Shown here: piece by piece, positions 1 through 64,000 of the stretch
Numbering within the stretch: the first letter of the stretch is position 1
Layout: each line of letters begins with the position of its first letter
Source of the DNA: a virus
Lineage: Duplodnaviria > Heunggongvirae > Uroviricota > Caudoviricetes
Reading direction: 5' to 3' (one strand)
Virus record (IMG/VR): IMGVR_UViG_3300037067_027627
Length of the DNA: 64,000 bases
Notes under the pieces: generated by a model
The model's input: only the letters and a program-made list of their open reading frames with translations
Told to the model about the DNA's origin: nothing
Database searches by the model: none
Translations under genes and position numbers: made by a program

Positions 1-451
1 GCGTTTGTTCCCACTTTGTTATTAATATATCTCTTTTAAACTTGCGATTTCTCTCGACATATGCTACTATAGCCCCGCCCAATGTCATCCCGCGCGGAAT
101 CACGAATATGCAACCGTGACTCGAATCCTCGATTTCCATGCGCGTCCACAAGTTCTGATCCTGCGATATGATACCGTCGATAATGGGTATTTTATACTCG
201 ATCCAAACCCCGCGCACGGTTCCAGATCCGAGTTCTTTGCTCTCCCTAGTGAACATCATAATATCGTCCACGATATGGTCGCATGTGGTGTACGCGCGTA
301 TGGATTTTAATTTCTTTGCGGTACCGATGTTGTCACCCGTGTGATAGACATCCATAAAGCAATCCAGATTTTTCGTCTGAAAAGGTTTTGTTATCGCGTT
401 GCCACAGACCGGGCAACTTACATCCAGAAAGATATAATCAAACATTCCCAT
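1..451 (-). CDS. Hypothetical protein, 5' part only; the ORF starts at the ATG at 451 and runs off the window start. It has a C-x2-C...C...H zinc-finger-like N-terminus.
   Basis: Hand translation of the minus strand from 451 gives MGMFDYIFLDVSCPVCGNAITKPF... with no stop before position 1. It is missing from the ORF track because it is truncated at the window edge. Confidence 0.5.
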   Translation of the reverse strand, partial: MGMFDYIFLDVSCPVCGNAITKPFQTKNLDCFMDVYHTGDNIGTAKKLKSIRAYTTCDHIVDDIMMFTRESKELGSGTVRGVWIEYKIPIIDGIISQDQNLWTRMEIEDSSHGCIFVIPRGMTLGGAIVAYVERNRKFKRDILITKWEQT

Positions 452-470
452 AATTGATCCTCTTTTAAAG

Positions 471-541
471 CGGGCGCGACGGGGGTTGAACCCGCGAAAA
501 CAGATTAAGAGTCTGTCGTGTTGCCACTACACTACGCACCC
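471..541 (-). tRNA. tRNA-Lys (anticodon CTT)
   Basis: Full cloverleaf by eye. Acceptor GGGTGCG/CGCGCCC, D-stem GTGT/ACAC, anticodon stem ACAGA/TCTGT with loop CTCTTAA, T-arm GCGGG-TTCAACC-CCCGT. Discriminator G and no encoded CCA. Confidence 0.8.
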
Positions 542-599
542 ATTGTAGTATAAAAGTTATCAGTGATAAGTATATATAGTTATCACAAATGGGTGATAC

Positions 600-1109
600 T
601 TATGGGGCATGCATGACGTACATGCGCAGCAAGAAATACCCAACCCCTAGAACCCCTGACGTTATTATGGTTGCAGATATTCCGATTGCCCATTTCTTTA
701 TGTTATAATAATCTGTTGCAAGATTTGTTAAGGTAGTTTGGTTTGTAGAAACTGTTTTTTCCATTAGTGCCGCGCGTGTATCATTTGCCAGCACATACGA
801 GTGAAACTCATCCATTGATTCTTTGACAATCACATGTCTGGACATATTGAGTTCGTCTATTTTTGCATAGAACTGGTCACGCGTGATATTCTGTTCGCTG
901 GATCGGATCGATGATTCTGTTAACGCCTTGATGCAATCACTCATTGTAACGGTTACTTGTTTCAAATCGGTAACATCCCGTGTTACGAGTGCGATATCTG
1001 TAACGAGTGATCCTGTTTTGTTAGACAAAATCTTGAATTCGTTTGTCATTTCCTTAAATGATTCATCGCGAATACACTCGTGTACTATAGTGTTTTTATC
1101 CACGGTCAT
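600..1109 (-). CDS. Hypothetical protein with a C-terminal hydrophobic segment
   Basis: 169-aa ORF. The C-terminus AIGISATIITSGVLGVGYFLL is TM-like. No homology recognised. Confidence 0.45.
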   Translation of the reverse strand: MTVDKNTIVHECIRDESFKEMTNEFKILSNKTGSLVTDIALVTRDVTDLKQVTVTMSDCIKALTESSIRSSEQNITRDQFYAKIDELNMSRHVIVKESMDEFHSYVLANDTRAALMEKTVSTNQTTLTNLATDYYNIKKWAIGISATIITSGVLGVGYFLLRMYVMHAP

Positions 1110-1218
1110 TTACAAAACCCCGCGCGCATGCAATTTTCATATGTTCACTGGGCAATGATATTATTTAAAGATGATCTTCGACGGAATATTAACTGTAAAA
1201 TAGTTCGGAAGAATGATA

Positions 1219-1291
1219 TACTCCCTCCGGGATTTGCACCCGGGTCGCCGGGCTGAGAACCCAGCATGATTGGCTGCTACAACAAGGGAGC
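1219..1291 (-). tRNA. tRNA-Glu (anticodon CTC), archaeal type
   Basis: Acceptor GCTCCCT/AGGGAGT and anticodon arm CTGGG-TTCTCAG-CCCGG. The variable region and T-arm ...GCGACCCGGGTGCAAATCCCGG match the archaeal tRNA-Glu pattern. Discriminator A. T-loop has G55 (TGCAAAT). Confidence 0.7.
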
Positions 1292-1299
1292 AATTACTA

Positions 1300-1373
1300 C
1301 GGGCGGGGAGGGATTTGAACCCTCGATCTTGGGTTCGAAGCCCAATGTGTTATCCGGACTATACCACTCGCCC
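1300..1373 (-). tRNA. tRNA-Arg (anticodon TCG)
   Basis: Anticodon arm TTGGG-CTTCGAA-CCCAA and T-arm GAGGG-TTCAAAT-CCCTC. Acceptor GGGCGAG/CCCGCCC has one A-C mismatch at 6:67. The D-arm is non-canonical. Confidence 0.55.
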
Positions 1374-1375
1374 AA

Positions 1376-1435
1376 TGTCCCGACCGGGAATCGAACCCGG
1401 AGCCTCCGCATTACCTGCCGCAAAGGTGTCAGGAC
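1376..1435 (-). ncRNA. tRNA-like minihelix or tRNA fragment: acceptor plus T-arm only, lacking D and anticodon arms
   Basis: GTCCTGA...CCGGG-TTCGATT-CCCGG-TCGGGAC-A. Acceptor strands pair with one G-U. Only 28 nt lie between the acceptor 5' strand and the T-stem. Confidence 0.3.
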
Positions 1436-1622
1436 ATCACCCTGTGTTTTAATCCTATTTTTTCATTCGCCGTGTGGTTGAGTTGCTAGCGTACCACGGA
1501 AGTTGCGGTTGCAGGTGCGGCGTGATCCCAATTTATCACCACCGGGACTCCTGTTACAATGATGCGGAGAGAAGTAATACACTGAGTTGTACAAGTTCAG
1601 GAGGTACTAGTATCCTCTCCTA

Positions 1623-1694
1623 CGGGTACACGGGGAGTCGCACCCCGATCTAGCGAGTGACAGTCGCTCATAATTACTGATATACTATGCACCC
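1623..1694 (-). tRNA. tRNA-Asp (anticodon GTC)
   Basis: Acceptor GGGTGCA/TGTACCC with one G-U. Anticodon arm AGCGA-CTGTCAC-TCGCT. T-arm CGGGG-TGCGACT-CCCCG with G55. Discriminator G, 72 nt. Confidence 0.6.
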
Positions 1695-1731
1695 AATTGC
1701 CTATAAACGTGGGAGTGGGTTAGTTATAAAT

Positions 1732-2154
1732 CTATTCACGTTTTTCCATTTCTCTGTCAAGAATATAGTTATCGCGTGCATGTTCGCGCACTGGTATCAA
1801 CGATTTCATAAAAGTATCTGCAAGTGCTTCGAGTTCATCATCTGATAATTCCATTTTGTCTGCAATTACCAGTTTTCTGAAATTGTTACGCACCTCTTCG
1901 ATTTGATCAAGACCGCGCGCGTACCAAACGTTTACCAGTGCGAACTCGCTCGGTGTCATGATGCCTTTAACAACACGGTGTCCGTGGATTCGTAATGCTT
2001 CGGTGTATTTTGATACGACACCTCTGCAATATTCTTCCACGTCTGTCATATCAGACTCTTTTATTCGCAGGAACCAAGCCTTATCGTGAATCATCCCAAG
2101 ATACGTGCTTGTCCAATGCCACCATTCGTCTGACGGGGTATCCCAATGCACCAT
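1732..2154 (-). CDS. Hypothetical protein
   Basis: The ORF-track entry 1732..2181 is trimmed to the second Met (MVHWDTPSDEWW...) so that it does not overlap tRNA-His. No homology recognised. Confidence 0.45.
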   Translation of the reverse strand: MVHWDTPSDEWWHWTSTYLGMIHDKAWFLRIKESDMTDVEEYCRGVVSKYTEALRIHGHRVVKGIMTPSEFALVNVWYARGLDQIEEVRNNFRKLVIADKMELSDDELEALADTFMKSLIPVREHARDNYILDREMEKRE

Positions 2155-2156
2155 AG

Positions 2157-2228
2157 GTGGATCGGTGGGAGTTGCACCCACCCCAAAACGGTCACAGCGT
2201 TGTATGCTACTGATACACTACGACCCAC
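2157..2228 (-). tRNA. tRNA-His (anticodon GTG) with G-1
   Basis: 5' G(-1)-TGGGTCG pairs with CGATCCA-C73. The anticodon loop CTGTGAC gives GUG. T-arm GTGGG-TGCAACT-CCCAC. G-1:C73 is the His identity element. The anticodon stem has only 4 bp. Confidence 0.6.
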
Positions 2229-2491
2229 ACTTGTTAGAACGGGTAAGGTAAGTCTTCCGCGCGCCGCCTCACCCATCCGGCCACGCAGTCATAGACTTGT
2301 GGTTTCGCGATACCACGTTAGATTGCTGCCTACTCGCATTCACTGTGCGTTGGCATGTCGAGGAAACTCACTCTCGCGGGTTACCCAATTCATCGTCCGT
2401 CCTTCTTTATGCAGTGATGCACGGAACACACTGGGTTTCAATCCTTATGAGATCGGCAACCACCCTCGGGACACTTGTGATTCGTGTCCGA

Positions 2492-2564
2492 TAGTCCCGG
2501 ACAGATTCGAACTGCCGTTCCTGCCTTCAGAGGGCAGAGTGATTGTCCACTACACTACGGGACT
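2492..2564 (-). tRNA. tRNA-Gln (anticodon CTG), archaeal type with A1:U72
   Basis: Acceptor AGTCCCG/CGGGACT. Anticodon arm CTGCC-CTCTGAA-GGCAG. T-arm GGCAG-TTCGAAT-CTGTC. Discriminator A. AGUCCCG...GGGACUA is the archaeal tRNA-Gln signature. Confidence 0.75.
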
Positions 2565-2691
2565 ATATACCGCGAAACGGAGTTGCGCCGTTGCTACAGC
2601 CTTATGAGGGCTGAGTGCTTCTGTTACACCATCGCGATATTACTATTTCTGTCAGCAAAGTTATATAAATGTTTGCGATTAAGTGTGATGT

Positions 2692-3204
2692 ATGGGGCAA
2701 CCGGGGTATTGTAAGGCGTGTAGGCGTCACGACGTAGAGATTCATAATCTGGATCGATTTCCGAATATCAGGGTGCTGATCCGTGGAAAATACGCGCGCC
2801 CGGGCGTAAAAGGTGATGAGTTCCGATGTTCTGGGATATGTACGGATTGCGAACAGCAGACCCGTGTTACCGCAGACGAATTGCTGCAAGTATCCAAATT
2901 GTGGGGGCAAAACGCCGTTCATGAAATGATTGCGATTAACGAGTATCTGAATTCCCTCGATCCCAATTCCAAATATAACGCCGAAGAACTTATATCAGGT
3001 GCTCCGGTTGCTATGCAGATAAACAAAGATCGTCGCGCGTCTATGGAGGGGCTTGTGATGGCAGCGGCACGTGTGCGCATAAGCGATGGAACTCCTCGTG
3101 ATATGAAAATGGCTGCGCGCAGTGTATTCATTCCGTTTTATGAGAACTGGGGGCAGCATGATATGATAAGAAAAGAGTTTACAGAGAAGTGGCGATACTT
3201 TTGA
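2692..3204 (+). CDS. Hypothetical protein
   Basis: 170-aa ORF that opens a run of plus-strand genes. No motif recognised. Confidence 0.45.
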   Translation: MGQPGYCKACRRHDVEIHNLDRFPNIRVLIRGKYARPGVKGDEFRCSGICTDCEQQTRVTADELLQVSKLWGQNAVHEMIAINEYLNSLDPNSKYNAEELISGAPVAMQINKDRRASMEGLVMAAARVRISDGTPRDMKMAARSVFIPFYENWGQHDMIRKEFTEKWRYF

Positions 3205-3268
3205 AGCGATCCTTTTTTAAATACTAGCGTGTCATCGATATATTGCAAAATGCAAATCAGGATAGAAG

Positions 3269-4102
3269 GTGACCAAAATATCAGATTGTGATGAAATCCC
3301 GGTTCTGAAACGGTATCTTCCGGATCTGGACAAAGTTTATGTTTACCCCCTGTGTGATTTACACTTCGGGGAAACGAAATCGTTTGATGAGAAGAAATTC
3401 AGGGGATATCTGAAAGTTATTGCAGATGTTCCGGAAGCATATTGTATTTTTAACGGAGACTTGATCAATTGTGGTCTCCCGGGTGGAACCGGAGGGGAAG
3501 ATTTTTGGACTCAAGATCCACTCACCCCGCAAGATCAGAACGACACTCTTGTAACACTCGTGCAGGAATACGGAATCGAGGATAAGATTCTCGCAATCGT
3601 TGGTGGATCAAATCACCCCGGGCGCGCAATGAAAGCGATTGGGCATAATTATGACAAGCAGTTTGCTCAGAATCTCGGGCTTCTTGATCGTTATGTAGAC
3701 CCCATCTGTTTACTGTTCCTCGGGGTTGGCAAGAGGAAGAAATCTACCGAAACGCATCATAAAGGAACATCGACGTGGTATTCAATTATCACTACGCATG
3801 GATGGGCCGGGGGACGTTTGGCCGGTTCAAGTATCAACTCGACGAGGGAACTCGGAGCTATTTACGCAGCGGATTGCGTGATTACATCGCACAGGCATCT
3901 TGATGCTGGGACGAAGGATGAGTTCTATCTTCCAGATTACCACAACAAGAGTGTAAACAAGATGAAGCGCATCTTTGTAAGTGCCGGAACATTCCTGAAA
4001 TACTCCCCATATGCAGTTCGTAAAGGTATGCGTCCGAACGGGACAGGCACTCCGCGTATCCGTTTCGACGGTACTAAAAAGGATGTGCATGTGAGCATCT
4101 GA
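3269..4102 (+). CDS. Calcineurin-like metallophosphoesterase
   Basis: Metallophosphoesterase motifs in order: CDLHFGE (D-x-H), FNGDLIN (GD), GGSNHP (GNH), ITSHRH. Confidence 0.7.
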   Translation: MTKISDCDEIPVLKRYLPDLDKVYVYPLCDLHFGETKSFDEKKFRGYLKVIADVPEAYCIFNGDLINCGLPGGTGGEDFWTQDPLTPQDQNDTLVTLVQEYGIEDKILAIVGGSNHPGRAMKAIGHNYDKQFAQNLGLLDRYVDPICLLFLGVGKRKKSTETHHKGTSTWYSIITTHGWAGGRLAGSSINSTRELGAIYAADCVITSHRHLDAGTKDEFYLPDYHNKSVNKMKRIFVSAGTFLKYSPYAVRKGMRPNGTGTPRIRFDGTKKDVHVSI

Positions 4103-4103
4103 T

Positions 4104-4514
4104 ATGGTGATCAAAGTAAAAAAGGATCTCCAAAAAAGAATAGAAACTTTTTTGCACACATGGCCTTCTACAGAAGAGTATGGAGGCTTCCTTTTTTCAA
4201 ATCGTATTGGGAACATATCAGAGTTTCTTGTTATCCCCAATGTGCACGATAGTCGTACAAATACGTACCAGATGCCACTTACTGCGAAAGCACTGGCAGA
4301 AAAGTTTGCAAGCGCACGTAAACTCAAGGTTGTTGCACATTGGCACAATCATCCAACGCCATGCGTTTGCAGCGAACAGGATTGCCGCGCGGCGTCTTAC
4401 TGGGAACCACTGTGGTCGGTAATGATATCGCCTACGGAAAGTGGAAGATACAAAAAAGAGTTCATCTGGTATTTCTACAAGGGTATCAAGCCCGAGAAAG
4501 TTACTTTTATATAG
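4104..4514 (+). CDS. JAB/MPN (JAMM) metalloprotease-like protein
   Basis: EYGGFLF...VVAHWHNHPTPCVCSEQD fits the JAMM pattern E-x(n)-H-x-H-x(7-10)-S-x2-D. Confidence 0.55.
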   Translation: MVIKVKKDLQKRIETFLHTWPSTEEYGGFLFSNRIGNISEFLVIPNVHDSRTNTYQMPLTAKALAEKFASARKLKVVAHWHNHPTPCVCSEQDCRAASYWEPLWSVMISPTESGRYKKEFIWYFYKGIKPEKVTFI

Positions 4515-4529
4515 TAGCACTCGTCTTTA

Positions 4530-4820
4530 TTGACTATGAAATTCAACAAGACGGAGTTCATGCTCGGGAATGTCAATCGGGAGGAATTGCTTTCCAATCC
4601 TCATCCTGCGACCGGATATACTATAGGCAACGGGTATGAAGAGTGTCGCCAGTGTGAATTCTGTGGACGGCAACTTCCGTATAAAAACACAGATACAATA
4701 TTCGAGTCGGAAGAATATCCGTGTTGGACTTGGAAGGCGTTGGTTGCTGGATATACTATATGTGATTATTTCCAAGAGAAATCTCAATATGTGATTGAAC
4801 GTATTACGCGACGAAGATAA
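4530..4820 (+). CDS. Small Cys-rich hypothetical protein
   Basis: 96 aa; C-x2-C...C pairs (CRQCEFCG). Confidence 0.4.
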   Translation: MTMKFNKTEFMLGNVNREELLSNPHPATGYTIGNGYEECRQCEFCGRQLPYKNTDTIFESEEYPCWTWKALVAGYTICDYFQEKSQYVIERITRRR

Positions 4821-4831
4821 CTATCAACTAT

Positions 4832-5470
4832 TTAAACCATCTTGGCATTTCGCCACTCTTCCATTTCGATGTGACGATTTTCCTTTGCGCATGCGCGCAG
4901 GTATGCAATGGCAGAGTCGGCATTCCGTTTATAGCTTATGAGATACATGGTAGATATCGCAATACTGTAGTCTTCGGATGGATTTCCGGTGATAGGGTTT
5001 TGTTTCATAATCCATTGCGAAATTTCATATGTCCCGTGCATCCATCCAACAAACGAATCAAATCCGATAATAAGTTCGCGACTTTTTATTGTAAGATCGG
5101 TTTGTGTCATTGCATCGTGAAGATTACGAACAAATGCCGTGTATTTTCTTATTACAGATCCGGAACAGTAATCTGGGTGAGGAAACCCGTGTTTATCTCT
5201 GCCCGGGTATCCTGCGCCCGGAGGGAGCTGCATATTCCTGCGATGATAATCCAAAAAATCACCGCTTTCAATACACTCAAGCAACTCCATCATGATGCCG
5301 GAGCACTTCGGTTCTATTATAGATACGTAATCCTCATGCGACAGTTCACCGTCTTTGAACTTCTTGTAAGTGCGATACAGGAGATCGTATGCTTCCGTTA
5401 TTCGCCATAGAATATGATCCTCGATCTGCATAATATTATATAATGAACAACCCATTATATAACTATGCAC
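4832..5470 (-). CDS. Hypothetical protein
   Basis: 212-aa ORF. No confident motif. Confidence 0.45.
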   Translation of the reverse strand: MHSYIMGCSLYNIMQIEDHILWRITEAYDLLYRTYKKFKDGELSHEDYVSIIEPKCSGIMMELLECIESGDFLDYHRRNMQLPPGAGYPGRDKHGFPHPDYCSGSVIRKYTAFVRNLHDAMTQTDLTIKSRELIIGFDSFVGWMHGTYEISQWIMKQNPITGNPSEDYSIAISTMYLISYKRNADSAIAYLRACAKENRHIEMEEWRNAKMV

Positions 5471-6235
5471 AAGAGAATGGATATTTCGTGCGATGATGCC
5501 ATCACTCGGTATTTATCTGGGTCTTCGATAAAACAAGTTGCAATATCATGCGGTTGTTCGTCAACAACAATAACTCGCAGATTATCCGATAAGGATATTA
5601 CGAAACGTCCAAGCGGGAGGGTCGGGGTTTATAAAGAAATGACCACGGATCTGGAGGGATTCATAATCGGGATGATGATGGGTGATTCTAGCTTTGCAAA
5701 TGCAAGGAAACGAAAACTGATATCGACCGAGCATTCGATAGCTCAAACTGGGTATTTAATGTGGAAATTTGATAAATTAAGTTATATTATAGGAGGTAAA
5801 ATATATTTTCGAGATCGGTTTGATACTCGAACAAACAGAACATATCACCCGATTGCGTACCATTCTGCAACACACCCCGCGATAGATAAAATGCATCGTG
5901 AGTTCTTTAAAACCGGAACAAAACAGATTACGTCAGAGTTACTAGAGAGGATAACACCGGAAGGGATTGCGGTGTGGTATTGCGACGATGGGTGCCTATA
6001 TAGAAATCCGATGCGGTATACGAATCAACCCACCATTGCTACAAATGCATTTGATGACGATTCTCGTAATCTAATGATGGGTATGTTCAAAGAAAAGTAC
6101 GGGTTGATATTCAAGGTAAACCGTTCCAATGGATCAATACGAATGTGTAATATCACGGGAATACAAAAATTCTTCGCATTGTTTGGTCGTTTTATTCCGG
6201 CTTGCATGGAATACAAAAAGGCGAGTGTATTATGA
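5465..6235 (+). CDS. LAGLIDADG homing endonuclease with an N-terminal HTH
   Basis: Two LAGLIDADG-type motifs, GFIIGMMMGDSSF and GIAVWYCDDGCL. The N-terminus ITRYLSGSSIKQVAISCGCSSTTITRRL is HTH-like. Confidence 0.65.
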   Translation: MHKRMDISCDDAITRYLSGSSIKQVAISCGCSSTTITRRLSDKDITKRPSGRVGVYKEMTTDLEGFIIGMMMGDSSFANARKRKLISTEHSIAQTGYLMWKFDKLSYIIGGKIYFRDRFDTRTNRTYHPIAYHSATHPAIDKMHREFFKTGTKQITSELLERITPEGIAVWYCDDGCLYRNPMRYTNQPTIATNAFDDDSRNLMMGMFKEKYGLIFKVNRSNGSIRMCNITGIQKFFALFGRFIPACMEYKKASVL

Positions 6236-7038
6236 AACCTCGCTGCCTATGTATAGGAGACATCCACGGGAGGGTAACCGCGCTCAATGAAGTGCTCGAC
6301 TCCGCAGATTTTCGGAATGATAAGGATCGGCTTATCACTCTCGGAGATGTGTGCGATGGTGGAGATGATACGCGCGGTGTTATCGATCGTCTTCTCCAGA
6401 TAGAAGATCGGACTGATATACTAGGTAATCATGATGTCTGGTTTAATCAATGGGTATCTTGGAACCGTGAGATATCATTGTGCCCGCAGGAGTATTACCA
6501 TTGGCAGTCGCAAGGTGGGATATGGACAGAACGATCATACGATTTCGATGTTAGAAATGTTCCAATAGAGCATCGTAACTTCCTGAACGGTCAGGTTCCG
6601 TATTATATCGATGATGATAACCGTATATTTGTTCATGGCGGGTTCAATCCAAACAAACCGATAGGGTGCCAAACGGTCGAGTATATAACGTGGGATCGCA
6701 CCTTGATAAAGAAAGCAAAATATCGCCCGATAAAGGGGTATAATCATGTGTTTGTTGGTCACTCGTCAACAATGATGTTCAAAGAGAAGATGACAACGAT
6801 TGCGGGTGGGCGGAAAACAGTATCCCACGTGACAATAACGCATCCAGTGACGTGGCATAATCTGACTATGTGCGACTGCGGGGGTGGATGGACTGGAAGG
6901 TTGGCTATGGTAGATGTCTCCAATCCAGACAATTACTACCTTAGCAGTTTCCAGACGGCAAACCCGGCTCCGTCAATTACCCTATTTGGTACTCTCTGTC
7001 CCACTTCTGACGTTCAGACGCAAGAGGATCGTAGGTAG
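6202..7038 (+). CDS. PPP-family serine/threonine phosphatase or ApaH-like metallophosphatase
   Basis: Motifs CIGDIHGR, TLGDVCDGGDD, ILGNHDVW and VHGG are the GDxHG / GDxxDRG / GNHE pattern. Confidence 0.7.
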   Translation: MHGIQKGECIMKPRCLCIGDIHGRVTALNEVLDSADFRNDKDRLITLGDVCDGGDDTRGVIDRLLQIEDRTDILGNHDVWFNQWVSWNREISLCPQEYYHWQSQGGIWTERSYDFDVRNVPIEHRNFLNGQVPYYIDDDNRIFVHGGFNPNKPIGCQTVEYITWDRTLIKKAKYRPIKGYNHVFVGHSSTMMFKEKMTTIAGGRKTVSHVTITHPVTWHNLTMCDCGGGWTGRLAMVDVSNPDNYYLSSFQTANPAPSITLFGTLCPTSDVQTQEDRR

Positions 7039-8188
7039 GATCAATTCCCAACCTGCGAAGATGATCGTCATACGTATCTTCTGCGCCTTTGGTTAAAGTT
7101 TTTGCAGTTGCATGTTTGGTTATCTTCTTCGGAGGGATCACTTTTCCATATGCGTAGAATTCTGCCCATTTTTCGACCAATTCTCTGGGAACTCCAAACG
7201 CAACAGCAGCTATGGCACGATATCCCTTCGCCTTTTCAAGTTCCCACGATACAGCATCCTTCGTCGGGATTACGTCGTGTTCCTCTACGAACTCTGGATC
7301 GGACGCATATAGTTCTTTCATAAGAGCTTTCTCGCATAATCCGTATCGGTGCACGTACTGTTCCCATGTTACGTCTCCGTTTTGTATCAGGCGTTTGACC
7401 GTGTTCATATGGAACTCTATGGATTTCTTCATCCCGCGCGGTTTGGGAAACATATTGGCATCCATTGCTGCATACACTGTGTTCAGGGAAGTACCAATAT
7501 ATTTGGAGATCCAACCTGCGGGTTTACACAATCTCAATTCCCTGCGAAGTTTCTCTATTCCCTGTACATCTATTACCGTCTTTCCGCCAGCAGGACGCCC
7601 GCGCCCGCGTGTTGTTTGTTTCTGTGGTTCTGCACGATACTTTGTCGTAGATACAGGAATTATATTTTCTTCTGCGCACGGCATATCGAGTAACCCGTAT
7701 TTAGCAACGATTTGACTGACAACAGTTGGTTCATATCCTGCGTAAGAAGAATCACATTTTCCACGTTCGCGTATTGCGTTCACATAATACATTTCAATTA
7801 ATCTTTGCAATTCGTAATTAGAAAGACTATTGAGTATTTGTTTCTCATCCGGGAACAATCCAAGCATTTCAAGAGCGCGATCGGGATCCTTTGCAAGAAG
7901 CCCACCGTTTCCAGAATGCAGGAAATCCATCCATTTCCGAATCGTGACTATTTCGTTCTGTGCAAGACTGCGATAAAAAATATCTTCCAGCTCTTTATCC
8001 GGCATCGGCCTGATAATACTCCCGCTTGTATAGAGATCTAATATTATACGTTCTTGAATTTCTGGAACTCTTACGAACGATGACGTATCCATAATATAGA
8101 CATTCTTACGTCCGGACAAACTAGTCCGGCTTGGTTTCTTGGGTCTGCCCCGTTTTCCCGGGTGACTTTTTACTAAATGCGCGGGCAT
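6977..8188 (-). CDS. Hypothetical protein with a basic AT-hook-like N-terminus (GKRGRPKKP)
   Basis: 403-aa ORF. Both GRPKKP and GRGRPAGG motifs suggest DNA binding. No further homology. Confidence 0.5.
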   Translation of the reverse strand: MPAHLVKSHPGKRGRPKKPSRTSLSGRKNVYIMDTSSFVRVPEIQERIILDLYTSGSIIRPMPDKELEDIFYRSLAQNEIVTIRKWMDFLHSGNGGLLAKDPDRALEMLGLFPDEKQILNSLSNYELQRLIEMYYVNAIRERGKCDSSYAGYEPTVVSQIVAKYGLLDMPCAEENIIPVSTTKYRAEPQKQTTRGRGRPAGGKTVIDVQGIEKLRRELRLCKPAGWISKYIGTSLNTVYAAMDANMFPKPRGMKKSIEFHMNTVKRLIQNGDVTWEQYVHRYGLCEKALMKELYASDPEFVEEHDVIPTKDAVSWELEKAKGYRAIAAVAFGVPRELVEKWAEFYAYGKVIPPKKITKHATAKTLTKGAEDTYDDHLRRLGIDPTYDPLASERQKWDREYQIG

Positions 8189-8281
8189 ACAATACAGAAT
8201 ACACGGAAAGATTAATAAAGGTTGCTGTGAATACGGGAATCAAACGATAAATCTTAATATGTAAACCAATGATGATGATAT

Positions 8282-8530
8282 ATGAAGAAGTCTTCCAAGA
8301 AGTCCAGTAAAAAGGACAGGAAACGCAAGCGCAAAGAGGAGGAAGACGAAGACGAAGACGAAGAGGAAGACGACGAGTGCACGTGGATGGAGAAACCGCA
8401 CACGTGTGAATTCCCGCTCGGTGAATCAGAGAACATGCCGTCGTCATGCAATCCAAGATGCCCGGCAAGACAACACATGAAGATGATTGTTGCTCAACGA
8501 GCAATAGATAACAGGAGGATGTATCAATGA
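8282..8530 (+). CDS. Small highly charged (K/E/D-rich) protein
   Basis: MKKSSKKSSKKDRKRKRKEEEDEDEDEEEDDE.... Chosen over the antisense ORF 8121..8558, which looks like a low-complexity artefact. Confidence 0.35.
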   Translation: MKKSSKKSSKKDRKRKRKEEEDEDEDEEEDDECTWMEKPHTCEFPLGESENMPSSCNPRCPARQHMKMIVAQRAIDNRRMYQ

Positions 8531-8587
8531 AACCAGACGAAGAAGAATTAAACCGCAAGCAGGTACAGAATTTCCAGATACCGTGTC

Positions 8588-8836
8588 ATGGGTATATGCC
8601 TTGCCCACGGGATGGTGCGGAGCCGATTCAAAATGGCAATTGATGAAATTTTTCTGGAAAATGATCCGTATCCCGGGAAACAGGAAATTATGGAACGGGT
8701 ATCGAAGGAACTGGATCGATCAACGAATTATACCATACACGTGAACGACAGTGTGAGATACGATCCTTATAAAAATGCATGGGTTCCGCTGCTTGAAATC
8801 CGAATATTCGCGGATACGGAAGTAAAAAATGACTGA
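8588..8836 (+). CDS. Hypothetical protein
   Basis: 82-aa ORF, co-directional with its neighbours. Confidence 0.4.
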   Translation: MGICLAHGMVRSRFKMAIDEIFLENDPYPGKQEIMERVSKELDRSTNYTIHVNDSVRYDPYKNAWVPLLEIRIFADTEVKND

Positions 8837-8851
8837 TGACACCGAAGAGAA

Positions 8852-9052
8852 TTAGTTTTTTCTCGCGTACACAAGATATAATCCTTTCCGCACAACAACC
8901 CGTATCTTTCGATATCCTTTTGTATCTTTAAGCCACTCTTTCAATTTATCTTTACATCGTATCGTGGTAGCAAATGCTTGAAAACTAAATCGCTCGTTCT
9001 CAAACCACCGTGTGCGATCCATCCAGTCTAGCGGATCCAGTGAGTATGCCAT
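8852..9052 (-). CDS. Hypothetical small protein
   Basis: 66-aa ORF. Confidence 0.3.
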   Translation of the reverse strand: MAYSLDPLDWMDRTRWFENERFSFQAFATTIRCKDKLKEWLKDTKGYRKIRVVVRKGLYLVYARKN

Positions 9053-9108
9053 AGATATTACATATCATCACGTGTATTTAAATATTATCACATTCAATTC
9101 TCATCAGT

Positions 9109-9978
9109 ATGTTGATCCAGCCACTCCCTCCAGTGGGTGTTCATTACAAAACTGCGTGGGGAGATTCCTATGATTATTACGGCAATCTCGTTGAACAGAA
9201 CTCCAAGCGATGTGTTGGCGGGAGTTATAACGAGTCGTTAGATGCCGTTTATAATGAGTGGACAGAACTTATTTACTACAGATTTTTCAGGAACCATAAG
9301 CACACGATGGCGTTTGGAGACAAACGTTTTAAAGAATCAGAGATCTCAAACGTGGAAGAGGTTGTCACCCGTTTGTATGGAGGGTTCGGGTTCGATTCTC
9401 TTATGCGAATGATAGGTTCCGATCCGAAATTACTTCACGATTCGCTCGATCATGAACGAAGATTGTGGGCGGATAAACTATATATCGAATTCTTTGACAA
9501 GTTTTGCGCAGAGAACTCCATACGCCCAGACCAGATTCCCTCAAACTCGATGGAGTCCATGCGTGATGTGTTCTACAGGCATGCTCTTGATGGCGATATT
9601 GTTACGCGTGACTGGTCAAGAAAATACATGAGTTACATAATCGGGGTAGAAACATCAAACGGGGAAATTTACGAGATGACTGGTGAACAGATGATGTTCG
9701 GGTGGATATGCGGGCACGCAACGCGAAACCTCGCTGGGTTGGTTGTAGGACTTCAACACGGAATAAATGCAATGAATATGGGAAGAAAACCCGGGTTCTT
9801 TGAGAAATTGTTCTTCAAACGAAGGATCGAACAACGAAAACGTGCGATGGGTTGGAATTTTTACGTATATCCATCATCTGCAAAAGGGGACAAACACGAC
9901 ATACGTGTGAATATATATGATGTCGTTCGGTTTTATCCACCTCCACCCGGGGAACCTGTGAGGAACCCGTTACTATGA
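9109..9978 (+). CDS. Hypothetical protein
   Basis: 289-aa ORF. Its stop overlaps the next ATG (ATGA at 9975). Confidence 0.5.
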   Translation: MLIQPLPPVGVHYKTAWGDSYDYYGNLVEQNSKRCVGGSYNESLDAVYNEWTELIYYRFFRNHKHTMAFGDKRFKESEISNVEEVVTRLYGGFGFDSLMRMIGSDPKLLHDSLDHERRLWADKLYIEFFDKFCAENSIRPDQIPSNSMESMRDVFYRHALDGDIVTRDWSRKYMSYIIGVETSNGEIYEMTGEQMMFGWICGHATRNLAGLVVGLQHGINAMNMGRKPGFFEKLFFKRRIEQRKRAMGWNFYVYPSSAKGDKHDIRVNIYDVVRFYPPPPGEPVRNPLL

Positions 9979-10259
9979 AACGCGGGACTGTTCTGTTTGA
10001 TATACGCGTGCGGATGTTAGATGTAGATCCGACACGCGGGGCTTTTGCGATCGTATTACAGGATTCCGAGGGTGGAATAGAGTGCCCGATTGAAGCATAC
10101 ATGAATACTGTGGATGCTCCGATGGATGATCTGCGTATTAAAATGGCATTCGGTGACATTCGTGATGCAGTTATAGAAGTCATGCGAAAACATTCAGAAG
10201 ACGGAAGCATTGTATACAGGAATAAAAATAAAACGTATGTATCTAGGAAACGCCAGTAG
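9975..10259 (+). CDS. Hypothetical protein
   Basis: 94-aa ORF translationally coupled to the upstream ORF. Its stop codon overlaps the 3' end of tRNA-Asn. Confidence 0.45.
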   Translation: MKRGTVLFDIRVRMLDVDPTRGAFAIVLQDSEGGIECPIEAYMNTVDAPMDDLRIKMAFGDIRDAVIEVMRKHSEDGSIVYRNKNKTYVSRKRQ

Positions 10260-10322
10260 CAGGGCTCGAACCTACGAAACAAGATTAACGGTCTTGCGTG
10301 TTACCAACTACACTATACTGGC
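10251..10322 (-). tRNA. tRNA-Asn (anticodon GTT)
   Basis: Perfect acceptor GCCAGTA/TACTGGC. D-stem GTGT/ACAC. Anticodon arm CAAGA-CCGTTAA-TCTTG (C33 is unusual). T-arm GTAGG-TTCGAGC-CCTGC. Discriminator G. Confidence 0.7.
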
Positions 10323-10325
10323 TCA

Positions 10326-10409
10326 TCGGTGATGCAGGATTTGAACCTGCGAAAGCCCTTCGACAACGGATCTTGAATCCGTCCCGTTTGACCACTCCGG
10401 CAATCACCG
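10326..10409 (-). tRNA. tRNA-Leu (anticodon CAA)
   Basis: Acceptor CGGTGAT/ATCACCG. Anticodon arm ACGGA-TTCAAGA-TCCGT. 15-nt variable arm TGTCGAAGGGCTTTC. T-arm GCAGG-TTCAAAT-CCTGC. Discriminator A. Confidence 0.75.
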
Positions 10410-10411
10410 TA

Positions 10412-10495
10412 TACGCCGGGCAAGATTCGAACTTGCGAAAGCCCTTCGACACCGGGTTCTAAGCCCGGCGGATTTGACCACTCTCCCACCGACGT
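10412..10495 (-). tRNA. tRNA-Leu (anticodon TAG)
   Basis: Acceptor ACGTCGG/CCGGCGT. Anticodon arm CCGGG-CTTAGAA-CCCGG. Same long variable arm as the neighbouring Leu. T-arm GCAAG-TTCGAAT-CTTGC. Discriminator A. Only 2 nt from the next tRNA. Confidence 0.75.
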
Positions 10496-10536
10496 TCTTG
10501 TTAGTTTTGTTATCTTTGTTAGTTCCCTCTCGGGAA

Positions 10537-10619
10537 TGCGTCCGACAGGACTTGAACCTGTATTGTTTCCTCGTGCTCGACTTTAAATCGAGTGCGTTCA
10601 ACCGTTTCGCCACGGACGC
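10537..10619 (-). tRNA. tRNA-Leu (anticodon TAA)
   Basis: Acceptor GCGTCCG/CGGACGC. Anticodon arm CTCGA-TTTAAAG-TCGAG. Long variable region. T-arm ACAGG-TTCAAGT-CCTGT. Discriminator A. Confidence 0.65.
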
Positions 10620-10622
10620 GCA

Positions 10623-10704
10623 TAAGTGGAGCCGGATTCGCACCGGCGACGTTTCCTCGTCCAGAATCTCGATCTGGTGGAGTCGGCTTCTGTCCCATCC
10701 ACTT
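10623..10704 (-). tRNA. tRNA-Leu (anticodon GAG)
   Basis: Acceptor AAGTGGA/TCCACTT. Anticodon arm CCAGA-TCGAGAT-TCTGG. Variable hairpin ACGAGGAAACGTC. T-arm GCCGG-TGCGAAT-CCGGC with G55. Discriminator A. Confidence 0.65.
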
Positions 10705-10738
10705 TCTTTCAACTATCTGGAATTTCCAGACAGTTGAA

Positions 10739-10823
10739 CGATACCGGTAGGAATTGAACCTACAAAGTCTTTCGACCCGGCTGCTTTCAAGGCAGTTTAG
10801 CGCACCACACTACCCACGGTACC
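10739..10823 (-). tRNA. tRNA-Ser (anticodon TGA)
   Basis: Acceptor GGTACCG/CGGTATC. Anticodon loop CTTGAAA. Long variable arm. T-arm GTAGG-TTCAATT-CCTAC. Discriminator G. Confidence 0.55.
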
Positions 10824-10891
10824 ATTTGTTCTGCGAGGCGGTACAGGGGTGTTACCCCGCGACCTTTAGGAGAATCGCCCTACCCCGCATA
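10824..10891. ncRNA. Unresolved 68-nt structured spacer between tRNA-Ser and tRNA-Cys; possibly a non-canonical or degenerate tRNA
   Basis: Contains the GGGGTGTTACCCC hairpin and GGCG...CGCC pairing, but no canonical T-loop could be placed. Confidence 0.2.
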
Positions 10892-10974
10892 AGGACATAA
10901 CAGGATTCGAACCTGTGAAGGGAAATCCCTGTGGATCTGCAATCCACCGCAATTGACCGCTCTGCCATATGCCC
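10892..10974 (-). tRNA. tRNA-Cys (anticodon GCA) with an unusually long (14-nt) variable region
   Basis: Acceptor GGGCATA/TATGTCC. Anticodon arm GTGGA-TTGCAGA-TCCAC. T-arm ACAGG-TTCGAAT-CCTGT. Discriminator U, the universal Cys identity. Extra hairpin AGGGATTTCCCT in the variable position. Confidence 0.55.
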
Positions 10975-11011
10975 ATTTCTTTTCAGGTATTAAGTAATTC
11001 TTAACACCTCA

Positions 11012-11096
11012 CGCCCCGTGCTGGAATCGAACCAACGCCACCCAACGGGTGCACAACGATTAGCAGTCGTGGGGATTACCGCTCTCCCAACGGGGC
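11012..11096 (-). tRNA. tRNA-Ser (anticodon GCT)
   Basis: Acceptor GCCCCGT/ACGGGGC. Anticodon loop CTGCTAA. Long variable arm GTGCACCCGTTGGGTGGC. T-arm GTTGG-TTCGATT-CCAGC. Discriminator G. Confidence 0.65.
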
Positions 11097-11241
11097 AAAA
11101 AACCTATACTAGCCGCTTATAGACTAAGCAAGCGACACGAGGACAGACTATTCAGTAAAGAGACAACCTTAGAAACGTTTCCATCTCTTTCACCGTATCT
11201 GAACATAATAATATGTTGGGCGGGGATCTATATAAAGTTAG

Positions 11242-12366
11242 TTATCGCCGCTCGATTTGTTGTTTTTCTGCATGCATCCGCGTGCTTGAAATTCTTTGCC
11301 CTGTCGCGTCAGTAACCAGTGGTATGAGACAGATGGCAACAGGAGGAAGTGAATACATTTTCCGAAGATCGTTAACGTACTCAGCATTCTCTTTTGTTTC
11401 TTCACTTGCTACGAGAATGTCGTAGAATGGGTTCATTCCGACATCTCCCCACGCATCCACCAGTGGTTTAAACATGTAATCCGCATGATACTTCTTTGAT
11501 TTTATATAGTCTTTTATCTGGTTTATACGAACTTTGTACGGCTGAACCGGATGAGTTTTCTTGCTTGCCATGTGATCGCTTGTAATCCCGATATGTACAG
11601 CTCCCCCGTTCCCAGCAAGAGAGAATGCCGCATCTAATAACGCTCTATGCCCTGCGTGTAAGAGATCGAATGTCCCTCCAACCACAATCTCGGGGCGATT
11701 CATACGAATCATCCCTAGAATATTCTCAACCATTTTATTTCCCAAGAGTTTCTGGATAACCGGGGTATAGAATATCGGATCGCGTCTCATGAGTTTGATA
11801 AGAATATCTTTGCGCGCGCGATAGTATACTGTGGCCGGAACAAAAGCGTATTCTTCCCGTATCCAGTTTTCGATTTCCTCATAATGATGTGACGCCGTGT
11901 AAGCCAAATCAATATCCATAACCAAGGCTTCGTCAGGGTTTCGCGGAGGTTCCACATGTTCTGTCGCCAGAATATACGACTTTATTCGTTCGATAACAAC
12001 GAGATCTGGGGTCTTACCCGATCGGTTGTATAGTTCTGACATTACAGATTCACATCCATCCGCACTTATCCTTACATTTTCATGATCTGTGGAATGGGTG
12101 TCATAAACAATATCGTGGAAGAATAACGCCAGAATTGCTTCGTCCGGGTAATTAAACTCGTGACGGAACCACGCAGCGTTTGATATGCATTCAGTGAGAT
12201 GGTTTATGCTGTGGTATTTACGTGATTTATGCGTATACGGTTTCACTACAGTAATGAAGAAGTAATCGAGACTGTCGTGGAGTCCCAGATTTTCGCATGC
12301 ATCTCGCCACATGTCATATAAATACTGCTGGGATTCCGTTGGTATAGCAATTCTTGAATTTGCCAT
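11242..12366 (-). CDS. HD-domain phosphohydrolase fused to NMN/NaMN adenylyltransferase (NadM/NadD-like cytidylyltransferase fold)
   Basis: The C-terminal half carries the nucleotidyltransferase (H/T)xGH motif, GGTFDLLHAGH. The N-terminal half has HD-like His/Asp residues (HSINHL...FFHDIVYD). Start trimmed to MANSRIAIP at 12366 to remove overlap with the divergent gene. Confidence 0.6.
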   Translation of the reverse strand: MANSRIAIPTESQQYLYDMWRDACENLGLHDSLDYFFITVVKPYTHKSRKYHSINHLTECISNAAWFRHEFNYPDEAILALFFHDIVYDTHSTDHENVRISADGCESVMSELYNRSGKTPDLVVIERIKSYILATEHVEPPRNPDEALVMDIDLAYTASHHYEEIENWIREEYAFVPATVYYRARKDILIKLMRRDPIFYTPVIQKLLGNKMVENILGMIRMNRPEIVVGGTFDLLHAGHRALLDAAFSLAGNGGAVHIGITSDHMASKKTHPVQPYKVRINQIKDYIKSKKYHADYMFKPLVDAWGDVGMNPFYDILVASEETKENAEYVNDLRKMYSLPPVAICLIPLVTDATGQRISSTRMHAEKQQIERR

Positions 12367-12419
12367 AATAACTCTTGATACAGGAAGAATATAAATATAG
12401 CTACTACCATTTTTAATAC

Positions 12420-13580
12420 ATGGATGACATCGCGTGGATGAATGAGCCTGAGGCTGCAAAAGCACTTGTATATAATATGCTCAATGTAACGCGTATTTTG
12501 TCTCCGACAGGAATGGAACGCGAGATGACCGCGTTCTGCAACGAAGAATTAATAAAATGCGGATTTGAAACGCACATCGATACACATGGAAATATAATGG
12601 CAATACGTGGGCGGGATTCCCAAGATAAATTCATTCTTCTTAATTCTCATATGGATACTGTCCCGATAAACAGGCCGCGATCTCGCCTTTCACTTAGAGA
12701 AGAATATGTGAAAAAACGGAACGATATTCTCACTCGCAGGTTTGGTGTAAAATGCAGATATGTATCAGAAGGGAAAGCACTGATAAGAGCGAGAGATCAC
12801 TATGATACATCAGGATCGTTGTCATTTGAAAGTAGGGAAATGCACGAGTTATATGACCAAGAGCACAAGCAATTCCAAGCCGAACTCGAAGATTTAGAAC
12901 GATTTGTGAAAGACAACGAGAAAAACACTGACGTGTGGGTAGAAGAAGTATCAAACCCTTGGGAACCGCAAAGAATAGTATATAATCCAAGTGCTACTGC
13001 CATCGAGATCACCGAAGGACGGGGAGAGATGTATATGGGCGGGGATGATAAAGCCGGGGTTGCGATGATTCTTACTATTGCTCAACTCACGGATTACCCG
13101 TTGAAAATATTATTTACGGTATCAGAGGAAGAATTCGATATACGCGTTCCCGACCCAGACGATTCTGACCGTACTATCCGTGTATCCGGGGTTCACACGA
13201 TTCCCCCCGACTTCTATGACGATGTTGCGTTTGATTTGACACTGGATAAAGGAGAGGGCAATCTGCTTGTTCCAAAAATAAGCGGGAAGTTGTTATGTGG
13301 TGAAGATCTCGTGACTTTCATATTGCATGTATCAGAAATTGCAGATTACCCGCTTAAAGTAGTGGAAGGATTACGATGTGATGCACTTTACATACGTGAC
13401 CATGTTCCAGCCGTGAATATGTCCACGGGATATCACAACCCGCACCGTCCTAACGATTATGTTAATATTATAGAATCGCATAATATGATGGCTCTTGTAC
13501 GCAAAATTATAACAGAATATAATGCAACCAAGCCTGTGTTTGATCGTATTAAGAAAAAGAAACCTAAAACATCCGATTAG
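12420..13580 (+). CDS. M20-family metallopeptidase (ArgE/DapE/peptidase T-like)
   Basis: LNSHMDTV (H-x-D), GGDDKAGVAMILTIAQ (metal-binding Asp) and FTVSEEEFD (EE) form the M20 dinuclear-zinc signature. Confidence 0.65.
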   Translation: MDDIAWMNEPEAAKALVYNMLNVTRILSPTGMEREMTAFCNEELIKCGFETHIDTHGNIMAIRGRDSQDKFILLNSHMDTVPINRPRSRLSLREEYVKKRNDILTRRFGVKCRYVSEGKALIRARDHYDTSGSLSFESREMHELYDQEHKQFQAELEDLERFVKDNEKNTDVWVEEVSNPWEPQRIVYNPSATAIEITEGRGEMYMGGDDKAGVAMILTIAQLTDYPLKILFTVSEEEFDIRVPDPDDSDRTIRVSGVHTIPPDFYDDVAFDLTLDKGEGNLLVPKISGKLLCGEDLVTFILHVSEIADYPLKVVEGLRCDALYIRDHVPAVNMSTGYHNPHRPNDYVNIIESHNMMALVRKIITEYNATKPVFDRIKKKKPKTSD

Positions 13581-13629
13581 TTAATATTATATATGTAAAC
13601 GCGCTATTATCACATGGTGAAAACACACT

Positions 13630-14001
13630 ATGGACATACTAGAATTCTTAGTTGAGAACGAAAGCGCGATCCTGCTCGTTATCTCCGTACTGCTTGCAAT
13701 TGTCGCAAGGTACTTCCAGAACCAGTCGAAGATCCTGTACGACGCTGGGCAAGCAATTGTTGATCTTGAGCAGTTATTCCTCGCAGATATCAAGGATGGA
13801 GTTATCTCGAAGGAAGAGATCGATCTTCTTGTACCGAAGGTAGAAGCAGCAAAGGCAGCAATCCTCGCAGTTGTGGAAGTGTTCACTCAGCCCGTTACAT
13901 TCTCCCAGAGACTCGACATTCTTCTCGGATCTACAGGAGCACGGAATAAGATTGCACAGATCCAGATTAAAACGCAGACAATGCAGATGAAGCGTAGATA
14001 A
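13630..14001 (+). CDS. Hypothetical protein
   Basis: 123-aa ORF; hydrophobic N-terminus. Confidence 0.4.
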   Translation: MDILEFLVENESAILLVISVLLAIVARYFQNQSKILYDAGQAIVDLEQLFLADIKDGVISKEEIDLLVPKVEAAKAAILAVVEVFTQPVTFSQRLDILLGSTGARNKIAQIQIKTQTMQMKRR

Positions 14002-14060
14002 ACGCTTAATTTTTTGGTACCGTGGAAACGCGGTACCACCGAAACAGGTGAAAAAGGAAG

Positions 14061-14342
14061 GTGATTACGATTCCTCTTAGATGTGGCAAGACACAAATTG
14101 GCAACAACATCCGCAAATTGCGAAGAGAAGGGTACCCGCAACGTCAAGCAGTGGCTATTGCAATGAGTCATTCACGGCGATGTAAAACGGGCAAGGTTTC
14201 ATGGAAGACCGGGCGTTCTAAAAAACGCATAGGGTGGGGGTTCAAGAAATGTGCATTATCTGTGATACGAACTTCTCCGATTAATACACCAAAACAGTTC
14301 ACAAGAACAATGTCCAGAGTGCGTAAAATCTGCCGCAAATAA
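14061..14342 (+). CDS. Small basic protein, paralog 1 of a tandem trio
   Basis: 93 aa, K/R-rich. Shares the C-terminal motif KKCALSVIRTSPINTPKQF with the next two ORFs. Confidence 0.5.
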   Translation: MITIPLRCGKTQIGNNIRKLRREGYPQRQAVAIAMSHSRRCKTGKVSWKTGRSKKRIGWGFKKCALSVIRTSPINTPKQFTRTMSRVRKICRK

Positions 14343-14412
14343 TGCAAAATCAAACTTTTTTTGAAACACCTTTAAATACCTTTCTGCGCAATACAGATAT
14401 CGGTGCAACTAC

Positions 14413-14781
14413 ATGAGTAAATGTGTTCGAATCAACGGGCAACTCTGTTGTTCGTGTATGCCGTGTAGTAAACCGAAACGACGGAGAAATATTATGGTTA
14501 AGCGCAGAACTCACAGACGTGTTGGAACGCGGAAGGGATACAACAAGAAATGTGTCATCTCGATCATCCGACGCGCAAAGATCGGAACTGCAAAGCAGTT
14601 CAGTATGGCAATCAAGAAAGCACGGAAGGCTTGCCGGGCTACTAAGGTCAAGGCATCTACCGGTGGACGCCGCAAGGTCGGAACCAGACGCCGGAAGCTG
14701 GGCACACGCAAGTGCAAGTACGGCCACCGCAAGGGTAGCAAGAGATGCCGTAAGACTCCACGCAAAGCATCACGCCGGTAA
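14413..14781 (+). CDS. Small extremely basic protein, paralog 2 (about 40% K+R)
   Basis: Carries the motif KKCVISIIRRAKIGTAKQFSMAIKKARKACRA. Codon usage is consistent with a real gene; it sits in a local high-GC block. Confidence 0.55.
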   Translation: MSKCVRINGQLCCSCMPCSKPKRRRNIMVKRRTHRRVGTRKGYNKKCVISIIRRAKIGTAKQFSMAIKKARKACRATKVKASTGGRRKVGTRRRKLGTRKCKYGHRKGSKRCRKTPRKASRR

Positions 14782-14801
14782 TTCAGTAGGAGTGGATTGA
14801 C

Positions 14802-15182
14802 ATGGTAAGAAAGAGTGGAAGACGAAGAACAACCCGCAGAACAGTCACGAAAGTGGTTGCCGGTAAGAGATGCGTATGCAAATCTGTCCGTGGAAAAGCT
14901 GCGAAGGGCGCATTCAAGAAGTGCCTGATCTCGGCAATCCGTGGAACCAAGGTTACCACACCGAAGTCAGCACGTCGCGCATTCAACGCCGCTGCAAAGC
15001 GGTGCAGTGCACGGGTTCTTGGAAAGCCGGTTGCAACCCGCCGACGCCGCAAGGGTGTTCGCAGGGCTGCACCACGCCGCAGACGATCGGCATCTCCGCG
15101 CATGAGCGCCGGATCGTGGAGTGGAAACATACCACGCCGCGCAGAACGGTTAAGCCACAGCAAATACTGGCTCAACCAGTAA
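14802..15182 (+). CDS. Small extremely basic protein, paralog 3
   Basis: Carries the motif KKCLISAIRGTKVTTPKSARRAFNAAAKRCSA, homologous to paralog 2. Confidence 0.55.
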   Translation: MVRKSGRRRTTRRTVTKVVAGKRCVCKSVRGKAAKGAFKKCLISAIRGTKVTTPKSARRAFNAAAKRCSARVLGKPVATRRRRKGVRRAAPRRRRSASPRMSAGSWSGNIPRRAERLSHSKYWLNQ

Positions 15183-15231
15183 CTTTTTTTAAACGTGAAC
15201 AGGGTTTGACCCCACGGTCACGCGATTGATA

Positions 15232-15837
15232 TCACACGAATTCTGTAGTGGTTTCTGATCCGTGCCCAGACCATGTTGTAAATGTTTTCTGGTAACACTC
15301 CAAGAAGTCTTGTATATCTTCGAGATTATCGAAGAGGGTCATCGAACTATACTCGCTGCATGTGTTCCACGGTTTGCGCAGACCAACCCCGATTTTATTC
15401 TTTGCGAGTGCCGCATTTATCGTGTCTGCGCGGTCGTCTACCACAACAGCAACGCGTGGATTGTCGAACATCGATGTTTTGTCGGAAGATACAACAACCT
15501 CGTCATATACAAGATCGTGTATTTTCAGCCATTCTACGAGTTCCGCACGGTATTCGTCCTTGCGATGAGATGCGATAATCACATGGAACTTCGATTTCAT
15601 GAATTTCAGGAACTGTTCGGCATACGGGTATGGATTATAACTGCACTGGTGAGAATGGACGCGATTAAAAACTTCAATCACCTGATCCTGACCAGAGTAT
15701 TTATATATCGCTTCCCATCCGGTACATTCCCGTCGTTTGGGAATGCGAACCCCCATTTCAGATCCCGTTGCAAAAACAGCATCGTGAAAAGCCCATAGTG
15801 TTTCATCCACATCAACGATTGCGATTGGCTTCGACAT
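15232..15837 (-). CDS. HAD-superfamily hydrolase, 5'(3')-deoxyribonucleotidase-like
   Basis: The N-terminus MSKPIAIVDVDETLW carries the HAD motif I, DxDx(T/V). Confidence 0.55.
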   Translation of the reverse strand: MSKPIAIVDVDETLWAFHDAVFATGSEMGVRIPKRRECTGWEAIYKYSGQDQVIEVFNRVHSHQCSYNPYPYAEQFLKFMKSKFHVIIASHRKDEYRAELVEWLKIHDLVYDEVVVSSDKTSMFDNPRVAVVVDDRADTINAALAKNKIGVGLRKPWNTCSEYSSMTLFDNLEDIQDFLECYQKTFTTWSGHGSETTTEFV

Positions 15838-15840
15838 TTT

Positions 15841-16251
15841 TCACCTGTTGTTCTTTATCTTTGATTCGAGTTCGCGACATTGTGATTTCAATCTGAGCAG
15901 TTCTGCCTGTATGTGGTTGGATTGTTCGTGAAGACCGTTGATCACAGGCTCGTATTTCTTCTCTGACATGTGAATCCCGCTATACGTTCCAATATCTGTC
16001 CCAGCTAAGAACAGCAGTGCAGGTTCATCAACAAACTCTGCATACACCCGATTGAGAAAATCTCCGGTGTTTGCATTGCCATCAACAGGCGCGACATCCG
16101 TAAAGCACTTTTGAATCCTGTTCCTGTACGTTTCATATTCGGTATCGGTCATACCGGCAATGGTTTGCGTGGTGCAATCCACAACCATGCCTACGTCACG
16201 AACCGTCTCAAACTTTGGGAATACTTTTCCCTTTACAAACTTTGTTCTCAT
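15841..16251 (-). CDS. Hypothetical protein
   Basis: 136-aa ORF in a tight co-directional array. Confidence 0.45.
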   Translation of the reverse strand: MRTKFVKGKVFPKFETVRDVGMVVDCTTQTIAGMTDTEYETYRNRIQKCFTDVAPVDGNANTGDFLNRVYAEFVDEPALLFLAGTDIGTYSGIHMSEKKYEPVINGLHEQSNHIQAELLRLKSQCRELESKIKNNR

Positions 16252-16560
16252 TTAATGTCCTCCTCCTTGTTCCATTGCCCACTCCATCTCCAAACGTTTA
16301 TCGGCAACGTTGTTCTTTTCGTCTGATTCCCGTAGTTTCTCGCGGATCTCTGGAACAGTCAACATCTTGTAATCTTTCTGTTCAAGAGATCTTTCATATT
16401 CATTCATAAGAATGAATATAATACGAGAATCCACATTCATCCGTGTGGTGTGCGCCAGAAGTTGTTCATGGTAGAACCGGGCTTTTCGCCGTGCTCGCAC
16501 AACATCCATCACCTCGCAGAATAACTGGGTTACACGCGATTCGTATTCTTTGTTATCCAT
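16252..16560 (-). CDS. Hypothetical protein
   Basis: 102-aa ORF abutting the previous gene. Confidence 0.45.
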   Translation of the reverse strand: MDNKEYESRVTQLFCEVMDVVRARRKARFYHEQLLAHTTRMNVDSRIIFILMNEYERSLEQKDYKMLTVPEIREKLRESDEKNNVADKRLEMEWAMEQGGGH

Positions 16561-16563
16561 ATG

Positions 16564-16974
16564 TTATTCCTTCTGTTTCCATTCTTCGCAATGTATCACA
16601 TGACTGCCTCTGCCCGGGTAAGGGCACTCTGGTCGTCTATACTTCTCACAACTTAGGCAGTATACGAATCCACTGTAATGAATCATCGACGCATCCGTCA
16701 CAATCGGGTGCACTTCTATGAATGGGCGATCTCCGCAGCTACTACCATCCTCATCAATGTTCCCGGGTTTCATCTTGTTCAATTGTTCAGCCATTAATAC
16801 CCAAGATGATGAGTCATATCCTTCTCGAATGTCGTGATCAATCATATCCTTGCATTCTTCGATACATCCTTTGCGAAGAATCTCGAATAGTTCAATAGAC
16901 GTTTCCACCGACATCGTTACAAACTTGACACTATGTGTGTCGTAACCTTTAATCCCCACCAGATATGCTTTCAT
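16564..16974 (-). CDS. Hypothetical protein
   Basis: 136-aa ORF. Confidence 0.45.
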   Translation of the reverse strand: MKAYLVGIKGYDTHSVKFVTMSVETSIELFEILRKGCIEECKDMIDHDIREGYDSSSWVLMAEQLNKMKPGNIDEDGSSCGDRPFIEVHPIVTDASMIHYSGFVYCLSCEKYRRPECPYPGRGSHVIHCEEWKQKE

Positions 16975-16978
16975 GTGT

Positions 16979-17257
16979 TCACCCGCATGGTAATTTTACG
17001 CAGTTATCACCATCATACTCATGTGCAACGAACTTGAACGTGTCCAGACTTATCAGAGACGAGCAGTGAATCCCGCCGATATTGCAAGGGCAACCTTTCA
17101 CATTACACCCGGCGACGTATAACTTCTTCTCAGTTACGTAATACAAAACAGGTATAAGAGAAAGCCCATCTGTGGATTTCCCTTCTTTAGCAATCTCCAT
17201 ACGGCAGTTGCCGCAAAAGAGGTTACCTACCTCTTTTCCACACCGATCGCATTTCAT
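16979..17257 (-). CDS. Zinc-ribbon protein
   Basis: MKCDRCGKEVGNLFCGNCRME plus a later CxxC. Confidence 0.45.
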   Translation of the reverse strand: MKCDRCGKEVGNLFCGNCRMEIAKEGKSTDGLSLIPVLYYVTEKKLYVAGCNVKGCPCNIGGIHCSSLISLDTFKFVAHEYDGDNCVKLPCG

Positions 17258-17577
17258 TTCTTGATCTCTGTTGTCTTTGATCGAGCTTGTTCGATTGATT
17301 TGCGAATCACAGGAGCTGCTTTCTCATACATATCAATCCGTGCGATAATAAACGCAGCGTAATTAATAATGTCGATAAGCTCGTCCCGCTTCTTCTTGTT
17401 GTCGGAAGAGTAAAAAGCCCGCGTGGCTTTATACATCAGGACGCCTTCCAACGCTTCAACCGGGGCAACATCTTTCGGTTCCTGCGTATACAGTGTACCA
17501 CGTTCGATCTTTGTGCTTACGACTTCGCGCATAACCGCAAGATAACTCTCGTCTTTCTTACTGCCATCTTCTGTCAT
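17254..17577 (-). CDS. Hypothetical protein
   Basis: 107 aa; 4-nt overlaps at both ends. Confidence 0.45.
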   Translation of the reverse strand: MTEDGSKKDESYLAVMREVVSTKIERGTLYTQEPKDVAPVEALEGVLMYKATRAFYSSDNKKKRDELIDIINYAAFIIARIDMYEKAAPVIRKSIEQARSKTTEIKK

Positions 17578-18044
17578 GTTTTTCCTAACCTTTTATGTAA
17601 TACTGATTTCACAATTGATATAAAACCATCATACTGTTTCTTTTCCGGGATCGATACAAGATCTCTCCTGTAGTTTTTCCAGTGTTCTTCATATAGTTCT
17701 CGTGTCCGTGTAATTTGAAACTCTTGTATGTGATACGCAAACCCGGCGCGCCCGTTCCCGAGATCCCCGGCTTCACGATATACTACAGAATAGTCTTCAA
17801 GCGCACAGAGTGAGTGCCAAACTTCCGATTTCGTCATTACCCACGCAAGAGAGGATACCATTGTGGAAACCGATATGGGTTTATTTAATATGAAGTTGTA
17901 ATGGTAAATCTCACAAGCAAGCTTCAAATCTTCGGACAGTCGGCAATACATGTTGTCTTCTGCCATCCATCCGTCGATGCATCTTCGCAAATGCCACAAA
18001 CCGTCGTTCCATATGCGTTCACAATTCTCGTTTTCGAATTCCAT
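17574..18044 (-). CDS. Hypothetical protein
   Basis: 156-aa ORF. Confidence 0.45.
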   Translation of the reverse strand: MEFENENCERIWNDGLWHLRRCIDGWMAEDNMYCRLSEDLKLACEIYHYNFILNKPISVSTMVSSLAWVMTKSEVWHSLCALEDYSVVYREAGDLGNGRAGFAYHIQEFQITRTRELYEEHWKNYRRDLVSIPEKKQYDGFISIVKSVLHKRLGKT

Positions 18045-18180
18045 TATACACTTCCGATCATTGACGTGTATGACAAAGCTGCATAGTATATAGATATGAA
18101 TACCAGTATTGTCATAAGAATGATAATCATAAACATATATTCTATGGGAGTTACAAAAATTGTCATCATAATCACCGTTA

Positions 18181-18543
18181 CTATGCGTATTTCAATGATA
18201 ACGTGTATGAAACCCACGTCATGTATTCCGGGTTTGCCGCCTGTATTGCATATACTCCAAACAGAAGACACCCAATGGCCCCAATGATTGCGAATATAAC
18301 GACACCAATCGCGAATCCAATACAGAACTCGGTAAACATCCTATATGTATCCTGTGTTGTTAAGAGACTGACAAATCCGAATACAAATCCCCCGAGTATA
18401 ACCAGAACAAGCCACGCAACAACCATATTCGACCATATAGTTGCTTCAGACATTTGTGCGCTCGTATAAACCGAGAATACGTATTCCTTTGTTACTCCGA
18501 AATAATCCGCGATCTGCGGGATATATCTAATTCCGTCTGTCAT
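18181..18543 (-). CDS. Membrane protein (2-3 TM segments)
   Basis: Hydrophobic segments VVAWLVLVILGGFVFGFVSLL and FCIGFAIGVVIFAIIGAIGCLLFGVY. Confidence 0.45.
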   Translation of the reverse strand: MTDGIRYIPQIADYFGVTKEYVFSVYTSAQMSEATIWSNMVVAWLVLVILGGFVFGFVSLLTTQDTYRMFTEFCIGFAIGVVIFAIIGAIGCLLFGVYAIQAANPEYMTWVSYTLSLKYA

Positions 18544-19151
18544 GGTGCGTCATCACTCCCATAAAAATCATCCACTTCGTCAGATTTCATCTGTGCGAAT
18601 GGATCACCGGCGTTGAATTCTTCAGCCTTGAAAATACTAATATCCGAAACTCGTTTCTTTATTGGATGGAACATCTCGTGCACAGATTCCGGCAACCTGT
18701 CCACATTAGTTACAGACAAGTCACGGATTCCATCTATCTGGTCATTTTGTCTAGATACTTGTCTAGATACCCGTTCGGGTGATTGCCCGGAAGGTTTCTG
18801 GTTGATACGTTTCCACGTGTCACTTTCCTTCACGTCGTGCACTTGAAGATCCGCACGTTCCGTGGAATCCGTATGTTCGGTGGTTGCCTCAAATGTTTTA
18901 CATCCAAGGATTCTCAGCATACGCACTGTACTGGTATAGATGAAGAACGGGGATCGTTCGGATGCGCATGCACATCGTATGAACGCATCTTTCGGAATTG
19001 GTGTGAATGCATACGATTTCGGTTCAAGTTTGTGGATCTCCAATTCGATCTTCCGGAACCATCCCCGGTTGTAAATGCACCCGTTCTCACAGTGATCCTG
19101 TTGCTCTACAAATGACATTGTGTTCTCTCCTTGCTTTCTTTGACTGTTCAT
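18540..19151 (-). CDS. Hypothetical protein
   Basis: 203-aa ORF overlapping its neighbours by 4 nt. Confidence 0.45.
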   Translation of the reverse strand: MNSQRKQGENTMSFVEQQDHCENGCIYNRGWFRKIELEIHKLEPKSYAFTPIPKDAFIRCACASERSPFFIYTSTVRMLRILGCKTFEATTEHTDSTERADLQVHDVKESDTWKRINQKPSGQSPERVSRQVSRQNDQIDGIRDLSVTNVDRLPESVHEMFHPIKKRVSDISIFKAEEFNAGDPFAQMKSDEVDDFYGSDDAP

Positions 19152-19546
19152 TCATGCTGATCCTGACCTGATGTGGTGCTCTTCCGTAGTCGTTCTCTTT
19201 CAATCTTCATAATCAATTCATTATACGCGGAATCAGAGAACATACTGGTGTGCCTCTTGATCCACCTTTCCATAATATCCAGCGTTGCGATCGTGGCGGT
19301 GCGGGCTGATTCCTTTGCTGCAATACCCATCATGTATTTACATTCGTCCTTCGTAATTGGTTTCGGTGCCGGGGTGTGCAGATGGAAACTTAAATTAGGA
19401 CACCCCAGTTCTATTTTCATACATTCAGTACATGATTTATATTTATGGCAAGTCCCTATTCCTTTCATTGTGGTTTCACCGGCTTCCTGCAACACTGGCA
19501 TTTGCTCGAACCGAATCAAGAGTTCGAACCACCCCGAGATACTCAC
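19148..19546 (-). CDS. Hypothetical Cys-rich protein
   Basis: 132-aa ORF. Confidence 0.4.
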   Translation of the reverse strand: MSISGWFELLIRFEQMPVLQEAGETTMKGIGTCHKYKSCTECMKIELGCPNLSFHLHTPAPKPITKDECKYMMGIAAKESARTATIATLDIMERWIKRHTSMFSDSAYNELIMKIERERLRKSTTSGQDQHE

Positions 19547-20171
19547 GGAATATCAACGCGTTTGTTGATTTTGGAAGCTTCGTTCTCGTGTAAGCGGCAT
19601 CGATCATGTCTAATAAAGCATCGATCTCATCTCGGTTCGTTGTTGGTGGTGCGGGTTCGAATGCAACACCTTTCCCGTCCAGAAGATTAATACCAAACTG
19701 GAGAGTGCGGAACGCAGATCGCAATGCTTTCTCTTCTGATACAGATCCTTTCCGTTTTGTGATATCAGCTAGTTGACTTATCGCCATCCCACGGACTGAC
19801 CAGTACGTAGATGCAGCCAGATTCTTCGAAACGATATCACGAAGTTTATCATACTCTACGGATCTTGTGATTACATGCGGGCTCATTACTGCCCAAATCG
19901 CATTACAGTTCCCTTTTATAAGTAAATCTACAAGGTGCCCGATCTCCATGAACTGGAACTCCCATTCCCCAAGATCGTTTTCGTGTTTGCGGAATGGCAT
20001 AGTTTCCGGAATTCGCCACCCTTCCAATATTCTTAACGTAGGATATTGATACACTATCATGATGTCGTGGTCACTATCAGGGGTGTCCATCCCCCACATA
20101 TGCGATCCAATTACAGTTCTGAAAAGTTCTTTCCCGGGTAAATTTTGACCGGGAAAAGTTTTAGTTTCCAT
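19476..20171 (-). CDS. Pol-beta-superfamily nucleotidyltransferase (minimal nucleotidyltransferase fold)
   Basis: GSHMWGMDTPDSDHDIMIVY fits the G[SG]-x9-13-D-x-[DE] signature. Confidence 0.55.
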   Translation of the reverse strand: METKTFPGQNLPGKELFRTVIGSHMWGMDTPDSDHDIMIVYQYPTLRILEGWRIPETMPFRKHENDLGEWEFQFMEIGHLVDLLIKGNCNAIWAVMSPHVITRSVEYDKLRDIVSKNLAASTYWSVRGMAISQLADITKRKGSVSEEKALRSAFRTLQFGINLLDGKGVAFEPAPPTTNRDEIDALLDMIDAAYTRTKLPKSTNALIFREYLGVVRTLDSVRANASVAGSR

Positions 20172-21253
20172 TATCGCGCCTCGTTCCTAATCATTTTCTC
20201 TTGTGACCAGTGTTTACTCGTTGTCACGTGACCCGTACGAACATACTTCGCAACGTTCTGGTCGAATTCATTGAATGGGTACGAATACATACTTCTGACC
20301 ACAATTCCTTCGTGCCCGTGTCTAACAACAAGATCACCCCATGATTTCACTTCGCGTTCTAGGTCTCTTGCAGATGATATCCGCATCGGAACCAGTGGGT
20401 ATCCTTGGTGATGTTCATTATACATCTCGTATAACGTCGGTGTCGTAGAGACGTTCAGTATCTGCGCCCAGTCCTTAACCGATGCCCAGCTCGCCCACTC
20501 TGCATGATTGTGATCATAAACTGCGAAAAGTTGCAGGTATCCCCTGTTGAGGGCAAGATCTCCTATATAATGAATGGAGTGTTTCGCATATAACCACTCC
20601 CCAAATATCTGTACACCGTCCGGAATCAGATCCCGCATCACCGCATGCATAGATTTCACCATCGCAAACGATGGGTGTGGGGCATCGTGCGCATTCCGCG
20701 CAGCAACACCACGATTATCGAACGTGACATTACTCCCATCCATCTTCAAAGTGAATACGATATCCTTGTTGCACAGGGATTCCCACGGCATTATCCCATT
20801 TTCACGTTTCTCTTCAACGTGACCCCCGGGACTATTGCGGAAGAATGGAGTATGCGGGTACTTTATGCGTAGTCCTTTTGCGGAGGACAGATTTGGGATC
20901 GTGTGGGGAACGCCCCACTTGTTAAACTCCGTAAATGGTGACTTCACAACGATCAGTTTCTTCGGGTAGATCGCAGGAGAAATCCCGCACCATTTCCTGA
21001 GTTGATTCGGGGTGATTGCGCCTTTCTCTGCATCCATATGATGATTCTCACACAATGGCGCACCGTTCCCGTACACATACCCGCCATTTTCGGTATGTGC
21101 GTCCCACAATGCCCGTTCGAGTATGTGATGAGCGTCAACCGCCGCGTTCTTACACCACGGTACACAACACTTTCCATTATGTATCGCGAATGTTTCTTCC
21201 CGGAACTTCGCCCTTACCGGGTTCTGTTCCTTTCTGTTTGACATTGTTATCAC
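20171..21253 (-). CDS. HNH endonuclease domain fused to an ATP-dependent RNA ligase (Rnl-like nucleotidyltransferase)
   Basis: N-terminal HNH: CCVPWC...DAHHI...LCENHH. Ligase motif I KxDG in VFTLKMDGSNVTF. Motif IV-like EGIVVRS and motif V-like LYAKHSIHY. The first ~70 nt overlap the upstream ORF, so the true start may be downstream. Confidence 0.6.
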   Translation of the reverse strand: MITMSNRKEQNPVRAKFREETFAIHNGKCCVPWCKNAAVDAHHILERALWDAHTENGGYVYGNGAPLCENHHMDAEKGAITPNQLRKWCGISPAIYPKKLIVVKSPFTEFNKWGVPHTIPNLSSAKGLRIKYPHTPFFRNSPGGHVEEKRENGIMPWESLCNKDIVFTLKMDGSNVTFDNRGVAARNAHDAPHPSFAMVKSMHAVMRDLIPDGVQIFGEWLYAKHSIHYIGDLALNRGYLQLFAVYDHNHAEWASWASVKDWAQILNVSTTPTLYEMYNEHHQGYPLVPMRISSARDLEREVKSWGDLVVRHGHEGIVVRSMYSYPFNEFDQNVAKYVRTGHVTTSKHWSQEKMIRNEAR

Positions 21254-21515
21254 CTTTTTGTAGTTCTTTCTTGCGCGATTCTGCCATACCTATGTAGATC
21301 GATGTATAATCAGTGTTGCAATTAACTATTTCAATCAGATCATCTATCGCAGATAAAGGAATCAATGGCAGAACGCGTTTCATTTTCTCTAACGCCTTCG
21401 CATACTCTTCCGATCCCTCCCAGCACTTCTCACTGCAATACTCGTATTCCCACGAATAGTTCATATCACAGTTCGAACAAGCGTGGAAAACCTTGCCACA
21501 CGTACATCTGGGCAT
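21177..21515 (-). CDS. Cys-rich zinc-finger protein
   Basis: CTCGKVFHACSNCD...CSEKC. Confidence 0.4.
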   Translation of the reverse strand: MPRCTCGKVFHACSNCDMNYSWEYEYCSEKCWEGSEEYAKALEKMKRVLPLIPLSAIDDLIEIVNCNTDYTSIYIGMAESRKKELQKGDNNVKQKGTEPGKGEVPGRNIRDT

Positions 21516-21820
21516 TATGATACACCATCCCCAATGTTCTTAACTCGTTCTTTCCACCGTTTAAGAATATCTGCGCGCACCGCGCAACCGTGCGCATATT
21601 CCTCTTCGTATTCTTTCAGGAATGGTTCTCCTAGAGCGAAACACTTCGGACAATACCATATTATGCCATATTCCCCGTCCGGAGAAACCCCGCACGATGT
21701 GCATACCTCGATGTTGCAAATCTGGCAAGTGTGAATACTGCATTTCAAAACATGGGAGTTGCACACGTCACATACTTTGCGCTCTTTCTTTATCACGACT
21801 TCCTCGATTATAGTACTCAT
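21515..21820 (-). CDS. Cys-rich zinc-binding protein
   Basis: Multiple CxxC pairs: CDVCNS...CQICN...CTSCG...CPKC. Confidence 0.45.
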   Translation of the reverse strand: MSTIIEEVVIKKERKVCDVCNSHVLKCSIHTCQICNIEVCTSCGVSPDGEYGIIWYCPKCFALGEPFLKEYEEEYAHGCAVRADILKRWKERVKNIGDGVS

Positions 21821-21823
21821 AAC

Positions 21824-22294
21824 TCACCGGAAATCAGAATCTTGGTCGTCGTCGTGTTTCGGAATCTGCATATCTATAGAAAACTTCTTAAACCTGTATC
21901 GTTTAACGCAGTGTACCGTTTTCAAATACTCATCGTGAAACTTGGTGAACTCCGCGTCTAATTTCGGACAGATTTCTTCAAGTTTCTTGACAGCACTGTC
22001 GCACCGATCAAAAAATGTCCTCTTGAAGAGTTTGTCCCAAAATGAATCTTCACGATTAACATATATTGCACCAGCATTGTACCTGTAGCTACCAACACCG
22101 TAGTAACCCGGGACACTTGCATATCCATATCGCGGGCTGTTGTCGATATCATTTCTCAGGTTCTCATATGTGATATAAAACACAATCCCACTAGAATCTG
22201 CAACCGGAATCACGAAATGCTTAAATAGTTCTGGATGTTCGTGAAGTTTCAGAAACCGATCCCCATCTGCCTTGTTATACTCGATATCATGCAT
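21824..22294 (-). CDS. Hypothetical protein
   Basis: Start reassigned to MHDIEYNK at 22294, preceded by the SD in GAAGGTGAAAAAAGA-ATG. The ORF-track N-terminal extension is a read-through of repeat copy 1. Confidence 0.5.
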   Translation of the reverse strand: MHDIEYNKADGDRFLKLHEHPELFKHFVIPVADSSGIVFYITYENLRNDIDNSPRYGYASVPGYYGVGSYRYNAGAIYVNREDSFWDKLFKRTFFDRCDSAVKKLEEICPKLDAEFTKFHDEYLKTVHCVKRYRFKKFSIDMQIPKHDDDQDSDFR

Positions 22295-22330
22295 TCTTTT
22301 TTCACCTTCAACATCGCCCCAAAGGGCAGA

Positions 22331-22370
22331 CCGTGAACGGGGCTCGCACCCGTTTGCCTTCTGGTCACGG
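22331..22370 (-). repeat. Intergenic tRNA-like minihelix repeat, copy 1
   Basis: Plus strand CCGTGAACGGGGCTCGCACCCGTTTGCCTTCTGGTCACGG. It lies 9 nt after the stop codon of the 22380..23117 gene. Confidence 0.85.
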
Positions 22371-22379
22371 TTGTTCTGA

Positions 22380-23117
22380 TTACGGTGCTTGTTTTTTCTT
22401 TTGCGGAGACACATGCACGTTGTGGTCTACAGTCAGGTTCTGACCGGTAGGATCTGCCGCAGCTGCATACACTGCTGCGTCGGCAACGGTTCCTGTGGAA
22501 CGGTATGCTGTTGCAGCCATACCATATGCCCTTCCAACAGACTGTCCTCCTGCACGATGATGCCCGAAACAGATTGTATTCGCACTTCCAAGCCCAATAC
22601 TGATCCCATCGGCAAATGCTGTCGGAGAAGCAGACAGATATAGGAATGCCCACTTGAAATCTTTGGTGCACTTCTCAATCGTGTTCAGGATCTGTGTGCG
22701 GGTGTATTCTTTACTGTCGTTCTCGTTACCATCGGTAAGAATAACAACCATAACCCGCGCAGGATCTGCCCCGGGTTTCTCGTAACGTTCACGCACGGTT
22801 GCAATTGCACGACCTATCGCGTCATACAGAGCTGTCCTTCCTCTCGGAACGTATGTGGATCGATCCAATGGTTTCACATCTGCGATCGGAGTCCCGTCAT
22901 GCGCTACAATATACTCGTGGTCAAACAGAACCATCGTGAGGAATGCTGCGCCTTGCAACCCCTGTTGTTCACTCAGGAACGTATTGAATCCTCCGATTGC
23001 ATCGTCCCTGATGTTACTCATTGACCCAGACCTGTCAAGAATACATACGAATTCCGTAGGTACATCTGTTGATGTCTGGATCTGTTTTCCCTTTTTAGAC
23101 TGCTGTTTTTTTGACAT
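22380..23117 (-). CDS. von Willebrand factor A (vWA) domain protein
   Basis: MIDAS motif VCILDRSGSMSN (DxSxS), plus downstream T and D residues. Confidence 0.6.
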   Translation of the reverse strand: MSKKQQSKKGKQIQTSTDVPTEFVCILDRSGSMSNIRDDAIGGFNTFLSEQQGLQGAAFLTMVLFDHEYIVAHDGTPIADVKPLDRSTYVPRGRTALYDAIGRAIATVRERYEKPGADPARVMVVILTDGNENDSKEYTRTQILNTIEKCTKDFKWAFLYLSASPTAFADGISIGLGSANTICFGHHRAGGQSVGRAYGMAATAYRSTGTVADAAVYAAAADPTGQNLTVDHNVHVSPQKKKQAP

Positions 23118-23138
23118 ACAAACCCCTGTAAAAATAGA

Positions 23139-23543
23139 TTAGATTTTGAAGATAACGTTCTTCACCGGGGTATCATGCGATGTCGCATCCTCGCGCCGCT
23201 TGCGCAGGGTATCTGCAACCTGCGATTTAAGTCGCTTCCCAGCTTCCTCAACCTGCTTCGCACGGTACGCTTCCTGATTGATCCTGTGCAATCTGTTCCC
23301 GGCGATTTTAATCGTGTTCATGATCTTGAAGATCACTGCCGATTTATACTCCCCGTTAACGCACAGGGTTGTCCCATCAAATAATCTGATGGTTTTGTGA
23401 GAGTCCGTTAGCCAGAACGAAGGATTCGACTCCACATACTGTGGATTCATCTTATCCTTTGTAAGTACTCCGCGAATACTCAACACACGATACATCCGGA
23501 CACCGTTCCTGAGGAACTCTTGTGTCTTGATCCGAACTGTCAT
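23139..23543 (-). CDS. Hypothetical protein
   Basis: 134-aa ORF with SD GGAGGAAAC upstream. Confidence 0.45.
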   Translation of the reverse strand: MTVRIKTQEFLRNGVRMYRVLSIRGVLTKDKMNPQYVESNPSFWLTDSHKTIRLFDGTTLCVNGEYKSAVIFKIMNTIKIAGNRLHRINQEAYRAKQVEEAGKRLKSQVADTLRKRREDATSHDTPVKNVIFKI

Positions 23544-23788
23544 GTTTTTGTTTCCTCCATTTTACTTTACTTAATCCCCTCTTCGGGGAAACGTGAGTAG
23601 CGGGGGATCGAACCCCGCGCAAGTGCTGCCACACTTTTCCTGATGGTGATTCATCCAGACGTACAGAAATCCGGAAGCGGATGCCCTGTTCGGGAAACAT
23701 CCCATTATCCTTCCCACTCACACAATCACGACCCGGACGGCAAGCTCCGGTTCACGCCTCGGGGTTGTACGATCCTCAATCGTGAAAT

Positions 23789-23828
23789 GTCGTGAACGGG
23801 GCTCGCACCCGTTTGCCGCTCGACACGA
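23789..23828 (-). repeat. Intergenic tRNA-like minihelix repeat, copy 2; outer stem variant TCGTG/CACGA
   Basis: GTCGTGAACGGGGCTCGCACCCGTTTGCCGCTCGACACGAC. Compensatory change in the outer stem. Lies directly after the stop of 23838..24044. Confidence 0.8.
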
Positions 23829-23837
23829 CGGATAATC

Positions 23838-24044
23838 TCATCTAAGTATTATCACCGCTAACACAACAACTACTACAAATAATACGAATAGTGCTGGCAA
23901 CCAAACCAACCACCACGGCATGATAATGTTAAATCCATAAAACAATACAAGAAGCGCAATCTGCGCAACAAACAGCAATCCTACTGTAAAGTTAGACATG
24001 TTAGTTTCACTTCTGTTCGCAACATCCGCAAGCACCGTGTGCAT
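23838..24044 (-). CDS. Small membrane protein
   Basis: 68 aa, almost entirely hydrophobic. Confidence 0.4.
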   Translation of the reverse strand: MHTVLADVANRSETNMSNFTVGLLFVAQIALLVLFYGFNIIMPWWLVWLPALFVLFVVVVVLAVIILR

Positions 24045-24237
24045 GCGTGTTCATATACGCAATGTGATCTGCAAGATCATCGGCAATTGTTTGTGTGTAC
24101 CACGGTTTGATCAATGCAAGAATAGATTCGATCTGCTCTTCGGTGAGATCGTTGATCTCGATGTTGTACCAAACCGTATCTCTTCCGATACCATCTGGGT
24201 TGTGACATTCCGTTCTGTTATAATTCATTTGTACCAC
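24007..24237 (-). CDS. Hypothetical protein
   Basis: 76-aa ORF. Confidence 0.35.
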   Translation of the reverse strand: MVQMNYNRTECHNPDGIGRDTVWYNIEINDLTEEQIESILALIKPWYTQTIADDLADHIAYMNTHAHGACGCCEQK

Positions 24238-24417
24238 TTTAAAGTTATATGTGCGTGATATTAATCTTTTCCCATATCTTCCAACAAATCATCCAAGGGT
24301 TTTCGGTCGCCATATCTTTTCCCAGCGTTGCAGACAAAGCGATCGGTGAATAGATGCGATTCATACCATAGCAATGTCTGTATAATAGCAACAACTGGGC
24401 ATGTCATACGCCAACAC

Positions 24418-24789
24418 CTACTGATCTTCTTTTCTACGTAACTGGTCGCACGTTCTGAATCGTTTTACTGACAAAACCTGCCCCCGCCCGTCTCGTTTGG
24501 CTCCATTTGCACCTTTGGTATCTGGTGAAATAAAATCCGGTCGCGCCATTATCTGCGTCACCTGACTCGGGACTATGTACCACGTGTCTTTTGATGGCGA
24601 TGGAATGATATCATCTGCGGGCTCATAATATACCCGCTGGATAATTGGATTATCATCTATGGTTTTAATAACATCGTCCATCATTTCCAGCCGTAAAACT
24701 CGCCCATCCGGAGGATATTCATAAACACTTCCATCGGATCGTTCAACGATAATCGGATGCGAATTCAAGTTTATAATACGCGTGCTCAT
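24418..24789 (-). CDS. Hypothetical protein
   Basis: 123-aa ORF. Confidence 0.45.
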   Translation of the reverse strand: MSTRIINLNSHPIIVERSDGSVYEYPPDGRVLRLEMMDDVIKTIDDNPIIQRVYYEPADDIIPSPSKDTWYIVPSQVTQIMARPDFISPDTKGANGAKRDGRGQVLSVKRFRTCDQLRRKEDQ

Positions 24790-24815
24790 CGAATAACACC
24801 ATCAAACAGCGAGGA

Positions 24816-25139
24816 TTAATCCTCGCTGCCATCATCTTCGTCTTCGTCGTCTTCGTCGTCATCCTCATCGTCGTCTTCGTCCTCGCATTCGTCCTCGTCT
24901 TCGTCGTCACAAGGGCAATCGTCTTCGGGCTGTGTGAAATCAAGAATCTTGTCTTTCACGACCTCAACGTTGAAAATGTCTGATAATGCAACAGAGTCAT
25001 CCTCAATCAAATCGGTCATTGCTTCGTCGGCGATATCAATTGCTTCGCGCGGGTTCTTTGCTTCGACAATGGTAAATGCCGAATATTTTACTACGAACCT
25101 CTTTAGTACTGGTGCTTTACGTTTTCCCATAAGTATCAC
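24816..25139 (-). CDS. Hypothetical protein with a poly-acidic (D/E) C-terminal tail
   Basis: C-terminus PCDDEDEDECEDEDDDEDDDEDDEDEDDGSED. Confidence 0.45.
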   Translation of the reverse strand: MILMGKRKAPVLKRFVVKYSAFTIVEAKNPREAIDIADEAMTDLIEDDSVALSDIFNVEVVKDKILDFTQPEDDCPCDDEDEDECEDEDDDEDDDEDDEDEDDGSED

Positions 25140-25504
25140 TTCGTATTGGATTGTGTTTTTTCCACTGTGTCAAATATTCGCATCACATCATTTATATCTG
25201 TTTCGGTGAGCTTACAATCGCGAATCAGGAGATCTCCAAGTGAAGATAAGATCCGCTGACCATTCGTAAGAACAGCGCTCGTTGTTTTCGGGTCTACCTG
25301 CCCCTCGGATATCCCACGTAATGCCCCGGTAAGAGCAAAGATGTCAACAAGAAGTGCCTTTGCAGTGTTGTGATCGGCGCAGAAAATCGTAGGAACAGGG
25401 TTAAGAGTCTGCGCAACAGGATCCGGGTCTGATTGCACGTCTGTTTTTGATTTCTCAAGTACAATCTCGAAGTCGTTTTGTTTGTCCTTGTTTGTATCTG
25501 CCAT
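25136..25504 (-). CDS. Hypothetical protein
   Basis: 122-aa ORF. Confidence 0.45.
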   Translation of the reverse strand: MADTNKDKQNDFEIVLEKSKTDVQSDPDPVAQTLNPVPTIFCADHNTAKALLVDIFALTGALRGISEGQVDPKTTSAVLTNGQRILSSLGDLLIRDCKLTETDINDVMRIFDTVEKTQSNTK

Positions 25505-25505
25505 G

Positions 25506-25703
25506 TTATATTACCTCTAGTTTCTTCTGTGTCTTTGTTATTATACGTTTGTTTTCCCCGATACGCGTAAACGATCCTTCGACCAGTTCACTGATGCGAT
25601 GGCAATCCGGGCATTCTACCGTTTCGTGAATATCACTCATTGATTTCTTGGTAAATACCCCATGTTCACGGCATTTGTATATGCATGTAAATCGCAGTTT
25701 CAA
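25506..25703 (-). CDS. Zinc-ribbon protein
   Basis: CIYKCREHG...CPDCHR. Confidence 0.4.
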   Translation of the reverse strand: MKLRFTCIYKCREHGVFTKKSMSDIHETVECPDCHRISELVEGSFTRIGENKRIITKTQKKLEVI

Positions 25704-25728
25704 ATGGCAACACCACCAATAAAATTAG

Positions 25729-26169
25729 TTATGAGTATTCGTCCCCATACACTTCCTTAATATAAGGATCCGGATCCTCGATGCACATTACTTTTTTCTT
25801 CTCGGGTATCGTCATGTTCTGGTCTTCCATAATACTCTTACGTAAAGACTCCCGTGAAGATTTTAATTGCGTAAGTATAGACATCCGCGCAACTATTTTC
25901 TTTGCACCATTGTTAATTTCACCCTGCGATATCTCCCCGCTAAGAGAGAATACCGAAGATAATGAATCGTAATTCGCAATTGCTGCTGTGATTGCTGCTA
26001 GTTCACTACTTGTAAACCGATCATTACCAGTAACAATTGACTCCAACCCTCGCGCAGCCAGTTCAATTTCCGACAACATATCAACTAAATCACTTCGTAA
26101 CATCCCGAAAGTTACAACTAGATCACCATCGATATCGTCATCATCGTTTGAAAACCGTCCGGATACCAT
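25729..26169 (-). CDS. Hypothetical protein
   Basis: 146-aa ORF. Confidence 0.45.
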   Translation of the reverse strand: MVSGRFSNDDDDIDGDLVVTFGMLRSDLVDMLSEIELAARGLESIVTGNDRFTSSELAAITAAIANYDSLSSVFSLSGEISQGEINNGAKKIVARMSILTQLKSSRESLRKSIMEDQNMTIPEKKKVMCIEDPDPYIKEVYGDEYS

Positions 26170-26238
26170 GATCTGCCAAATACCTATTCCATTATCAATT
26201 CATATATAGGTTTCGGAACGACGGTGTGAGGGATAAAT

Positions 26239-26412
26239 TTACCTGAATCTGTGCTTATCGACAGGACGCTTTTTTTCTTCAAACGCCATAAATCGTTCAT
26301 GCTTCGCACATTTTTCCGAGAACGGGTTAAATGCAGATGGGCAGGTTAGTTCCCCGTTCTCATTTGTTGTATCCGCACATCCTTCGCAAAACTTATACTT
26401 TGAGCATACCAT
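26239..26412 (-). CDS. Small Cys-rich protein (57 aa), below the ORF-track length cut-off
   Basis: Hand translation gives MVCSKYKFCEGCADTTNENGELTCPSAFNPFSEKCAKHERF.... SD GAGGTAAAA lies upstream. Confidence 0.35.
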   Translation of the reverse strand: MVCSKYKFCEGCADTTNENGELTCPSAFNPFSEKCAKHERFMAFEEKKRPVDKHRFR

Positions 26413-26435
26413 GATTTTACCTCACATCCGGTTTC

Positions 26436-26750
26436 TTACTCTGCATCTTCGTCTTCGTCTGGGAGACCAAGGAAGATACGTGTGCCTTCAATCACGTGTT
26501 CGTAATCGATTTTGTTCTCGTTAAGTTTTCGCATCACGTCGTTCACAGTGAACGTTGCATTCGATTTCACCTGCAAATCCCTCACAGACTTGACTGCGAC
26601 CCCGAATTTAGAAACAGGTATCAAAAAGAAATCCTCAGTAACGTCTGCATTCAATCTGTTCTCGTTCGTAATACGCACTACAAGAAGTGCCTTGTCAGTA
26701 TCTTTCTCTGTCATGTTATACCTCTTTTTTCTTGAATCCCATGCACCCAA
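26436..26750 (-). CDS. Hypothetical protein
   Basis: 104-aa ORF. Confidence 0.45.
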   Translation of the reverse strand: MGAWDSRKKRYNMTEKDTDKALLVVRITNENRLNADVTEDFFLIPVSKFGVAVKSVRDLQVKSNATFTVNDVMRKLNENKIDYEHVIEGTRIFLGLPDEDEDAE

Positions 26751-26895
26751 TCTCTGGTTTAAGTCCCGGGATTATATCATCATACATGGGTATGTCCTTT
26801 GTTGTATTTATAACTCTTCCGAGAACGCGGCACCAGTTCGGAGAACGTTCCCCGTATCCCCCAGTGCTGCAATCTCTGCAAGGTAATTCTGGCAT
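26716..26895 (-). CDS. Small Cys-rich protein
   Basis: ORF-track entry 26716..26964 trimmed to MPELPCRDCSTGG so that it abuts the upstream gene. Confidence 0.35.
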   Translation of the reverse strand: MPELPCRDCSTGGYGERSPNWCRVLGRVINTTKDIPMYDDIIPGLKPEIGCMGFKKKEV

Positions 26896-26896
26896 G

Positions 26897-27247
26897 TTAT
26901 GATTCCTTCTTTGGATCACGTTCTTCGATAATCGCCGATAGTAAGATGAGGTAATTTCGGGCATCCGAAACTCGTTGTGAGAACCCTTCTGTAGCTCCAG
27001 TCCCGCCCCACCCCAGCCGTGTTCCGGGTCTCATCGCAGCCTTGGCAATAGCTTGGATATGCTTCATCATAAAAACAAGGCATACTTCTTCCGGGGTGAT
27101 CCCAAGTTGATTCGCGGTTGTCTTGAAGTTAACCAATACATCAGTATCGGCAGCATATTCAGATCGCTTTGTTATGAGGAGACTACGTTCAGCCCCCTCG
27201 AACATATTGTAGAGATTTTCAAAAGATTGTTTATCCATGATCTTCAC
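26897..27247 (-). CDS. Hypothetical protein
   Basis: 116-aa ORF. Confidence 0.45.
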   Translation of the reverse strand: MKIMDKQSFENLYNMFEGAERSLLITKRSEYAADTDVLVNFKTTANQLGITPEEVCLVFMMKHIQAIAKAAMRPGTRLGWGGTGATEGFSQRVSDARNYLILLSAIIEERDPKKES

Positions 27248-28674
27248 ACCTGCGCGTTTCTCCGTACCTGATCAAACGTCCAGTCACGGATAATACTCCC
27301 GTTCAGGAACACCGTGTTCAGGACATTATATCCCGGGACACATACTTCGTTTACAGTTGCATAGTGACCATCCTCACACGTGAGGATAAGCCGCCCGCGT
27401 TTGGAGGCTTTTCGCGCGTCTGATACCGGGCGTTTGTAAACGTCGTGCCATACCCCGTCAATATCGATCGCACTGCACTTGAATGCAAAACTCTGGGTAT
27501 CACGATTGACTTTCTGGAGAAGAGCACCGCCCATCCCGAACACGATATTGGACGGGGCGAACCGATACTTTCCGACAACCTCGTATAAAATCTGACTGAT
27601 CATATCGAGGCTGATGTAATCGCCATAGATAACACTGACGTGTGGATCGAGAACACGATACCCGCGTTCATTAACAGTCCCACCGTAGTGCTTCCACAAA
27701 AGTTCGAGAACCTGCAACGACATCCAAACCGGGTCGCCACTGTCTGGGCGGAGGACAACTTTGCCTTTACGCGCGATGATTTGGTCTTTCAGTAACTCAC
27801 CGAAATATTTGTCTGCTGCACGAATTGCATCGTATGAATCAATAACAACAGATGCAATCGCATCGTCCGGAGCACGACCGATGATCTCACGGTACGCTTC
27901 CTCCTCGTTCCCTTCCCCGTAACTGGTCACAGTTGAATGTTCTGCCGCATAAACGGAAAGGAGAATCGGATCGCGACTCATCTTGGCACTGTAATACTTG
28001 TTTGCATACCGTTTCGCAAGTAGATTGTCGCTCCCGGCGAAGTTCACTAAGTGTGCCATCCCGCCAATACCTGCGGTTTCTACAGATGATGCGCCACGGA
28101 ACCCAAAATCGTTCAGGTGCACAATCGATGCATGTTCACCGGCTTTTACTGCCCACCCTTCGATCACTTTACGAACTTCGCGACTCATTGTGGCTACGGT
28201 AATAGGATACCATACCAATTCAAGAAGTCCCTCGTAGAAGTTTGGAAGCCAGAAAGAATCGGGATCCGTGTTCTCAACGGTCATTAACACATTTTTGACC
28301 GGAACGACCATACCCTCTGGTACAGTCTTGATTTGCAGCGGAAGTTTCCCATCAAGATCGTTCGCAATGTGGCGAAAACCCTTCTCGTTGAAAAACTTAA
28401 ACCCGAATATCTCTTCGCTATCTGCAATAGCCTCGTCAATGGTTTCGTTTGTGATAACCTTCCCGGCGAGATATTTCTTCAAGTAATATTGAGTGCCGAA
28501 GCATACCGTTTCCGGGAACATACCCCCGCGACTCTCTAAATACGAGAACACAGTTCTGGTATTCTTTGGATACTGCATCCAGTGAGTTAATTTATATGCG
28601 TCAGTCGCTTCTTCCATGATGCAATCTGCCAAGATTGCCGCAGTGATAGGATTTTCTTTATTTACTTTGTCCAC
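27244..28674 (-). CDS. Nicotinamide phosphoribosyltransferase (NAMPT / NadV-like)
   Basis: 476 aa. The motifs GIGGMAHLVNFAGSDN and NIVFGMGGALLQ match NAMPT-family signatures; the overall length also fits. Confidence 0.7.
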   Translation of the reverse strand: MDKVNKENPITAAILADCIMEEATDAYKLTHWMQYPKNTRTVFSYLESRGGMFPETVCFGTQYYLKKYLAGKVITNETIDEAIADSEEIFGFKFFNEKGFRHIANDLDGKLPLQIKTVPEGMVVPVKNVLMTVENTDPDSFWLPNFYEGLLELVWYPITVATMSREVRKVIEGWAVKAGEHASIVHLNDFGFRGASSVETAGIGGMAHLVNFAGSDNLLAKRYANKYYSAKMSRDPILLSVYAAEHSTVTSYGEGNEEEAYREIIGRAPDDAIASVVIDSYDAIRAADKYFGELLKDQIIARKGKVVLRPDSGDPVWMSLQVLELLWKHYGGTVNERGYRVLDPHVSVIYGDYISLDMISQILYEVVGKYRFAPSNIVFGMGGALLQKVNRDTQSFAFKCSAIDIDGVWHDVYKRPVSDARKASKRGRLILTCEDGHYATVNEVCVPGYNVLNTVFLNGSIIRDWTFDQVRRNAQV

Positions 28675-28678
28675 TGTT

Positions 28679-28930
28679 TCACCTCTTTATTATAAGTTTC
28701 CTTCCCAAGTCAATACCCAGTGCGTCCTGCATCTCGCAATCGTTGTTCTTCGAGCAGGAGTCGCAATTCCCTGTTTCTTCACCGCACAACGTAGTTGCTG
28801 GCAAAACGATATTAACCGCATTCCCACTAGTATCAGTGCAGCGAAGTTCCATGAAACGCCGTCCGTCCGGACACGACATCCCGACAATCATCTGGATCAG
28901 TAAAACTTCCTCTGTCATTTCCTTTTTCAC
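28679..28930 (-). CDS. Small Cys-rich protein
   Basis: CPDGRRFMELRCTD...CGEETGNCDSCSKNNDC. The listed first codon is GTG. The true ATG is probably MTEEV, preceded by GGTGGGTGAAAAAGGAA. Confidence 0.4.
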   Translation of the reverse strand: MKKEMTEEVLLIQMIVGMSCPDGRRFMELRCTDTSGNAVNIVLPATTLCGEETGNCDSCSKNNDCEMQDALGIDLGRKLIIKR

Positions 28931-29135
28931 CCACCTGCAATGCAGGTAATATGAACGGCAGGGAATCGACCCCCGCGCATTTACTCGCTTGTGGTGTTCG
29001 CGAATGCAAACGCGACTTTCCGTGCTTTCACCTTTCGTTCATACCCAACGTTCCCGGATACAAACTCCCCACGGTCTAGGAGTGTCTGAACAGTTTTTGC
29101 AGCAACGTGTACACTTCTTTCTGAAACGTTGGATG

Positions 29136-29176
29136 CCGTGAACGGGGCTTGCACCCGTTCAGCCGCTAGTTCACGG
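29136..29176 (-). repeat. Intergenic tRNA-like minihelix repeat, copy 3; T-loop variant GCTTGCA
   Basis: CCGTGAACGGGGCTTGCACCCGTTCAGCCGCTAGTTCACGG. It abuts the stop of 29177..29632 with a 0-nt gap. Confidence 0.8.
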
Positions 29177-29632
29177 TTACTTGGAGTTCATCATATCTTC
29201 CCATGCGCCATCCGGAATCGTTTCGAGTTTTTTAATAAACCCCAACTCATTCTGTGTTACGTCGCATGGCTGCGGGACTTGATCTATTCCCGGCAATCTC
29301 TCCATCATTTCGCAATCCTTTTCAAACGTAATCGTGTGCCCGTTTAGTTCAACAAGAATAACCCTGTTGAATACCTGTTGCGCAATGAACCAGTTAAACG
29401 TGCGAAAAACGGTTTCACACATCCCTTCTCCAAGGATCCCACCAGCGAAAACAGTGTGTGTTCCGGAATGGAGTATTCTTGTTGTTGCACTGAGGACTGC
29501 AAGAACCGCATTCCTGTCATGGCGATCTATCGTCATCATCCCTTCCACGGTTATTCCGTTACTGCGTGCCGTTATCATTCGTCCCACATTCCCGTTCCAC
29601 TTTGAATTTCGCATCGAGATACATTGTCGCAA
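29177..29632 (-). CDS. Hypothetical protein
   Basis: 151-aa ORF. Confidence 0.45.
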   Translation of the reverse strand: MRQCISMRNSKWNGNVGRMITARSNGITVEGMMTIDRHDRNAVLAVLSATTRILHSGTHTVFAGGILGEGMCETVFRTFNWFIAQQVFNRVILVELNGHTITFEKDCEMMERLPGIDQVPQPCDVTQNELGFIKKLETIPDGAWEDMMNSK

Positions 29633-30092
29633 CTGGATTGAGTTCTATGCGACCCTGATTTTTAAGATAAAACTCTCTGGCACCTTCCAATGGATTCGGG
29701 TGTCCTTGTGCAGCACTCGCGCCAACCATGTCACAATACATCTCTGTCATTGCATCCCATGTCGGGCGTATTGCTCTTACGGGTCTGTAGAAATGTGATC
29801 CGTGCGTTTCCATCACCCAGAATTGCCAGTGATGATCATTCATGTGTTGGTGATGACACCATGCACGGTTAAACGCTTCGTTTTGACGGCTCAACGGGGG
29901 TTCTGTATCGAGATCCCGCCGTTTCCCATTCGGATGGAAGAAATAATTCGCGTATGCAGAGAATTCCGTAAGAGAGAATTTACTCATATCATGGAAAACG
30001 CCACGCCAGAATATCCCTTCGTGCATGCACAACCAGAACACATACCATTTGTGTATCATTGTATACTTGAAGTGCTCCCAGTATTGCCACAT
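29559..30092 (-). CDS. Hypothetical His-rich protein
   Basis: 177-aa ORF (WCHHQHMNDHHWQFW). Confidence 0.45.
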   Translation of the reverse strand: MWQYWEHFKYTMIHKWYVFWLCMHEGIFWRGVFHDMSKFSLTEFSAYANYFFHPNGKRRDLDTEPPLSRQNEAFNRAWCHHQHMNDHHWQFWVMETHGSHFYRPVRAIRPTWDAMTEMYCDMVGASAAQGHPNPLEGAREFYLKNQGRIELNPVATMYLDAKFKVERECGTNDNGTQ

Positions 30093-30650
30093 TTATCTCA
30101 CTGCCTTTTTCCCGAGTTTTAACGGTTTCGGCTTCCGCACGACTTCATACGTGGTTTTCACTGGGAGTACACCAGTATATTCGGTCACAACTGCCTTTCC
30201 GAGTATATCATCGGCGATGCCAAGCGGTATTTCTGAATCTTTCACCATCTTGAGTGATTTGTTATAATCATCGTTCAAATTTTCAAGTTGCTTCAGCCGT
30301 ATCTTCGTATAAGCATCCGGGAACTTCGCCTTGAATGTCGGGATATCTGTAATATGATTACGCATTTGTTTCCCGTATTTTTCCGCAATCATTGCATCAT
30401 CGTCAGATGTTATTTTCTCATTTATAGCTCGTTTTAACAACGTCTCGCGCTGTTTGCTAAGACTCGTCAGATATGGCATAATTTCGTCGTTTATGCGGTT
30501 CATCTCGTCGTCGATCAGTAGAATGCGGGTCAAAACCAACGATGAAGGGCACCCGGTAACATAATCAACATTGGATACTGATTTAATATCAGACGATTGA
30601 ACGGGCAACGGGTTCTCTTTCAGATCTTCTCTTTCATCTTGTGTACTCAT
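30093..30650 (-). CDS. Hypothetical protein
   Basis: 185-aa ORF. Confidence 0.45.
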   Translation of the reverse strand: MSTQDEREDLKENPLPVQSSDIKSVSNVDYVTGCPSSLVLTRILLIDDEMNRINDEIMPYLTSLSKQRETLLKRAINEKITSDDDAMIAEKYGKQMRNHITDIPTFKAKFPDAYTKIRLKQLENLNDDYNKSLKMVKDSEIPLGIADDILGKAVVTEYTGVLPVKTTYEVVRKPKPLKLGKKAVR

Positions 30651-30654
30651 ACTA

Positions 30655-30891
30655 TCATCTTATCCTAAGGCAATTGCAGCATCGCGCGCAAACAATATCG
30701 ACAAGTCCACACCTTGGACATATTCGTAGCGAATAGTCATTACAGTTTTCACCTGCGGGACACTCAAGCCCTGTAGAAATAACCCATAGATGACCCCGTT
30801 TTTTGCATACATTTTCGCGGTTCCATAACTGGATTGACTTCCGCACATGGGCCTTAGTTTTGCGTATCAAATTACGTGTCTGTTCAAACAT
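30655..30891 (-). CDS. Cys-rich zinc-binding protein
   Basis: CPAGENCNDYSLRICPRCGLVDIVCARCCNC. Confidence 0.4.
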   Translation of the reverse strand: MFEQTRNLIRKTKAHVRKSIQLWNRENVCKKRGHLWVISTGLECPAGENCNDYSLRICPRCGLVDIVCARCCNCLRIR

Positions 30892-30912
30892 TCTTTATCC
30901 CTCCGGGATCGA

Positions 30913-31230
30913 TTATAGGAATATTGAATCGGTGTAATCGATGTTATGAACAATCGACTTTCTTATAACACGATATCCCCATTCCTTGAGAGCATTATAT
31001 ACAATCTGTTCCTGCTCTACATAACGTTGTGAAATATCCTTGTATTTCGTTCGTTCATGAGTTTCTAACATCACTTTTAAACGCATGGTATGATGCGATG
31101 ATACGTTTCCTTCTACGAGAATGCAAGTCCAATCGAATATTTTGTTATCAGAGAGCAGCTTGCCATCATAAATAACCAATGCAGTAACAATTAGATCACT
31201 TACACTTTTTTCATCCGTCAATGCCACCAT
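30913..31230 (-). CDS. Hypothetical protein
   Basis: ORF-track entry 30913..31326 trimmed to MVALTDEK. The upstream extension overlaps a tRNA-like T-arm element. Confidence 0.4.
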   Translation of the reverse strand: MVALTDEKSVSDLIVTALVIYDGKLLSDNKIFDWTCILVEGNVSSHHTMRLKVMLETHERTKYKDISQRYVEQEQIVYNALKEWGYRVIRKSIVHNIDYTDSIFL

Positions 31231-31428
31231 ATATCCCACCCGGGAATGTGAATGCCGGGAATCGAACCCGGTAAATTCGTGACGTGAATCACGCCCGCGT
31301 GTTACCATTACACTCTGCTTCCACACCCACAGTGCCCGTTATTCCCCATCCATCTCCGTTCGGTCTTGGAGTACGGTTAATAGGGTATTGATCTGTTGAA
31401 CATCGATAAGTCAGACCCACTGTGGATT

Positions 31429-31468
31429 CCGTGAACGGGGCTCGCACCCATTCGATTTCTGGTCACGG
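31429..31468 (-). repeat. Intergenic tRNA-like minihelix repeat, copy 4
   Basis: CCGTGAACGGGGCTCGCACCCATTCGATTTCTGGTCACGG. The G-to-A change gives a U-G wobble only in the minus-strand RNA. Lies 10 nt after the stop of 31479..32504. Confidence 0.8.
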
Positions 31469-31478
31469 ATATGAAAAA

Positions 31479-32504
31479 TTATGAAGATTGTTTTACCGGC
31501 AGCATGATTGGCATCTGCATTCCAGATCCTGTGGTAGTCCCAGTGGATCCGGTGCCCATCTCTGATGGTGCTACGATAATGAGGTTGCCTTTTGCCCCGA
31601 TACTCTCCAGTGCCTCGATGTATTTCCACTCAATGAGCTGCTGAGAAATACCTTCGGATACTGTATTCTGGAAGTCACGGATACCGTTTGCTTCCGCACG
31701 TTTACGATCTGCTTCTGCTTCTGCCACAGACACTTCAAACCGCTTCTTCTGGATATCCTGTTCCATGTTGAGCTTGGAAGTGATCGAGTCTTTGAGAGAC
31801 TGCGGCGGGTCGATATTGCGGATGTATACCTGTTCAATAACGATCGCGTCTTTAACGCCAACGTTGCTTACACTGTTTCTGATTCCAGTGTCAATCTCTT
31901 TCTCGATTGCCACGCGATCCGAACTGTCCGTTGTTTCTTCGTCAGAGTAGAGTTTCTTTACCTCATACTTGGCAATAACATCACGCGGGACTGCATGCAT
32001 TGGGTTTGTGATGATTGTGTTCTGGTAATCAACACCGACGTGCTTGTATACCTCAACCGCTTTAAGTGGATCGAGATGATAGTTTGCCGCTATGCCTACG
32101 GTAACCGGGAGACCCTCATTCGAGAGTGCCTGAATTGTTGCAGTATCTGACGTCCCGTAATCCATATACCGCTGCGTCTGTACATTCATAGAAATGACAG
32201 ATACCCACGGTGCTTTAAGATGAAGCCCGGGTTGAAGAACGTTGTCGTCAACATTTCCAAACGAATCCTGAATACCCACGTTCCCTGCTGGAACCTGCGC
32301 AATCATTGTCAATGCCAGCACAAGAAGTGCTACAACTGATACACCGATTACTTTTAACATGATAGACCATTTCCCACTAGATTTCACAACTGCGGCTGCA
32401 AGTTCCCAGAGATTGATATCTCCATTGGAGATACATCGAAGTGTTGGTGGTAATAACAAGAACACCCCGACTGCAACTAGCAGAATAGTGCTTACAAATA
32501 CCAT
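31479..32504 (-). CDS. SPFH/band-7 (stomatin/prohibitin/HflK/C-like) membrane protein
   Basis: N-terminal TM helix, then a region typical of the SPFH fold (...AEAEADRKRAEANGIRDFQ...LIEWKYIEALESI). Confidence 0.6.
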   Translation of the reverse strand: MVFVSTILLVAVGVFLLLPPTLRCISNGDINLWELAAAVVKSSGKWSIMLKVIGVSVVALLVLALTMIAQVPAGNVGIQDSFGNVDDNVLQPGLHLKAPWVSVISMNVQTQRYMDYGTSDTATIQALSNEGLPVTVGIAANYHLDPLKAVEVYKHVGVDYQNTIITNPMHAVPRDVIAKYEVKKLYSDEETTDSSDRVAIEKEIDTGIRNSVSNVGVKDAIVIEQVYIRNIDPPQSLKDSITSKLNMEQDIQKKRFEVSVAEAEADRKRAEANGIRDFQNTVSEGISQQLIEWKYIEALESIGAKGNLIIVAPSEMGTGSTGTTTGSGMQMPIMLPVKQSS

Positions 32505-32527
32505 AGAATTTCCACCGCGTTACCCGA

Positions 32528-33004
32528 TTACTTCTGAGAAGTCGTCGTGACACTCATCTTCGACCTGAACAATTCAAGCGTGTCCTTCTGCACCTTGAGA
32601 GAATCGTTCATGATGCTGATGATAATCGCATTCTGGTCAATTACATGCGTGAGAAGTGTCTCGACATCCGGCATCGACTTGGTAGTTGCGTGCTCAATAC
32701 GAACACCTCGCAGGAGAGGATGATTTGAATTCGGCACTTTGATCTTGCTGATGTAGAACGAACGGCTTGCCCAGATTGAAGTCATGCGCTGTAAATCAAC
32801 ACTGTCTTCGTGAAGTTTCCTGTATCTGTCAATGAACTCGTTTGCAGAAAACGAAGTAACTGCCATCAGTTTCTCTTCGTCCGTGACCGAGTACTTGGAC
32901 ACGTAATTCGACTGCTCAAACTCAATGTCCGAAAGTTTAACTCCTTTCGGAATCTGTTTTAGGTGGTTTTTCCCAACCACGCTTGTTCCGGCAAGTTTGC
33001 CCAT
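32528..33004 (-). CDS. Hypothetical protein
   Basis: Start reassigned to MGKLAGTS at 33004, preceded by the SD AGGTGA. The ORF-track N-terminal extension reads through repeat copy 5. Confidence 0.45.
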   Translation of the reverse strand: MGKLAGTSVVGKNHLKQIPKGVKLSDIEFEQSNYVSKYSVTDEEKLMAVTSFSANEFIDRYRKLHEDSVDLQRMTSIWASRSFYISKIKVPNSNHPLLRGVRIEHATTKSMPDVETLLTHVIDQNAIIISIMNDSLKVQKDTLELFRSKMSVTTTSQK

Positions 33005-33042
33005 GCATTTCACCTGTTTTGCCCGCCAACACAGACGGGAAA

Positions 33043-33082
33043 CCGTTAACGGGGCTCGCACCCGTTTGCCTTCTGGTAACGG
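33043..33082 (-). repeat. Intergenic tRNA-like minihelix repeat, copy 5; compensatory outer-stem variant CCGTTA/TAACGG
   Basis: CCGTTAACGGGGCTCGCACCCGTTTGCCTTCTGGTAACGG. The paired double substitution preserves the stem. The variant also creates the stop codon of 33046..33333. Confidence 0.85.
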
Positions 33083-33333
33083 TTGGGTAACCAATTCTTG
33101 TTCACCCATCGCTTACAATTTATGCTCCCGGCTCTTACAAACCCTTCTCTCTTAAGCCACGCTGTAATAGTTTCGTTGAACAATCCTCCGGTTTCCAATT
33201 GTAGTTCGTCACGGTAGACTGCACCGAATTTGTCAATCAACTTTGATGTTGCAGACGTTAGAACCTCGTGGTGAATATTAACCTTCAACTGTGATTCCGG
33301 AATTCTCTTGTAAACCATAGATTCACTCCTCAT
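33046..33333 (-). CDS. Hypothetical protein whose last ~13 codons lie in repeat copy 5
   Basis: 95 aa. The C-terminus ...RYQKANGCEPR is the translated repeat. Confidence 0.45.
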   Translation of the reverse strand: MRSESMVYKRIPESQLKVNIHHEVLTSATSKLIDKFGAVYRDELQLETGGLFNETITAWLKREGFVRAGSINCKRWVNKNWLPNRYQKANGCEPR

Positions 33334-33691
33334 ACTTATTGTTCATTACTCGTAAAACACCTAGTAATGTTACTTGCGCCTGTTCAATTCTTTCAAGAGT
33401 TACCGTGTCTTTCCAATCCGGGCACTGCTTATCCTGAACCAATGTCACGCAGTGATCAATATCTATCGGTATATCCTCACTTTTCAAGTTCTTTCTGAGT
33501 TCCTGAACCGTATGAACAGGGCATCTAGGAAATTCTCGCGTTGGTGGATACCCGTGTAACTGAACCTTTGCATCAAATAAGAAACTAGATGTCTCGAACA
33601 ACTCGAACATGATATCTGTGCGAGTCTGCTTAAGTTGCCGATGAAACTCATGTCTCCACGAATACATAATGATACACCTATTATCATGCAA
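33323..33691 (-). CDS. Hypothetical protein
   Basis: 122-aa ORF. Confidence 0.45.
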   Translation of the reverse strand: MHDNRCIIMYSWRHEFHRQLKQTRTDIMFELFETSSFLFDAKVQLHGYPPTREFPRCPVHTVQELRKNLKSEDIPIDIDHCVTLVQDKQCPDWKDTVTLERIEQAQVTLLGVLRVMNNKYEE

Positions 33692-33708
33692 TCAATGCCG
33701 CGATCGCG

Positions 33709-33921
33709 TCATAGAGATGTTCCTAATACGAAGAATACCGAAAACGCAATAGCCAATGGGTATTTCATAATATGATCTTCTGGGAGTTTCGCAAACCCCA
33801 CTGTGAAAAAGCAAGACACCCCAAAGCAAATCGTTGCAACCGTAGAAGTCATGGCATAATCACCAGTTTCGGCAGATACGGAATCAATCCGAATACGGCA
33901 ACCAATATTCCAAAAACGCAA
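33709..33921 (-). CDS. Small membrane protein
   Basis: 70 aa, hydrophobic. Confidence 0.35.
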   Translation of the reverse strand: MRFWNIGCRIRIDSVSAETGDYAMTSTVATICFGVSCFFTVGFAKLPEDHIMKYPLAIAFSVFFVLGTSL

Positions 33922-34064
33922 ACCGCGAATGATGCAAGAGCATCGGCATCATAATAATGTATAACGAACACCGACTCCAGCACCGTCGAATAGAAGTATA
34001 ATGCAAAGATGACCGCGATCACGAAACCTATCGGTATGAAAACCCATTGCGAAATTACAACCAT
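33849..34064 (-). CDS. Small membrane protein
   Basis: 71 aa with two hydrophobic helices. Overlaps the previous ORF, so only one of the two may be real. Confidence 0.35.
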   Translation of the reverse strand: MVVISQWVFIPIGFVIAVIFALYFYSTVLESVFVIHYYDADALASFAVCVFGILVAVFGLIPYLPKLVIMP

Positions 34065-34091
34065 GTAATCACCAGAAAAATAGTGCGGTGA

Positions 34092-35589
34092 TTATCTCAC
34101 CGCGTTGATGTCAATCCTCTCGACTTCATCGACAAGTGTAGTTCCATTCATCTCGTAAAGATTCAGGAACCGCAGAGAGTTGTCTGCCCACCCGCCAACT
34201 GTGCAGTGCTTCCGCTCGCCCTCTGGGAACTGCGTGGTTCCGTAGTGCGCCAGATCGAACGTGTACACGAACGGGTTGTTTCCGGTCTTGATACGGAACG
34301 ACCTGAAAGCATCGTAGCAACTTGGTCGCCCGTATCCCTGCTCGTCCGTGAAGAAGATAATCCGGTCTACATCAGGCATATCCTTTGCGACTGCGCTAAT
34401 ACACAGTCCGGTGTGGGTTGATCCGCCGGTTCTATCTCCAGCATCACGTATCTTGTCTACGTTTGTGAGGATACTGTCCCGTGGGTTTGCCCGAACAATC
34501 GACACGCTTGTACCGAATGCGTATACCTTGCAATCATCAGCGCGCGATGCAACCATAGCTCCGAAGACGTTTCCGATATCCTTGTGAGTTACCATAGACT
34601 TCTCGTGGATACTACTGTTCATCGATCCGCTGTTATCACAGAATACCGCAGTTTTCCCCGGGATGCAAGTCATATTCTCTGCGCTAACCGCCATTGCGTC
34701 TGACAGTGCCGCCTTGATCTTCTCTACCCCGTTGTAGTTAAGGCTCTCGATCTGTCTGTATGCAGTGTAGTACTGCACCGGGATCATTCGTGATCTACGC
34801 ACACGATCTTCATCTGCAACTTCTGCACAAACATCACTGATGTTGACACCGCGCTTCATAAGGTTGCGAAGGTTTCGGATGATACCAAGGTATCCCATTG
34901 CATCAAGGATGTGTGTCCAGTTCTTCTTTGTGGAACCGTTGACCATGATATAGTTCTCCCATGTCTCCGGAAGAGGCAGAGTGCCACCGATAATGTTCTG
35001 GAACATTGTCTCCTGCCCATCGCGTGGCTTTGGGTGTGTCAGGAACATAACGTCCCGTGGCTTGATCATCATGTCATCCTTCGTATACTTGGCAAACTGG
35101 TAACTGTCGAAGCTCACGAACGCCTTCGCAAGACCGCGCTTGATCGCCATTGGCAGGTAAGTTCTCTCCATCTTGTACTGCTTGTTCAGCATCATACAAT
35201 ATGCAAGAAGCTCTGTCATGTCGTCCACACGCTTGATCGACTTCGCAACGTAGTTCGAACCATTCGGGATGTCCTTTGCCCCTGCGTAGATCGCCTCAGC
35301 GAGAATCACCGTTGTGGGTGTTCTCATGTTGAACCGGTTACGCGTGTACCAAGCACCTTTGAGTGCGAGTTCCGGGTCATCCGATCTCGAAATGTTCCGG
35401 ATAAGATCGACAAATCTCTTGTTCGATGCCTCTCCCGACTCGTAAAACGTATTCATCTTCGCAACGGTTGTTGCCGCGCGCAGGATGAACTCCAGCTTCT
35501 CGGATGGCTTGAATGCCTCTCCACCCTCGTAGTTCACGGTGACCTTTGCAGCCACCTTTCTCTTTCCAACTGTCTTGTTAAACTGCATG
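34092..35589 (-). CDS. rsr: Ro60-like TROVE-domain protein with a C-terminal vWA domain (Rsr ortholog)
   Basis: ~500 aa, alpha-helical repeat N-terminal region plus C-terminal MIDAS FCDNSGSM; this architecture and length match Ro60/Rsr. Start placed at MQFNK, which has SD GAGGTGA 6 nt upstream. Confidence 0.65.
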
Positions 35590-35633
35590 TTTCTCACCTC
35601 ATGAGATTGTATTCGCATCACGATACGGTGAAA

Positions 35634-35686
35634 GCGGAATGGCGGGGTTGCACCGCAGCGCGCAAGGCTTCAAGCCCTTATTCCGC
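35634..35686 (-). ncRNA. tRNA-like mini-RNA: acceptor-like stem GCGGAAU/AUUCCGC enclosing a T-arm-like hairpin (UGCAACC loop) and a second hairpin
   Basis: Perfect 7-bp inverted repeat closes two internal hairpins. Same strand as rsr and 45 nt upstream of it. Confidence 0.35.
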
Positions 35687-35877
35687 ATTGATCGAAAGTG
35701 GGGTTATCATGTGGATCTGGTTTAATATTTGTTTCAGATCGTTTGTGACACTTCGGGAAACGACCAAACCCGGACGGAGTTGAACCGCCTAATTTTAGTT
35801 CCGTAGACTAATGTGTAACCGAAGTAACCATTTCCAATCGCATCCCCACCAAATTTACATGAGACCTGAATGGAACG

Positions 35878-35980
35878 TGGAGAGATTGTGCGGGTCAGGC
35901 TTTGCCCTTTCGGGCGAGTTACGGATTCATGTGTAGTGAAATATAACGATGAAACCTTCCCCTGTCGCAACTCCACTGTG
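35878..35980 (-). ncRNA. Y-RNA-like structured RNA, unit A
   Basis: Minus-strand RNA. Terminal helices GUGGAG..CUCCAC and UGCG..CGCA around an internal loop. Internal hairpin UCGCCC-GAAA-GGGCAA (GNRA loop). Conserved block GCGACAGGGGAAGGUUUCAUCGUU shared with unit B. Confidence 0.45.
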
Positions 35981-35996
35981 TAAACATAATAGCAAT

Positions 35997-36090
35997 GGTG
36001 CGTTATTATGCGGGTCTCGCAGCCCTCCCCGAAGGGAGGAATTGTTAACCTAGATGTAAACGATGAAACGATTCCCTGTCGCATCGCACC
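35997..36090 (-). ncRNA. Y-RNA-like structured RNA, unit B (tandem paralog of A)
   Basis: Terminal helices GGUGCG..CGCACC and AUGCG..CGCAU. Hairpin CUCCC-UUCG-GGGAG (UNCG loop). T-arm-like GGGC-UGCGAGA-CCCG. Tetraloops are canonical only in the minus sense. Confidence 0.45.
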
Positions 36091-36154
36091 TATTGCATTG
36101 TGTTCTTGTTATTACTTATGTATGTTCGATTCTGTATATATAACTTGTCACAAA

Positions 36155-36418
36155 TCACCCATCATCAGGATCTTTGCGTTCACATTCTGCACATTTTGTG
36201 TAGATTTTGCTGCGTATGTCCAGTATTACATTTGCAACCGCGCATGCTTGCGTAAACGTCAACGGAATTTCCGTGGTGTTTACTGGGTCTTCTATGACCA
36301 TCACGTAGTCACGGAACCACCCACGCTTCAGCAGAAGACCAGACAACTTACTGTTAAGCTTCGTCAATGAAACCGTTGTGTTGTTCGTAGTGCATTCTAT
36401 AATCACTCTCTGCAACAT
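36155..36418 (-). CDS. Hypothetical protein
   Basis: Start at MLQRVIIE, preceded by GAGGTGAAAAGA-ATG. The ORF-track start is a GTG inside the leader. Confidence 0.45.
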   Translation of the reverse strand: MLQRVIIECTTNNTTVSLTKLNSKLSGLLLKRGWFRDYVMVIEDPVNTTEIPLTFTQACAVANVILDIRSKIYTKCAECERKDPDDG

Positions 36419-36671
36419 TCTTTTCACCTCGTAAAATTCAATGTGCCTAACACGGGGGTATGAGCCCCGCGTGTTGTAATGGCGATTCGAATCCTGTTTG
36501 GACTCAGGACTCCGACTTACGTGTATGATGTCCCCGCGTTTAACGCAGGGAAATTCCGGATACGACGTTTGACCATCGTATCCGGTACCTGATATGAAGT
36601 AAATCCGATCCTAACGTGTCGGGCGCGGGTCAATAGTGTCAACCACCACCCCAAGTCAATACTTGGGAAGA

Positions 36672-36712
36672 CCGTGAACGGGGCTCGCACCCGTCATGCC
36701 GCTAGTCCACGG
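36672..36712 (-). repeat. Intergenic tRNA-like minihelix repeat, copy 6
   Basis: CCGTGAACGGGGCTCGCACCCGTCATGCCGCTAGTCCACGG. Lies 5 nt after the stop of 36718..36987. Confidence 0.8.
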
Positions 36713-36717
36713 TTGCC

Positions 36718-36987
36718 TCATCTTTCTATCGTATACACGCCCTCTGCCAGTTTTTCAACTGCACGAATTACATCGCTTCTTTTTGGGAACATAAACCCCT
36801 TGGGATGCCGTAGAAATGCTTTTACAAACCCGGGCAATTCCCACCCTTCCATGACATTCGCGTCTACTGCAAGCAGATAATCTGCCAATTCGTCAAAGCA
36901 CTCGTCGCAGATATACCCAAACTTCGGATTATATCTATGGCACAACACGTGATGACACCCTTCGCGATTGCAATCCTTTACACTCAT
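36718..36987 (-). CDS. Cys/His-rich small protein
   Basis: CNREGCHHVLCHRYNPKFGYICDECFDE. Confidence 0.45.
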   Translation of the reverse strand: MSVKDCNREGCHHVLCHRYNPKFGYICDECFDELADYLLAVDANVMEGWELPGFVKAFLRHPKGFMFPKRSDVIRAVEKLAEGVYTIER

Positions 36988-37001
36988 TTCTCACCTCTCT
37001 G

Positions 37002-37499
37002 TCATTGTTCTGATCTGGTTTGCAACCATGATATGACACTGATCTCGTATGAAACCGTATCGATATTTTTTCTACGATCTCTGATAGCTGTATCGAAGTC
37101 TCCGCCGGGTTTCAAATTTAATTTCTCGATCCATGTCTTCGCGACTTCGTAATCGATTATTAGGAACATATGCCCGGGATCACGCATTGGGGGGAATTTC
37201 GATATTTCAAGTCCCTTTGCAATCTTGAATGGCTGGAAATCATCAACCGGGATAAGATTCATAAGTTTCCATTCATCGCCCCGTTTTACAGGTGTAACGA
37301 ACTGGAGTTTTCCGGGATATCCACACTCATCTGCGAGAACCCACTCGTAATCAGAAAGGAGATTGTGATCCATTACAGCCGACCGCAAATCCTCGCGAAG
37401 AATCCTGTTAAGCGACTTCAATTGCTTTTCTTTATCCCGAATTTGACGTACCACTTCATTTCTCTCATCAAATGCTTCCTGACTATTCATTGAAATCAC
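37002..37499 (-). CDS. Hypothetical protein
   Basis: 165-aa ORF. Confidence 0.45.
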   Translation of the reverse strand: MISMNSQEAFDERNEVVRQIRDKEKQLKSLNRILREDLRSAVMDHNLLSDYEWVLADECGYPGKLQFVTPVKRGDEWKLMNLIPVDDFQPFKIAKGLEISKFPPMRDPGHMFLIIDYEVAKTWIEKLNLKPGGDFDTAIRDRRKNIDTVSYEISVISWLQTRSEQ

Positions 37500-38080
37500 C
37501 TCTTATACTTGCATTTCCAGAACATGGGTTGGATCGATTCGACAACGCCGCCATATCCATCATGAGTATGACACATCAGTCGTAACATCGTTTCAACATC
37601 ATCACATCCGAGTGGGTTATGACGCGGTTTTCTGGGGAAGTTGCAAAAGAACAACCCTCCATCTTTCAGCAAACCCTGTATATCTAACAGAATCTCTGTA
37701 ATTGAACCCCCGTCCGGTTGAACGTTCAGAACATTGCTTGCGAACACCACATCGTAATCATGATCGATCGCGTGATAATCGTGAAGACCAACGACAAAGT
37801 TATTCCCGATCTCCCACGCGGTGCAATCAAATCCTGCGTCTCGTAGAAGTTTCGTTCCCAAAGCATCCTTCCCGGCACCAAAATCTAAAATTTTATCAGT
37901 TTTGTTGACGTGTTCCATCACGATCTTTGGTAACGCCTGTCGTATCGAGAACGATTTGGAATACGTCGCATTCACAAATTTAGTATAATTCGGGTTGTCA
38001 ATCATCATCCACCCATTGTCGTATGGTTGTGCGTGCAAATACTTTATCCCCCTTTGTATAAAACGATCCTTGCGATCCAA
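37496..38080 (-). CDS. Class I SAM-dependent methyltransferase
   Basis: Motif I ILDFGAGKDALG, followed by acidic and aromatic post-I/II residues (AGFDC, VVFASNVL). Confidence 0.6.
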   Translation of the reverse strand: MDRKDRFIQRGIKYLHAQPYDNGWMMIDNPNYTKFVNATYSKSFSIRQALPKIVMEHVNKTDKILDFGAGKDALGTKLLRDAGFDCTAWEIGNNFVVGLHDYHAIDHDYDVVFASNVLNVQPDGGSITEILLDIQGLLKDGGLFFCNFPRKPRHNPLGCDDVETMLRLMCHTHDGYGGVVESIQPMFWKCKYKR

Positions 38081-38399
38081 ATCCTAAGTCTGGAACCCAC
38101 CCCTCCGGGCAAATGGATTTGACTTTCTCCCTTGCTTCCTCTTCATCTCGGTACTTCTTTACCTCGAATGAAAACGATTTCATCACCATTTTCTTTCCGA
38201 CAAGATCCAGATATCGCACTGTCATCTTTTTTACGTTCGAGCTTGCAAGACGATTCATCGTAGCGTTCACGAATTGTTCGCGCGTGAGCTCGATATCGAC
38301 AAACGTAACTCCAGATGTTTTATCTTCTATGGTGATGCGTATTGAATCGTCATAAGACGACAATATACTTATTCGCCCATCAATATCTTTAATAGTCAC
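37998..38399 (-). CDS. Hypothetical protein
   Basis: 133-aa ORF. Overlaps the upstream gene by ~80 nt, so the true start may be later. Confidence 0.4.
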   Translation of the reverse strand: MTIKDIDGRISILSSYDDSIRITIEDKTSGVTFVDIELTREQFVNATMNRLASSNVKKMTVRYLDLVGKKMVMKSFSFEVKKYRDEEEAREKVKSICPEGWVPDLGFGSQGSFYTKGDKVFARTTIRQWVDDD

Positions 38400-38943
38400 A
38401 CTCTATCCCCGCCTTGTTGCATACATCACGCCAGAATCCCTTAAACCCAATTTTGGATTTAAAGTGTGGATCTGCTGCAATCATTCTTTTGATGATCTCG
38501 TTGCTTTCCCAGAGTTCGGATCTGATCTTTGATGCTGCAAAATCGAAATCCGCCATATCCGGCATAACCATCATCCACTTGTGATGATATACTGGGGAGG
38601 AATCCCCGGAATATTCACGAATGGATACCTCGCTTGTTTTTGGTTTGTAGTTTAAAGACGCATACAGAACCGGCTCGCGGTATTTGCGCCACCCTTCTAC
38701 ATAAAGGAATGAAATCGCATCGATAACCCCACCATGCACGGTAAGTTTTACCAGTTGGTAGTCATATGGATCCGGAATCTTATGCGTTTTTACCCGGGCA
38801 AGAATTCTTGTGAGTCTTACGAACTCATCGAAGAACGGCTTTGGTTCCAGATAAATGGTCGATTCCTTGTGGATATACCAGTTGTCAACAACCACCTTCC
38901 CACGGAACGACTTCATCCTTTCAATTGACTTGATTTGTACCAT
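38389..38943 (-). CDS. Hypothetical protein
   Basis: 184-aa ORF. Confidence 0.45.
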   Translation of the reverse strand: MVQIKSIERMKSFRGKVVVDNWYIHKESTIYLEPKPFFDEFVRLTRILARVKTHKIPDPYDYQLVKLTVHGGVIDAISFLYVEGWRKYREPVLYASLNYKPKTSEVSIREYSGDSSPVYHHKWMMVMPDMADFDFAASKIRSELWESNEIIKRMIAADPHFKSKIGFKGFWRDVCNKAGIECDY

Positions 38944-39080
38944 ACCTTCTTACCCCCGATTTCAATACAGAACTCTTTACTCGAACCATACCCGCGAACA
39001 TCTTCTATGGTCACGTATCCCTGTGTTGGGGAAAATAACCTGTCGCCTTTCTTGAATGTGACAATTTCATGCTTAGTCAT
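38913..39080 (-). CDS. Small hypothetical protein (~55 aa)
   Basis: Start placed at MTKHEIV after the SD GGAGGA. The longer ORF-track version reads through repeat copy 7. Confidence 0.35.
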   Translation of the reverse strand: MTKHEIVTFKKGDRLFSPTQGYVTIEDVRGYGSSKEFCIEIGGKKVWYKSSQLKG

Positions 39081-39117
39081 TTGTCCTCCATTCTTCAACA
39101 TTGCCCAAACGGGCAGA

Positions 39118-39156
39118 CCGTGAACGGGGCTCGCACCCGTTTGCCGCTCGACACGG
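39118..39156 (-). repeat. Intergenic tRNA-like minihelix repeat, copy 7
   Basis: CCGTGAACGGGGCTCGCACCCGTTTGCCGCTCGACACGG. Its extended upstream flank TTCAACATTGCCCAAACGGGCAGA is shared with copy 8. Confidence 0.8.
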
Positions 39157-39177
39157 AATCCTAGATGACGTGCGTTA

Positions 39178-39381
39178 TTATTTACCTTCTGCATTTTTAA
39201 CCAGTGCACTAAGAGCAGACCCCACCACAATCATGGACAATGCCATTACCCACAATACCCACATGAACGTTGTTGCATTGATCGTATGCATTATCAAAAA
39301 TGAATTACAGTAAGATGATGTAATCCCGACAAACAACAAAATCGTTCCGATAACTTTGACTCCGGTGCCGTTCATTATCAT
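39178..39381 (-). CDS. Small membrane protein
   Basis: 67 aa with two hydrophobic helices. Confidence 0.4.
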   Translation of the reverse strand: MIMNGTGVKVIGTILLFVGITSSYCNSFLIMHTINATTFMWVLWVMALSMIVVGSALSALVKNAEGK

Positions 39382-39722
39382 TATGTTGGCCTCCCTTTGA
39401 TCCGGGTTGAATCTTCTTCATCCATTTGCTTGATCTTATCCGCACGTTCCTGAGCCTCACGTGCCGACATCATGATCGACTCTTCGATCTCGTGAAGACC
39501 ATCCGCGCAATAATCAAGCGTTACGTTACACCGCTTTGCACGTTTGTCCCACAAAGTCATCGTTCCTTCAAACGTTGCCTTCACTTCTGAACAAGTTAAT
39601 GGTTTGCGGCAATGTGCGCAAACAGTGATCGGGGTTTCAGGAATAGGCATATCGTTTGCAATTGATACAATGTCACCCGGAAAATCCGGGTGCCATACGC
39701 CTTCTTTGTCGATAATTCCCAT
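39381..39722 (-). CDS. Hypothetical Cys-containing protein
   Basis: 113-aa ORF. Confidence 0.45.
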   Translation of the reverse strand: MGIIDKEGVWHPDFPGDIVSIANDMPIPETPITVCAHCRKPLTCSEVKATFEGTMTLWDKRAKRCNVTLDYCADGLHEIEESIMMSAREAQERADKIKQMDEEDSTRIKGRPT

Positions 39723-39725
39723 ACT

Positions 39726-40721
39726 CTACACCCGTATTTCCATGAGGAGAGCCTGCGATCTCTGAACAACATCATGCCCGTCAACAACCCGCAGAAACCG
39801 GTTTGCTTGCCAGTTCTGGGTCTTGCGGAATGGGTCAACATGGTTAACGACATCCACGACGCTGTTATAGAGTGCCCACGCGGTTCCTTTGAATCTTGCT
39901 AAGTCTGCCGATTTCTCAAACCGGTTCAGCACAATATCCTTCAGATACTGACGATTCGCCATGCGCCGCGCAGTGTCCCCAACTTCAGGAGCCGGGAAGA
40001 GATCATCCAAGAACTTCGTAACTTCATCAGCGTAAAGATTGATCGCGAGAAGTTTCTCGGCTGCTTCCGGGAATCCAGCGACATAATCATCCACCAGACC
40101 AAGAACCTGCTGAGCTTCCTTGACTTTGCTCTGAATATCCCCGGTGTGTTCAATGAAACACACGCGCTTCGCCCCACCGAGTGCCATCGTCAATGTATTT
40201 TGACAAACAACACGCGTTGTTACCATTGCGGCAATCATAGAAGATTTGCCATCAAACGAGTTTACGAAGCACACATACGGGGCGATCTTATCTCCGAATA
40301 TATCGAAGTCCTTGTTTGACTTTGCAAGAATCCACGTTTTACATGCTCCGTTGTATGGGGATATGAGAACACCGCCGGTCTCATACCGCACATCTCCGCC
40401 CCCGAGCAGTTCATCTGTGAATGCGAACGCCTCGCTATTCTGAACAATGCGGTAATCATCGGAGACAATCCCAAGAATACGGAGATCTGTATCCCTGACG
40501 ACTGCGAACTGATGCGGGATCTTTTTCCTTACATCTACCCCAAGAGTTGCTGCACTGAAATCTGCTGGGATACACGCCTCGAACGGGACAAACTTTGCCT
40601 TAAAGTTCATACCGCCCATCTCCATCGCGACCGTACTATTCGGGGCTTCGGAAAGAACATTCCCAAGACCATGCCATGCCGGTTTTTGATACAAGAAACA
40701 CTGTTCAATATCGTGTGACAT
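39726..40721 (-). CDS. Hypothetical 331-aa protein, possibly an abundant structural protein
   Basis: Start at MSHDIEQ after AAGGTGGAAAAAGA-ATG. The ORF-track N-terminus is a TTG-initiated read-through of the conserved leader. No fold recognised; the structural guess rests only on the strong conserved leader. Confidence 0.45.
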   Translation of the reverse strand: MSHDIEQCFLYQKPAWHGLGNVLSEAPNSTVAMEMGGMNFKAKFVPFEACIPADFSAATLGVDVRKKIPHQFAVVRDTDLRILGIVSDDYRIVQNSEAFAFTDELLGGGDVRYETGGVLISPYNGACKTWILAKSNKDFDIFGDKIAPYVCFVNSFDGKSSMIAAMVTTRVVCQNTLTMALGGAKRVCFIEHTGDIQSKVKEAQQVLGLVDDYVAGFPEAAEKLLAINLYADEVTKFLDDLFPAPEVGDTARRMANRQYLKDIVLNRFEKSADLARFKGTAWALYNSVVDVVNHVDPFRKTQNWQANRFLRVVDGHDVVQRSQALLMEIRV

Positions 40722-40757
40722 TCTTTTTCCACCTTCAACATTGCCCAAACGGGCAGA

Positions 40758-40797
40758 CCGTGAACGGGGCTCGCACCCGTTCGCTTGCTAGTCACGG
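40758..40797 (-). repeat. Intergenic tRNA-like minihelix repeat, copy 8
   Basis: CCGTGAACGGGGCTCGCACCCGTTCGCTTGCTAGTCACGG. Abuts the stop codon of 40798..41226. Confidence 0.8.
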
Positions 40798-41226
40798 TTA
40801 TGGATTGTTTGATCCCCAAAGTTCATCGGTCACGGATACAAGAATCTTCCGTACAACTTCCCGATCCACGTGTTCGTATAAAATCATGCGGTGTTCTCCA
40901 CATAGTTGCGCGTCAGCTTCGTATTGGTCGCATGCAGGTTTCTGATAACCAAAGGCAAACCGCACGACTGCAACCCAGTATTGATTCTGATCCGGTTCGT
41001 GTGATAACGGTTTAAACCCCTGATGAATAAATCCACCCAGATATTCACTCTTGTGAAAAAACGCTTCGTCGCCATCCTGCGCCAGTAACCGGTATCTTCC
41101 GTCTGGGAGTCTTCGCAGTAACGTTGCAGTACCCGGTACTTCTCCGGTGTTGGTTGTAATTAATATCCCATTATCAGACTTTTCGTTTTCCGTCATATCC
41201 GGGTTCCCCCATTTTTGTATGATCAC
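40798..41226 (-). CDS. Hypothetical protein
   Basis: 142-aa ORF. Confidence 0.45.
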   Translation of the reverse strand: MIIQKWGNPDMTENEKSDNGILITTNTGEVPGTATLLRRLPDGRYRLLAQDGDEAFFHKSEYLGGFIHQGFKPLSHEPDQNQYWVAVVRFAFGYQKPACDQYEADAQLCGEHRMILYEHVDREVVRKILVSVTDELWGSNNP

Positions 41227-41440
41227 GCCCGATGTGCCAAGATCGGCAGTTGCTACAAAAGTATGCGTTGAAATCGTAACCGGTCTTAACTTTCATTGCA
41301 GATGCTGCTTCTTTCGCCATTACCTCATCCACATGCCGGACTTTGTTGCCGCACGATCGTGCTCTCTTCAAAGCTTCCCAAAAAACGCGCCCGCCATATG
41401 TAATTTTCTGAGGCTTGTTTTTAGTCTTCATGAAAATCAC
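41174..41440 (-). CDS. Hypothetical Cys-containing protein
   Basis: 88 aa. Overlaps the previous ORF, so the true start is possibly later. Confidence 0.35.
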   Translation of the reverse strand: MIFMKTKNKPQKITYGGRVFWEALKRARSCGNKVRHVDEVMAKEAASAMKVKTGYDFNAYFCSNCRSWHIGRDHTKMGEPGYDGKRKV

Positions 41441-41446
41441 AACGGG

Positions 41447-41749
41447 TTAATCGTTTACAGTTACCAGTCCGTGCCGCTTCAGCACGTCTTGAAGTTCATT
41501 TGTGAACTGAACATCCGGAATACGATCTTTCTTGTTTCCGCCATCAATCGCGTTGATGTGTTTCCCTGTTGTAGTGCCCCACACGTTCACAGATACTCTG
41601 GGCAGTTTCCCGGGTTCACAGAATGCAACAACCGTATTGTATGAGAACCAAAGCGACAGTTCCCCAATATCAACACGTTGCGCATGCACTCCATAATTAT
41701 CATTTGCGTAATTCGCATACCCGCGAATCTTAATGTTTCCAACTTGCAT
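41447..41749 (-). CDS. Hypothetical protein
   Basis: 100 aa, preceded by the conserved leader GAAGGTGAAAAAAGA-ATG. Confidence 0.45.
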   Translation of the reverse strand: MQVGNIKIRGYANYANDNYGVHAQRVDIGELSLWFSYNTVVAFCEPGKLPRVSVNVWGTTTGKHINAIDGGNKKDRIPDVQFTNELQDVLKRHGLVTVND

Positions 41750-41794
41750 TCTTTTTTCACCTTCGTTTAGTTCAAATTACCGGATTCCCGGAAC

Positions 41795-41830
41795 ACCGAT
41801 CCCCGACTCGCACGGGTTGTATGCGTTATT
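41795..41830 (-). repeat. Degenerate ninth copy of the repeat: T-arm-like hairpin CCCG-UGCGAGU-CGGG plus the conserved leader
   Basis: Minus strand ACCCGTGCGAGTCGGGG followed by ...CGAAGGTGAAAAAAGAATG. The outer stem is not conserved. Confidence 0.4.
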
Positions 41831-42530
41831 ACTATTTGGAATTCGTTTCGGCCTAATTTAATGTGGTGAATTCGACATTTAACGGCAGTCGATGCCAGTA
41901 TAACCAAATACATTCTACATACTCTAAATATAACACTCTGTTCAAAACAATTCCAAATACGCGGGGTTACACCGCAGGTATATTACATAATCGGTGGTTC
42001 TCTGTGTTGGGCGCACACATCATCGTATCATGCGGATACATGAGGGGATTCGTAACAAAGAAACAAAATGAGTAAGTTAAAGCCTACAACGGGCACGATC
42101 GCAGATAACGCGCGCCAATAACTGTGCACACGCCCGGAGATCTTCCCCCGTGTAGTATTCAAACTTCCATCCGCACCAGTGACTCTTCAAGCGCGGGTTC
42201 ACTATTCCCCCGCTCCAGTTTTACGGTGTCAACATGTTCATCGTGGCACATTGTGCTTAATAGTTCTGTCCTGTTGCTCGATGGCGTTGGACTGTCGGTG
42301 TGGTAGACTGAACACGTTTACGTTACCGCGTATAGTATTGCGGATGTGCATCGGATAACGGCATAACGGGGCTTCTCCACCGAGAACGGGGTTTTAGGGA
42401 CGCCGTAGCGAACCTCTTTCCCGTCGTTCTGGGTTTCGGGTGTCCGTTTTGCCATGATCAATCTAGGATGGGGTTCTATTTAAACCTTCTCCACTTAATG
42501 GGAATTAAGTGTTAATCCGTCCGAATGTTG

Positions 42531-42590
42531 ACCTAGTGAAATACTACGTAGTATACTACGTAGTATTCTATAACTAGGGAACCATCGGGA
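42531..42590. promoter_or_regulatory. Nested palindrome cluster: two overlapping ATACTACGTAGTAT palindromes flanked by CCTAGT/ACTAGG
   Basis: Direct reading of the sequence at 42531-42590. Further palindromes nearby at 42622 (GCGCGC-A-GCGCGC), 42685 (CCCGGG-TGAT-CCCGGG) and 42721 (GACCGTT-TAT-AACGGTC). Confidence 0.5.
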
Positions 42591-42872
42591 TTCCGGGGTT
42601 CTGCAAAGGATTACAGGGATGGCGCGCAGCGCGCGATATTGGGGTTCTGGGCGGGTTTTTGACCTTTTACGGAGAAACACACACCCGGGTGATCCCGGGC
42701 AACGGAAGCCCTATATTAAAGACCGTTTATAACGGTCTGCCTATAGGATGTTGCTCCAGTGTCTTACCCAACTCATCATAGTAGCACCATTCACATACCG
42801 GTTTGCCGTTAATGCAATGGGGTTCATCATCGGAACACTGTAACTTGATCTCTTCCCCGCACAATGTACACT

Positions 42873-43205
42873 TCATAAGAACTTCTCGTGATTTGGTGAC
42901 AGCCGATAATACGTTGTGCCAAACAATCTTTCACGCTCGTTCTTTGGTGCTGGTTTCGGAAGCGCGATCAGAAATCCATCATCTTTCATTTTCCACACAG
43001 CGCGCCTAAACCCGGCATAACTACACACCCTGCGATATTTCAATACGAACTGTTTATACACATTCCAGTTTTTAAACATAAAGTATGGTGTTACCTTATC
43101 ATTACGGTCTAATAACCACTTTATGAAAGCGCGTTGTGACATCGCATCTGATTTCCGAGGCGATAACAACATCACCTCTTCATCAATACCACCTTGCATT
43201 GCCAT
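42873..43205 (-). CDS. Winged-helix DNA-binding protein (putative transcriptional regulator)
   Basis: 110 aa. The start codon overlaps the near-palindrome ATACTAATACGTAGTAT, related to the 42541 palindromes. A TTTAAATA TATA-like box sits ~35 nt upstream on the minus strand. Confidence 0.4.
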   Translation of the reverse strand: MAMQGGIDEEVMLLSPRKSDAMSQRAFIKWLLDRNDKVTPYFMFKNWNVYKQFVLKYRRVCSYAGFRRAVWKMKDDGFLIALPKPAPKNERERLFGTTYYRLSPNHEKFL

Positions 43206-43278
43206 ACTAATACGTAGTATTCAAAAAAGATAAAGATGTCGGATCCCCGTTCTAGGTTTTCTCATCATAAAATCGAAT

Positions 43279-43656
43279 CTATTTAAAATAAAAGTTTGGT
43301 TTGGAACGTACACGCACTGATTCGAGCCTTTCTTCCGCGCGTGCAATATCTATATCGACAATACTATCCCGGCCATCTAGGACATTTGCGATCTCCAATA
43401 AGTCATTCGCCATAGTACGCAGATCGTTTGCGATTGGGTGGAACCGTTCTTTCGACTTCTTGAGATCGAATATCGCATATGTTAACCAGTTGGAAGAGAT
43501 ATCACCGCTTGTCATCAGTTCACGGCACTCTGGATATTTATTCCCCATCACGTATACCTCCGGCTCCCCATTCTTAATCTGATTGAGAAGTTCGCGCACT
43601 TCCTGTTCTACGATCATGAGTTGCGCTTCAACCGGTAACTTCCTGCGTGATGCCAT
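43279..43656 (-). CDS. Hypothetical protein
   Basis: 125-aa ORF. Confidence 0.45.
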   Translation of the reverse strand: MASRRKLPVEAQLMIVEQEVRELLNQIKNGEPEVYVMGNKYPECRELMTSGDISSNWLTYAIFDLKKSKERFHPIANDLRTMANDLLEIANVLDGRDSIVDIDIARAEERLESVRVRSKPNFYFK

Positions 43657-43881
43657 ACTATATTGGAAGTTTCACTACTATTTAAATCAAACCCGGGTAA
43701 TGCAGATGTTTATAAAGATCCCCGTTCAACAATTTTATATGAAACCCGCATTAGTCCACAACAGGGGTGTCAAAAAATTTCGTAGAACAACCGCAACTGT
43801 ACAGTTTGGATGGTTGATCAAATCCGGTTTGGTGCTAATCGTACTTCTCGCTACTATCGTTGCCGTATCTGGTGTAATATC

Positions 43882-44505
43882 ATGAATGATAAAAAATACC
43901 GCGTCTTAGTATCAGATCCTCCGTGGGCATACTCGGATCACAACACAGGTGGATCATTCAAGTCTGGAAGTGGGCAGCATTACACAACTATGAAACCAGA
44001 GACTGTTGCAAAAATACGTGTTCAAGAGATTATGCAAGACGACTCTATTTGTTTACTGTGGATCACAACCCCGCTTCTCGATAAAGGATTCGATGTTCTG
44101 CGCGCGTGGGGTTACGATTACAAGACAACCATCACTTGGTATAAGGTTGATCGTCAAACTATGCGCGGAAGACTCGGACTTGGAAGATATTTCCGTGGAA
44201 TGACTGAGCACGTTCTTGTTGGAATACGTGGAAAAATCAAACCATTTGCTTGCCAGAGCCAGAACGTTATCATAGAAAAGCCCCGTGGTCATTCGCAGAA
44301 ACCCGAAGACTTCTGGAGACTTGTGGATCACGCGATGGGTGACATTAATCCACACCGGGATTTGCAATTCGTAGATCACACACTCGTTGATATCAACCCA
44401 GAACCCAGCATCGAACTATTCTGTCGTGGGGAACCCCGTCCTTACTGGGATGGTTGGGGAAACGAATGCGCCGGGAAACGAAAAGTAGAACTGGATATTT
44501 TATAA
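43882..44505 (+). CDS. MT-A70-family N6-adenine DNA methyltransferase
   Basis: DPPW catalytic motif in YRVLVSDPPWAYSD. Start placed at the MNDKKYR Met. Confidence 0.6.
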   Translation: MNDKKYRVLVSDPPWAYSDHNTGGSFKSGSGQHYTTMKPETVAKIRVQEIMQDDSICLLWITTPLLDKGFDVLRAWGYDYKTTITWYKVDRQTMRGRLGLGRYFRGMTEHVLVGIRGKIKPFACQSQNVIIEKPRGHSQKPEDFWRLVDHAMGDINPHRDLQFVDHTLVDINPEPSIELFCRGEPRPYWDGWGNECAGKRKVELDIL

Positions 44506-44507
44506 TT

Positions 44508-45356
44508 TTATATTGGTTGTGTACAACTCCGACACAACGGGATTATATCTTTGCATCCATTCGCATGTGCAAACCTGTATTTCTTTGCAAGATTACTGTT
44601 TACTGCTTCAAGCATAGACGTTTTGGTGACATCCCCCACATACAACTCACATTCCACATCAAAGCAGCAAATCCCAACTTTCCCATCACAATAAACTACG
44701 GCATTCGTGAACGGAACAGGGCACGGTTCCCTGTTCTCGCCCGTTCTCGTATGAACCCCATGCTGATTATTAAATGAGATTGGATGGAATGAAACGATAT
44801 CCCCACCAAATCTACGTATGAGTTCGTCACAATCTGGTTGTGTCACAAACCGCCCATCGTCTGTAGCCCCAATACATAGAATAACATTGGGCTTTCGCTT
44901 CCGGAACTGGTCTACCGCATACGCAACTTTATCAAGATTCTCGTATTTGAGCCCCATGACAGATTCGTATGTCTCCTTTGTCCCTGCGTATAGACTAAAG
45001 TTCAGGAAGTATAAGGTCTTAATGTTCAGTAATTTCTCCGTGTTCTCCGGTGTAAGGAGAGAACAATTCGTGGAAATCGATATCTTAGCATTCGGAGCGT
45101 GTTCAGAGATGTAATCACAAACCTCAAACAGACGGGGGTTCATCAAAGGTTCCCCATAGTAATATGGCATGATTTCATTGTACTCTCCAGCGGATCCAAC
45201 CTCGTCAATTATCTTCTTCCAGATAGATTCCGGCATTGGATGTACCGATCTCTTCCTGTGGTGGTAACTACAGAATTTGCATTTAGCATTACAATACGGG
45301 TATAAATCAAGCAGAATATTCGGGTAACGACTCTCCATCTGACACCTCTGTTTCAA
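44508..45356 (-). CDS. Radical SAM enzyme
   Basis: CxxxCxxC in YPYCNAKCKFCSY. A C-terminal Cys cluster (CDGKVGICCFDVEC) suggests an auxiliary Fe-S (SPASM/twitch-like) domain. Confidence 0.6.
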   Translation of the reverse strand: MKQRCQMESRYPNILLDLYPYCNAKCKFCSYHHRKRSVHPMPESIWKKIIDEVGSAGEYNEIMPYYYGEPLMNPRLFEVCDYISEHAPNAKISISTNCSLLTPENTEKLLNIKTLYFLNFSLYAGTKETYESVMGLKYENLDKVAYAVDQFRKRKPNVILCIGATDDGRFVTQPDCDELIRRFGGDIVSFHPISFNNQHGVHTRTGENREPCPVPFTNAVVYCDGKVGICCFDVECELYVGDVTKTSMLEAVNSNLAKKYRFAHANGCKDIIPLCRSCTQPI

Positions 45357-45708
45357 GTTTCACATATTTCGTAAGATACGCCATAGCAAGCGCATTTTGA
45401 CCCTGATATCTATATGCAATCGCAGCATCGTGCCATTTGGCTGACACATCTGCCATTTGTTTTATAGTATAGCACCCGCTATCTTCCATAGCAAAAAGTA
45501 GATACGCATACCCATAGGGGTTGTCAGGATCAAGTTGAATAACTCTTTCAAATAATTTGACCGGATCTTGCCCATTCAGTTTTGCCACCTCTCTGTCGCA
45601 CTTATCTTCAATCAATGATTTACCCTTTAAGAAGTCTATCACCGCAGAGTAATGATGAAACCCATATCGGCGCATCATTAATTCGGTGTAGGATCTTGTA
45701 TCATTCAT
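45307..45708 (-). CDS. Hypothetical protein
   Basis: 133-aa ORF. Confidence 0.4.
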   Translation of the reverse strand: MNDTRSYTELMMRRYGFHHYSAVIDFLKGKSLIEDKCDREVAKLNGQDPVKLFERVIQLDPDNPYGYAYLLFAMEDSGCYTIKQMADVSAKWHDAAIAYRYQGQNALAMAYLTKYVKLETEVSDGESLPEYSA

Positions 45709-45714
45709 TTAACA

Positions 45715-45942
45715 CTACCACTCTTTAAACATCCACCTGTTCAGGGAATGCCCCGATGGTATCTGAGCGCATACAAATATAAACACAATTGCCCCCAGAT
45801 ACCCATAAACTAACCAAATCAGTGCAACGATCGGATCCGGCTTTATATAAAACGATACTCCGATCAACCCAAATACCAAAACAATTATAGATTGGATCAC
45901 TTGGTATCTATATACAGTGCATTTAAATTTTGTCATGGTCAA
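45715..45942 (-). CDS. Small membrane protein
   Basis: 75 aa with two TM helices. Confidence 0.4.
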   Translation of the reverse strand: MTMTKFKCTVYRYQVIQSIIVLVFGLIGVSFYIKPDPIVALIWLVYGYLGAIVFIFVCAQIPSGHSLNRWMFKEW

Positions 45943-46288
45943 CCACGTTGTTTATACTCGATTCTATAGATTTGATCATACGCTGCGCAAACATCTGTTC
46001 GTTGTAATTCTCTGCAATACACGCATCGGATTCCCATTTGCGCAAATACGACTTCACATCTTCTAGGTTTCTTCCATTCTTTATCATAGATGGAATCAGG
46101 TATCGATATATCGGAATTGTGTTGTGACACATGTTGTCTGATAGAAGTGTCATAAATTCGCGTTCGGCGCGTGATGTGTCCCCGGATTCAAAACACATTA
46201 ATCCGACGTAGAACATCTCGAATGCCGGGTCGTTCTTATCGAACTTATACACCATCCGAACTTGTTCTTTATCATCAAACAGTCCCAT
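45923..46288 (-). CDS. Hypothetical protein
   Basis: 121-aa ORF. Confidence 0.4.
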   Translation of the reverse strand: MGLFDDKEQVRMVYKFDKNDPAFEMFYVGLMCFESGDTSRAEREFMTLLSDNMCHNTIPIYRYLIPSMIKNGRNLEDVKSYLRKWESDACIAENYNEQMFAQRMIKSIESSINNVVDHDKI

Positions 46289-46324
46289 TAATAAGTGTAC
46301 AGTGTATAATTTTAAATACCTTCG

Positions 46325-47089
46325 CTACCTAGTTAAAAATATCAGTAACAGAACCCCGGCTGCAATATATAAATTCTTATTATTTCCGTTACCGGCGTCT
46401 TCATATAAAACATACAACGGATTCTGCGGGGTAACAACAACCTCTGGAGTGACAACTTCTGGAGTAACGACTTCCGGGGTAACAACCTCTGGAATAACAA
46501 CCTCTGGAGTAACATTGCATCCTATTCCATAGCAATCACACCCCAGATAAGTGTTTACAAGATACGCATAATACTCTACAAGTATCGCGGTGTGATTCGA
46601 TCCACTACTATACCCGGATGCATCATTTGCGAACCCGGGGTAATGCGCAGAACCCGATGTACGCAAGTATTCGGTAAATCCGGCACGTTCGTTGCTCAGC
46701 ATATCATCAGCAGGGATATAGGAGCCAGTTGGAGTCCGATAGCAATGTATAATTTCATGCCACATGCGTGCGCCAGCTTCCCCGGGAGTATCATAACTCC
46801 AATGCCCAATCGAAGCCTGATACAACTCTCTTACTGCAATCCCTCCGATGTTCCATATAAATCGAGAATCCGATTGCGAAGAGATGATAATTGTATTGGG
46901 TGATACCGGAAACGGAACGGTGGAATTATTCGATGTCTTGTACACCCACATATTATCAAACGGCGTTTGAAAAACGAAATGTATACATGATGGAATGCCA
47001 GCGGATCCTATCCATCCACGTATTGTAGATTCCGTTATCGATGGATCAAGATTTATAACCGTCCACAAATTTTGAAACGCCATGTGCAA
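46325..47089 (-). CDS. Membrane-anchored putative zinc metalloprotease (HExxH) with a PEVV(T) tandem-repeat stalk and a C-terminal TM anchor
   Basis: HEIIH motif. (TPEVV)x5 is encoded by a 15-nt tandem repeat at ~46425-46500. Terminal hydrophobic segment LYIAAGVLLLIFL. Confidence 0.5.
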   Translation of the reverse strand: MHMAFQNLWTVINLDPSITESTIRGWIGSAGIPSCIHFVFQTPFDNMWVYKTSNNSTVPFPVSPNTIIISSQSDSRFIWNIGGIAVRELYQASIGHWSYDTPGEAGARMWHEIIHCYRTPTGSYIPADDMLSNERAGFTEYLRTSGSAHYPGFANDASGYSSGSNHTAILVEYYAYLVNTYLGCDCYGIGCNVTPEVVIPEVVTPEVVTPEVVTPEVVVTPQNPLYVLYEDAGNGNNKNLYIAAGVLLLIFLTR

Positions 47090-47145
47090 CGTTTCAGTAT
47101 AGCGCGTGGGTTATATTTAAATATATCCGGCGCACTCCTTATAGT

Positions 47146-47829
47146 ATGGCAACCCTTGCATGGAATATAAAGTTACTCGGTAACCTTACGGAGAGGGATT
47201 TTGCAGCATGGGCGAAAGCTGCTAATATCCCAACAATTTATAACTTCAATGTTACCACCGAGGATACTAAACGGGATACGTCTTACTGGGAGGATGAGCA
47301 TCAACCAAATACCATACTAGTTCCGGAAGACAACAATACGATCATCGTAGGAAGCAAAGAAAGCGCAGTGAGTTTCGAACCATATTGTTATGCTGGCAAC
47401 CGATGTATCATGATGGCCCAGCGCGATGATTTCACCACTGGGACAGAACTACTCGCGCTGATTCTTATATGCGATGGTCTTCTTAGCAAAGACGTTCTTA
47501 ACAAGCTAATGGATAACGTCGATCTCGGTACATGGATCCAGAAAAATCAACCTGACGCTCTCAACGCATATAACCATCGCGACACACTCGTTGCTTCCGA
47601 TGGGTATATAGACGAAAGCAATACAGAAGGAGAAAAGTTAAAGAACGCAACATGCCAATATGTTGTGAAGGTGCTAGGATTAGGGAAACCTGCGACAACG
47701 ACAACAACGACGACAACTACAACAACCACTCCGACAACGAAAACTTCGACGATGATGTATGTGCTTGGGGGTGGGGCACTTGTGGCTGCTCTCTTGGCGT
47801 ATTATGCTCACAAGAAATCCAGTCAGTAA
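47146..47829 (+). CDS. Membrane-anchored protein with a poly-Thr stalk and C-terminal TM anchor; distant paralog of 46325..47089
   Basis: TTTTTTTTTTTPTTKTS stalk, then MMYVLGGGALVAALLAYYAHKK. The N-terminal regions of the two align loosely (NIPTIYNF vs GIPSCIHF; NTIIVGSK vs NTIIISSQ). Confidence 0.5.
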   Translation: MATLAWNIKLLGNLTERDFAAWAKAANIPTIYNFNVTTEDTKRDTSYWEDEHQPNTILVPEDNNTIIVGSKESAVSFEPYCYAGNRCIMMAQRDDFTTGTELLALILICDGLLSKDVLNKLMDNVDLGTWIQKNQPDALNAYNHRDTLVASDGYIDESNTEGEKLKNATCQYVVKVLGLGKPATTTTTTTTTTTTPTTKTSTMMYVLGGGALVAALLAYYAHKKSSQ

Positions 47830-48008
47830 TATCCAACGGTATATACAATAATTCTCTTTTATCATTGATATACGTAAATCATATAACAGCGTACCAAGAA
47901 AGTCGCGCTGCTCTTACCAAATCAGAGATTTCAAAAACAAGAATGTGGGAAGATATGTACCGCAGACTGTCCCACCCAACAGAATGCGGAATGATAACAA
48001 TGGATTAG

Positions 48009-48452
48009 TTATTTTGTTCCAACGTTCTTTCCGCTTCTCCACAGATCCCAAGTATTCCACACTGCCCTCTGTTCTGCGATATTTAGAAACACCTGATAAA
48101 AGAACGGCTCGTCTTCTCCGAGATCAACGGTCGTCATATGATCTCCACGCATATTAACAAACTGCGACAAGAAAACTGAAAGAAGGCGATTATATTCTGT
48201 ATATAGGCACTCGGTATAACAATCTTTGACACGCGGGATAAGAGTCATCACATAATCCGGTTCGAAATTGTTCGACTCTATCATCTTCTGCAAATCACAT
48301 GTACACCCTTTCCCGAACATATCGCTCTTAATAATTTTAAACGCATTCAGCTCGGAGTGAACGAATTGCTTCCACTGGTCTAATAAGTCGTCGATATCGG
48401 TGAACCCGTTCGCGATCGTAGGATCATCTTCCATATCTGTGTACAATACCAT
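48009..48452 (-). CDS. Hypothetical protein
   Basis: 147-aa ORF. Confidence 0.45.
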   Translation of the reverse strand: MVLYTDMEDDPTIANGFTDIDDLLDQWKQFVHSELNAFKIIKSDMFGKGCTCDLQKMIESNNFEPDYVMTLIPRVKDCYTECLYTEYNRLLSVFLSQFVNMRGDHMTTVDLGEDEPFFYQVFLNIAEQRAVWNTWDLWRSGKNVGTK

Positions 48453-48515
48453 ACAAACATCCCTAGATAATTATGATGGATCGTCTTCGTTTAAAAATGT
48501 ATCTACGGGGGTATC

Positions 48516-49040
48516 TCATATCCCCATACTGAAATCGGCGCATATCTTAACCGTTCCTGATTTTGTTCCCTGTACACGAGCTGTTATAGGGTCGGTAGAC
48601 TGCGTTCCTCCAGCAATAATGGGTGGCGTTGTCACGTCAGCTATCCATTTCCCGGTCTCGTCTGTAATTCGCAATGTAGCCGCGCCAGCCCCGTTCCCTG
48701 TATTTTTAACAGTAACCACGATGGATGCCCAATCTGTCAAGCTGATTGTTGGAGGGGTTATCGTAATCCCAGTAATAACAAACGATGGTGATGTCACCGG
48801 CGCTTGCACATATACCGTCATATATAACGTCTCTGTAGAACGCCAAAGCATCACTGTGTAATTACCAGTGCTCGAATAAATATGACTGACACTCGCTGCA
48901 TCTTTCTGTGTTAATCCATCTCCAAAATCCCACCTGCGGTATGAGGTGTCCTGACTAGTATCAGTAAACGATACCACAGATTGTGCCGGTATGCCAACTA
49001 GTGGGTTTGTTGCTTGTGCAGGATTAACAATCAATGTCAT
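48516..49040 (-). CDS. PKD-domain protein
   Basis: WDFGDG motif in YRRWDFGDGLTQKDAASVSHIYSSTGNYTV. Confidence 0.55.
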   Translation of the reverse strand: MTLIVNPAQATNPLVGIPAQSVVSFTDTSQDTSYRRWDFGDGLTQKDAASVSHIYSSTGNYTVMLWRSTETLYMTVYVQAPVTSPSFVITGITITPPTISLTDWASIVVTVKNTGNGAGAATLRITDETGKWIADVTTPPIIAGGTQSTDPITARVQGTKSGTVKICADFSMGI

Positions 49041-49117
49041 GTTATCTTGTCACCTTAATTGAAATCGGCGGGATTGCGCCCGCCGAAACCGTTCGATTTT
49101 CACCGAAAATAATAAAT

Positions 49118-49552
49118 TTATTGGTTGATGTTGGTATCAGCCGTGTACTTGGGATCTTTTACCCAAACGGAGCAAGCCTTCTGGTTGTTGTGGTTCAATG
49201 TCTTGATCGCACCAACCTTCGTCTTGATAGTTACATCTGGATAGAATGTGTGCCCGTAGTACTTGGTGCTGCCCTGCGCATACTTGTAGGTATGTGAGAC
49301 AACCTCGTGCGCCTCTCCACCAACAAACGTGTCGAATGTTCCCTTGATCACATTCCCGTCGTCAGTCTTGAGTGCATATTCGGTCACAACCTGATCCCCG
49401 GATCCGGGGGTTGCCACGATTGTGAATGTTACTGTCAGCGGGGATAATCCACCAACATACGTCGGAAGAATATATACACCCGGTTCTACTGCCCCTGCGG
49501 GGACGATGTTTGTGCCTTCTGGCATGTAGTCAACCATTTGTCGATTCACCAA
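49118..49552 (-). CDS. Hypothetical protein
   Basis: 144-aa ORF. Confidence 0.45.
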   Translation of the reverse strand: MVNRQMVDYMPEGTNIVPAGAVEPGVYILPTYVGGLSPLTVTFTIVATPGSGDQVVTEYALKTDDGNVIKGTFDTFVGGEAHEVVSHTYKYAQGSTKYYGHTFYPDVTIKTKVGAIKTLNHNNQKACSVWVKDPKYTADTNINQ

Positions 49553-49609
49553 TCAGGTATATAGCATTCTTACATATTTAAAGATACCGTGCGGCAGGTA
49601 TATGAATTT

Positions 49610-49798
49610 TTATTCTGAATCCCCGGGATATGCGGTAATTCCAATAATTGCGAAAAGCGATAATATTATTATAAGCTTTCTGATGTTTTCTGAAAAATGC
49701 ATCGTTGAATAATGCACAGCAATAGCTATTGAGAATGCAGCAATGATAACAAAAATTGTATACCAATACAACCCGTACATGCAATGTTGCATTGACAC
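49610..49798 (-). CDS. Small membrane protein
   Basis: 62 aa with two hydrophobic helices. Confidence 0.35.
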   Translation of the reverse strand: MSMQHCMYGLYWYTIFVIIAAFSIAIAVHYSTMHFSENIRKLIIILSLFAIIGITAYPGDSE

Positions 49799-49804
49799 AT
49801 CTTC

Positions 49805-50677
49805 CTATATAATGTTTTCCTGTATCATGTAATGCTTGTTTACCATCACATCCCGTATACGTGCATCAAACTGCTCAAAATCGGTATACACATCACCGAT
49901 CTTTGAACTTCTCGATGAGTGTCCCAGAATCATATCAATTATCATGTCGTCGATTCCGCGAAGCCTGAATTGCGTCTGCAAGGTTTTTCTTCCTGTTTTT
50001 GCTGTAACCTTCATCCCGTCAACGGAGTAATGACCAAGACGGCGGGTTATCCATTTCCCATTCTCGGATACAGGAAGAGCAGAATACCATTTGTTCAAGT
50101 GCGGGGTTATCTTTTCATGCCATGCCAGAAACCGTTCCCGGTGCGTCTTGCACGTCATAATTACCATAGACCGCTTCTCCCAGTTTATATTGGCAGATCG
50201 CAACCACACTGCAAGCTCAGATGGACGAGCTCCAAAATAAAACTGCACAACCGCCCCGGAATATACCAGATCATTCTTTTCATTCTTTTCAATTGTTTGC
50301 AGCAGCGATCGTAATTCGTCTGGGGTGAGTGATACCTTTTCTCGTTTTGGCTTGACCTGCTTTGCACGCAGAATATTGATCTGATTAAATCGTTGTGTTT
50401 CACGCATCACATTCCCGCTATCTACCGGGAGGGAAGCGCACCTGAACTTCATATACCCTTTCAACGCGGCCAGAAATGCATTGTATGTGTTTTCATTTGC
50501 AATCGTATGCAAATACGATTCGGCATCAACCGTAGTAAACGTTGAAAAGTCACGTTTGGAATGCTTCAACCAGAACGAAAACTTCCCAAGCATTGATGCG
50601 TATAACTTCCCTGCGGAAATTCTATCAGTCCCAGCAAGATGAGCCGTATAATTCAGAATTTCAATTCTATCGTCCAT
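49805..50677 (-). CDS. Tyrosine recombinase / integrase
   Basis: C-terminal catalytic region ...MILGHSSRSSKIGDVYTD (H-x-x-R ... Y) with an upstream R. The size of 290 aa fits. Confidence 0.55.
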   Translation of the reverse strand: MDDRIEILNYTAHLAGTDRISAGKLYASMLGKFSFWLKHSKRDFSTFTTVDAESYLHTIANENTYNAFLAALKGYMKFRCASLPVDSGNVMRETQRFNQINILRAKQVKPKREKVSLTPDELRSLLQTIEKNEKNDLVYSGAVVQFYFGARPSELAVWLRSANINWEKRSMVIMTCKTHRERFLAWHEKITPHLNKWYSALPVSENGKWITRRLGHYSVDGMKVTAKTGRKTLQTQFRLRGIDDMIIDMILGHSSRSSKIGDVYTDFEQFDARIRDVMVNKHYMIQENII

Positions 50678-50725
50678 TTAATAGATGTAGACAAGATACA
50701 TTTAAAAAAGGGTAGTATGTGAGTA

Positions 50726-53032
50726 TTATGCCCCTTCCCATTCGTCGCGGGGGTACTTTGGATTATCGTCGTAATTGTGTTTGTAATTATCACGAATCAC
50801 GAATCTCCCGGAGAGTGTCCCGTGCGAATCATAGTAATTACGCTCGTTAATACCAGCACGATATACAGACTTTGATATGACACGATTCGTATACAGATCT
50901 GTCCACATATTCAGCGTTGTCAATCCGAGGGCAAGATCCACTATTGCCCTCTTATCTTTGATAGACAAGGTTTCGATTTTATCATCACACCGCTTGCAAG
51001 ATTGTGCCGGTTTTGTGTCTGGAATTAACCCTTCTCCATAGTTATTCAGCATCTTTCCGTATTCTTTGAAATATGCACGTACTTGTAACCCGAGAGTATA
51101 TGTGAAGTTGTCAATCACACCTTCGTCAAATAAATATCTCCAGTTCTCCGGTGTTGTATTTCCCATCGCGTACTTCACGACCATCAACTTCTCTTTTGAC
51201 GGGGTTGTATTGATAACATACTGAGTATCTACGCCATTGATAAACCCGGCGCTGATGCGTTTATTAGCAGTATATTCAGATTCCTCCTGCTTTTCCTCCT
51301 CATATACTTCGCGCATGTGCTGCATACGAAGATCTGCTTCATATTCTATACGCGATTCTTTCGCGTTGTCGTAAAACCACTCGCTTATCAAACCTTGTTC
51401 CAGATAAGACGTGAGATCTGATACCGATATTGCGCCGGTTATAAAATCTACAAATATCGAGTGTTCTACTGTTCCCACCATATATCCGGATTTAACACCG
51501 AGATCTTCGATATCTTCGATTGCATCTCTGTCAATGTAATCATCGCGCGCGTCGCGAATGATCTCGCGCCCTTCTGCATCAAACGAAGGTACTTCTTCAC
51601 CTTCTCCTTGTTCATACCCTTCGAATAGTGATGTTTCCCGATGTGACTGTTTTAATGTAGACAGTGCCTCGCGCATTCTAGCATGCTTCTCTTCGACTGT
51701 CAACTCACCAGTGATGGCATGACGGTATTTGGCACGACCGTTGATGCCAATACGATGAACGAATGGTTGTATCCGCCCATCCATAAGCATATCATCCCAA
51801 TCACCATCCGATATCTTAAAGTCGTTATACTGTGCAAGCAACCTGCCTTCATCGTATGACATAATCGACGATGTAAGATGCCCTTCAATGTCTGTTTGCA
51901 CAGTCGGGGATCCACTCTTGCCGGATACGAAATCGTCTCTGCCAAGATTCTTATATTTCACTCGGCATTTCTGCCCGGTGATTTTCGGAATTTTCTGGTG
52001 GTGCTTCGGTTTTTTAACTCCTTGCACGCTTGGGGTTCCCAAATATTCGTATTCCCAATCAGTGCCGAACCCACCCCCGAACGTGTATGTTGTTGGGTAT
52101 ATATACTTACCACGGTGGTAATTTGGGTTACCTGCAAACTTATCGTGTCTCCAATCCATCGGGGCCGATGCAATTGCCAATTCGAGTTCACTTGCGTTTT
52201 CTATCGCAGCCTTAACTGCGATCATCACCGTGTATAATTCATTTACATCTACGAAATCTGTGCTCGTATGCGCGTTGTAATACCCAGCCGATAAGTTAAC
52301 GCACGGGGTATACTGTGAGATCACGTAGGTGTCTGCATATGATCCGCCAACATCGACAAACTTCAAGTTAGCAGACCTCTGCGAAATTACGTTAAACGCG
52401 TCAACAAATTCTTTTGGAGCACACGTTCTTCCACAATACTCTGATATGAGATCATTTCCACCACGTCGATCTATAGTGAAACAGCAAAGGATATTGTTAA
52501 AATCTCCAGATGTTAACGCTTCTGCACCCTTTCCTCCGATTTCCTCGCTCGCGGTGAAAATTATTTTCATCGGCAAGTTGGTATGCACTGCAAGTGTAAG
52601 TGCTACTGCAATCCCACACTTGTCGTCTCCACCAAGCATCTTACCATTTCCGGTAAATACATCGTCAAGCCATCGGTATTGGACATATTTTGCGATATCC
52701 GCGTCTTCTTTTCCCTGAACTGTATCTGTATGCGCATTTATACAAACAAGTTTATGCCCGTCAACCCCGCGTGCTGCATATACGTTTTTCACAGCGTCTG
52801 TATGCACCAGAAACCCGGCCTTCTTCAACGTGGATATACAGTATTCTACAACCTCGTCTTCACTCCCTGTTGGAGAGTACATCTTAAACAAGTCTTCCAG
52901 TATAAGTATGAGTTCTTGCTTGAGTGGTTTGCTGTACACGGTGCGTTGAAGCACGCTCTGCATCCATGTTGAAACACGATCCTTGAAATCGGACTTCTCC
53001 GGGGCAATAATATTTTTACGCTTACTGGGCAT
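50726..53032 (-). CDS. 768-aa protein: N-terminal M20-family metallopeptidase domain fused to a ~480-aa C-terminal region of unknown function
   Basis: CINAHTDTV, GGDDKCGIAVALTLA and FTASEEIGGKG form the M20 signature, paralogous to 12420..13580. Confidence 0.6.
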   Translation of the reverse strand: MPSKRKNIIAPEKSDFKDRVSTWMQSVLQRTVYSKPLKQELILILEDLFKMYSPTGSEDEVVEYCISTLKKAGFLVHTDAVKNVYAARGVDGHKLVCINAHTDTVQGKEDADIAKYVQYRWLDDVFTGNGKMLGGDDKCGIAVALTLAVHTNLPMKIIFTASEEIGGKGAEALTSGDFNNILCCFTIDRRGGNDLISEYCGRTCAPKEFVDAFNVISQRSANLKFVDVGGSYADTYVISQYTPCVNLSAGYYNAHTSTDFVDVNELYTVMIAVKAAIENASELELAIASAPMDWRHDKFAGNPNYHRGKYIYPTTYTFGGGFGTDWEYEYLGTPSVQGVKKPKHHQKIPKITGQKCRVKYKNLGRDDFVSGKSGSPTVQTDIEGHLTSSIMSYDEGRLLAQYNDFKISDGDWDDMLMDGRIQPFVHRIGINGRAKYRHAITGELTVEEKHARMREALSTLKQSHRETSLFEGYEQGEGEEVPSFDAEGREIIRDARDDYIDRDAIEDIEDLGVKSGYMVGTVEHSIFVDFITGAISVSDLTSYLEQGLISEWFYDNAKESRIEYEADLRMQHMREVYEEEKQEESEYTANKRISAGFINGVDTQYVINTTPSKEKLMVVKYAMGNTTPENWRYLFDEGVIDNFTYTLGLQVRAYFKEYGKMLNNYGEGLIPDTKPAQSCKRCDDKIETLSIKDKRAIVDLALGLTTLNMWTDLYTNRVISKSVYRAGINERNYYDSHGTLSGRFVIRDNYKHNYDDNPKYPRDEWEGA

Positions 53033-56000
53033 TCAGAACATCTCCTCGTCCTCTGATTGTTGAGAGGTCTTTCACCTTTATCACAGACATCAGATCCTGC
53101 ATACGATGGAGTGTCTGTCCGTCTATTTCGTCCAATTTGTGGTTTACAGTACCTCCGTCGTAGGATATCCAGTTGTCTGAAAACCGGATATTATACGCCA
53201 GATCTTTTGTAATAAGACCGCTTCCAAACAATCCCATTGCCATGTGTGGAGACATCTCCTGATAGAATCCACCCGGGCGCGCATCTTCGGATGTTAGATA
53301 CGATTTACAATCGCCTTCGTTACGCATCGAGTACGAATCCTCCGGATTACGCGGATCTTCTATCACGAGTATCGATTCCCCAGCTGAAGTACGTTCTATG
53401 CAGTTTTTGATTGCCATCTGACGAGCTTCATGCGAAAGTTCGCTAAGTCGTATTCCACCAAATCCCCCATCATCGTTCGGGGACAACCCACCACGCCGCG
53501 TTGCCTTCATCGCTGGAGTGAGGTCACTGCGCATGTATAGTTTGTTATCATTAAATACGTAATTTCCCGGGCTTCTACCGGCATGGGCGTCTGGATTGTA
53601 TGACCCGACACCATTGTATCCGTGTTCCCGAAGTATTACTCCGAGCGCAGAATTAATAGCACCCTCGTATTGCGGAAGTCCATATAACTGATCTACGATA
53701 AACGCAGAGTCTCTTTCGCCGGGTTTCTCCATCGCAGGGGTCATGAGCATACGTCCCATCCACGACGGGGATAGTTCGTCTGATGCAACGTATGCTACAT
53801 ATCCACCCATGTTCATTTTTGTAAGAAGACTGCGGTTCAATCCACTCTTACCGGGATAAGAACGGAATCCCATACAGGATGTCCACTGTTGGCACGTAGA
53901 CGACCTTAGGAAATCCGCAGGGCGGTTGCTAATTACCATTGTGAGTTTTCCACCGGCTTTCTTGACAGTTTTCATTGTAGCAATCTTCTTAATTGCGTTT
54001 TCTATATGCTTGTACTTTACAGCTTTGCCACGGACATCTTCAGCTCCAAGAAGCCGCCCCTTCGTGAATATCTCTGATACTGGTATTGACTCCGACCAGT
54101 CTACTTCGGAATTACTTCCGTCGTATCCGTGTAAATACGCCGTTACAGCCCAGTCATTATCGACATCTGTGTTCAGGATCACATCTTTGATTACAACGTT
54201 ATTCAGGTTCTTGAACTTCTTGAATTTAGTTCCAATTGTTCTTCTTATCGCCGGGAAGATATCCTCCTCAACCACTTTCGCGTAATCGAACCGTTCTACG
54301 TTATTAACAACCCCGAGTCGTGCGGGATCGAACGTTATGTCGTATACTCCGGATAACCCAAACAGATCGTCTTCCCCACGGTATTTGAAATGGCTCATCG
54401 AAAACTCAGGATCCTTCGCATACGCTGTTGCCCAGTTGTCAACCAGTATATTATATCCACCATACGACTCGCCTTTCTCATTTGTAAGGCTGTGCTCCAG
54501 TTCCGTGTCTGCAATAAATCCTTTAAAGCAATCAGAGTCCACGCATACCCGCTTGTCGAGAGGATCTTTAACCTTGTCACACCCCGAACATGTCGAGTGT
54601 AGAGCCAATGCTAAATGATCGTATCTGGGTCTGCGATCACCAACGTTGTGGTGAGACCCTTTCGAAGTCATGAGATAATGCGATAGATGAAACAAATCAA
54701 CGCGGGAACATACCAGACTGCGTAACGTCTCTTCTTTCCCATCTGCGGTTTTTATAACCGAATCTGCATATTTGGGGAATTCTTTATTGGACATCATCGC
54801 AACATACATTCCCATGTTGTTTTTAAGCTGTCTGGGAACAACGGTATTGTAATGCGTCATTGCATACTCAAGACACGATATCTTATTATTATCTCCGAGA
54901 TCACACATCTTGGGCTTGTACATGTCTCTCAATGAGAACAATCGCTGGAATTCATCAGATTTCTGACTTTCTCCGGACTCTGCACGGTATATGTACATTG
55001 CAGGAACCATATCCACGATCTTCTGAACACATGATATTGTCTTCCCTTCGCCATTCTTACACTCGAATGTGTTTAAAGATACAGATTCCATACGATCCGG
55101 AGATATTATGTCTGGAATTCCTATGGCAATGTAATCAGCAAATGTATTTATATACTGCTGATTAATGTCGTATAATTTGAGTAATCGTGGCGCAATCAGG
55201 TATTCACGACGCGCTTCCCCATCGATGGACTTGATCAATTCACGAACGTATGTATTGTGTTCCCTGTCGAATGAAATATCCGGAAGCATAGGAAGATATT
55301 TTGAATACACTTCAAGATCATCTACGAGAACCTGCCGGAACAACGGTGTGGAATATGACACAGAATGCGATTTCATACTTCCTATGTCGTAATCTTCTGA
55401 TACCGATTGGAAACCACTGTACCCGGTTATATTCATTTCTTTGGAAGCTACCGACAGATTCGCCATCATCTTGCTAACGTTATCAATCTCCGCAGCAAGT
55501 GATTCGCGTTCTCTAGAATCCCGCGATGCTTGCAGTTTACGGGTCAATCCATCTACAACTTTACGAAGGAACCGTGCTTGGAACTTTGCATAAACCCACA
55601 CTTCGTGCCGCTGCATCATCTTGTCAACGCATGTAATAGCATTCCCACTAGAATCTGTACAATCGGGAAGGTTTAGCAATACACCCCGCTTTCGCAGTGC
55701 TATGATCGGAGTTGCATTTGCAGATTCCCCAACGAGTTTGTCGAGACAATTTGTAGTTAAACCGGAGAATCTCTCGTCGGTACATGTGAGATCTGATAAT
55801 GGGACATCTTTCACGATCGAGTCTAATATACGTCCCGCCCCGGTGACCTCACCAGATAATGAGTCTATAAGAACATCCATACATGTAATGGGGGTTTGTG
55901 ATTTTCCACGAAGTAGAGAGCAATCCCCATTGAGTAAACCATGTTGCATCGTATCAATATATGATGGCTGTTGCTCAGAAAGATTGTTCAGGTATTGGAA

Positions 56001-57407
56001 GAAGTCCGTAGACGATATAGACGATCCTTCCACATCTGGGCCACGAGTTGCCCATCGCATCCGTGTATTGTCTATCAACCTTGCGAAACACGACTGCGTT
56101 TCCTCGTATCCGGCGTACCTGCACAATGGCTGATCTACAATCATTTCACGTCCCATTACAGATTCTGACAAGTAAGATAACAAAATCCCGGTTCTTACCA
56201 TGTAGTCAATCCCATTGATGGTACTATATCCATCAGATGGGCGAATTGATCGTTCAAACGCGGATACGTTTCTAAAATTGTAATCTCGCGTAAGTATATC
56301 AAAAAATCCAGATCTGAGATCTCCCGGCGCAGTTTTAAGAAGATACTGCCCAATTCTCGCTGCGCGAGTCCCATATCCCCCATCTCCAACAGTCTTAGCA
56401 CTGCAACGATTCAGGAACTCTTGAATCATTGGCAATCCTATATCTGTTTTGACAGACCAGTCGTATTCATCCATACGCGTGATAAATGGATATGAACTGT
56501 CCGGACTGTACACCCCACCCATGTTTTCAACAGATGATGTTGCCATTGCTATAAGCTTCTGCAAGCAAGGCATTGTTTTAAACTTGCCGTTACCACGTGG
56601 CTTGTGATGCGCACACACCATGCCGTTGTTGATTTTATTTATGATTTCAGGAACTGTTTCCAAGTATACGGTTGAACCCGTGGCAGAGTCGTATATTCCC
56701 TCGTCATTTGCAATTATATCAAGTACATCTGATATACACGAATACGAATCACCAGTTGCACCATCAATACCAGATACCTTACAGTATCCCTGTTCCGGAG
56801 ATGCTTTGTCATTCAGCACGAAGAACTTCAATATTGCTTCTTCGAATGACATTGCATATCCGTAAGTGTTTAGTATATCGTAGTAGGTGTACCCATGATA
56901 TAGCAAGTTATCGAGTGTCTGGTTTTTTGGCAATGCATATTTACGACTCTCATCAAACACCGGGTTTGTGAGAAGTTCCCGTATTGCATCATTATTCCCA
57001 GAATACATATCGGGTTTCACAATCACCCGTATAGATTTCCCATGATTCTTCCTATATGCAACTTCTTTGAGAATGATATCCAAACAAGTGCGGTCTTCTT
57101 CTCCCCCCGCCATTGTCGCCATACTCCCGGTTGTCTCTATATATTCAAGGCATCGCATTAAAATACGACCGAGCCGTTCTGGACGATCGTAGGTACCACT
57201 ATCTGGAACTTTAAACTCCTCTTGTTTTCTCCTTCGCGGGTGCTCAGAGGCAGGTTTCTTTGGAACCCTATATGTTTTAAAAATATCTACAGGGGGACGA
57301 CGCGGAGTGTAACCCCATGAACGATTCGCTTCATCGCCATCGCTGTACTCGGTTTCCTCCTCAATAACGTAATCTTCGTAATCTTCGTAATCCTCATCAT
57401 CAGGCAC
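53022..57407 (-). CDS. 1461-aa protein of unknown function with an acidic DYEDYEDY N-terminus
   Basis: One uninterrupted ORF with no polymerase, helicase or capsid motifs recognised by eye. Its 11-nt overlap with the downstream M20 fusion gene suggests co-translation. Confidence 0.55.
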   Translation of the reverse strand: MPDDEDYEDYEDYVIEEETEYSDGDEANRSWGYTPRRPPVDIFKTYRVPKKPASEHPRRRKQEEFKVPDSGTYDRPERLGRILMRCLEYIETTGSMATMAGGEEDRTCLDIILKEVAYRKNHGKSIRVIVKPDMYSGNNDAIRELLTNPVFDESRKYALPKNQTLDNLLYHGYTYYDILNTYGYAMSFEEAILKFFVLNDKASPEQGYCKVSGIDGATGDSYSCISDVLDIIANDEGIYDSATGSTVYLETVPEIINKINNGMVCAHHKPRGNGKFKTMPCLQKLIAMATSSVENMGGVYSPDSSYPFITRMDEYDWSVKTDIGLPMIQEFLNRCSAKTVGDGGYGTRAARIGQYLLKTAPGDLRSGFFDILTRDYNFRNVSAFERSIRPSDGYSTINGIDYMVRTGILLSYLSESVMGREMIVDQPLCRYAGYEETQSCFARLIDNTRMRWATRGPDVEGSSISSTDFFQYLNNLSEQQPSYIDTMQHGLLNGDCSLLRGKSQTPITCMDVLIDSLSGEVTGAGRILDSIVKDVPLSDLTCTDERFSGLTTNCLDKLVGESANATPIIALRKRGVLLNLPDCTDSSGNAITCVDKMMQRHEVWVYAKFQARFLRKVVDGLTRKLQASRDSRERESLAAEIDNVSKMMANLSVASKEMNITGYSGFQSVSEDYDIGSMKSHSVSYSTPLFRQVLVDDLEVYSKYLPMLPDISFDREHNTYVRELIKSIDGEARREYLIAPRLLKLYDINQQYINTFADYIAIGIPDIISPDRMESVSLNTFECKNGEGKTISCVQKIVDMVPAMYIYRAESGESQKSDEFQRLFSLRDMYKPKMCDLGDNNKISCLEYAMTHYNTVVPRQLKNNMGMYVAMMSNKEFPKYADSVIKTADGKEETLRSLVCSRVDLFHLSHYLMTSKGSHHNVGDRRPRYDHLALALHSTCSGCDKVKDPLDKRVCVDSDCFKGFIADTELEHSLTNEKGESYGGYNILVDNWATAYAKDPEFSMSHFKYRGEDDLFGLSGVYDITFDPARLGVVNNVERFDYAKVVEEDIFPAIRRTIGTKFKKFKNLNNVVIKDVILNTDVDNDWAVTAYLHGYDGSNSEVDWSESIPVSEIFTKGRLLGAEDVRGKAVKYKHIENAIKKIATMKTVKKAGGKLTMVISNRPADFLRSSTCQQWTSCMGFRSYPGKSGLNRSLLTKMNMGGYVAYVASDELSPSWMGRMLMTPAMEKPGERDSAFIVDQLYGLPQYEGAINSALGVILREHGYNGVGSYNPDAHAGRSPGNYVFNDNKLYMRSDLTPAMKATRRGGLSPNDDGGFGGIRLSELSHEARQMAIKNCIERTSAGESILVIEDPRNPEDSYSMRNEGDCKSYLTSEDARPGGFYQEMSPHMAMGLFGSGLITKDLAYNIRFSDNWISYDGGTVNHKLDEIDGQTLHRMQDLMSVIKVKDLSTIRGRGDVLNAQ

Positions 57408-57413
57408 TGTAAT

Positions 57414-57605
57414 TCACCGTCTTCGCGTTTTTCCACGAAGTTCCTCGTCAACAGTAGGAACATGTGGTTCTATTATCGTATCGCTCGTTATAAGAACGTC
57501 TTTAAAAGCGTTCACTATCTCGTCGGTTTCAGTTTTCCCACGCGGGCGTGTTAACGGGTACAAACATGATGCCGTAGATTTTGAAGAAGAACGCCGTTTA
57601 ACCAT
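57414..57605 (-). CDS. Small hypothetical protein
   Basis: 63-aa ORF. Confidence 0.3.
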   Translation of the reverse strand: MVKRRSSSKSTASCLYPLTRPRGKTETDEIVNAFKDVLITSDTIIEPHVPTVDEELRGKTRRR

Positions 57606-59079
57606 GATATATCCTTATCGCATCTGGTATAAAAACATACCTACCATAAGGTATATTAACCACAGTGGACATGTAATATTTATGTCTAGTGTTATAAAAC
57701 AAGTACTCAAATACTTAAAGGAAAACGGTGGATCCACACTTGAAGAGATCTCGAACGGCACCGGGGTTCCGCAAACGGATCTGCTAGTTGCAGTTGGGCA
57801 TATCATCGAGGATGGGTATGTTGTATTCAACGAAACCAACAAAACATATAAAATAAAGTTTGTGCTTAACCCAGTAATATCAGCAGAACGTCTTTCAGAA
57901 AAAACAGCGTGGGACTACAATAAAATACAAGAAAAACTTGCGACCGTCACCCCGCAAACAACCAGAACAATTCCAGAGAAATGGCGAAATCCATACCTGA
58001 GTTACCTTCCAGATAGAATTGATCAGGGTGATCGAGGAACATGTGTTGGATTCTCTTCTGCCATCGGAGCAACTTTATTATATTACCAAATTACCAAAGA
58101 CCTGCCTACCCCGGAGGAAGTTGCCGCAGAAAAGCGAAATGTGGAGTACAAACTGTGTTCCAGCAGCAAACCACTCATTTGCGACCAGTTTAACAAGAGA
58201 TGGAAAAGTCCACAGTTTATATACATGATGAGCCGCCTTGTTGGGAATGTCACTTCTCCGGAAGGATCGTATGTGAGTGCCGCAGTGAAAGCATTGAATA
58301 AGTATGGATCTGTTTTCGAAACTGAATGCACAACATCAAAAACACCATACTGTGTGGCGGAATGGTATCCCACGTTAAACGGAGAATCCACAGAAGATGC
58401 AAAATGCAGAATCATGCTCAGTGGTCTCAGTCATCTCACAGAAGGATATGCGCAGGTAGGCACATTCGACGCTATTTGCGACGCCGTATATACGCATGGA
58501 TTCGCTCTCATCGCGATAAATATCTACGAGAACTATACCCGTGACAACTGTGAAGGAAACTATCCGGATCCAAACGGATCGGTTGTTGGATCACACGCAC
58601 AGTGTGTTGTTGGATACGATAAGATCGCCCGCACTCTCGAATTCCGTCAATCGTGGGGAAATTCGTGGACAAACGAAGGCGGAATATCAGAGCGATACTT
58701 CGAGGAAGCTGCATCCGAAGCATTTATTATTCTGGATGAGAACGAAACCAAAGTCGGGCAAACCATATACACGAAAGTTGCAGTAACGTCGAATGTGAAC
58801 TGCACGTATAAAGTTGACAATGATAATGCCACTGTATCAAACGGGGTTGTCGCACTTGAACGTGGTGTACGTCATACTATTACTGCTACAGCTGTTGATG
58901 CATCCACCGTAACCGAACCTACAATGTCCGTAACGTTCACCCCATTGAATGAAACACACGAAGTTGATTTCACATTTACTAAAGTTGATATCCCATCTCC
59001 TGTAGTAAAAAAAAGCCTGATCAGAGCAATCTATGATCTTATTATAGCATTTTTATCTGCGTTTAAACGATCTGCGTGA
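57604..59079 (+). CDS. Papain-like (C1-family) cysteine protease with an N-terminal winged-helix-like segment
   Basis: DQGDRGTCVGFSSAIG (Q...C), VVGSHAQCVVGYD (H) and RQSWGNSWTNEGG (N-S-W-G) form the papain-like catalytic set. The start may instead be MSSVIKQV at ~57682. Confidence 0.55.
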   Translation: MIYPYRIWYKNIPTIRYINHSGHVIFMSSVIKQVLKYLKENGGSTLEEISNGTGVPQTDLLVAVGHIIEDGYVVFNETNKTYKIKFVLNPVISAERLSEKTAWDYNKIQEKLATVTPQTTRTIPEKWRNPYLSYLPDRIDQGDRGTCVGFSSAIGATLLYYQITKDLPTPEEVAAEKRNVEYKLCSSSKPLICDQFNKRWKSPQFIYMMSRLVGNVTSPEGSYVSAAVKALNKYGSVFETECTTSKTPYCVAEWYPTLNGESTEDAKCRIMLSGLSHLTEGYAQVGTFDAICDAVYTHGFALIAINIYENYTRDNCEGNYPDPNGSVVGSHAQCVVGYDKIARTLEFRQSWGNSWTNEGGISERYFEEAASEAFIILDENETKVGQTIYTKVAVTSNVNCTYKVDNDNATVSNGVVALERGVRHTITATAVDASTVTEPTMSVTFTPLNETHEVDFTFTKVDIPSPVVKKSLIRAIYDLIIAFLSAFKRSA

Positions 59080-59126
59080 TTCGGGTAATCCCATCACCTA
59101 CTATTTTTGTAAATCAAAAAAAATAA

Positions 59127-60584
59127 TTAGATATTATCACTATATCCGCCCGGATATGCGTTCACATCCCACATTGTAACTACAATGTGATCCGTAGGTT
59201 CTGATGATACCCCACCAATATTATAAACGTCACCCGATGCAGCGGTAGTGATAATCGAACCAGAGTTCCAATTCACTGTATAATTCCACGCGTCCTGCTG
59301 GAACCCGTCACCTACCATCAAAATACTTCCGTCTCGAAGCCCGCATACTTTCGAGTTATATCGATCTCCCCATGTAGCATTTGATGTTACACAACTCCAT
59401 GTCGCTCCCATATCTACAGATTTCCATATTTCTGCGCTTCCGGGTTGCCCCCCAACCATAAAGACGATGTTGCCAGATCCCTCTACTCCCGCACACCCTG
59501 CTCTTCCTTCCCACTCTGTAGTTGACGTTTGGCATAACCAAGTTGCTCCGTCATCTGTGGATCTCCAGACATCTCTCATGTATGAATAATCGACAAGGTT
59601 CTGACCTCCAAACAAAAGAATGCTATTATCTGACAATGGTACCATAGTCGGGGAATATCTTCCTTCTGTTCCCATCCATACCGCACTGGATGTCTGACAT
59701 GTCCATGTTACCCCATCGTTTGTAGATTTCCAAATGGCATTTGACAAACCAGCACATATAATATTCCCACTTGTTGTTATCAAAGCCGCATCCGGGGATT
59801 TCATAACGAGATTAGAAGTCTGCGCTGTCCACGTAATCCCATCTGTGGATTTCCAAACGTCTTTAGGATAATTCCAATCATTACGCCCTCCTATAAGAAC
59901 CACGATATCGTTTGCACCATCAAATCTCGATACAAGCCCTGCGTACCTACGCCCGCTACTCCACGATGCTGATGAAGTAAGGCAAGTCCAGTTAGCCCCC
60001 TTGTTAACAGATTTCCAAACAATAGGCGGATACTTAGTTCCAGTATATCCGCCTGCTGTTATTATAGAACCGTCATGCAAAACCGTATACTGATGATCAA
60101 ACAGAAGACCATATTCGGCTTGAGAAGTCAAACAGGTTGGGCCAATGCCCCCACCACTTTGCCCGCCCACGACTACGATTTTCGCAGTGTTCCCTACTAT
60201 AATTCCGGTTTTCCCATCGTCTACCCCATTCATCATGGTAAATATTCGTCCAGATAAAATATCCGGAGTGAACGATTTTACAGAATCCGTGATATAGGAT
60301 AACTCCCCAATCATGGATACTCCATCGGTGAGAGATCCGCTGATCACGACAGACCCGTCGTATCGTGTTGCGAATTTTGGGATTGAGATCGTAGAGTTCT
60401 TATATCCGTCTGCGTTCACAGACAAGAGATCCAGAATTACATTTGCTGAGGTATAGAAATATCCACTCTCGTTAGTAACAACACTCCACCCAGATCCTTG
60501 CGTAAGAACAGCACCGGATATGTATACATCTTGTGATTCGGTACTCTTTTTTGCGTCGCGAACGTTTCCTCTTAGAACAACCAT
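59127..60584 (-). CDS. Beta-propeller-like repeat protein
   Basis: At least five repeats of W-[TLS]-C-x-T-S-x-A-x-W spaced ~45-50 aa apart (WTCLTSSASW, WTAQTS, WTCQTSSAVW, WLCQTSTTEW, WSCVTSNATW). Confidence 0.5.
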   Translation of the reverse strand: MVVLRGNVRDAKKSTESQDVYISGAVLTQGSGWSVVTNESGYFYTSANVILDLLSVNADGYKNSTISIPKFATRYDGSVVISGSLTDGVSMIGELSYITDSVKSFTPDILSGRIFTMMNGVDDGKTGIIVGNTAKIVVVGGQSGGGIGPTCLTSQAEYGLLFDHQYTVLHDGSIITAGGYTGTKYPPIVWKSVNKGANWTCLTSSASWSSGRRYAGLVSRFDGANDIVVLIGGRNDWNYPKDVWKSTDGITWTAQTSNLVMKSPDAALITTSGNIICAGLSNAIWKSTNDGVTWTCQTSSAVWMGTEGRYSPTMVPLSDNSILLFGGQNLVDYSYMRDVWRSTDDGATWLCQTSTTEWEGRAGCAGVEGSGNIVFMVGGQPGSAEIWKSVDMGATWSCVTSNATWGDRYNSKVCGLRDGSILMVGDGFQQDAWNYTVNWNSGSIITTAASGDVYNIGGVSSEPTDHIVVTMWDVNAYPGGYSDNI

Positions 60585-60586
60585 AA

Positions 60587-61126
60587 TTACTCTCCAAACG
60601 CAGATTTTATAAACTGTGAAACTATGTCATCGGGATTTGATATAAAACTATGTTCTCTTAACGCGCCTATCATGAATTCGGCGAACATCTCTTCTGTATG
60701 GAAACGATGCAATATCATGTTCAAAAGAACACCATCCCGTTTCACAGCCCACTCGTAAATCACATGCCCGTATTCATGAAGCAGCGAATCCTCAATAAGA
60801 TCCGTAACTGTGTTCTCTGCAAGTGCACCATGCACTTTCGCAATTGATATAAACTTTGGATTTATCCAGAATATTATATTTCCAGTAAATTGTGACATAC
60901 TCCTGTATATAGCCACATCTTTTTTATGTTGTGGCGTGAACGCATGTATTTTTACCTGAAACGTATCCGATATCCCGGCCTGTTGCAGTAACTGCGCAAC
61001 ACTGGAACTTGCTTCACGAACGCCCCGTTCTAGCATTGGATCGTACTTCACAGTTTTACGACCGTCTGGTTTTTTCACGTAACACCTCTGATATATACCC
61101 TTCAAGTTCAAGATCAAAATCGACAA
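60587..61126 (-). CDS. Zincin-like metalloprotease (HExxH)
   Basis: LLHEYGHVIYEW. Confidence 0.5.
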   Translation of the reverse strand: MSILILNLKGIYQRCYVKKPDGRKTVKYDPMLERGVREASSSVAQLLQQAGISDTFQVKIHAFTPQHKKDVAIYRSMSQFTGNIIFWINPKFISIAKVHGALAENTVTDLIEDSLLHEYGHVIYEWAVKRDGVLLNMILHRFHTEEMFAEFMIGALREHSFISNPDDIVSQFIKSAFGE

Positions 61127-61427
61127 GTTCTTGGTTATACTCGATATACGGATCGTTTACCATACTCGTCCCAACTAACGATTCGAACCAATGTGCCGTT
61201 TTCCGGGCAGACCCCCATCTCGTATCTGCAAGCCCGGAATCATTAAATATTTTGTTGTGCAGCCGCGCACGCTCGTCCTCATAACCTTGGTATCCATACC
61301 TTCTCACAAGTATCCGGGATCCGCGCAAAAAATTAGCATAATCGGTTATAGAATCTTTCGGAACCACGCGCCCCGCGATACGAACATATTCCATGCATAT
61401 CACCGGCAGTGATGGCACTTGGAGCAT
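61056..61427 (-). CDS. Hypothetical protein
   Basis: 123 aa. Its 3' end overlaps the previous gene by 70 nt in another frame. Confidence 0.35.
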   Translation of the reverse strand: MLQVPSLPVICMEYVRIAGRVVPKDSITDYANFLRGSRILVRRYGYQGYEDERARLHNKIFNDSGLADTRWGSARKTAHWFESLVGTSMVNDPYIEYNQELVDFDLELEGYISEVLREKTRRS

Positions 61428-61591
61428 GTAATCGTGTATTTCCCATTGTTAAGTATTTCAAGCTGCTTAAGAGCATAATCCGGATCCCGCATCTCCGGAG
61501 TTATCATAGACGGATCTACGAACATCGGGACGCTCGACTTAGATACGTCTGGTAGTGTGGTTGCCATGAATATGAATCAATGAACAAGTAT

Positions 61592-61960
61592 TTAAACTTG
61601 TTCTGGCATTACGAGCTTGATCAACGCATAAAGGCACTCGATGACAATATCTTCTTTGGTTTGACCATCGCATACGATTATACTTTCATCAGAGAACCCG
61701 GTGATGATATCAGATAGTTTTTCTGCGCACAATGCGTGAAGCCCATCGTCTATAAAAATAGGTTGCGGGAAGTAGTTATACCCATCTTTTATAACAAGCC
61801 CGCATGATACAAGTTGCGGAAGATGATATGAAACACGCTGCTGATCCATTTTTACACGTTTAGATATATCTGATAACGTCAGCATCTTCTTGCTAAGTAC
61901 GATTGCCTTGAATATCTCGTACCGCGCGTCCATACCTTTCTGTGCCATATCACTCGTCAA
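61592..61960 (-). CDS. Winged-helix transcriptional regulator (ArsR/TrmB-like)
   Basis: LTLSDISKRVKMDQQRVSYHLPQLVSCGLV is a recognition-helix region. Confidence 0.5.
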   Translation of the reverse strand: MTSDMAQKGMDARYEIFKAIVLSKKMLTLSDISKRVKMDQQRVSYHLPQLVSCGLVIKDGYNYFPQPIFIDDGLHALCAEKLSDIITGFSDESIIVCDGQTKEDIVIECLYALIKLVMPEQV

Positions 61961-62291
61961 CTATAAATTTCACCCCACTCGGGTGTCCGGGCTTTAATTC
62001 TACTACGAATACCGGAACTTCTGTAAGCCCAAGTTCGGTGATGATTTCAAACCCTTTGTCTTCGCCAACATCGATCGGTTTTATCTTGCCAGACTTGAAT
62101 TCCTTTTTGAAATCACGTTTGGCTTCAGCACATGTTGGGCACCCTTCGGTCGTAACCAACCACCGCTGGAGAATGTCGCTCTCTTTGAACGATATTATGG
62201 TGGTGTTCTTACTTTCGTTTCCTGCTTTTCGGTTTGCCTTTTTGGGGCTTTCTCGCGGCGACTTTTTTGCGCCCTGTGGTTTGTATGCCAT
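61950..62291 (-). CDS. Hypothetical protein with a basic N-terminus
   Basis: 113-aa ORF. Confidence 0.4.
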   Translation of the reverse strand: MAYKPQGAKKSPRESPKKANRKAGNESKNTTIISFKESDILQRWLVTTEGCPTCAEAKRDFKKEFKSGKIKPIDVGEDKGFEIITELGLTEVPVFVVELKPGHPSGVKFIVDE

Positions 62292-62925
62292 GCGTTGTTT
62301 CCTCCTCGTTGATTTCTGGTGATCCCTGTTTCAGCGGATGGTATTGCTCAACAACCTCAGATACAAGTTCCTTCTGGTTTTTGTCAAGATCATCCCACTT
62401 CGCATCCGGGGGTAACTCCCCGACATCTTTTAGTTTTTGCATTGCAAGCACTTTTTCACTTGCATCAAGAATTTCACTGGTTGCTTCCCCGACAAAATCA
62501 ATTGTCTCGTTGAGTGTTCCTTTGCACACTCCGCATTTTGACAGATCCCGCGCTTTTTTCAGTTCATCAAGTGCAGTGCGTATGTGATCATTCGAATCAC
62601 GAACGTCTTTCTCGATCTTTTCGCGCGGAGATATTGTCATCGCGACTCGCGGTGGTGTGACTGGAGTTTTTTGTACAATTGCAAGTAGTCGATCATGATG
62701 TTCATTCATCTCTTTGCGCTTGTCTTCGGATGTCTCTCCGAACAATGCGTTTAAAAGACCATTCACCATCATGTCTACGCCTTTGGTTACCTGAAAACCA
62801 ACCGCATTGCCAGCACTTGTAGTTGCAGATTCGGCTATCGTAGCACGTATATCATCTATTTGCATTTTGAACACCGTCCAACACGTCATACACCTGCTTC
62901 TTAAGCCATGCCGTTCCTGCACCAT
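62209..62925 (-). CDS. Hypothetical protein
   Basis: 238 aa with a basic C-terminal tail. Confidence 0.45.
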   Translation of the reverse strand: MVQERHGLRSRCMTCWTVFKMQIDDIRATIAESATTSAGNAVGFQVTKGVDMMVNGLLNALFGETSEDKRKEMNEHHDRLLAIVQKTPVTPPRVAMTISPREKIEKDVRDSNDHIRTALDELKKARDLSKCGVCKGTLNETIDFVGEATSEILDASEKVLAMQKLKDVGELPPDAKWDDLDKNQKELVSEVVEQYHPLKQGSPEINEEETTHGIQTTGRKKVAARKPQKGKPKSRKRK

Positions 62926-63250
62926 CTGGAATATTCACAACGATATTGTAATACACTGGATGATCTTCTTTCAACCAGTTCAGTACCAGAATATCAAATC
63001 CGCCATATTGCGTCTCTACAATCTTTCTCGCATCTTCGATACCAACGGCAATTGGGTGGGGAAGGGTTTTGGCATAAGCCATGATATCCCCTTCCGCATT
63101 TCCCCACAACGACGTATTATCGTGTATCGCAGCAACGAGTTGTTTTGGCGTTGTCTCTTTTAGAGCACGATTTAACATTCCACGTATGACATCTTTCACC
63201 ATCGTGGTCATAAACCCGCCCGCCAACGCATCCTTATCAAACAACCCCAT
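62852..63250 (-). CDS. Hypothetical protein
   Basis: 132-aa ORF. Confidence 0.4.
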   Translation of the reverse strand: MGLFDKDALAGGFMTTMVKDVIRGMLNRALKETTPKQLVAAIHDNTSLWGNAEGDIMAYAKTLPHPIAVGIEDARKIVETQYGGFDILVLNWLKEDHPVYYNIVVNIPDGAGTAWLKKQVYDVLDGVQNANR

Positions 63251-63275
63251 GATATCTCCTATTACTGCGATGCCA

Positions 63276-64000
63276 TTAAATATCTTTCGGCTTGTTCTCC
63301 GTGTTTTCGGAGGATTCTACAGATCCAGATCCCCAGTCATCGCGAGTTTCGCCGGGGGTTTGCTCATTATCTCCAGACTCATTTCCTTCGGAGGGGCTTT
63401 CGTAGACTGGAAAGTCGTACTTTGGTTTTTTACTATCTCCTGATGGTTTTTGATCTGTGACACCTGATTTCGATTCTACCGGTTTTTCAGTAGAGTCGTC
63501 ATCCACATGCGTTATCTTAGGGGTAATCGCATTATACGAAGTCCCACAGGTTCCACACTTCACATGTGTATCGCCGATCTTTGAGAACATGTCGGATCCG
63601 CAAGTGGGACATGCCATCTTCACAGTTCCGTCATCCGCTTTAATACCACGCACTTTGTGCATGTCCGATTGATCCGCAGATACCGGTGCTGCTGGAGTTG
63701 TTTGAACGTCCGGAGATTGCAATATCTGTGGAGATGCTGCCGCAGATGCTGCCATTGCTGCCTGACGTGCTGCAATATCTTTTGCTGCTTCTGCTTGTAT
63801 CCGCTGAGTCTCTATGTATGCCGCAGCAACAGATTCTCCGATTTTACTTAATGCCTGTCCTGCGAGATCTCGTGTGAAAGCGCGACCCTCCTGCTTGTCC
63901 TTAAACTCAGCTTGCGAAATTTCCAGATCGTTAGCTAGTCTTTGGAGCTGGATCCTCTGTGATAATTCCTCTGAGGTATTCGCTAGTGGGGGTGCGCTGG
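63276..64000 (-). CDS. Zinc-ribbon-containing protein, N-terminus beyond the window end
   Basis: The ORF-track entry 63276..63755 starts at an internal Met. The minus-strand frame stays open from 63755 to position 64000. CPTCGSDMF...CGTCGTSY is a zinc ribbon. Confidence 0.45.
   Translation of the reverse strand, partial: SAPPLANTSEELSQRIQLQRLANDLEISQAEFKDKQEGRAFTRDLAGQALSKIGESVAAAYIETQRIQAEAAKDIAARQAAMAASAAASPQILQSPDVQTTPAAPVSADQSDMHKVRGIKADDGTVKMACPTCGSDMFSKIGDTHVKCGTCGTSYNAITPKITHVDDDSTEKPVESKSGVTDQKPSGDSKKPKYDFPVYESPSEGNESGDNEQTPGETRDDWGSGSVESSENTENKPKDI

Follow-up and report, generated by a model that had tools for sequence, protein, structure and literature searches.

Small, extremely basic proteins with few or no acidic residues neutralise packaged DNA, as exemplified by protein J of phiX174, proteins VII and mu of adenovirus, P6.9 of baculoviruses and the protamines. 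Protein J joins a basic DNA-binding part to a C-terminal hydrophobic capsid anchor, and mammalian protamines make use of cysteine cross-links and zinc. None of these proteins is known from a tailed phage. In the prevailing view, tailed phages fill preformed proheads with essentially naked DNA, and their internal proteins are loaded ahead of the DNA. The internal proteins IPI–IPIII of T4 are small and basic, their genes lie away from the main structural cluster, and many copies of the proteins are packaged and then injected with the DNA; they carry an N-terminal capsid-targeting sequence, and the prohead protease cuts after Glu. Large aquatic "moraphages" encode Hc1/H1-like proteins rich in Lys and Arg, which have been proposed, without proof, to compact DNA (PMC12619734).

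Here we describe three adjacent genes, A, B, and C, in a 64,000-nucleotide stretch of tailed-phage DNA (the window). Their products are paralogous small proteins that form a previously undescribed, lineage-specific polycationic family of a huge (jumbo-type) tailed-phage clade. The three consecutive plus-strand ORFs of 93, 122, and 126 aa reported in a first-pass annotation were confirmed with exact coordinates (Table 1), and one remark on their setting needed correction. The genes are not isolated in an otherwise minus-strand region but form the 3' end of a plus-strand block (12420–15182), which also carries the genes of an M20-like hydrolase (12420–13580) and of a 123-aa membrane-anchored protein with an N-terminal anchor (13630–14001). 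The local GC-richness holds for B (0.52) and C (0.57) but not for A (0.447), compared with approximately 0.44 in the window. For gene A, both GTG 14061 and ATT 14070 are possible starts; the latter yields MPLRCGK, which is the N-terminus of the relatives. Gene B has a second in-frame start at an internal ATG (14494), giving a short form of 95 aa.

Table 1. Features of the A-B-C array and its flanks (positions in the window)
Feature	Position	Strand	Length or residues	Remarks
Terminator-like hairpin + T6	13990–14015	+		After the gene preceding A
9-bp stem with GAAA loop, GGTACCGUG-GAAA-CGCGGUACC	14016–14037	+		A leader; read directly from the sequence
Gene A	14061–14342	+	93 aa	GTG start; ORF listing
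A N-terminal helical-hairpin module	14073–14189	+	~5–43	Followed by basic linker, then core
Shared core in A	14241–14333	+	F61–C91
Conserved non-coding element between A and B	14349–14405	+		TCAAAC-T7-G-AAACA-CC-TTTAAATAC-n9-CAATAC-n6-TCGGTG
Gene B	14413–14781	+	122 aa	From ATG 14413; ORF listing
B N-terminal Cys-rich beta-hairpin	14422–14466	+	C4–C18	Followed by MVKRR basic stretch, then core
Shared core in B	14539–14634	+	Y43–C74
B C-x10-C module, RKCKYGHRKGSKRCRKTP	14707–14760	+	R99–P116	After Arg/Lys/Gly linker 3' of core
Gene C	14802–15182	+	126 aa	ORF listing
C beta-hairpin-like stretch, TVTKVVAGKRCVCKS	14841–14885	+	14–28	After MVRK basic N-terminus
Shared core in C	14913–15005	+	F38–C68
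C conserved aromatic C-terminal tail, GSWSGNIPRRAERLSHSKYWLNQ	15111–15179	+	104–126	After Arg-rich linker
Terminator-like hairpin + T7 run	15165–15190	+		Overlaps C stop codon

At least 11 further metagenomic contigs, with lengths of up to 130 kb, carry the A-B-C array in the same gene neighbourhood (loci with the array: L001–L005, L090, L092, L095, L096, L098, L100, and L102), and some arrays contain a fourth copy of the family. The related loci are flanked upstream by an M20-like hydrolase and a 123-aa membrane protein and downstream by a HAD-type phosphatase on the opposite strand, and a C orthologue lies immediately 3' of B in all 11 related loci examined. The family comprises about 53 cluster representatives, every one of them unannotated. 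Comparisons among orthologues gave dN values of 0.35–0.77 with dS above 1.2 or not computable (synonymous saturation), and in most pairs the protein identity equals or exceeds the nucleotide identity. All three are genuine genes kept by purifying selection, and each is preceded by its own Shine–Dalgarno sequence.

The opposite view, that these are chance ORFs, a translated repeat in GC-rich intergenic DNA, or the reverse side of real antisense genes (minus strand, 14350–14727 and 14783–15175), could draw on the matching length of the antisense ORFs (125 and 130 aa) and on the public gene calls in L001 and L005, which picked the antisense ORF. Codon adaptation does not help here: a lack of codon-usage match had been named in the first-pass annotation as an argument against genes, and the codon-adaptation values are alike for sense and antisense frames, which makes them unusable as a coding test at this locus. 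Disruption of the frame in relatives had been named as well; the frames are intact, except that C in one contig has two compensating frameshifts and still encodes the core. Against the non-gene view stand the plus-frame family itself, with its invariant residues and fixed cysteine spacing, the identity pattern and saturated dS of the orthologues, the Shine–Dalgarno sequence of each gene, the confident AlphaFold prediction for the core, and the absence of a DNA repeat array spanning A, B, and C by Tandem Repeats Finder. We consider it effectively refuted, with only a minute chance of being correct.

In composition, A, B, and C resemble protamines, with very high Arg/Lys content and nearly no acidic residues. 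Lys and Arg together account for 28.0% of A, 32.5% of C, and 38.5% of B (42.1% in its short form); thus the initial estimate of 35–45% for all three applies to B only, and the estimated pI above 12 compares with a computed value of 12.0 for each protein. Glu and Asp are absent from B, and A and C contain a single acidic residue each (residues 23 and 115, respectively). The family-wide medians are 34% for Lys+Arg and 0.9% for Asp+Glu.

The similarity among the three proteins is concentrated in a core of about 35 aa, a helix-loop-helix with two invariant cysteines 26 residues apart, which AlphaFold predicts with pLDDT of 90–95. The three core peptides quoted in the first-pass annotation are correct and belong, in the order listed, to B, C, and A. 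Its argument for a shared fold as opposed to mere low complexity is upheld by the conserved synteny, the saturated dS, and the confidently predicted core, and the homology exceeds what composition alone would produce, with composition-adjusted BLASTP values of 6e-9 (A–B), 4e-6 (A–C), and 3e-5 (B–C). The cysteine pair is invariant in 52 of 52 aligned family members, and 50 of 53 members have the 26-residue spacing.

The cysteines occur singly, as C-x-C, or at the ends of C-x8-C or C-x10-C hairpins; the paired CxxC (or CxxH) knuckles of zinc ribbon and zinc knuckle proteins are absent. All 10 A-type proteins have two additional cysteines at symmetric positions of the N-terminal hairpin (the cysteines of A are C8, C41, C64, and C91). 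In C-type relatives the cysteine two residues before the conserved hairpin cysteine is often swapped for Tyr or Phe, and several of the relatives with this swap have a His 5–6 residues upstream instead, an exchange pattern more in keeping with a metal ligand than with a disulfide. Not every family member can form a four-ligand site within one chain, as nine of them have no cysteine beyond the core pair and 15 have three in total. The cysteines would form a zinc (metal) site or disulfides, within or between chains, and would thereby hold the small fold together or tie adjacent molecules to one another.

Each paralogue adds to the core an accessory module with further Cys or His, and the parts are joined by disordered segments rich in Arg, Lys, and Gly. 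The AlphaFold model of A (mean pLDDT 85.2) consists of four helices (residues 10–22, 27–43, 58–71, and 77–91), and orthologues of A are present in L001, L004, L005, L090, L092, and L102. For B, the block-mean pLDDT is 79–95 across the core, and a beta-hairpin is predicted at residues 5–7/10–12. The protein sequence of the N-terminal extension of B is conserved despite numerous synonymous changes in L001, L004, L005, L095, L096, L098, and L100, and the extension is missing from L090 and L092; the four loci read share the same GGAG Shine–Dalgarno sequence ahead of the internal ATG. Invariant residues in the tail of C are G104, W106, S107, G108, P111, R112, R113, A114, and R116 in an alignment with P0002, P0005, P0012, and P0014. 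The CKYG module of B may bring to mind a 2-cysteine adaptor domain (Pfam 2C_adapt); Pfam gave no match to that model for B at E ≤ 10 or, at E ≤ 1, for P0015 with its two CKYG modules. Stand-alone MARRCKYGHRKGSKRCRKTP ORFs of 25–45 aa also occur and encode tiny basic phage proteins. Almost no Pfam or PHROG matches were obtained for the genes around these mini-ORFs, which makes their context uninformative.

The N-terminal module of A, and of A only, matches the profile of phrog_2423 (E = 4.8e-9, residues 10–47). The module is not contained in B or C; among PHROG profiles, B has no match and C has only a weak match to phrog_28243 (E = 0.074). On its own, the module is a widespread small basic phage protein, often located just 3' of a portal or head-morphogenesis gene. 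At least 491 loci in IMG/VR encode it as a protein of 40–106 aa with a Lys/Arg tail. Where the stand-alone loci have a large upstream ORF, this ORF is a portal gene in five of six cases, and in cyanosiphovirus KBS-S-2A the module lies 3' of a head-morphogenesis gene. Other contexts include the interior of a tRNA island in phiCbK, whose genome paper is silent on the homologue gp080, and a position 3' of the endolysin gene in Pseudomonas phage O4. Like A, the phrog_2423 proteins (MPLKKGKS..N[IV]..L...GYPQKQAVAIALS and a Lys/Arg tail) have a polycationic tail attached to a small helical hairpin, and many of them end in an aromatic motif, RFSxIARPQRFxG[VI]F, as C ends in an aromatic tail of its own. 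Unlike A, the stand-alone proteins contain no cysteine (0 of 51 distinct sequences) and no shared Cys-bearing core. The family is uncharacterised, and membership therefore supplies context rather than function. The array itself is not adjacent to head genes, its surroundings being non-structural in the window and in the related huge-phage loci. The possibility that the shared core is a diverged phrog_2423 hairpin, raised by a weak BLASTP segment (E = 0.57), was rejected by hhalign (probability 0.27%). Pfam DUF7218 for A (12.5 bits, cut-off 27) and the weakly resembling DUF6496 for the stand-alone modules (14–18 bits, cut-off 24) were likewise dismissed, and the only matches of a Foldseek search in viral models were small phage proteins, uncharacterised and sharing the N-module, all with E > 0.1.

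The non-coding element upstream of B (~55 nt) is present in each of the six loci compared and has 27 invariant alignment columns despite the saturation of synonymous sites in the coding regions, and is probably a promoter and 5' leader with the Shine–Dalgarno sequence for the long form of B. Its 29-nt consensus occurs once in the window; no stable RNA fold was detected in the element (z = 0.44), and no Rfam family matched at the locus. A TTTAAATA box 5' of B resembles a T4 late promoter, but a DNA-repair exonuclease gene is preceded by this 9-mer as well, and we discount it for this reason as evidence for late expression. The hairpin at the stop codon of C is likely the end of the transcription unit; comparable T-runs follow C in L004 and L090.

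None of approximately 40 ORFs tested around the array in the window and the related loci was recognised as a structural gene. The array in the window is surrounded by RNA-repair and NAD-salvage genes, and the related loci have similar surroundings and tRNA genes. The plus-strand block of L001, L005, and L092 includes a tail-anchored protein of ~100 aa, and L005 has an 86-aa hydrophobic protein between A and B. The family is unmatched in Pfam, NCBIfam, PDB sequences, GTDB species genomes, and cultured phages. Searches of PDB sequences with two family profiles produced only noise (E ≥ 0.4). Histone H1, Hc1, HU, Alba, and Sul7/Cren7 families gave no sequence match (Alba and Cren7/Sul7 were covered by the Pfam and PDB searches), and the Pfam models of Hc1 and linker histones had no match at E ≤ 10. 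The exact A, B, and C proteins are absent from a collection of 15 billion proteins; IMG/VR yielded no B- or C-type protein, and GTDB species genomes yielded no C-type protein. Neither the 6 kb surrounding the locus, compared as DNA at near identity with cultured phages, nor the protein sequence of a 1461-aa neighbour gave a match.

Judged by their sequences, A, B, and C most probably bind and neutralise nucleic acid. The evidence weakly favours DNA-neutralising proteins associated with the packaged genome, to which we assign a probability of roughly 0.35. The Arg/Lys segments would bind nucleic acid without sequence specificity, and the proteins would neutralise and organise the very long phage DNA, inside the capsid or en route, in the way of phiX174 J, adenovirus VII and mu, P6.9, and protamines, with the end-modules (the phrog_2423 module of A and the aromatic tail of C) anchoring them to head or portal proteins. 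The first-pass annotation had suggested protamine/histone-H1-like genome-packaging proteins or virion core proteins. A head-associated role is supported indirectly and via paralogue A only, by the context of its N-module in small phages. The location of the array among non-structural genes, the non-universal head context of the N-module, the non-universal four-ligand cysteine site, the absence of a T4-type capsid-targeting and protease-cleavage signal, and the general picture of tailed-phage DNA entering the prohead essentially naked all weaken the association with the packaged genome. Such a targeting sequence with a Leu/Ile-x-Glu site was rejected since B is without acidic residues and those of A and C are not N-terminal. 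The more specific scenario that the huge-phage clade packages its genome with three to four polycations cross-linked by cysteines or zinc, whose end-modules tether the DNA to the portal or capsid interior, is tentative and rather doubtful.

It is possible, if unlikely, that the proteins remain in the cell as unpackaged chromatin-like proteins and compact the host nucleoid (shut-off) or the replicating phage DNA, as T4 Ndd and MotB and, when expressed in E. coli, chlamydial Hc1 act on the host nucleoid. Charge and fold would fit this role equally well, and the array is located among non-structural, host-takeover or auxiliary genes. H1/Hc1-like proteins of equally obscure role are present in another large aquatic phage lineage (PMC12619734). 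The array proteins show no homology to nucleoid proteins, Hc1, H1, and HU included, however, and a chromatin-like role leaves unexplained both the anchor-like terminal modules and the portal-adjacent A-type module of small phages. A function in RNA biology, as RNA-binding chaperones or ribosome- or tRNA-associated factors that aid phage translation and RNA repair, is similarly improbable in our estimate. The surroundings are rich in RNA functions (14 tRNA genes, RNA ligase, nucleotidyltransferase, Ro60/TROVE, and a polynucleotide-kinase-like HAD phosphatase), and the composition is akin to that of small ribosomal proteins. The ribosomal protein bS21, often carried by large phages and the one they carry most often, is similar to A, B, and C in size, charge, and helical-hairpin architecture. 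The suggestion of the first-pass annotation that the proteins could be ribosomal-protein-like RNA chaperones finds no support in homology: a relationship to bS21 was rejected (hhalign probability 0.07% against E. coli bS21; no Pfam Ribosomal_S21 match), no Pfam or NCBIfam ribosomal family matched, and the best ribosomal protein in PDB had E = 0.41, on a basic stretch of uL18.

Membrane activity, as cationic lysis peptides (disruptin-like, disrupting the outer membrane) or antibacterial effectors whose cysteine pairs would oxidise to disulfides outside the cytoplasm, appears very unlikely. The CRLINGRIVC beta-hairpin and the amphipathic helical hairpin do recall hairpin antimicrobial peptides, small membrane proteins are encoded in the same plus-strand block (window, L001, L005, and L092), and the O4 module follows an endolysin gene. 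A phage cationic lysis peptide is also on record (bioRxiv 10.1101/515445). Yet the sequences are mostly rich in Arg, Lys, Gly, and Thr and almost devoid of hydrophobic residues, unlike amphipathic lytic peptides, and they have no signal peptide. Neither an endolysin nor a spanin is recognisable in the block, the M20-like hydrolase belongs to no known endolysin type, and a membrane disruptor would hardly call for three to four paralogues, each with a conserved end-module of its own.

Tailed phages are usually pictured with nearly naked DNA, and a protamine-like set would bear on the neutralisation, organisation, and ejection of long genomes. If A, B, and C do accompany the packaged genome, they would be the first DNA-condensing protein set of this kind among tailed phages, and very large phage genomes would need protein counter-ions or an internal nucleoprotein organisation. 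Whatever the function, this is a clean unannotated family of unusual build, a Cys-clamped helix-loop-helix combined with interchangeable cationic mini-modules. The locus is mis-annotated by automatic gene callers, which chose antisense ORFs over B and C in two public contigs. The locus also points to two wider sets of uncharacterised tiny basic phage proteins, the phrog_2423 type and the stand-alone MARRCKYGHRKGSKRCRKTP ORFs.

Pfam and PDB sequence searches and the family profile revealed no sequence or fold relationship to J, VII, mu, P6.9, or the protamines, and A, B, and C differ from protamine-type proteins in having a folded helix-loop-helix core and modular Cys/His mini-domains. There is likewise no homology to IPI–IPIII of T4, and the charge density of A, B, and C is far higher. 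With the Hc1/H1-like proteins of moraphages they share the richness in Lys and Arg and the origin in large phages, and they are set apart from them by the Cys-clamped core.

Three small, basic proteins, here called A, B and C, are encoded by consecutive plus-strand ORFs with the positions and lengths reported in the first-pass annotation (see the table). That annotation had also described an isolated plus-strand island; instead, the three genes end a plus-strand block extending from 12420 to 15182. The extreme charge attributed to the proteins holds for all three (calculated pI 12; one acidic residue in A, none in B and one in C), but the Lys+Arg content was set too high for A (28.0%) and C (32.5%). 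It amounts to 38.5% in B, or 42.1% from the internal ATG at 14494, compared with a median of 12.5% in the other ORFs of the window. The reported local GC-richness applies to B (0.52) and C (0.57) but not to A (0.447), the window being at ~0.44. The common core is confirmed: it spans ~35 residues of the form [FY]-K-K-C-[ILVA]-x-S-x-I-R...T-x-K...K-x-C; 14 columns are invariant when A, B and C are aligned, and composition-adjusted BLASTP gives pairwise E-values of 6e-9 (A–B), 4e-6 (A–C) and 3e-5 (B–C). At the DNA level, no tandem repeat spans A, B and C; the paralogues are old rather than a recent repeat.

Coordinates of features in the window and of example ORFs in metagenomic contigs
Feature	Sequence	Position	Strand	Remark
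tRNA cluster	window	470-2565	-	
tRNA cluster	window	10251-11097	-	
HD + cytidylyltransferase-like protein	window	11242-12465		
M20-like hydrolase	window	12420-13580	+	M20-family (ArgE/DapE/PepT-like) metallohydrolase, phrog_4191
Terminator-like site	window	13990-14015	+	before A; one of two flanking A-B-C
Perfect 9-bp stem, GAAA loop	window	14016-14037	+	GGUACCGUG-GAAA-CGCGGUACC; between the preceding gene's terminator-like site and the A start
Gene A	window	14061-14342	+	ORF, 93 aa
55-nt non-coding element	window	14349-14405	+	directly upstream of B; by conservation
Long antisense ORF	window	14350-14727	-	overlaps B
Gene B	window	14413-14781	+	ORF, 122 aa; second in-frame ATG at 14494
Long antisense ORF	window	14783-15175	-	overlaps C
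Gene C	window	14802-15182	+	ORF, 126 aa
Terminator-like site	window	15165-15190	+	end of C; one of two flanking A-B-C
HAD/polynucleotide-kinase-like phosphatase	window	15232-15837		
Nucleotidyltransferase + RNA ligase	window	19476-21253		
Nicotinamide phosphoribosyltransferase	window	27244-28674		
Ro60/TROVE with vWA domain	window	34092-35621		
M20-like hydrolase, divergent paralogue	window	50726-53032	-	M20-family (ArgE/DapE/PepT-like), phrog_4191
Stand-alone CKYG ORF	L109	930-989		
Stand-alone CKYG ORF	L128	5645-5701		
Stand-alone CKYG ORF	L132	1135-1251		

Searched with a profile, a set of 5.8 billion proteins yielded 26 cluster representatives of the family. When 1.84 billion representatives were scanned exhaustively with HMMER, 39 matches reached E ≤ 0.001, including one spurious repeat protein. 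The pooled family has 53 members of 59–142 aa (median 34% K+R and 0.9% D+E), all unannotated and without a Pfam domain. The core Cys pair is invariant in an alignment of 52 sequences, and its spacing is exactly 26 residues in 50 of the 53 members. At least 11 further metagenomic loci carry the ordered A-B-C array (contigs L001, 75.9 kb; L002/L003; L004, 130 kb; L005, 60.9 kb, from NCBI assembly GCA_964574915.1; L090; L092; L095; L096; L098, 125 kb; L100; L102). C directly follows B in every locus, A lies upstream wherever the flank is long enough, and L092 and L102 contain a fourth, C-like copy. Upstream, the conserved neighbours are the M20-like hydrolase and a protein of ~123 aa anchored at its N-terminus; downstream, there is a HAD-type phosphatase on the opposite strand. 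Orthologue pairs have dN of 0.35–0.77 with dS > 1.2 or not computable, and for most of them protein identity is no lower than nucleotide identity. The C gene of L004 (10316-10701) has two compensating frameshifts around its still encoded core, one adjoining an A6 run; these are probably assembly indel errors rather than signs of a pseudogene. Family size, fixed Cys spacing, saturated synonymous sites and the lack of a DNA repeat distinguish real proteins from a translated intergenic repeat. Comparative evidence thus establishes A, B and C as real, conserved, ordered paralogous genes, and the probability that they are not genes is negligible.

The long antisense ORFs over B and C are by-products of codon composition, as Arg, Lys, Ala and Gly codons leave the opposite strand without stop codons. 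Public gene calls nevertheless took such ORFs (L001 10334-10819 and L005 10605-10922, both minus strand) and missed the B and C genes there. Codon usage, whose mismatch was named in the first-pass annotation as a refuting sign, does not help here: codon adaptation does not discriminate between the two strands; the comparative evidence does.

AlphaFold models built with a 29-sequence alignment present the core as a folded unit with the invariant Cys pair. The model of A (mean pLDDT 85.2) has four helices forming two helical hairpins, residues 10-43 and 58-91. That of B (mean pLDDT 68) reaches block means of 79–95 in the two helices of the core (42-54 and 60-84) and has a short N-terminal beta-hairpin (5-7/10-12), the remainder being of low confidence. 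The accessory parts are modular and each paralogue is a mosaic. A consists of an N-terminal module, MPLRCGK..G.NI..LRR.GYPQ.QAVAIA.SH.RRC, which matches phrog_2423 (E 4.8e-9), a basic linker and the core. B consists of a Cys-rich beta-hairpin extension, MV[RK]RR, the core, an Arg/Lys/Gly linker and a C-x10-C module (RKCKYGHRKGSKRCRKTP; one copy, two in some relatives), here called the CKYG module. The extension has the consensus C-R-L-I-N-G-R-I-V-C-S, or C-K-C-H...G-R-x-V in other loci (CVRINGQLCC in the window, CRLINGRIVC in relatives). C begins with MVRR, followed by a hairpin-like stretch that has C-x-C or x-x-C at its end; then come the core, a linker rich in Arg and the conserved tail GSWSGN[IL]PRRAER..HSKYW.

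B is present as an ORF of the reported length, but its second in-frame start had been overlooked. The start at 14413 is preceded by a GGTG Shine-Dalgarno sequence and the internal start by GGAG, the latter identical in the four loci read. In 8 of 11 loci the N-terminal extension is conserved at the protein level and shows many synonymous differences; L090, L092 and L102 lack it. The internal ATG with its own Shine-Dalgarno sequence makes a long and a short isoform of B plausible.

The family proteins contain 2 to 6 cysteines. All 10 A-type proteins have two in addition to the core pair (C8 and C41 in the window), which the model places symmetrically where the N-terminal hairpin is open, and none of 51 distinct versions of the stand-alone A-type N-module contains Cys. 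The extra pair thus occurs only where the N-module is fused to a Cys-bearing core, which suggests that the four cysteines of A act together. Many C-type relatives have Tyr or Phe in place of the Cys that lies two residues ahead of the conserved hairpin Cys, and several of these carry a His 5-6 residues upstream, a Cys/His exchange in the pattern typical of a metal ligand. Nine members contain no cysteines beyond the core pair, and 15 contain three, which counts against a universal intramolecular four-ligand site; a site between two chains, or disulfides, would be possible. The A/B/C family contains no CxxC knuckles.

The A-B-C unit has its own expression signals. In addition to the flanking terminator-like sites, the 55-nt element upstream of B, with the layout TCAAAC-T7-G-AAACA..TTTAAATAC..n9..CAATAC..n6..TCGGTG, is present in all six loci compared (window, L001, L004, L005, L090, L092) with 27 invariant columns, despite saturated synonymous sites in the coding regions of those contigs. 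It has no stable RNA fold and no Rfam match, and is probably a phage promoter with leader. The TTTAAATAC box has five copies in the window; of the four outside this element, three are found 20-50 nt before an ORF start (3269+, 9052-, ~61560-). One copy precedes the DNA-repair exonuclease gene, so the box gives no clue to expression timing. Relatives lack the GAAA-loop stem; in them, A adjoins another ORF.

The A-type N-module also occurs as a stand-alone protein in at least 491 IMG/VR loci. It is always N-terminal, ~40 residues long and followed by a Lys/Arg-rich tail, in proteins of 40-106 aa with the consensus MPLKKGKSQKT[IV]S.NI.KL..EGYPQKQAVAIALS (IMG/VR contigs L010-L089 and cultured phages); many end in RFSxIARPQRFxG[VI]F. 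Its gene is often found immediately behind the portal or head-morphogenesis gene: where a large ORF lies upstream (six loci), it is the portal gene in five. Among cultured carriers, the module directly follows a head-morphogenesis gene in the cyanosiphovirus KBS-S-2A (CPKG_00040), lies within a tRNA island in phiCbK (gp080) and follows the endolysin gene in Pseudomonas phage O4 (gp21). No Pfam family covers it (DUF6496 and DUF7218 fall below threshold), and we found no literature on it. The CKYG module likewise stands alone, as a 25-45-aa ORF MAR[RK]CKYGHRKGSKRCRKTP... in ~25 otherwise unrelated metagenomic contigs (L104-L131, L132; GC 0.37-0.67). These ORFs share 70-95% identity with B's C-terminal module, and some have an RRRRRR tail. 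They are almost never called as genes (2 database entries), and their neighbours match nothing in Pfam or PHROG.

The window is a genome segment of the huge-phage type. It contains 14 tRNA genes, including four tRNA-Leu, two tRNA-Ser, tRNA-Arg(TCG), tRNA-Lys(CTT) and tRNA-Cys; AAG accounts for 62% of Lys codons in A, B and C and 42% in reference genes. NAD-salvage and RNA-repair genes surround A-B-C, and related contigs also carry NAD kinase. Other genes encode a DNA-repair exonuclease, a LAGLIDADG endonuclease, a radical-SAM protein and a tyrosine-recombinase-like protein. No structural gene was recognised among ~40 window ORFs tested, and no close relative was found among cultured phages. 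The plus-strand M20-like hydrolase always opens the block ending in A-B-C, and its best NCBIfam matches, which are weak, are lysine or ornithine deacylases; a link to the Lys-rich A, B and C is pure speculation. In L004, an IS200/IS605-type pair (12978-14450; Y1 transposase and a TnpB/Cas12f-like protein split into two ORFs) lies ~3 kb downstream of the array.

The core, B and C have no significant match in Pfam, NCBIfam or PDB sequences, ribosomal protein bS21 was rejected as a relative, and no relationship between the core and the phrog_2423 hairpin is detectable, so the family is new at the sequence level. Foldseek against viral models retrieved only uncharacterised small phage proteins having the N-module in common. 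In general kind it falls among the small polycationic nucleic-acid-binding proteins. Its modular build is unusual and, as far as databases show, it is limited to one huge-phage lineage. The ribosomal-protein-like alternative of the first-pass annotation, taken as an RNA-binding or translation-associated role, would fit the RNA-rich neighbourhood, but it is without homology support and we consider it unlikely. An intracellular chromatin-like or host shut-off protein is just as doubtful, and a membrane-active lysis peptide is much less probable still.

The nucleic-acid-condensing role first proposed is plausible and unproven. The Arg/Lys segments probably bind nucleic acid non-specifically, and the cysteines may provide a metal or disulfide clamp or cross-link. 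The proteins would neutralise and organise the phage genome in the head, or on its way into it, with the end-modules as anchors. We give this reading a probability of roughly 0.35; what is left after the alternatives falls to functions other than those considered here. Beyond composition, it is a guess from the head-gene context of the A module in small phages and from the anchor-like conserved termini. Such a role would be analogous to that of phiX174 J, adenovirus VII and mu, P6.9 and the protamines.

Follow-up and report, generated by a model that had tools for sequence, protein, structure and literature searches.

The question raised by this locus is why an element of about 42 bases recurs, almost unchanged, between the genes of a large uncultured phage. 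The DNA analysed is a 64-kb window of that phage, and its relatives are metagenomic phage contigs (L001, L008, L028, L097, L098 and others). The core of the repeat, ACGGGGCTCGCACCCGT on the plus strand, is found eight times with at most one mismatch, at 22337, 23796, 29142, 31435, 33049, 36678, 39124 and 40764. All eight lie on one strand, and the chance expectation is 0 (100 shuffles). Covariance models built from the copies return exactly 8 matches in the 64 kb, scoring 59-71 bits, with the next best below 16 bits. The sense of all eight elements is that of the minus-strand genes, and all are situated at gene boundaries. This bears out the original observation of eight same-orientation copies at such sites, and its three alleles of the bulge (TTCTGG, GCTCGA and GCTAGT) are as described. 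The degenerate ninth copy placed at about 41800 is without the outer stem and fails both covariance models.

The spacing to the neighbouring genes is less regular than first claimed. A stop codon precedes the element by -1 to 20 nt in seven of the eight copies, rather than by 0-21 nt throughout; the upstream ORF 33318-33046 enters copy 5 and ends at a TAA in the 3' strand of the element. Of the six copies first said to have a start codon no more than about 40 nt away, the number falls to four (1, 5, 7 and 8, at 35-37 nt), so that there are four long leaders, not two (245, 216, 197 and 252 nt for copies 2, 3, 4 and 6). The real tRNAs of the phage occupy the same kind of location as the copies. 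The copies are:

22330..22371, minus strand: copy 1, minihelix from A1 to U72, ACCGUGA-CCAGAAGGCAA-ACGGG-UGCGAGC-CCCGU-UCACGGU, 70.6 bits; upstream ORF stop 8 nt before, ATG 22294 35 nt after.
22315..22328, minus strand: hairpin 2 of copy 1, UGCCC-UUUG-GGGCG from U74, then SD AGGUGA and ATG 22294.
23789..23829, minus strand: copy 2, minihelix with compensated outer stem GUCGUG/CACGAC, 65.4 bits; 245-nt leader to ATG 23543.
29135..29177, minus strand: copy 3, minihelix with loop UGCAAGC, 63.1 bits; stop UAA overlaps A1; 216-nt leader to ATG 28918.
31428..31469, minus strand: copy 4, minihelix with inner stem AUGGG/CCCGU and U-A as outer pair 1-72, 62.4 bits.
33042..33083, minus strand: copy 5, minihelix with compensated outer stem ACCGUUA/UAACGGU, 66.9 bits; ATG 33004 37 nt after.
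36671..36713, minus strand: copy 6, minihelix with a G-U pair at the end of the outer stem, 59.9 bits; hairpin UCCCAAGU/ACUUGGGG, then a 252-nt leader.
39117..39157, minus strand: copy 7, minihelix, 63.5 bits; hairpin 2 at 39115-39102, SD GGAGG, ATG 39080.
40757..40798, minus strand: copy 8, minihelix, 64.5 bits; stop UAA overlaps A1; hairpin 2 at 40755-40742, SD AGGUGG, ATG 40721 of the DUF932 gene.
41790..41822, minus strand: degenerate relative, the 'ninth copy', hairpin CCCG-UGCGAGU-CGGG, hairpin CCGGGAAUCCGG, SD, ATG 41749; without outer stem, below the model threshold.

Orthologues of copy 8 stand upstream of DUF932 in L097, L098 and L103, and L104 has one at the 5' end of the contig, which is truncated there.

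The comparative data support a fold in which, in minus-sense RNA, a 7-bp outer stem stacks onto a 5-bp inner stem capped by a 7-nt loop. In a total of 27 copies, drawn from the window and the related contigs, 94.3% of the cells are paired, as against 26-44% in slid controls. Six of the 12 pairs are changed on both sides (15 cells), which none of 500 shuffles reaches, and RNAalifold recovers both helices unaided. The covariation, first read from two or three variant copies, thus holds in the larger set; the paired changes of copy 5 (CCGTTA/TAACGG) and copy 2 (TCGTG/CACGA) were confirmed, as was the G-to-A change of copy 4 that makes a G-U pair in the minus-sense RNA only. Folding energies of the single sequences are not better than those of shuffled ones (z -2.0 to +1.0), so the case for the structure rests on covariation and not on stability. 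G-U and A-C mismatches occur in the copies at about the same rate, and wobble pairs alone therefore do not fix the strand.

That the element mimics the acceptor stem and T arm of a tRNA is likewise supported. The stack of 7 and 5 bp with its 7-nt loop has the geometry of the tRNA acceptor/T-arm helix, and a linker of 10-12 nt stands where the D and anticodon arms would be. In the window copies the outer stem runs from A1 to U72 (ACCGUGA/UCACGGU) and the loop reads U54 G55 C56 R57 A58; U54, C56 and A58 are conserved family-wide. Relatives have canonical T loops closed by a G53-C61 pair (UUCGAGC at L098:5941, UUCAACU at L098:5312 and L098:7849). The G55 of the window loop UGCGAGC, an oddity, is common to 5 of the 15 phage tRNAs, among whose T loops are those of Glu (UGCAAAU), Asp (UGCGACU), His (UGCAACU) and Leu(gag) (UGCGAAU), in agreement with the loop match proposed earlier. 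The third base after CACGG, which is position 74 for a 7-bp stem, is U in all 27 copies, and positions 73 and 75 vary. None of the 15 tRNA genes of the phage encodes CCA; 13 have U74 and the other two U75. The Rfam tRNA model leaves the copies unscored even at E <= 10, and they carry neither an anticodon nor a known identity element such as G3:U70.

The same architecture was found by a scan blind to sequence, which looks for T arms whose following 7-nt strand has a complement at most 160 nt upstream. It gave 28 matches on the minus strand of the window, as against one on the plus strand and 0.27 for shuffled sequence; the 28 comprise 14 tRNAs, the 8 copies and another 6 tRNA-like elements. On the related contigs, with inserts up to 160 nt, 13 of 14 matches are on the gene strand, the remaining one being the copy of L028, where the orientation of the locus is not set by a gene match. 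Most of the related-contig matches show N73 with U at position 74 or 75, as well as a hairpin, SD site and start codon. Mini and larger families unrelated in sequence thus share the layout of the eight repeats. Together with the covariation, the canonical T loops of relatives, the G55 loop and the U74/CCA-less context, they bear out the minihelix reading. The tRNA-like elements of the window, copies apart, are:

1377..1435, minus strand: 59-nt element adjoining tRNA-Arg, GUCCUGA...UCGGGAC, T arm CCGGG-UUCGAUU-CCCGG, N73 A, UU.
15192..15224, minus strand: intergenic minihelix, insert of 2 nt, CGCGUGA-CC-GUGGG-GUCAAAC-CCUGU-UCACGUU; ORFs on either side 15232-15837 and 14783-15175.
23594..23720, minus strand: larger element within the leader of copy 2, acceptor-like stem of 7 bp and T arm CGGGG-UUCGAUC-CCCCG with a 96-nt insert; downstream N73, U-rich trailer, hairpin CCCC/GGGG at 23589-23575, SD, ATG 23543.
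28952..29041, minus strand: larger element within the leader of copy 3, acceptor-like stem and T-arm-like CGGGG-GUCGAUU-CCCUG with a 59-nt insert; downstream hairpin ACCUGC/GCAGGU, SD, ATG 28918.
31248..31330, minus strand: 83-nt element in the copy-4 leader, acceptor-like stem GUGGGUG...CAUUCAC, T arm CCGGG-UUCGAUU-CCCGG; then N73 A, UU, CCC/GGG hairpin, ATG 31230.
35634..35686, minus strand: sequence-unrelated mini element just upstream of the Ro60/TROVE gene (ATG 35588), GCGGAAU-22 nt-UGCGG-UGCAACC-CCGCC-AUUCCGC-U-UU.
35766..35856, minus strand: 91-nt element upstream of Ro60, acceptor-like AAAUUUG...CGGGUUU, T arm GGCGG-UUCAACU-CCGUC.

The element at 23594..23720 is called by neither ARAGORN nor Rfam at normal thresholds; the copy-2 leader is conserved in L008. 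L001 has a mini element at the place equivalent to 31248..31330, and the copy-6 leader is partially conserved after L098:5312. A mechanical ORF, 36084-35734, overlaps the element at 35766..35856.

The host is probably bacterial. The DUF932 homologs in the phage collection are all in phages of bacteria and no archaeal signs were found, which leaves the earlier attribution to an archaeal virus unsupported. Besides its 15 tRNAs, the phage encodes Ro60/TROVE, RlaP and an RNA ligase, and relatives retain Ro60 in the same region.

Punctuation of polycistronic RNA by RNase P / RNase Z fits these observations best, and the balance of probability leans modestly towards the elements being tRNA-mimic signals at which RNase P and/or RNase Z split long messages into mRNAs. 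The elements would be transcribed within long multi-gene RNAs, and the tRNA-maturation enzymes of the host would take them for tRNA precursors. Cleavage at the 5' edge would fall to RNase P, and RNase Z would cut past the discriminator-like N73, right before the invariant U74, the same type of cut that the CCA-less tRNAs of the phage would need. Gene blocks of 1.4-5.3 kb would be separated, and the downstream mRNA would start at hairpin 2 or 1-3 nt before it. This hairpin usually begins at U74 or a few bases later; in four of the window's eight copies, and in many related ones, the SD site and start codon follow it closely, and it could shield the new 5' end of the mRNA. In B. subtilis, RNase Z cleaves precursors that lack CCA behind the discriminator; CCA blocks the enzyme, and a U no more than 2 nt downstream stimulates it about 200-fold (PMC10100781, PMC1874595). 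The enzyme is poor on substrates with long 5' extensions (PMC1874595), and RNase P would therefore have to cut first, on a substrate lacking CCA. Many copies have U74 in the stem of hairpin 2, a pairing that might hamper RNase Z. The complete lack of copies in L101 also counts against this reading.

An unlikely alternative is that the excised minihelices are the product, small tRNA-mimic RNAs that may be CCA-tagged, with mRNA separation as a side effect. They might be decoys or sponges for binders of the acceptor/T-arm elbow (tRNA-targeting defence nucleases, modification enzymes, EF-Tu), or partners of the Ro60/RNA-repair proteins of the phage. The heavy investment of the phage in tRNA and RNA biology would suit such a role, as would the retention of Ro60 by relatives, the two tRNA-like elements directly upstream of it, and the high dose of one small RNA that eight near-identical copies would supply. 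The phage-specific G55 loop is also retained in the copies, and their linker may imitate the D loop: all eight U55 minis whose insert is 8 nt or longer have GG in it, and most G55 minis have AG. The gene-boundary sites, about half of them fused to a hairpin-SD-ATG leader, however, fit a role in cis. The unrelated families share architecture only, which argues against one specific partner in trans; anticodon and known identity elements are absent, and neither a Y RNA-type Ro60-binding helix nor an Rfam Y RNA match was found.

Comparably doubtful is a generic structured RNA that involves no tRNA enzymes (an mRNA stabiliser at the 3' or 5' end, a cistron insulator or a phage-protein site), its likeness to tRNA being the leftover of a decayed tRNA. 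The more distant L102 has perfect 14-bp hairpins at equivalent places, made from the same 3' strand (AUCGUGAACGGGGC-GGU-GCCCCGUUCACGAU), without a T loop or a U at 74/75 and immediately ahead of SD and ATG; at least one lineage can therefore do without the tRNA-like features, which also counts against tRNA punctuation. The most conserved part of the element, the 23-nt block ACGGGUGCGAGCCCCGUUCACGG, is identical in several phages, which suits sequence-specific protein binding, and hairpin 2 adjoins the SD site. A leftover, however, would not hold U54, C56, A58 and U74 across 27 copies amid covariation of the stems, nor would unrelated sequences rebuild the same tRNA-like layout, and a plain stabiliser needs neither the 7 + 5 bp geometry nor a tRNA-type 3' context.

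Transcription terminators or attenuators closing gene blocks are very improbable. The copies are G+C-rich hairpins right after stop codons, and in copies 7 and 8 the CAAACGGG of the element can alternatively pair with the CCCGUUUG of hairpin 2, but this pairing is limited to some copies, a one-sided 10-12-nt bulge interrupts the stem, no U run follows it, and the conservation of T loop and U74 would go unexplained. A scan of 20 kb placed no intrinsic terminator and no sigma-70-like promoter on any of the copies, and neither type of site is enriched over shuffles there.

Some viruses use tRNA-like sequences as attP (PMC8707807), the 23-bp block is conserved and in one orientation ahead of genes, and the varying gene order around the copies among relatives is consistent with recombination at repeats, but a role in DNA (phage promoter, operator, recombination/att site, mobile miniature element or CRISPR-repeat mimic) has very little probability, given compensatory changes unexpected for a double-stranded site, G-U pairs that are mismatches in DNA, the lack of a -10/-35 match, the mere 35-37 nt to ATG, already taken up by hairpin 2 and an SD site, the single orientation of all copies, and flanks that on inspection for a mobile-element target showed no target-site duplications. 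A CRISPR repeat is ruled out because the core is never arrayed in the metagenome scan and its 22-nt degenerate form gave one unrelated genome match.

No report of a tRNA-mimic punctuation system in phages was found. The phage elements may be likened, as putative tRNA-mimic processing signals, to the t-elements of organelles.

The core of the repeat, ACGGGGCTCGCACCCGT on the plus strand, matches the window eight times when at most one mismatch is allowed, always on a single strand, and no match was obtained in 100 dinucleotide-preserving shuffles. The positions are:

22337, 23796, 29142, 31435, 33049, 36678, 39124 and 40764, one strand, cores of the eight copies

A repeat finder returned the same eight copies as 37-43-nt families. 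As minus-strand RNA a copy reads ACCGUGA-(10-12 nt)-ACGGG-UGCGAGC-CCCGU-UCACGGU, which is the sense of the genes, since all long ORFs between 14 and 64 kb are on the minus strand. With a covariance model seeded with 15 copies, the same eight and no others scored 60-71 bits in the window, against 12.7 bits for the best remaining match, and a second, broader covariance model found the same eight. The eight same-orientation copies of the original prediction were thus recovered by the core scan, the repeat finder and both models. The degenerate ninth copy that it placed at ~41800 is not a member of the family: the site carries a CCCG-UGCGAGU-CGGG hairpin, a second hairpin, a Shine-Dalgarno (SD) sequence and an ATG at 41749, has no outer stem and fails both covariance models.

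The fold consists of a 7-bp stem stacked on a 5-bp stem with a 7-nt loop, the 3' strands being contiguous, which is the arrangement of an acceptor-like stem on a T arm. In an alignment of 27 copies, 94.3% of the cells are standard pairs and changes on both sides are found at 6 of the 12 pairs (15 cells). None of 500 shuffles reached the observed values, and pairing falls to 26-44% when the partner is slid by 1-3 columns. RNAalifold, unaided, gave the same two helices. Compensated outer stems occur in the window, CCGUUA/UAACGG in copy 5 and GUCGUG/CACGAC in copy 2, and in related metagenomic contigs: ACCGAGA/UCUCGGU (L095), ACCGCGC/GCGCGGU (L097) and ACUGUG/CACAGU (L098:7849, contig and position). 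Compensated inner stems are GCGGG/CCCGC (L001) and UCGGG/CCCGA (L098, L104). The paired changes in copies 2 and 5, from which the structure had originally been argued, therefore hold and are extended to 27 copies. Single-sequence folding energies were no better than those of shuffles (z-scores near 0), so that the structural evidence is comparative and not thermodynamic. Wobble counts were dropped as a strand indicator, G-U and A-C being about equally frequent. The repeat is real and is a structured RNA. In copies 7 and 8 (39102-39157 and 40742-40798), CAAACGGG, comprising the linker end and the inner 5' strand, could pair instead with its complement CCCGUUUG in the small hairpin after the stem (hairpin 2), an option that the other copies do not have.

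The T arm is recognizable in its sequence. The motif GGTTCRANYCC, taken as used in PMC1920247, occurs exactly in related copies (GGGTTCGAGCCCC, CGGGTTCAACTCCCG), and the window copies carry GGGTGCGAGCCCC, the variant with G at position 55 of the T loop (tRNA-style numbering). Canonical T loops closed by G-C are found in relatives: ACGGG-UUCGAGC-CCCGC at L098:5941, and GCGGG-UUCAACU-CCCGC at L098:5312 and L098:7849. U54, C56 and A58 are conserved family-wide, and position 57 is a purine. Five tRNAs of the phage have G55 T loops (Glu UGCAAAU, Asp UGCGACU, His UGCAACU, Leu(gag) UGCGAAU and a fifth, CGCAACU), and the match to the phage's own tRNAs noticed at the outset was correct, the G55 loop being common to the copies and these five.

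The copies are not canonical tRNAs; the cloverleaf is absent and the linker is just 10-12 nt long. ARAGORN called 14 tRNAs in the window and Rfam RF00005 13, 15 of them distinct, and neither called any of the eight copies, even at E <= 10. Gathering-score matches to Rfam in the window are tRNAs only, and nothing in Rfam matches over the copies at E <= 10. A relaxed ARAGORN search with introns 'finds' intron-containing tRNAs in the leaders (the DNA between a copy and the next ATG); these models were left unused because they are full of mismatches.

None of the 15 phage tRNA genes (470-11097, minus strand) encodes CCA; the base is U at position 74 in 13 and at position 75 in two, and several begin with A, C or U, not G. 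In the copies the base two after the 7-bp stem, U74, which follows the discriminator-like N73, is U in 27 of 27, and the neighbouring bases vary. RNase Z of B. subtilis cuts CCA-less precursors after the discriminator; a CCA blocks it, and a U in the next 2 nt downstream stimulates it ~200-fold (PMC10100781, PMC1874595). The acceptor-stem/T-arm geometry first proposed is upheld by the covariation, the T loops and the 3' context. The copies are a mimic of the tRNA acceptor and T arm, tuned to the phage's own tRNAs.

The covariation between positions 18 and 55 of the phage tRNAs is clean: each of the ten U55 tRNAs carries GG in its D loop, and each of the five G55 tRNAs CAG. The latter are:

1219-1291, minus strand, G55/CAG tRNA
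1623-1694, minus strand, G55/CAG tRNA
2157-2227, minus strand, G55/CAG tRNA
2568-2638, minus strand, G55/CAG tRNA
10623-10704, minus strand, G55/CAG tRNA

The tRNA at 2568-2638 was found by Rfam only, not by ARAGORN, and has the anticodon loop CUCAUAA (anticodon CAU) and the T loop CGCAACU. Judged from the genes, A18 with G55 makes an unusual predicted tRNA elbow, in which position 55 could not be pseudouridylated. Among the short tRNA-like elements (minis), GG is present in the linker of all eight U55 minis with an insert of at least 8 nt; nearly all G55 minis have AG, and many also hold GG, as AGCGGC. These counts suggest that the linker may complete a tRNA-like elbow as a D-loop mimic, a lead only, because few elements are involved and the test is not a clean one.

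The copies are accompanied by other tRNA-like elements. A sequence-blind scan for a 5-bp stem closed by G-C with the loop [UG][UG]CRANN, followed by 7 nt with a complement at most 160 nt upstream, gave 28 minus-strand matches and one plus-strand match in the window, and 0.27 per shuffle. The 28 comprise 14 tRNAs, the eight copies and six further elements, listed here with one found by a looser scan:

23720-23594, minus strand, tRNA-like element in a long leader, just before the gene
29041-28952, minus strand, tRNA-like element in a long leader, just before the gene
31330-31248, minus strand, tRNA-like element in a long leader, just before the gene
35856-35766, minus strand, further tRNA-like element
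15224-15192, minus strand, further tRNA-like element
1435-1377, minus strand, further tRNA-like element
35686-35634, minus strand, tRNA-like mini from the looser scan, directly upstream of the Ro60 gene

The 64 kb thus hold the eight copies and at least seven other tRNA-like elements. In most of the added elements N73, a U at 74 or 75, a hairpin, an SD and an ATG follow in turn, and sequence-unrelated minis of the same layout are present on the gene strand of relatives (among them L095:8162, L095:12318, L097:11324, L102:2407, L103:1293 and L001:1391). In most copies hairpin 2 has 4-8 bp and begins at U74 or 1-3 nt further on. It usually opens with CCC or CCA, keeps its position while its sequence varies among copies, and in about half of them runs straight into the SD and start codon. 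A comparable hairpin follows U74 in the tRNAs Leu-taa, Gln and Asp.

Two further conserved pieces were seen near the copies. The leader following copy 4 contains a ~90-nt domain closed by CCACAGUG/CACUGUGG (~31335-31425, minus strand), the core of which, AAUACCCUAUUAACCGUACUCCAAGACCGAACGGAGAUGGAUGGGGAAUAACGGGCAC, is nearly identical in three phages (the window, L001:1292-1390 and L098:5990-6090). It matched no Rfam family and may be an unknown structured RNA or a cis-regulator. A ~200-nt block, AGAUUGAUCAUGGCAAA ... CCCCGUUCUCGG ... GAUGCACAUCYSCAAUACUAYAC ... CACACCGACAG, is conserved in the 1.1-kb gap upstream of the array (42250-42470, minus strand; L095:7730-7950; L103:830-1050). A fragment of the 3' strand of the element lies within this block, which may represent either a small ORF of 45 aa or a regulatory sequence.

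With gene starts picked by SD match, the gap between the preceding stop codon and the element is -1 to 20 nt in seven of the eight copies, as had been claimed for all (0-21 nt, intergenic). The exception is copy 5, where the reading frame of the upstream ORF extends into the element and ends at the TAA within the 3' strand. The start codon lies 35-37 nt after the stem in copies 1, 5, 7 and 8, and the remaining four have leaders of 197-252 nt. The earlier count of six copies close to a start codon was therefore wrong, and there are four long leaders instead of two; tRNA-like elements are found in three of the four. All eight copies are at a coding-region boundary on the gene strand, and the related copies found by the covariance model are all on the gene strand too. 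Within a block, neighbouring genes overlap or leave a gap of a few bases, so that the copies fill most of the sizeable gaps; the ~70-nt gaps at 26239-26169 and 36155-36084 have no element.

The window encodes NAMPT, an NMN-adenylyltransferase-like protein, SPFH, DUF932, a LAGLIDADG endonuclease, an integrase-like protein and 15 tRNAs, together with:

34092-35588, minus strand, Ro60/TROVE protein
19476-21244, minus strand, RlaP (RNA-repair nucleotidyltransferase family) adjoining RNA ligase

RlaP/RNA ligase, Ro60 and the tRNAs form an RNA-repair gene set. Two tRNA-like RNAs, at 35634-35686 and 35766-35856, lie upstream of the Ro60 gene, one of them overlapping a mechanical 116-aa ORF (36084-35734). 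Y RNAs, the partners of bacterial Ro60, have tRNA-like domains, and the two RNAs are therefore candidate Ro60 partners; Rfam gave no Y RNA match. Ro60 genes occur in the same region in the related contigs L101 and L102. NAMPT (27244-28674) and an HD phosphohydrolase/cytidylyltransferase-like protein (11242-12465), both on the minus strand, resemble a phage NAD+ salvage pair. The latter ORF was considered as a CCA-adding enzyme, and its domains are read as those of an NAD-salvage enzyme because it shares the genome with NAMPT. Searches across ~60 ORFs turned up neither an RNase P or RNase Z of the phage nor a CCA-adding enzyme. A repeat of TCTTCGTCG with a period of 9-12 nt lies in minus-strand coding sequence at 24823-24921, where it specifies a stretch of acidic residues on the gene strand. 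A 1461-aa protein (53022-57407, minus strand) belongs to no Pfam family and matched none of 50,697 phage records.

The virus had been taken for archaeal, which is unsupported. The DUF932 homologs in the phage collection are all from phages of bacteria, the SD sites are strong and of GAGGUGA type, and no archaeal-host signs were found; since nothing points to an archaeal host, a bacterial one is more likely. The DUF932 protein is identical, over its aligning 90%, to one on a 124.8-kb JGI contig, and nothing close was found in IMG/VR or the 50,697 phage records.

A metagenome scan with a 17-mer core matched 93 contigs, twelve of which have the full element; about 80 of the 93 have one match only, between unrelated flanks, and are put down to chance. 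Related copies are present in L001 (two), L008, L028, L041, L079 and L087, and window copies 6, 5 and 7 recur without change in L006, L033 and L071, respectively. Contigs reached through DUF932 homologs of 59-81% identity (L095-L100, L103 and L104) have diverged copies, which again lie in intergenic DNA and on the gene strand; in several relatives the copy upstream of DUF932 has kept its place. Scans of IMG/VR with the core, with a degenerate core and guided by the DUF932 protein gave no matches. The single GTDB match (L094, a high-GC MAG contig) lacks both stems and was set aside as chance or unrelated. L102 has perfect 14-bp palindromic hairpins at 7585-7615 and 8086-8116, comprising AUCGUGAACGGGGC-GGU-GCCCCGUUCACGAU and a compensated AUCUUG.../...CAAGAU version.

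Several explanations of the copies can be considered. Read from their sequence and setting, their job is, on balance, probably mRNA punctuation by the host tRNA-maturation enzymes. As tRNA-mimic processing signals, they would be cut by RNase P at the 5' edge and by RNase Z between N73 and U74, for which the tRNA-like context of these two bases gives indirect support, RNase P probably acting first because long 5' extensions hinder RNase Z (PMC1874595). The downstream mRNA would then start with hairpin 2. A 5'-terminal hairpin slows 5'-end-dependent decay, as in ompA and the Bacillus 5' stabilisers.

Three observations count against processing. In the more distant L102, hairpins made from the element's 3' strand but lacking both a T loop and U74 stand directly before the SD and ATG; L101 has no copies; and U74 is often paired in hairpin 2. 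Because of these, because Rfam does not match the copies as tRNAs, and because we infer both cleavage and polycistronic transcription, our confidence in punctuation is limited and four alternatives are kept. The copies could be trans-acting small RNAs. A joint reading gives 'armless' 42-nt tRNA mimics a dual role, in mRNA punctuation via RNase P/RNase Z and as abundant trans-acting small RNAs with the phage tRNA elbow (A18:G55, the linker as D-loop mimic), which might titrate a host tRNA-targeting defence or modification enzyme or be Y-RNA-like partners of the Ro60/RlaP/RNA-ligase module; we consider this combination improbable. The copies could also be a generic structured element. A terminator or attenuator is also kept, at low probability; as an intrinsic terminator the element is rejected, since the G+C-rich hairpin followed by a U run that one expects is lacking: the 3' tail is N-U-N followed by a hairpin, and intrinsic terminators, which in 22-42 kb are as numerous as in shuffles, match none of the eight copies. 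The last alternative kept is a site acting at the DNA level. As a promoter it is rejected, since none of the sigma-70-like sites (-35/-10, 16-18 bp spacing) is at any copy and they are not enriched in 22-42 kb (39 against 33.9 expected).

Other candidates were dismissed. RNase III sites of the T7/SP82 type need about two turns of double-stranded RNA, and the stack has 11-12 bp and is broken by a one-sided bulge. A CRISPR repeat mimic is contradicted by the 17-nt core, of which no contig in the metagenome scan has more than one, and by a 22-nt degenerate core, which gave one unrelated match in a scan of 185,579 species genomes. A REP/MITE-like mobile repeat, or the target sites of a mobile element against which the original prediction was to be checked, would not account for the single orientation, the absence of flanking direct repeats at the copies and the DUF932 copy position kept in relatives.

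The full-text literature searched, with most subscription journals outside its scope, holds no description of tRNA-like processing signals in phages; they were previously known from mitochondria and one archaeon, and the phage copies are of the t-element type in a new setting. If the proposed cuts are made, this phage group would use the host tRNA-maturation enzymes to divide its messages, which would explain the expression of a 20-kb gene array without recognisable promoters or terminators. The copies would then be a minimal natural substrate of RNase P and RNase Z, ~42 nt with a built-in U74 activator, and compact parts with which several RNAs could be freed from one transcript in bacteria. 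More generally, tRNA finders overlook a whole layer of tRNA-derived elements in phage genomes, and attention is drawn to the A18/G55 elbow variant in phage tRNAs.

Several known systems resemble the copies in part. Mycobacteriophage start-associated sequences and stoperators and the promoter-stem-loop cassettes (PeSL) of T4-type phages are short one-orientation repeats at gene boundaries, connected with cassette shuffling. Like the copies, some of them take in the ribosome-binding region, but they act at the DNA level, as protein-binding sites or as promoters and terminators, and neither fold like a tRNA nor show covariation. The RNase III hairpins of T7 (early and late) and Bacillus phage SP82 are intergenic ~20-bp duplexes in one orientation, with an internal loop and no T loop, which cut polycistronic phage RNA and leave protective ends. 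The copies share their conservation, intergenic position, internal loop and single orientation, and would likewise divide a phage transcript, but have just a 12-bp stack, and their conserved unpaired bases are the T loop and the 3' trailer. For RNase P an acceptor stem on a T stem-loop suffices, as in minihelices, the P1/P7 C4 RNA precursor and E. coli operon mRNAs. Those substrates are single or artificial and usually depend on a 3' CCA, whereas here a genome-wide family has no CCA. In Haloferax volcanii, t-elements upstream of 5S rRNA are substrates of RNase P and tRNase Z (PMC4326828 and its references 36 and 37). They too are prokaryotic tRNA-like signals for the two end-maturation enzymes, as proposed here; they are archaeal, chromosomal and few, not a repeated family punctuating protein genes, whereas the host of the phage is probably bacterial.

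The closest likeness is to plant mitochondrial t-elements, tRNA-like structures at mRNA ends (Forner et al. 2007, PMC1920247), and to mitochondrial tRNA punctuation. Both are non-canonical, with an acceptor-like stem and a conserved T arm, and both lie between or beside coding regions in long transcripts, which for the phage are presumed. In mitochondria the element edges are mRNA ends made by RNase P and RNase Z (PMC1920247), and real tRNAs serve alongside the t-elements, as the tRNAs of this phage also may. Cleavage and CCA addition have been demonstrated for the plant t-elements; cleavage of the phage copies is a proposal. The copies differ in their much smaller size, 41-43 nt, and their lack of D and anticodon arms, in forming a homogenised multi-copy family mostly with the G55 loop, and in being coupled, in a phage genome, to a downstream hairpin and, in about half, then to an SD.
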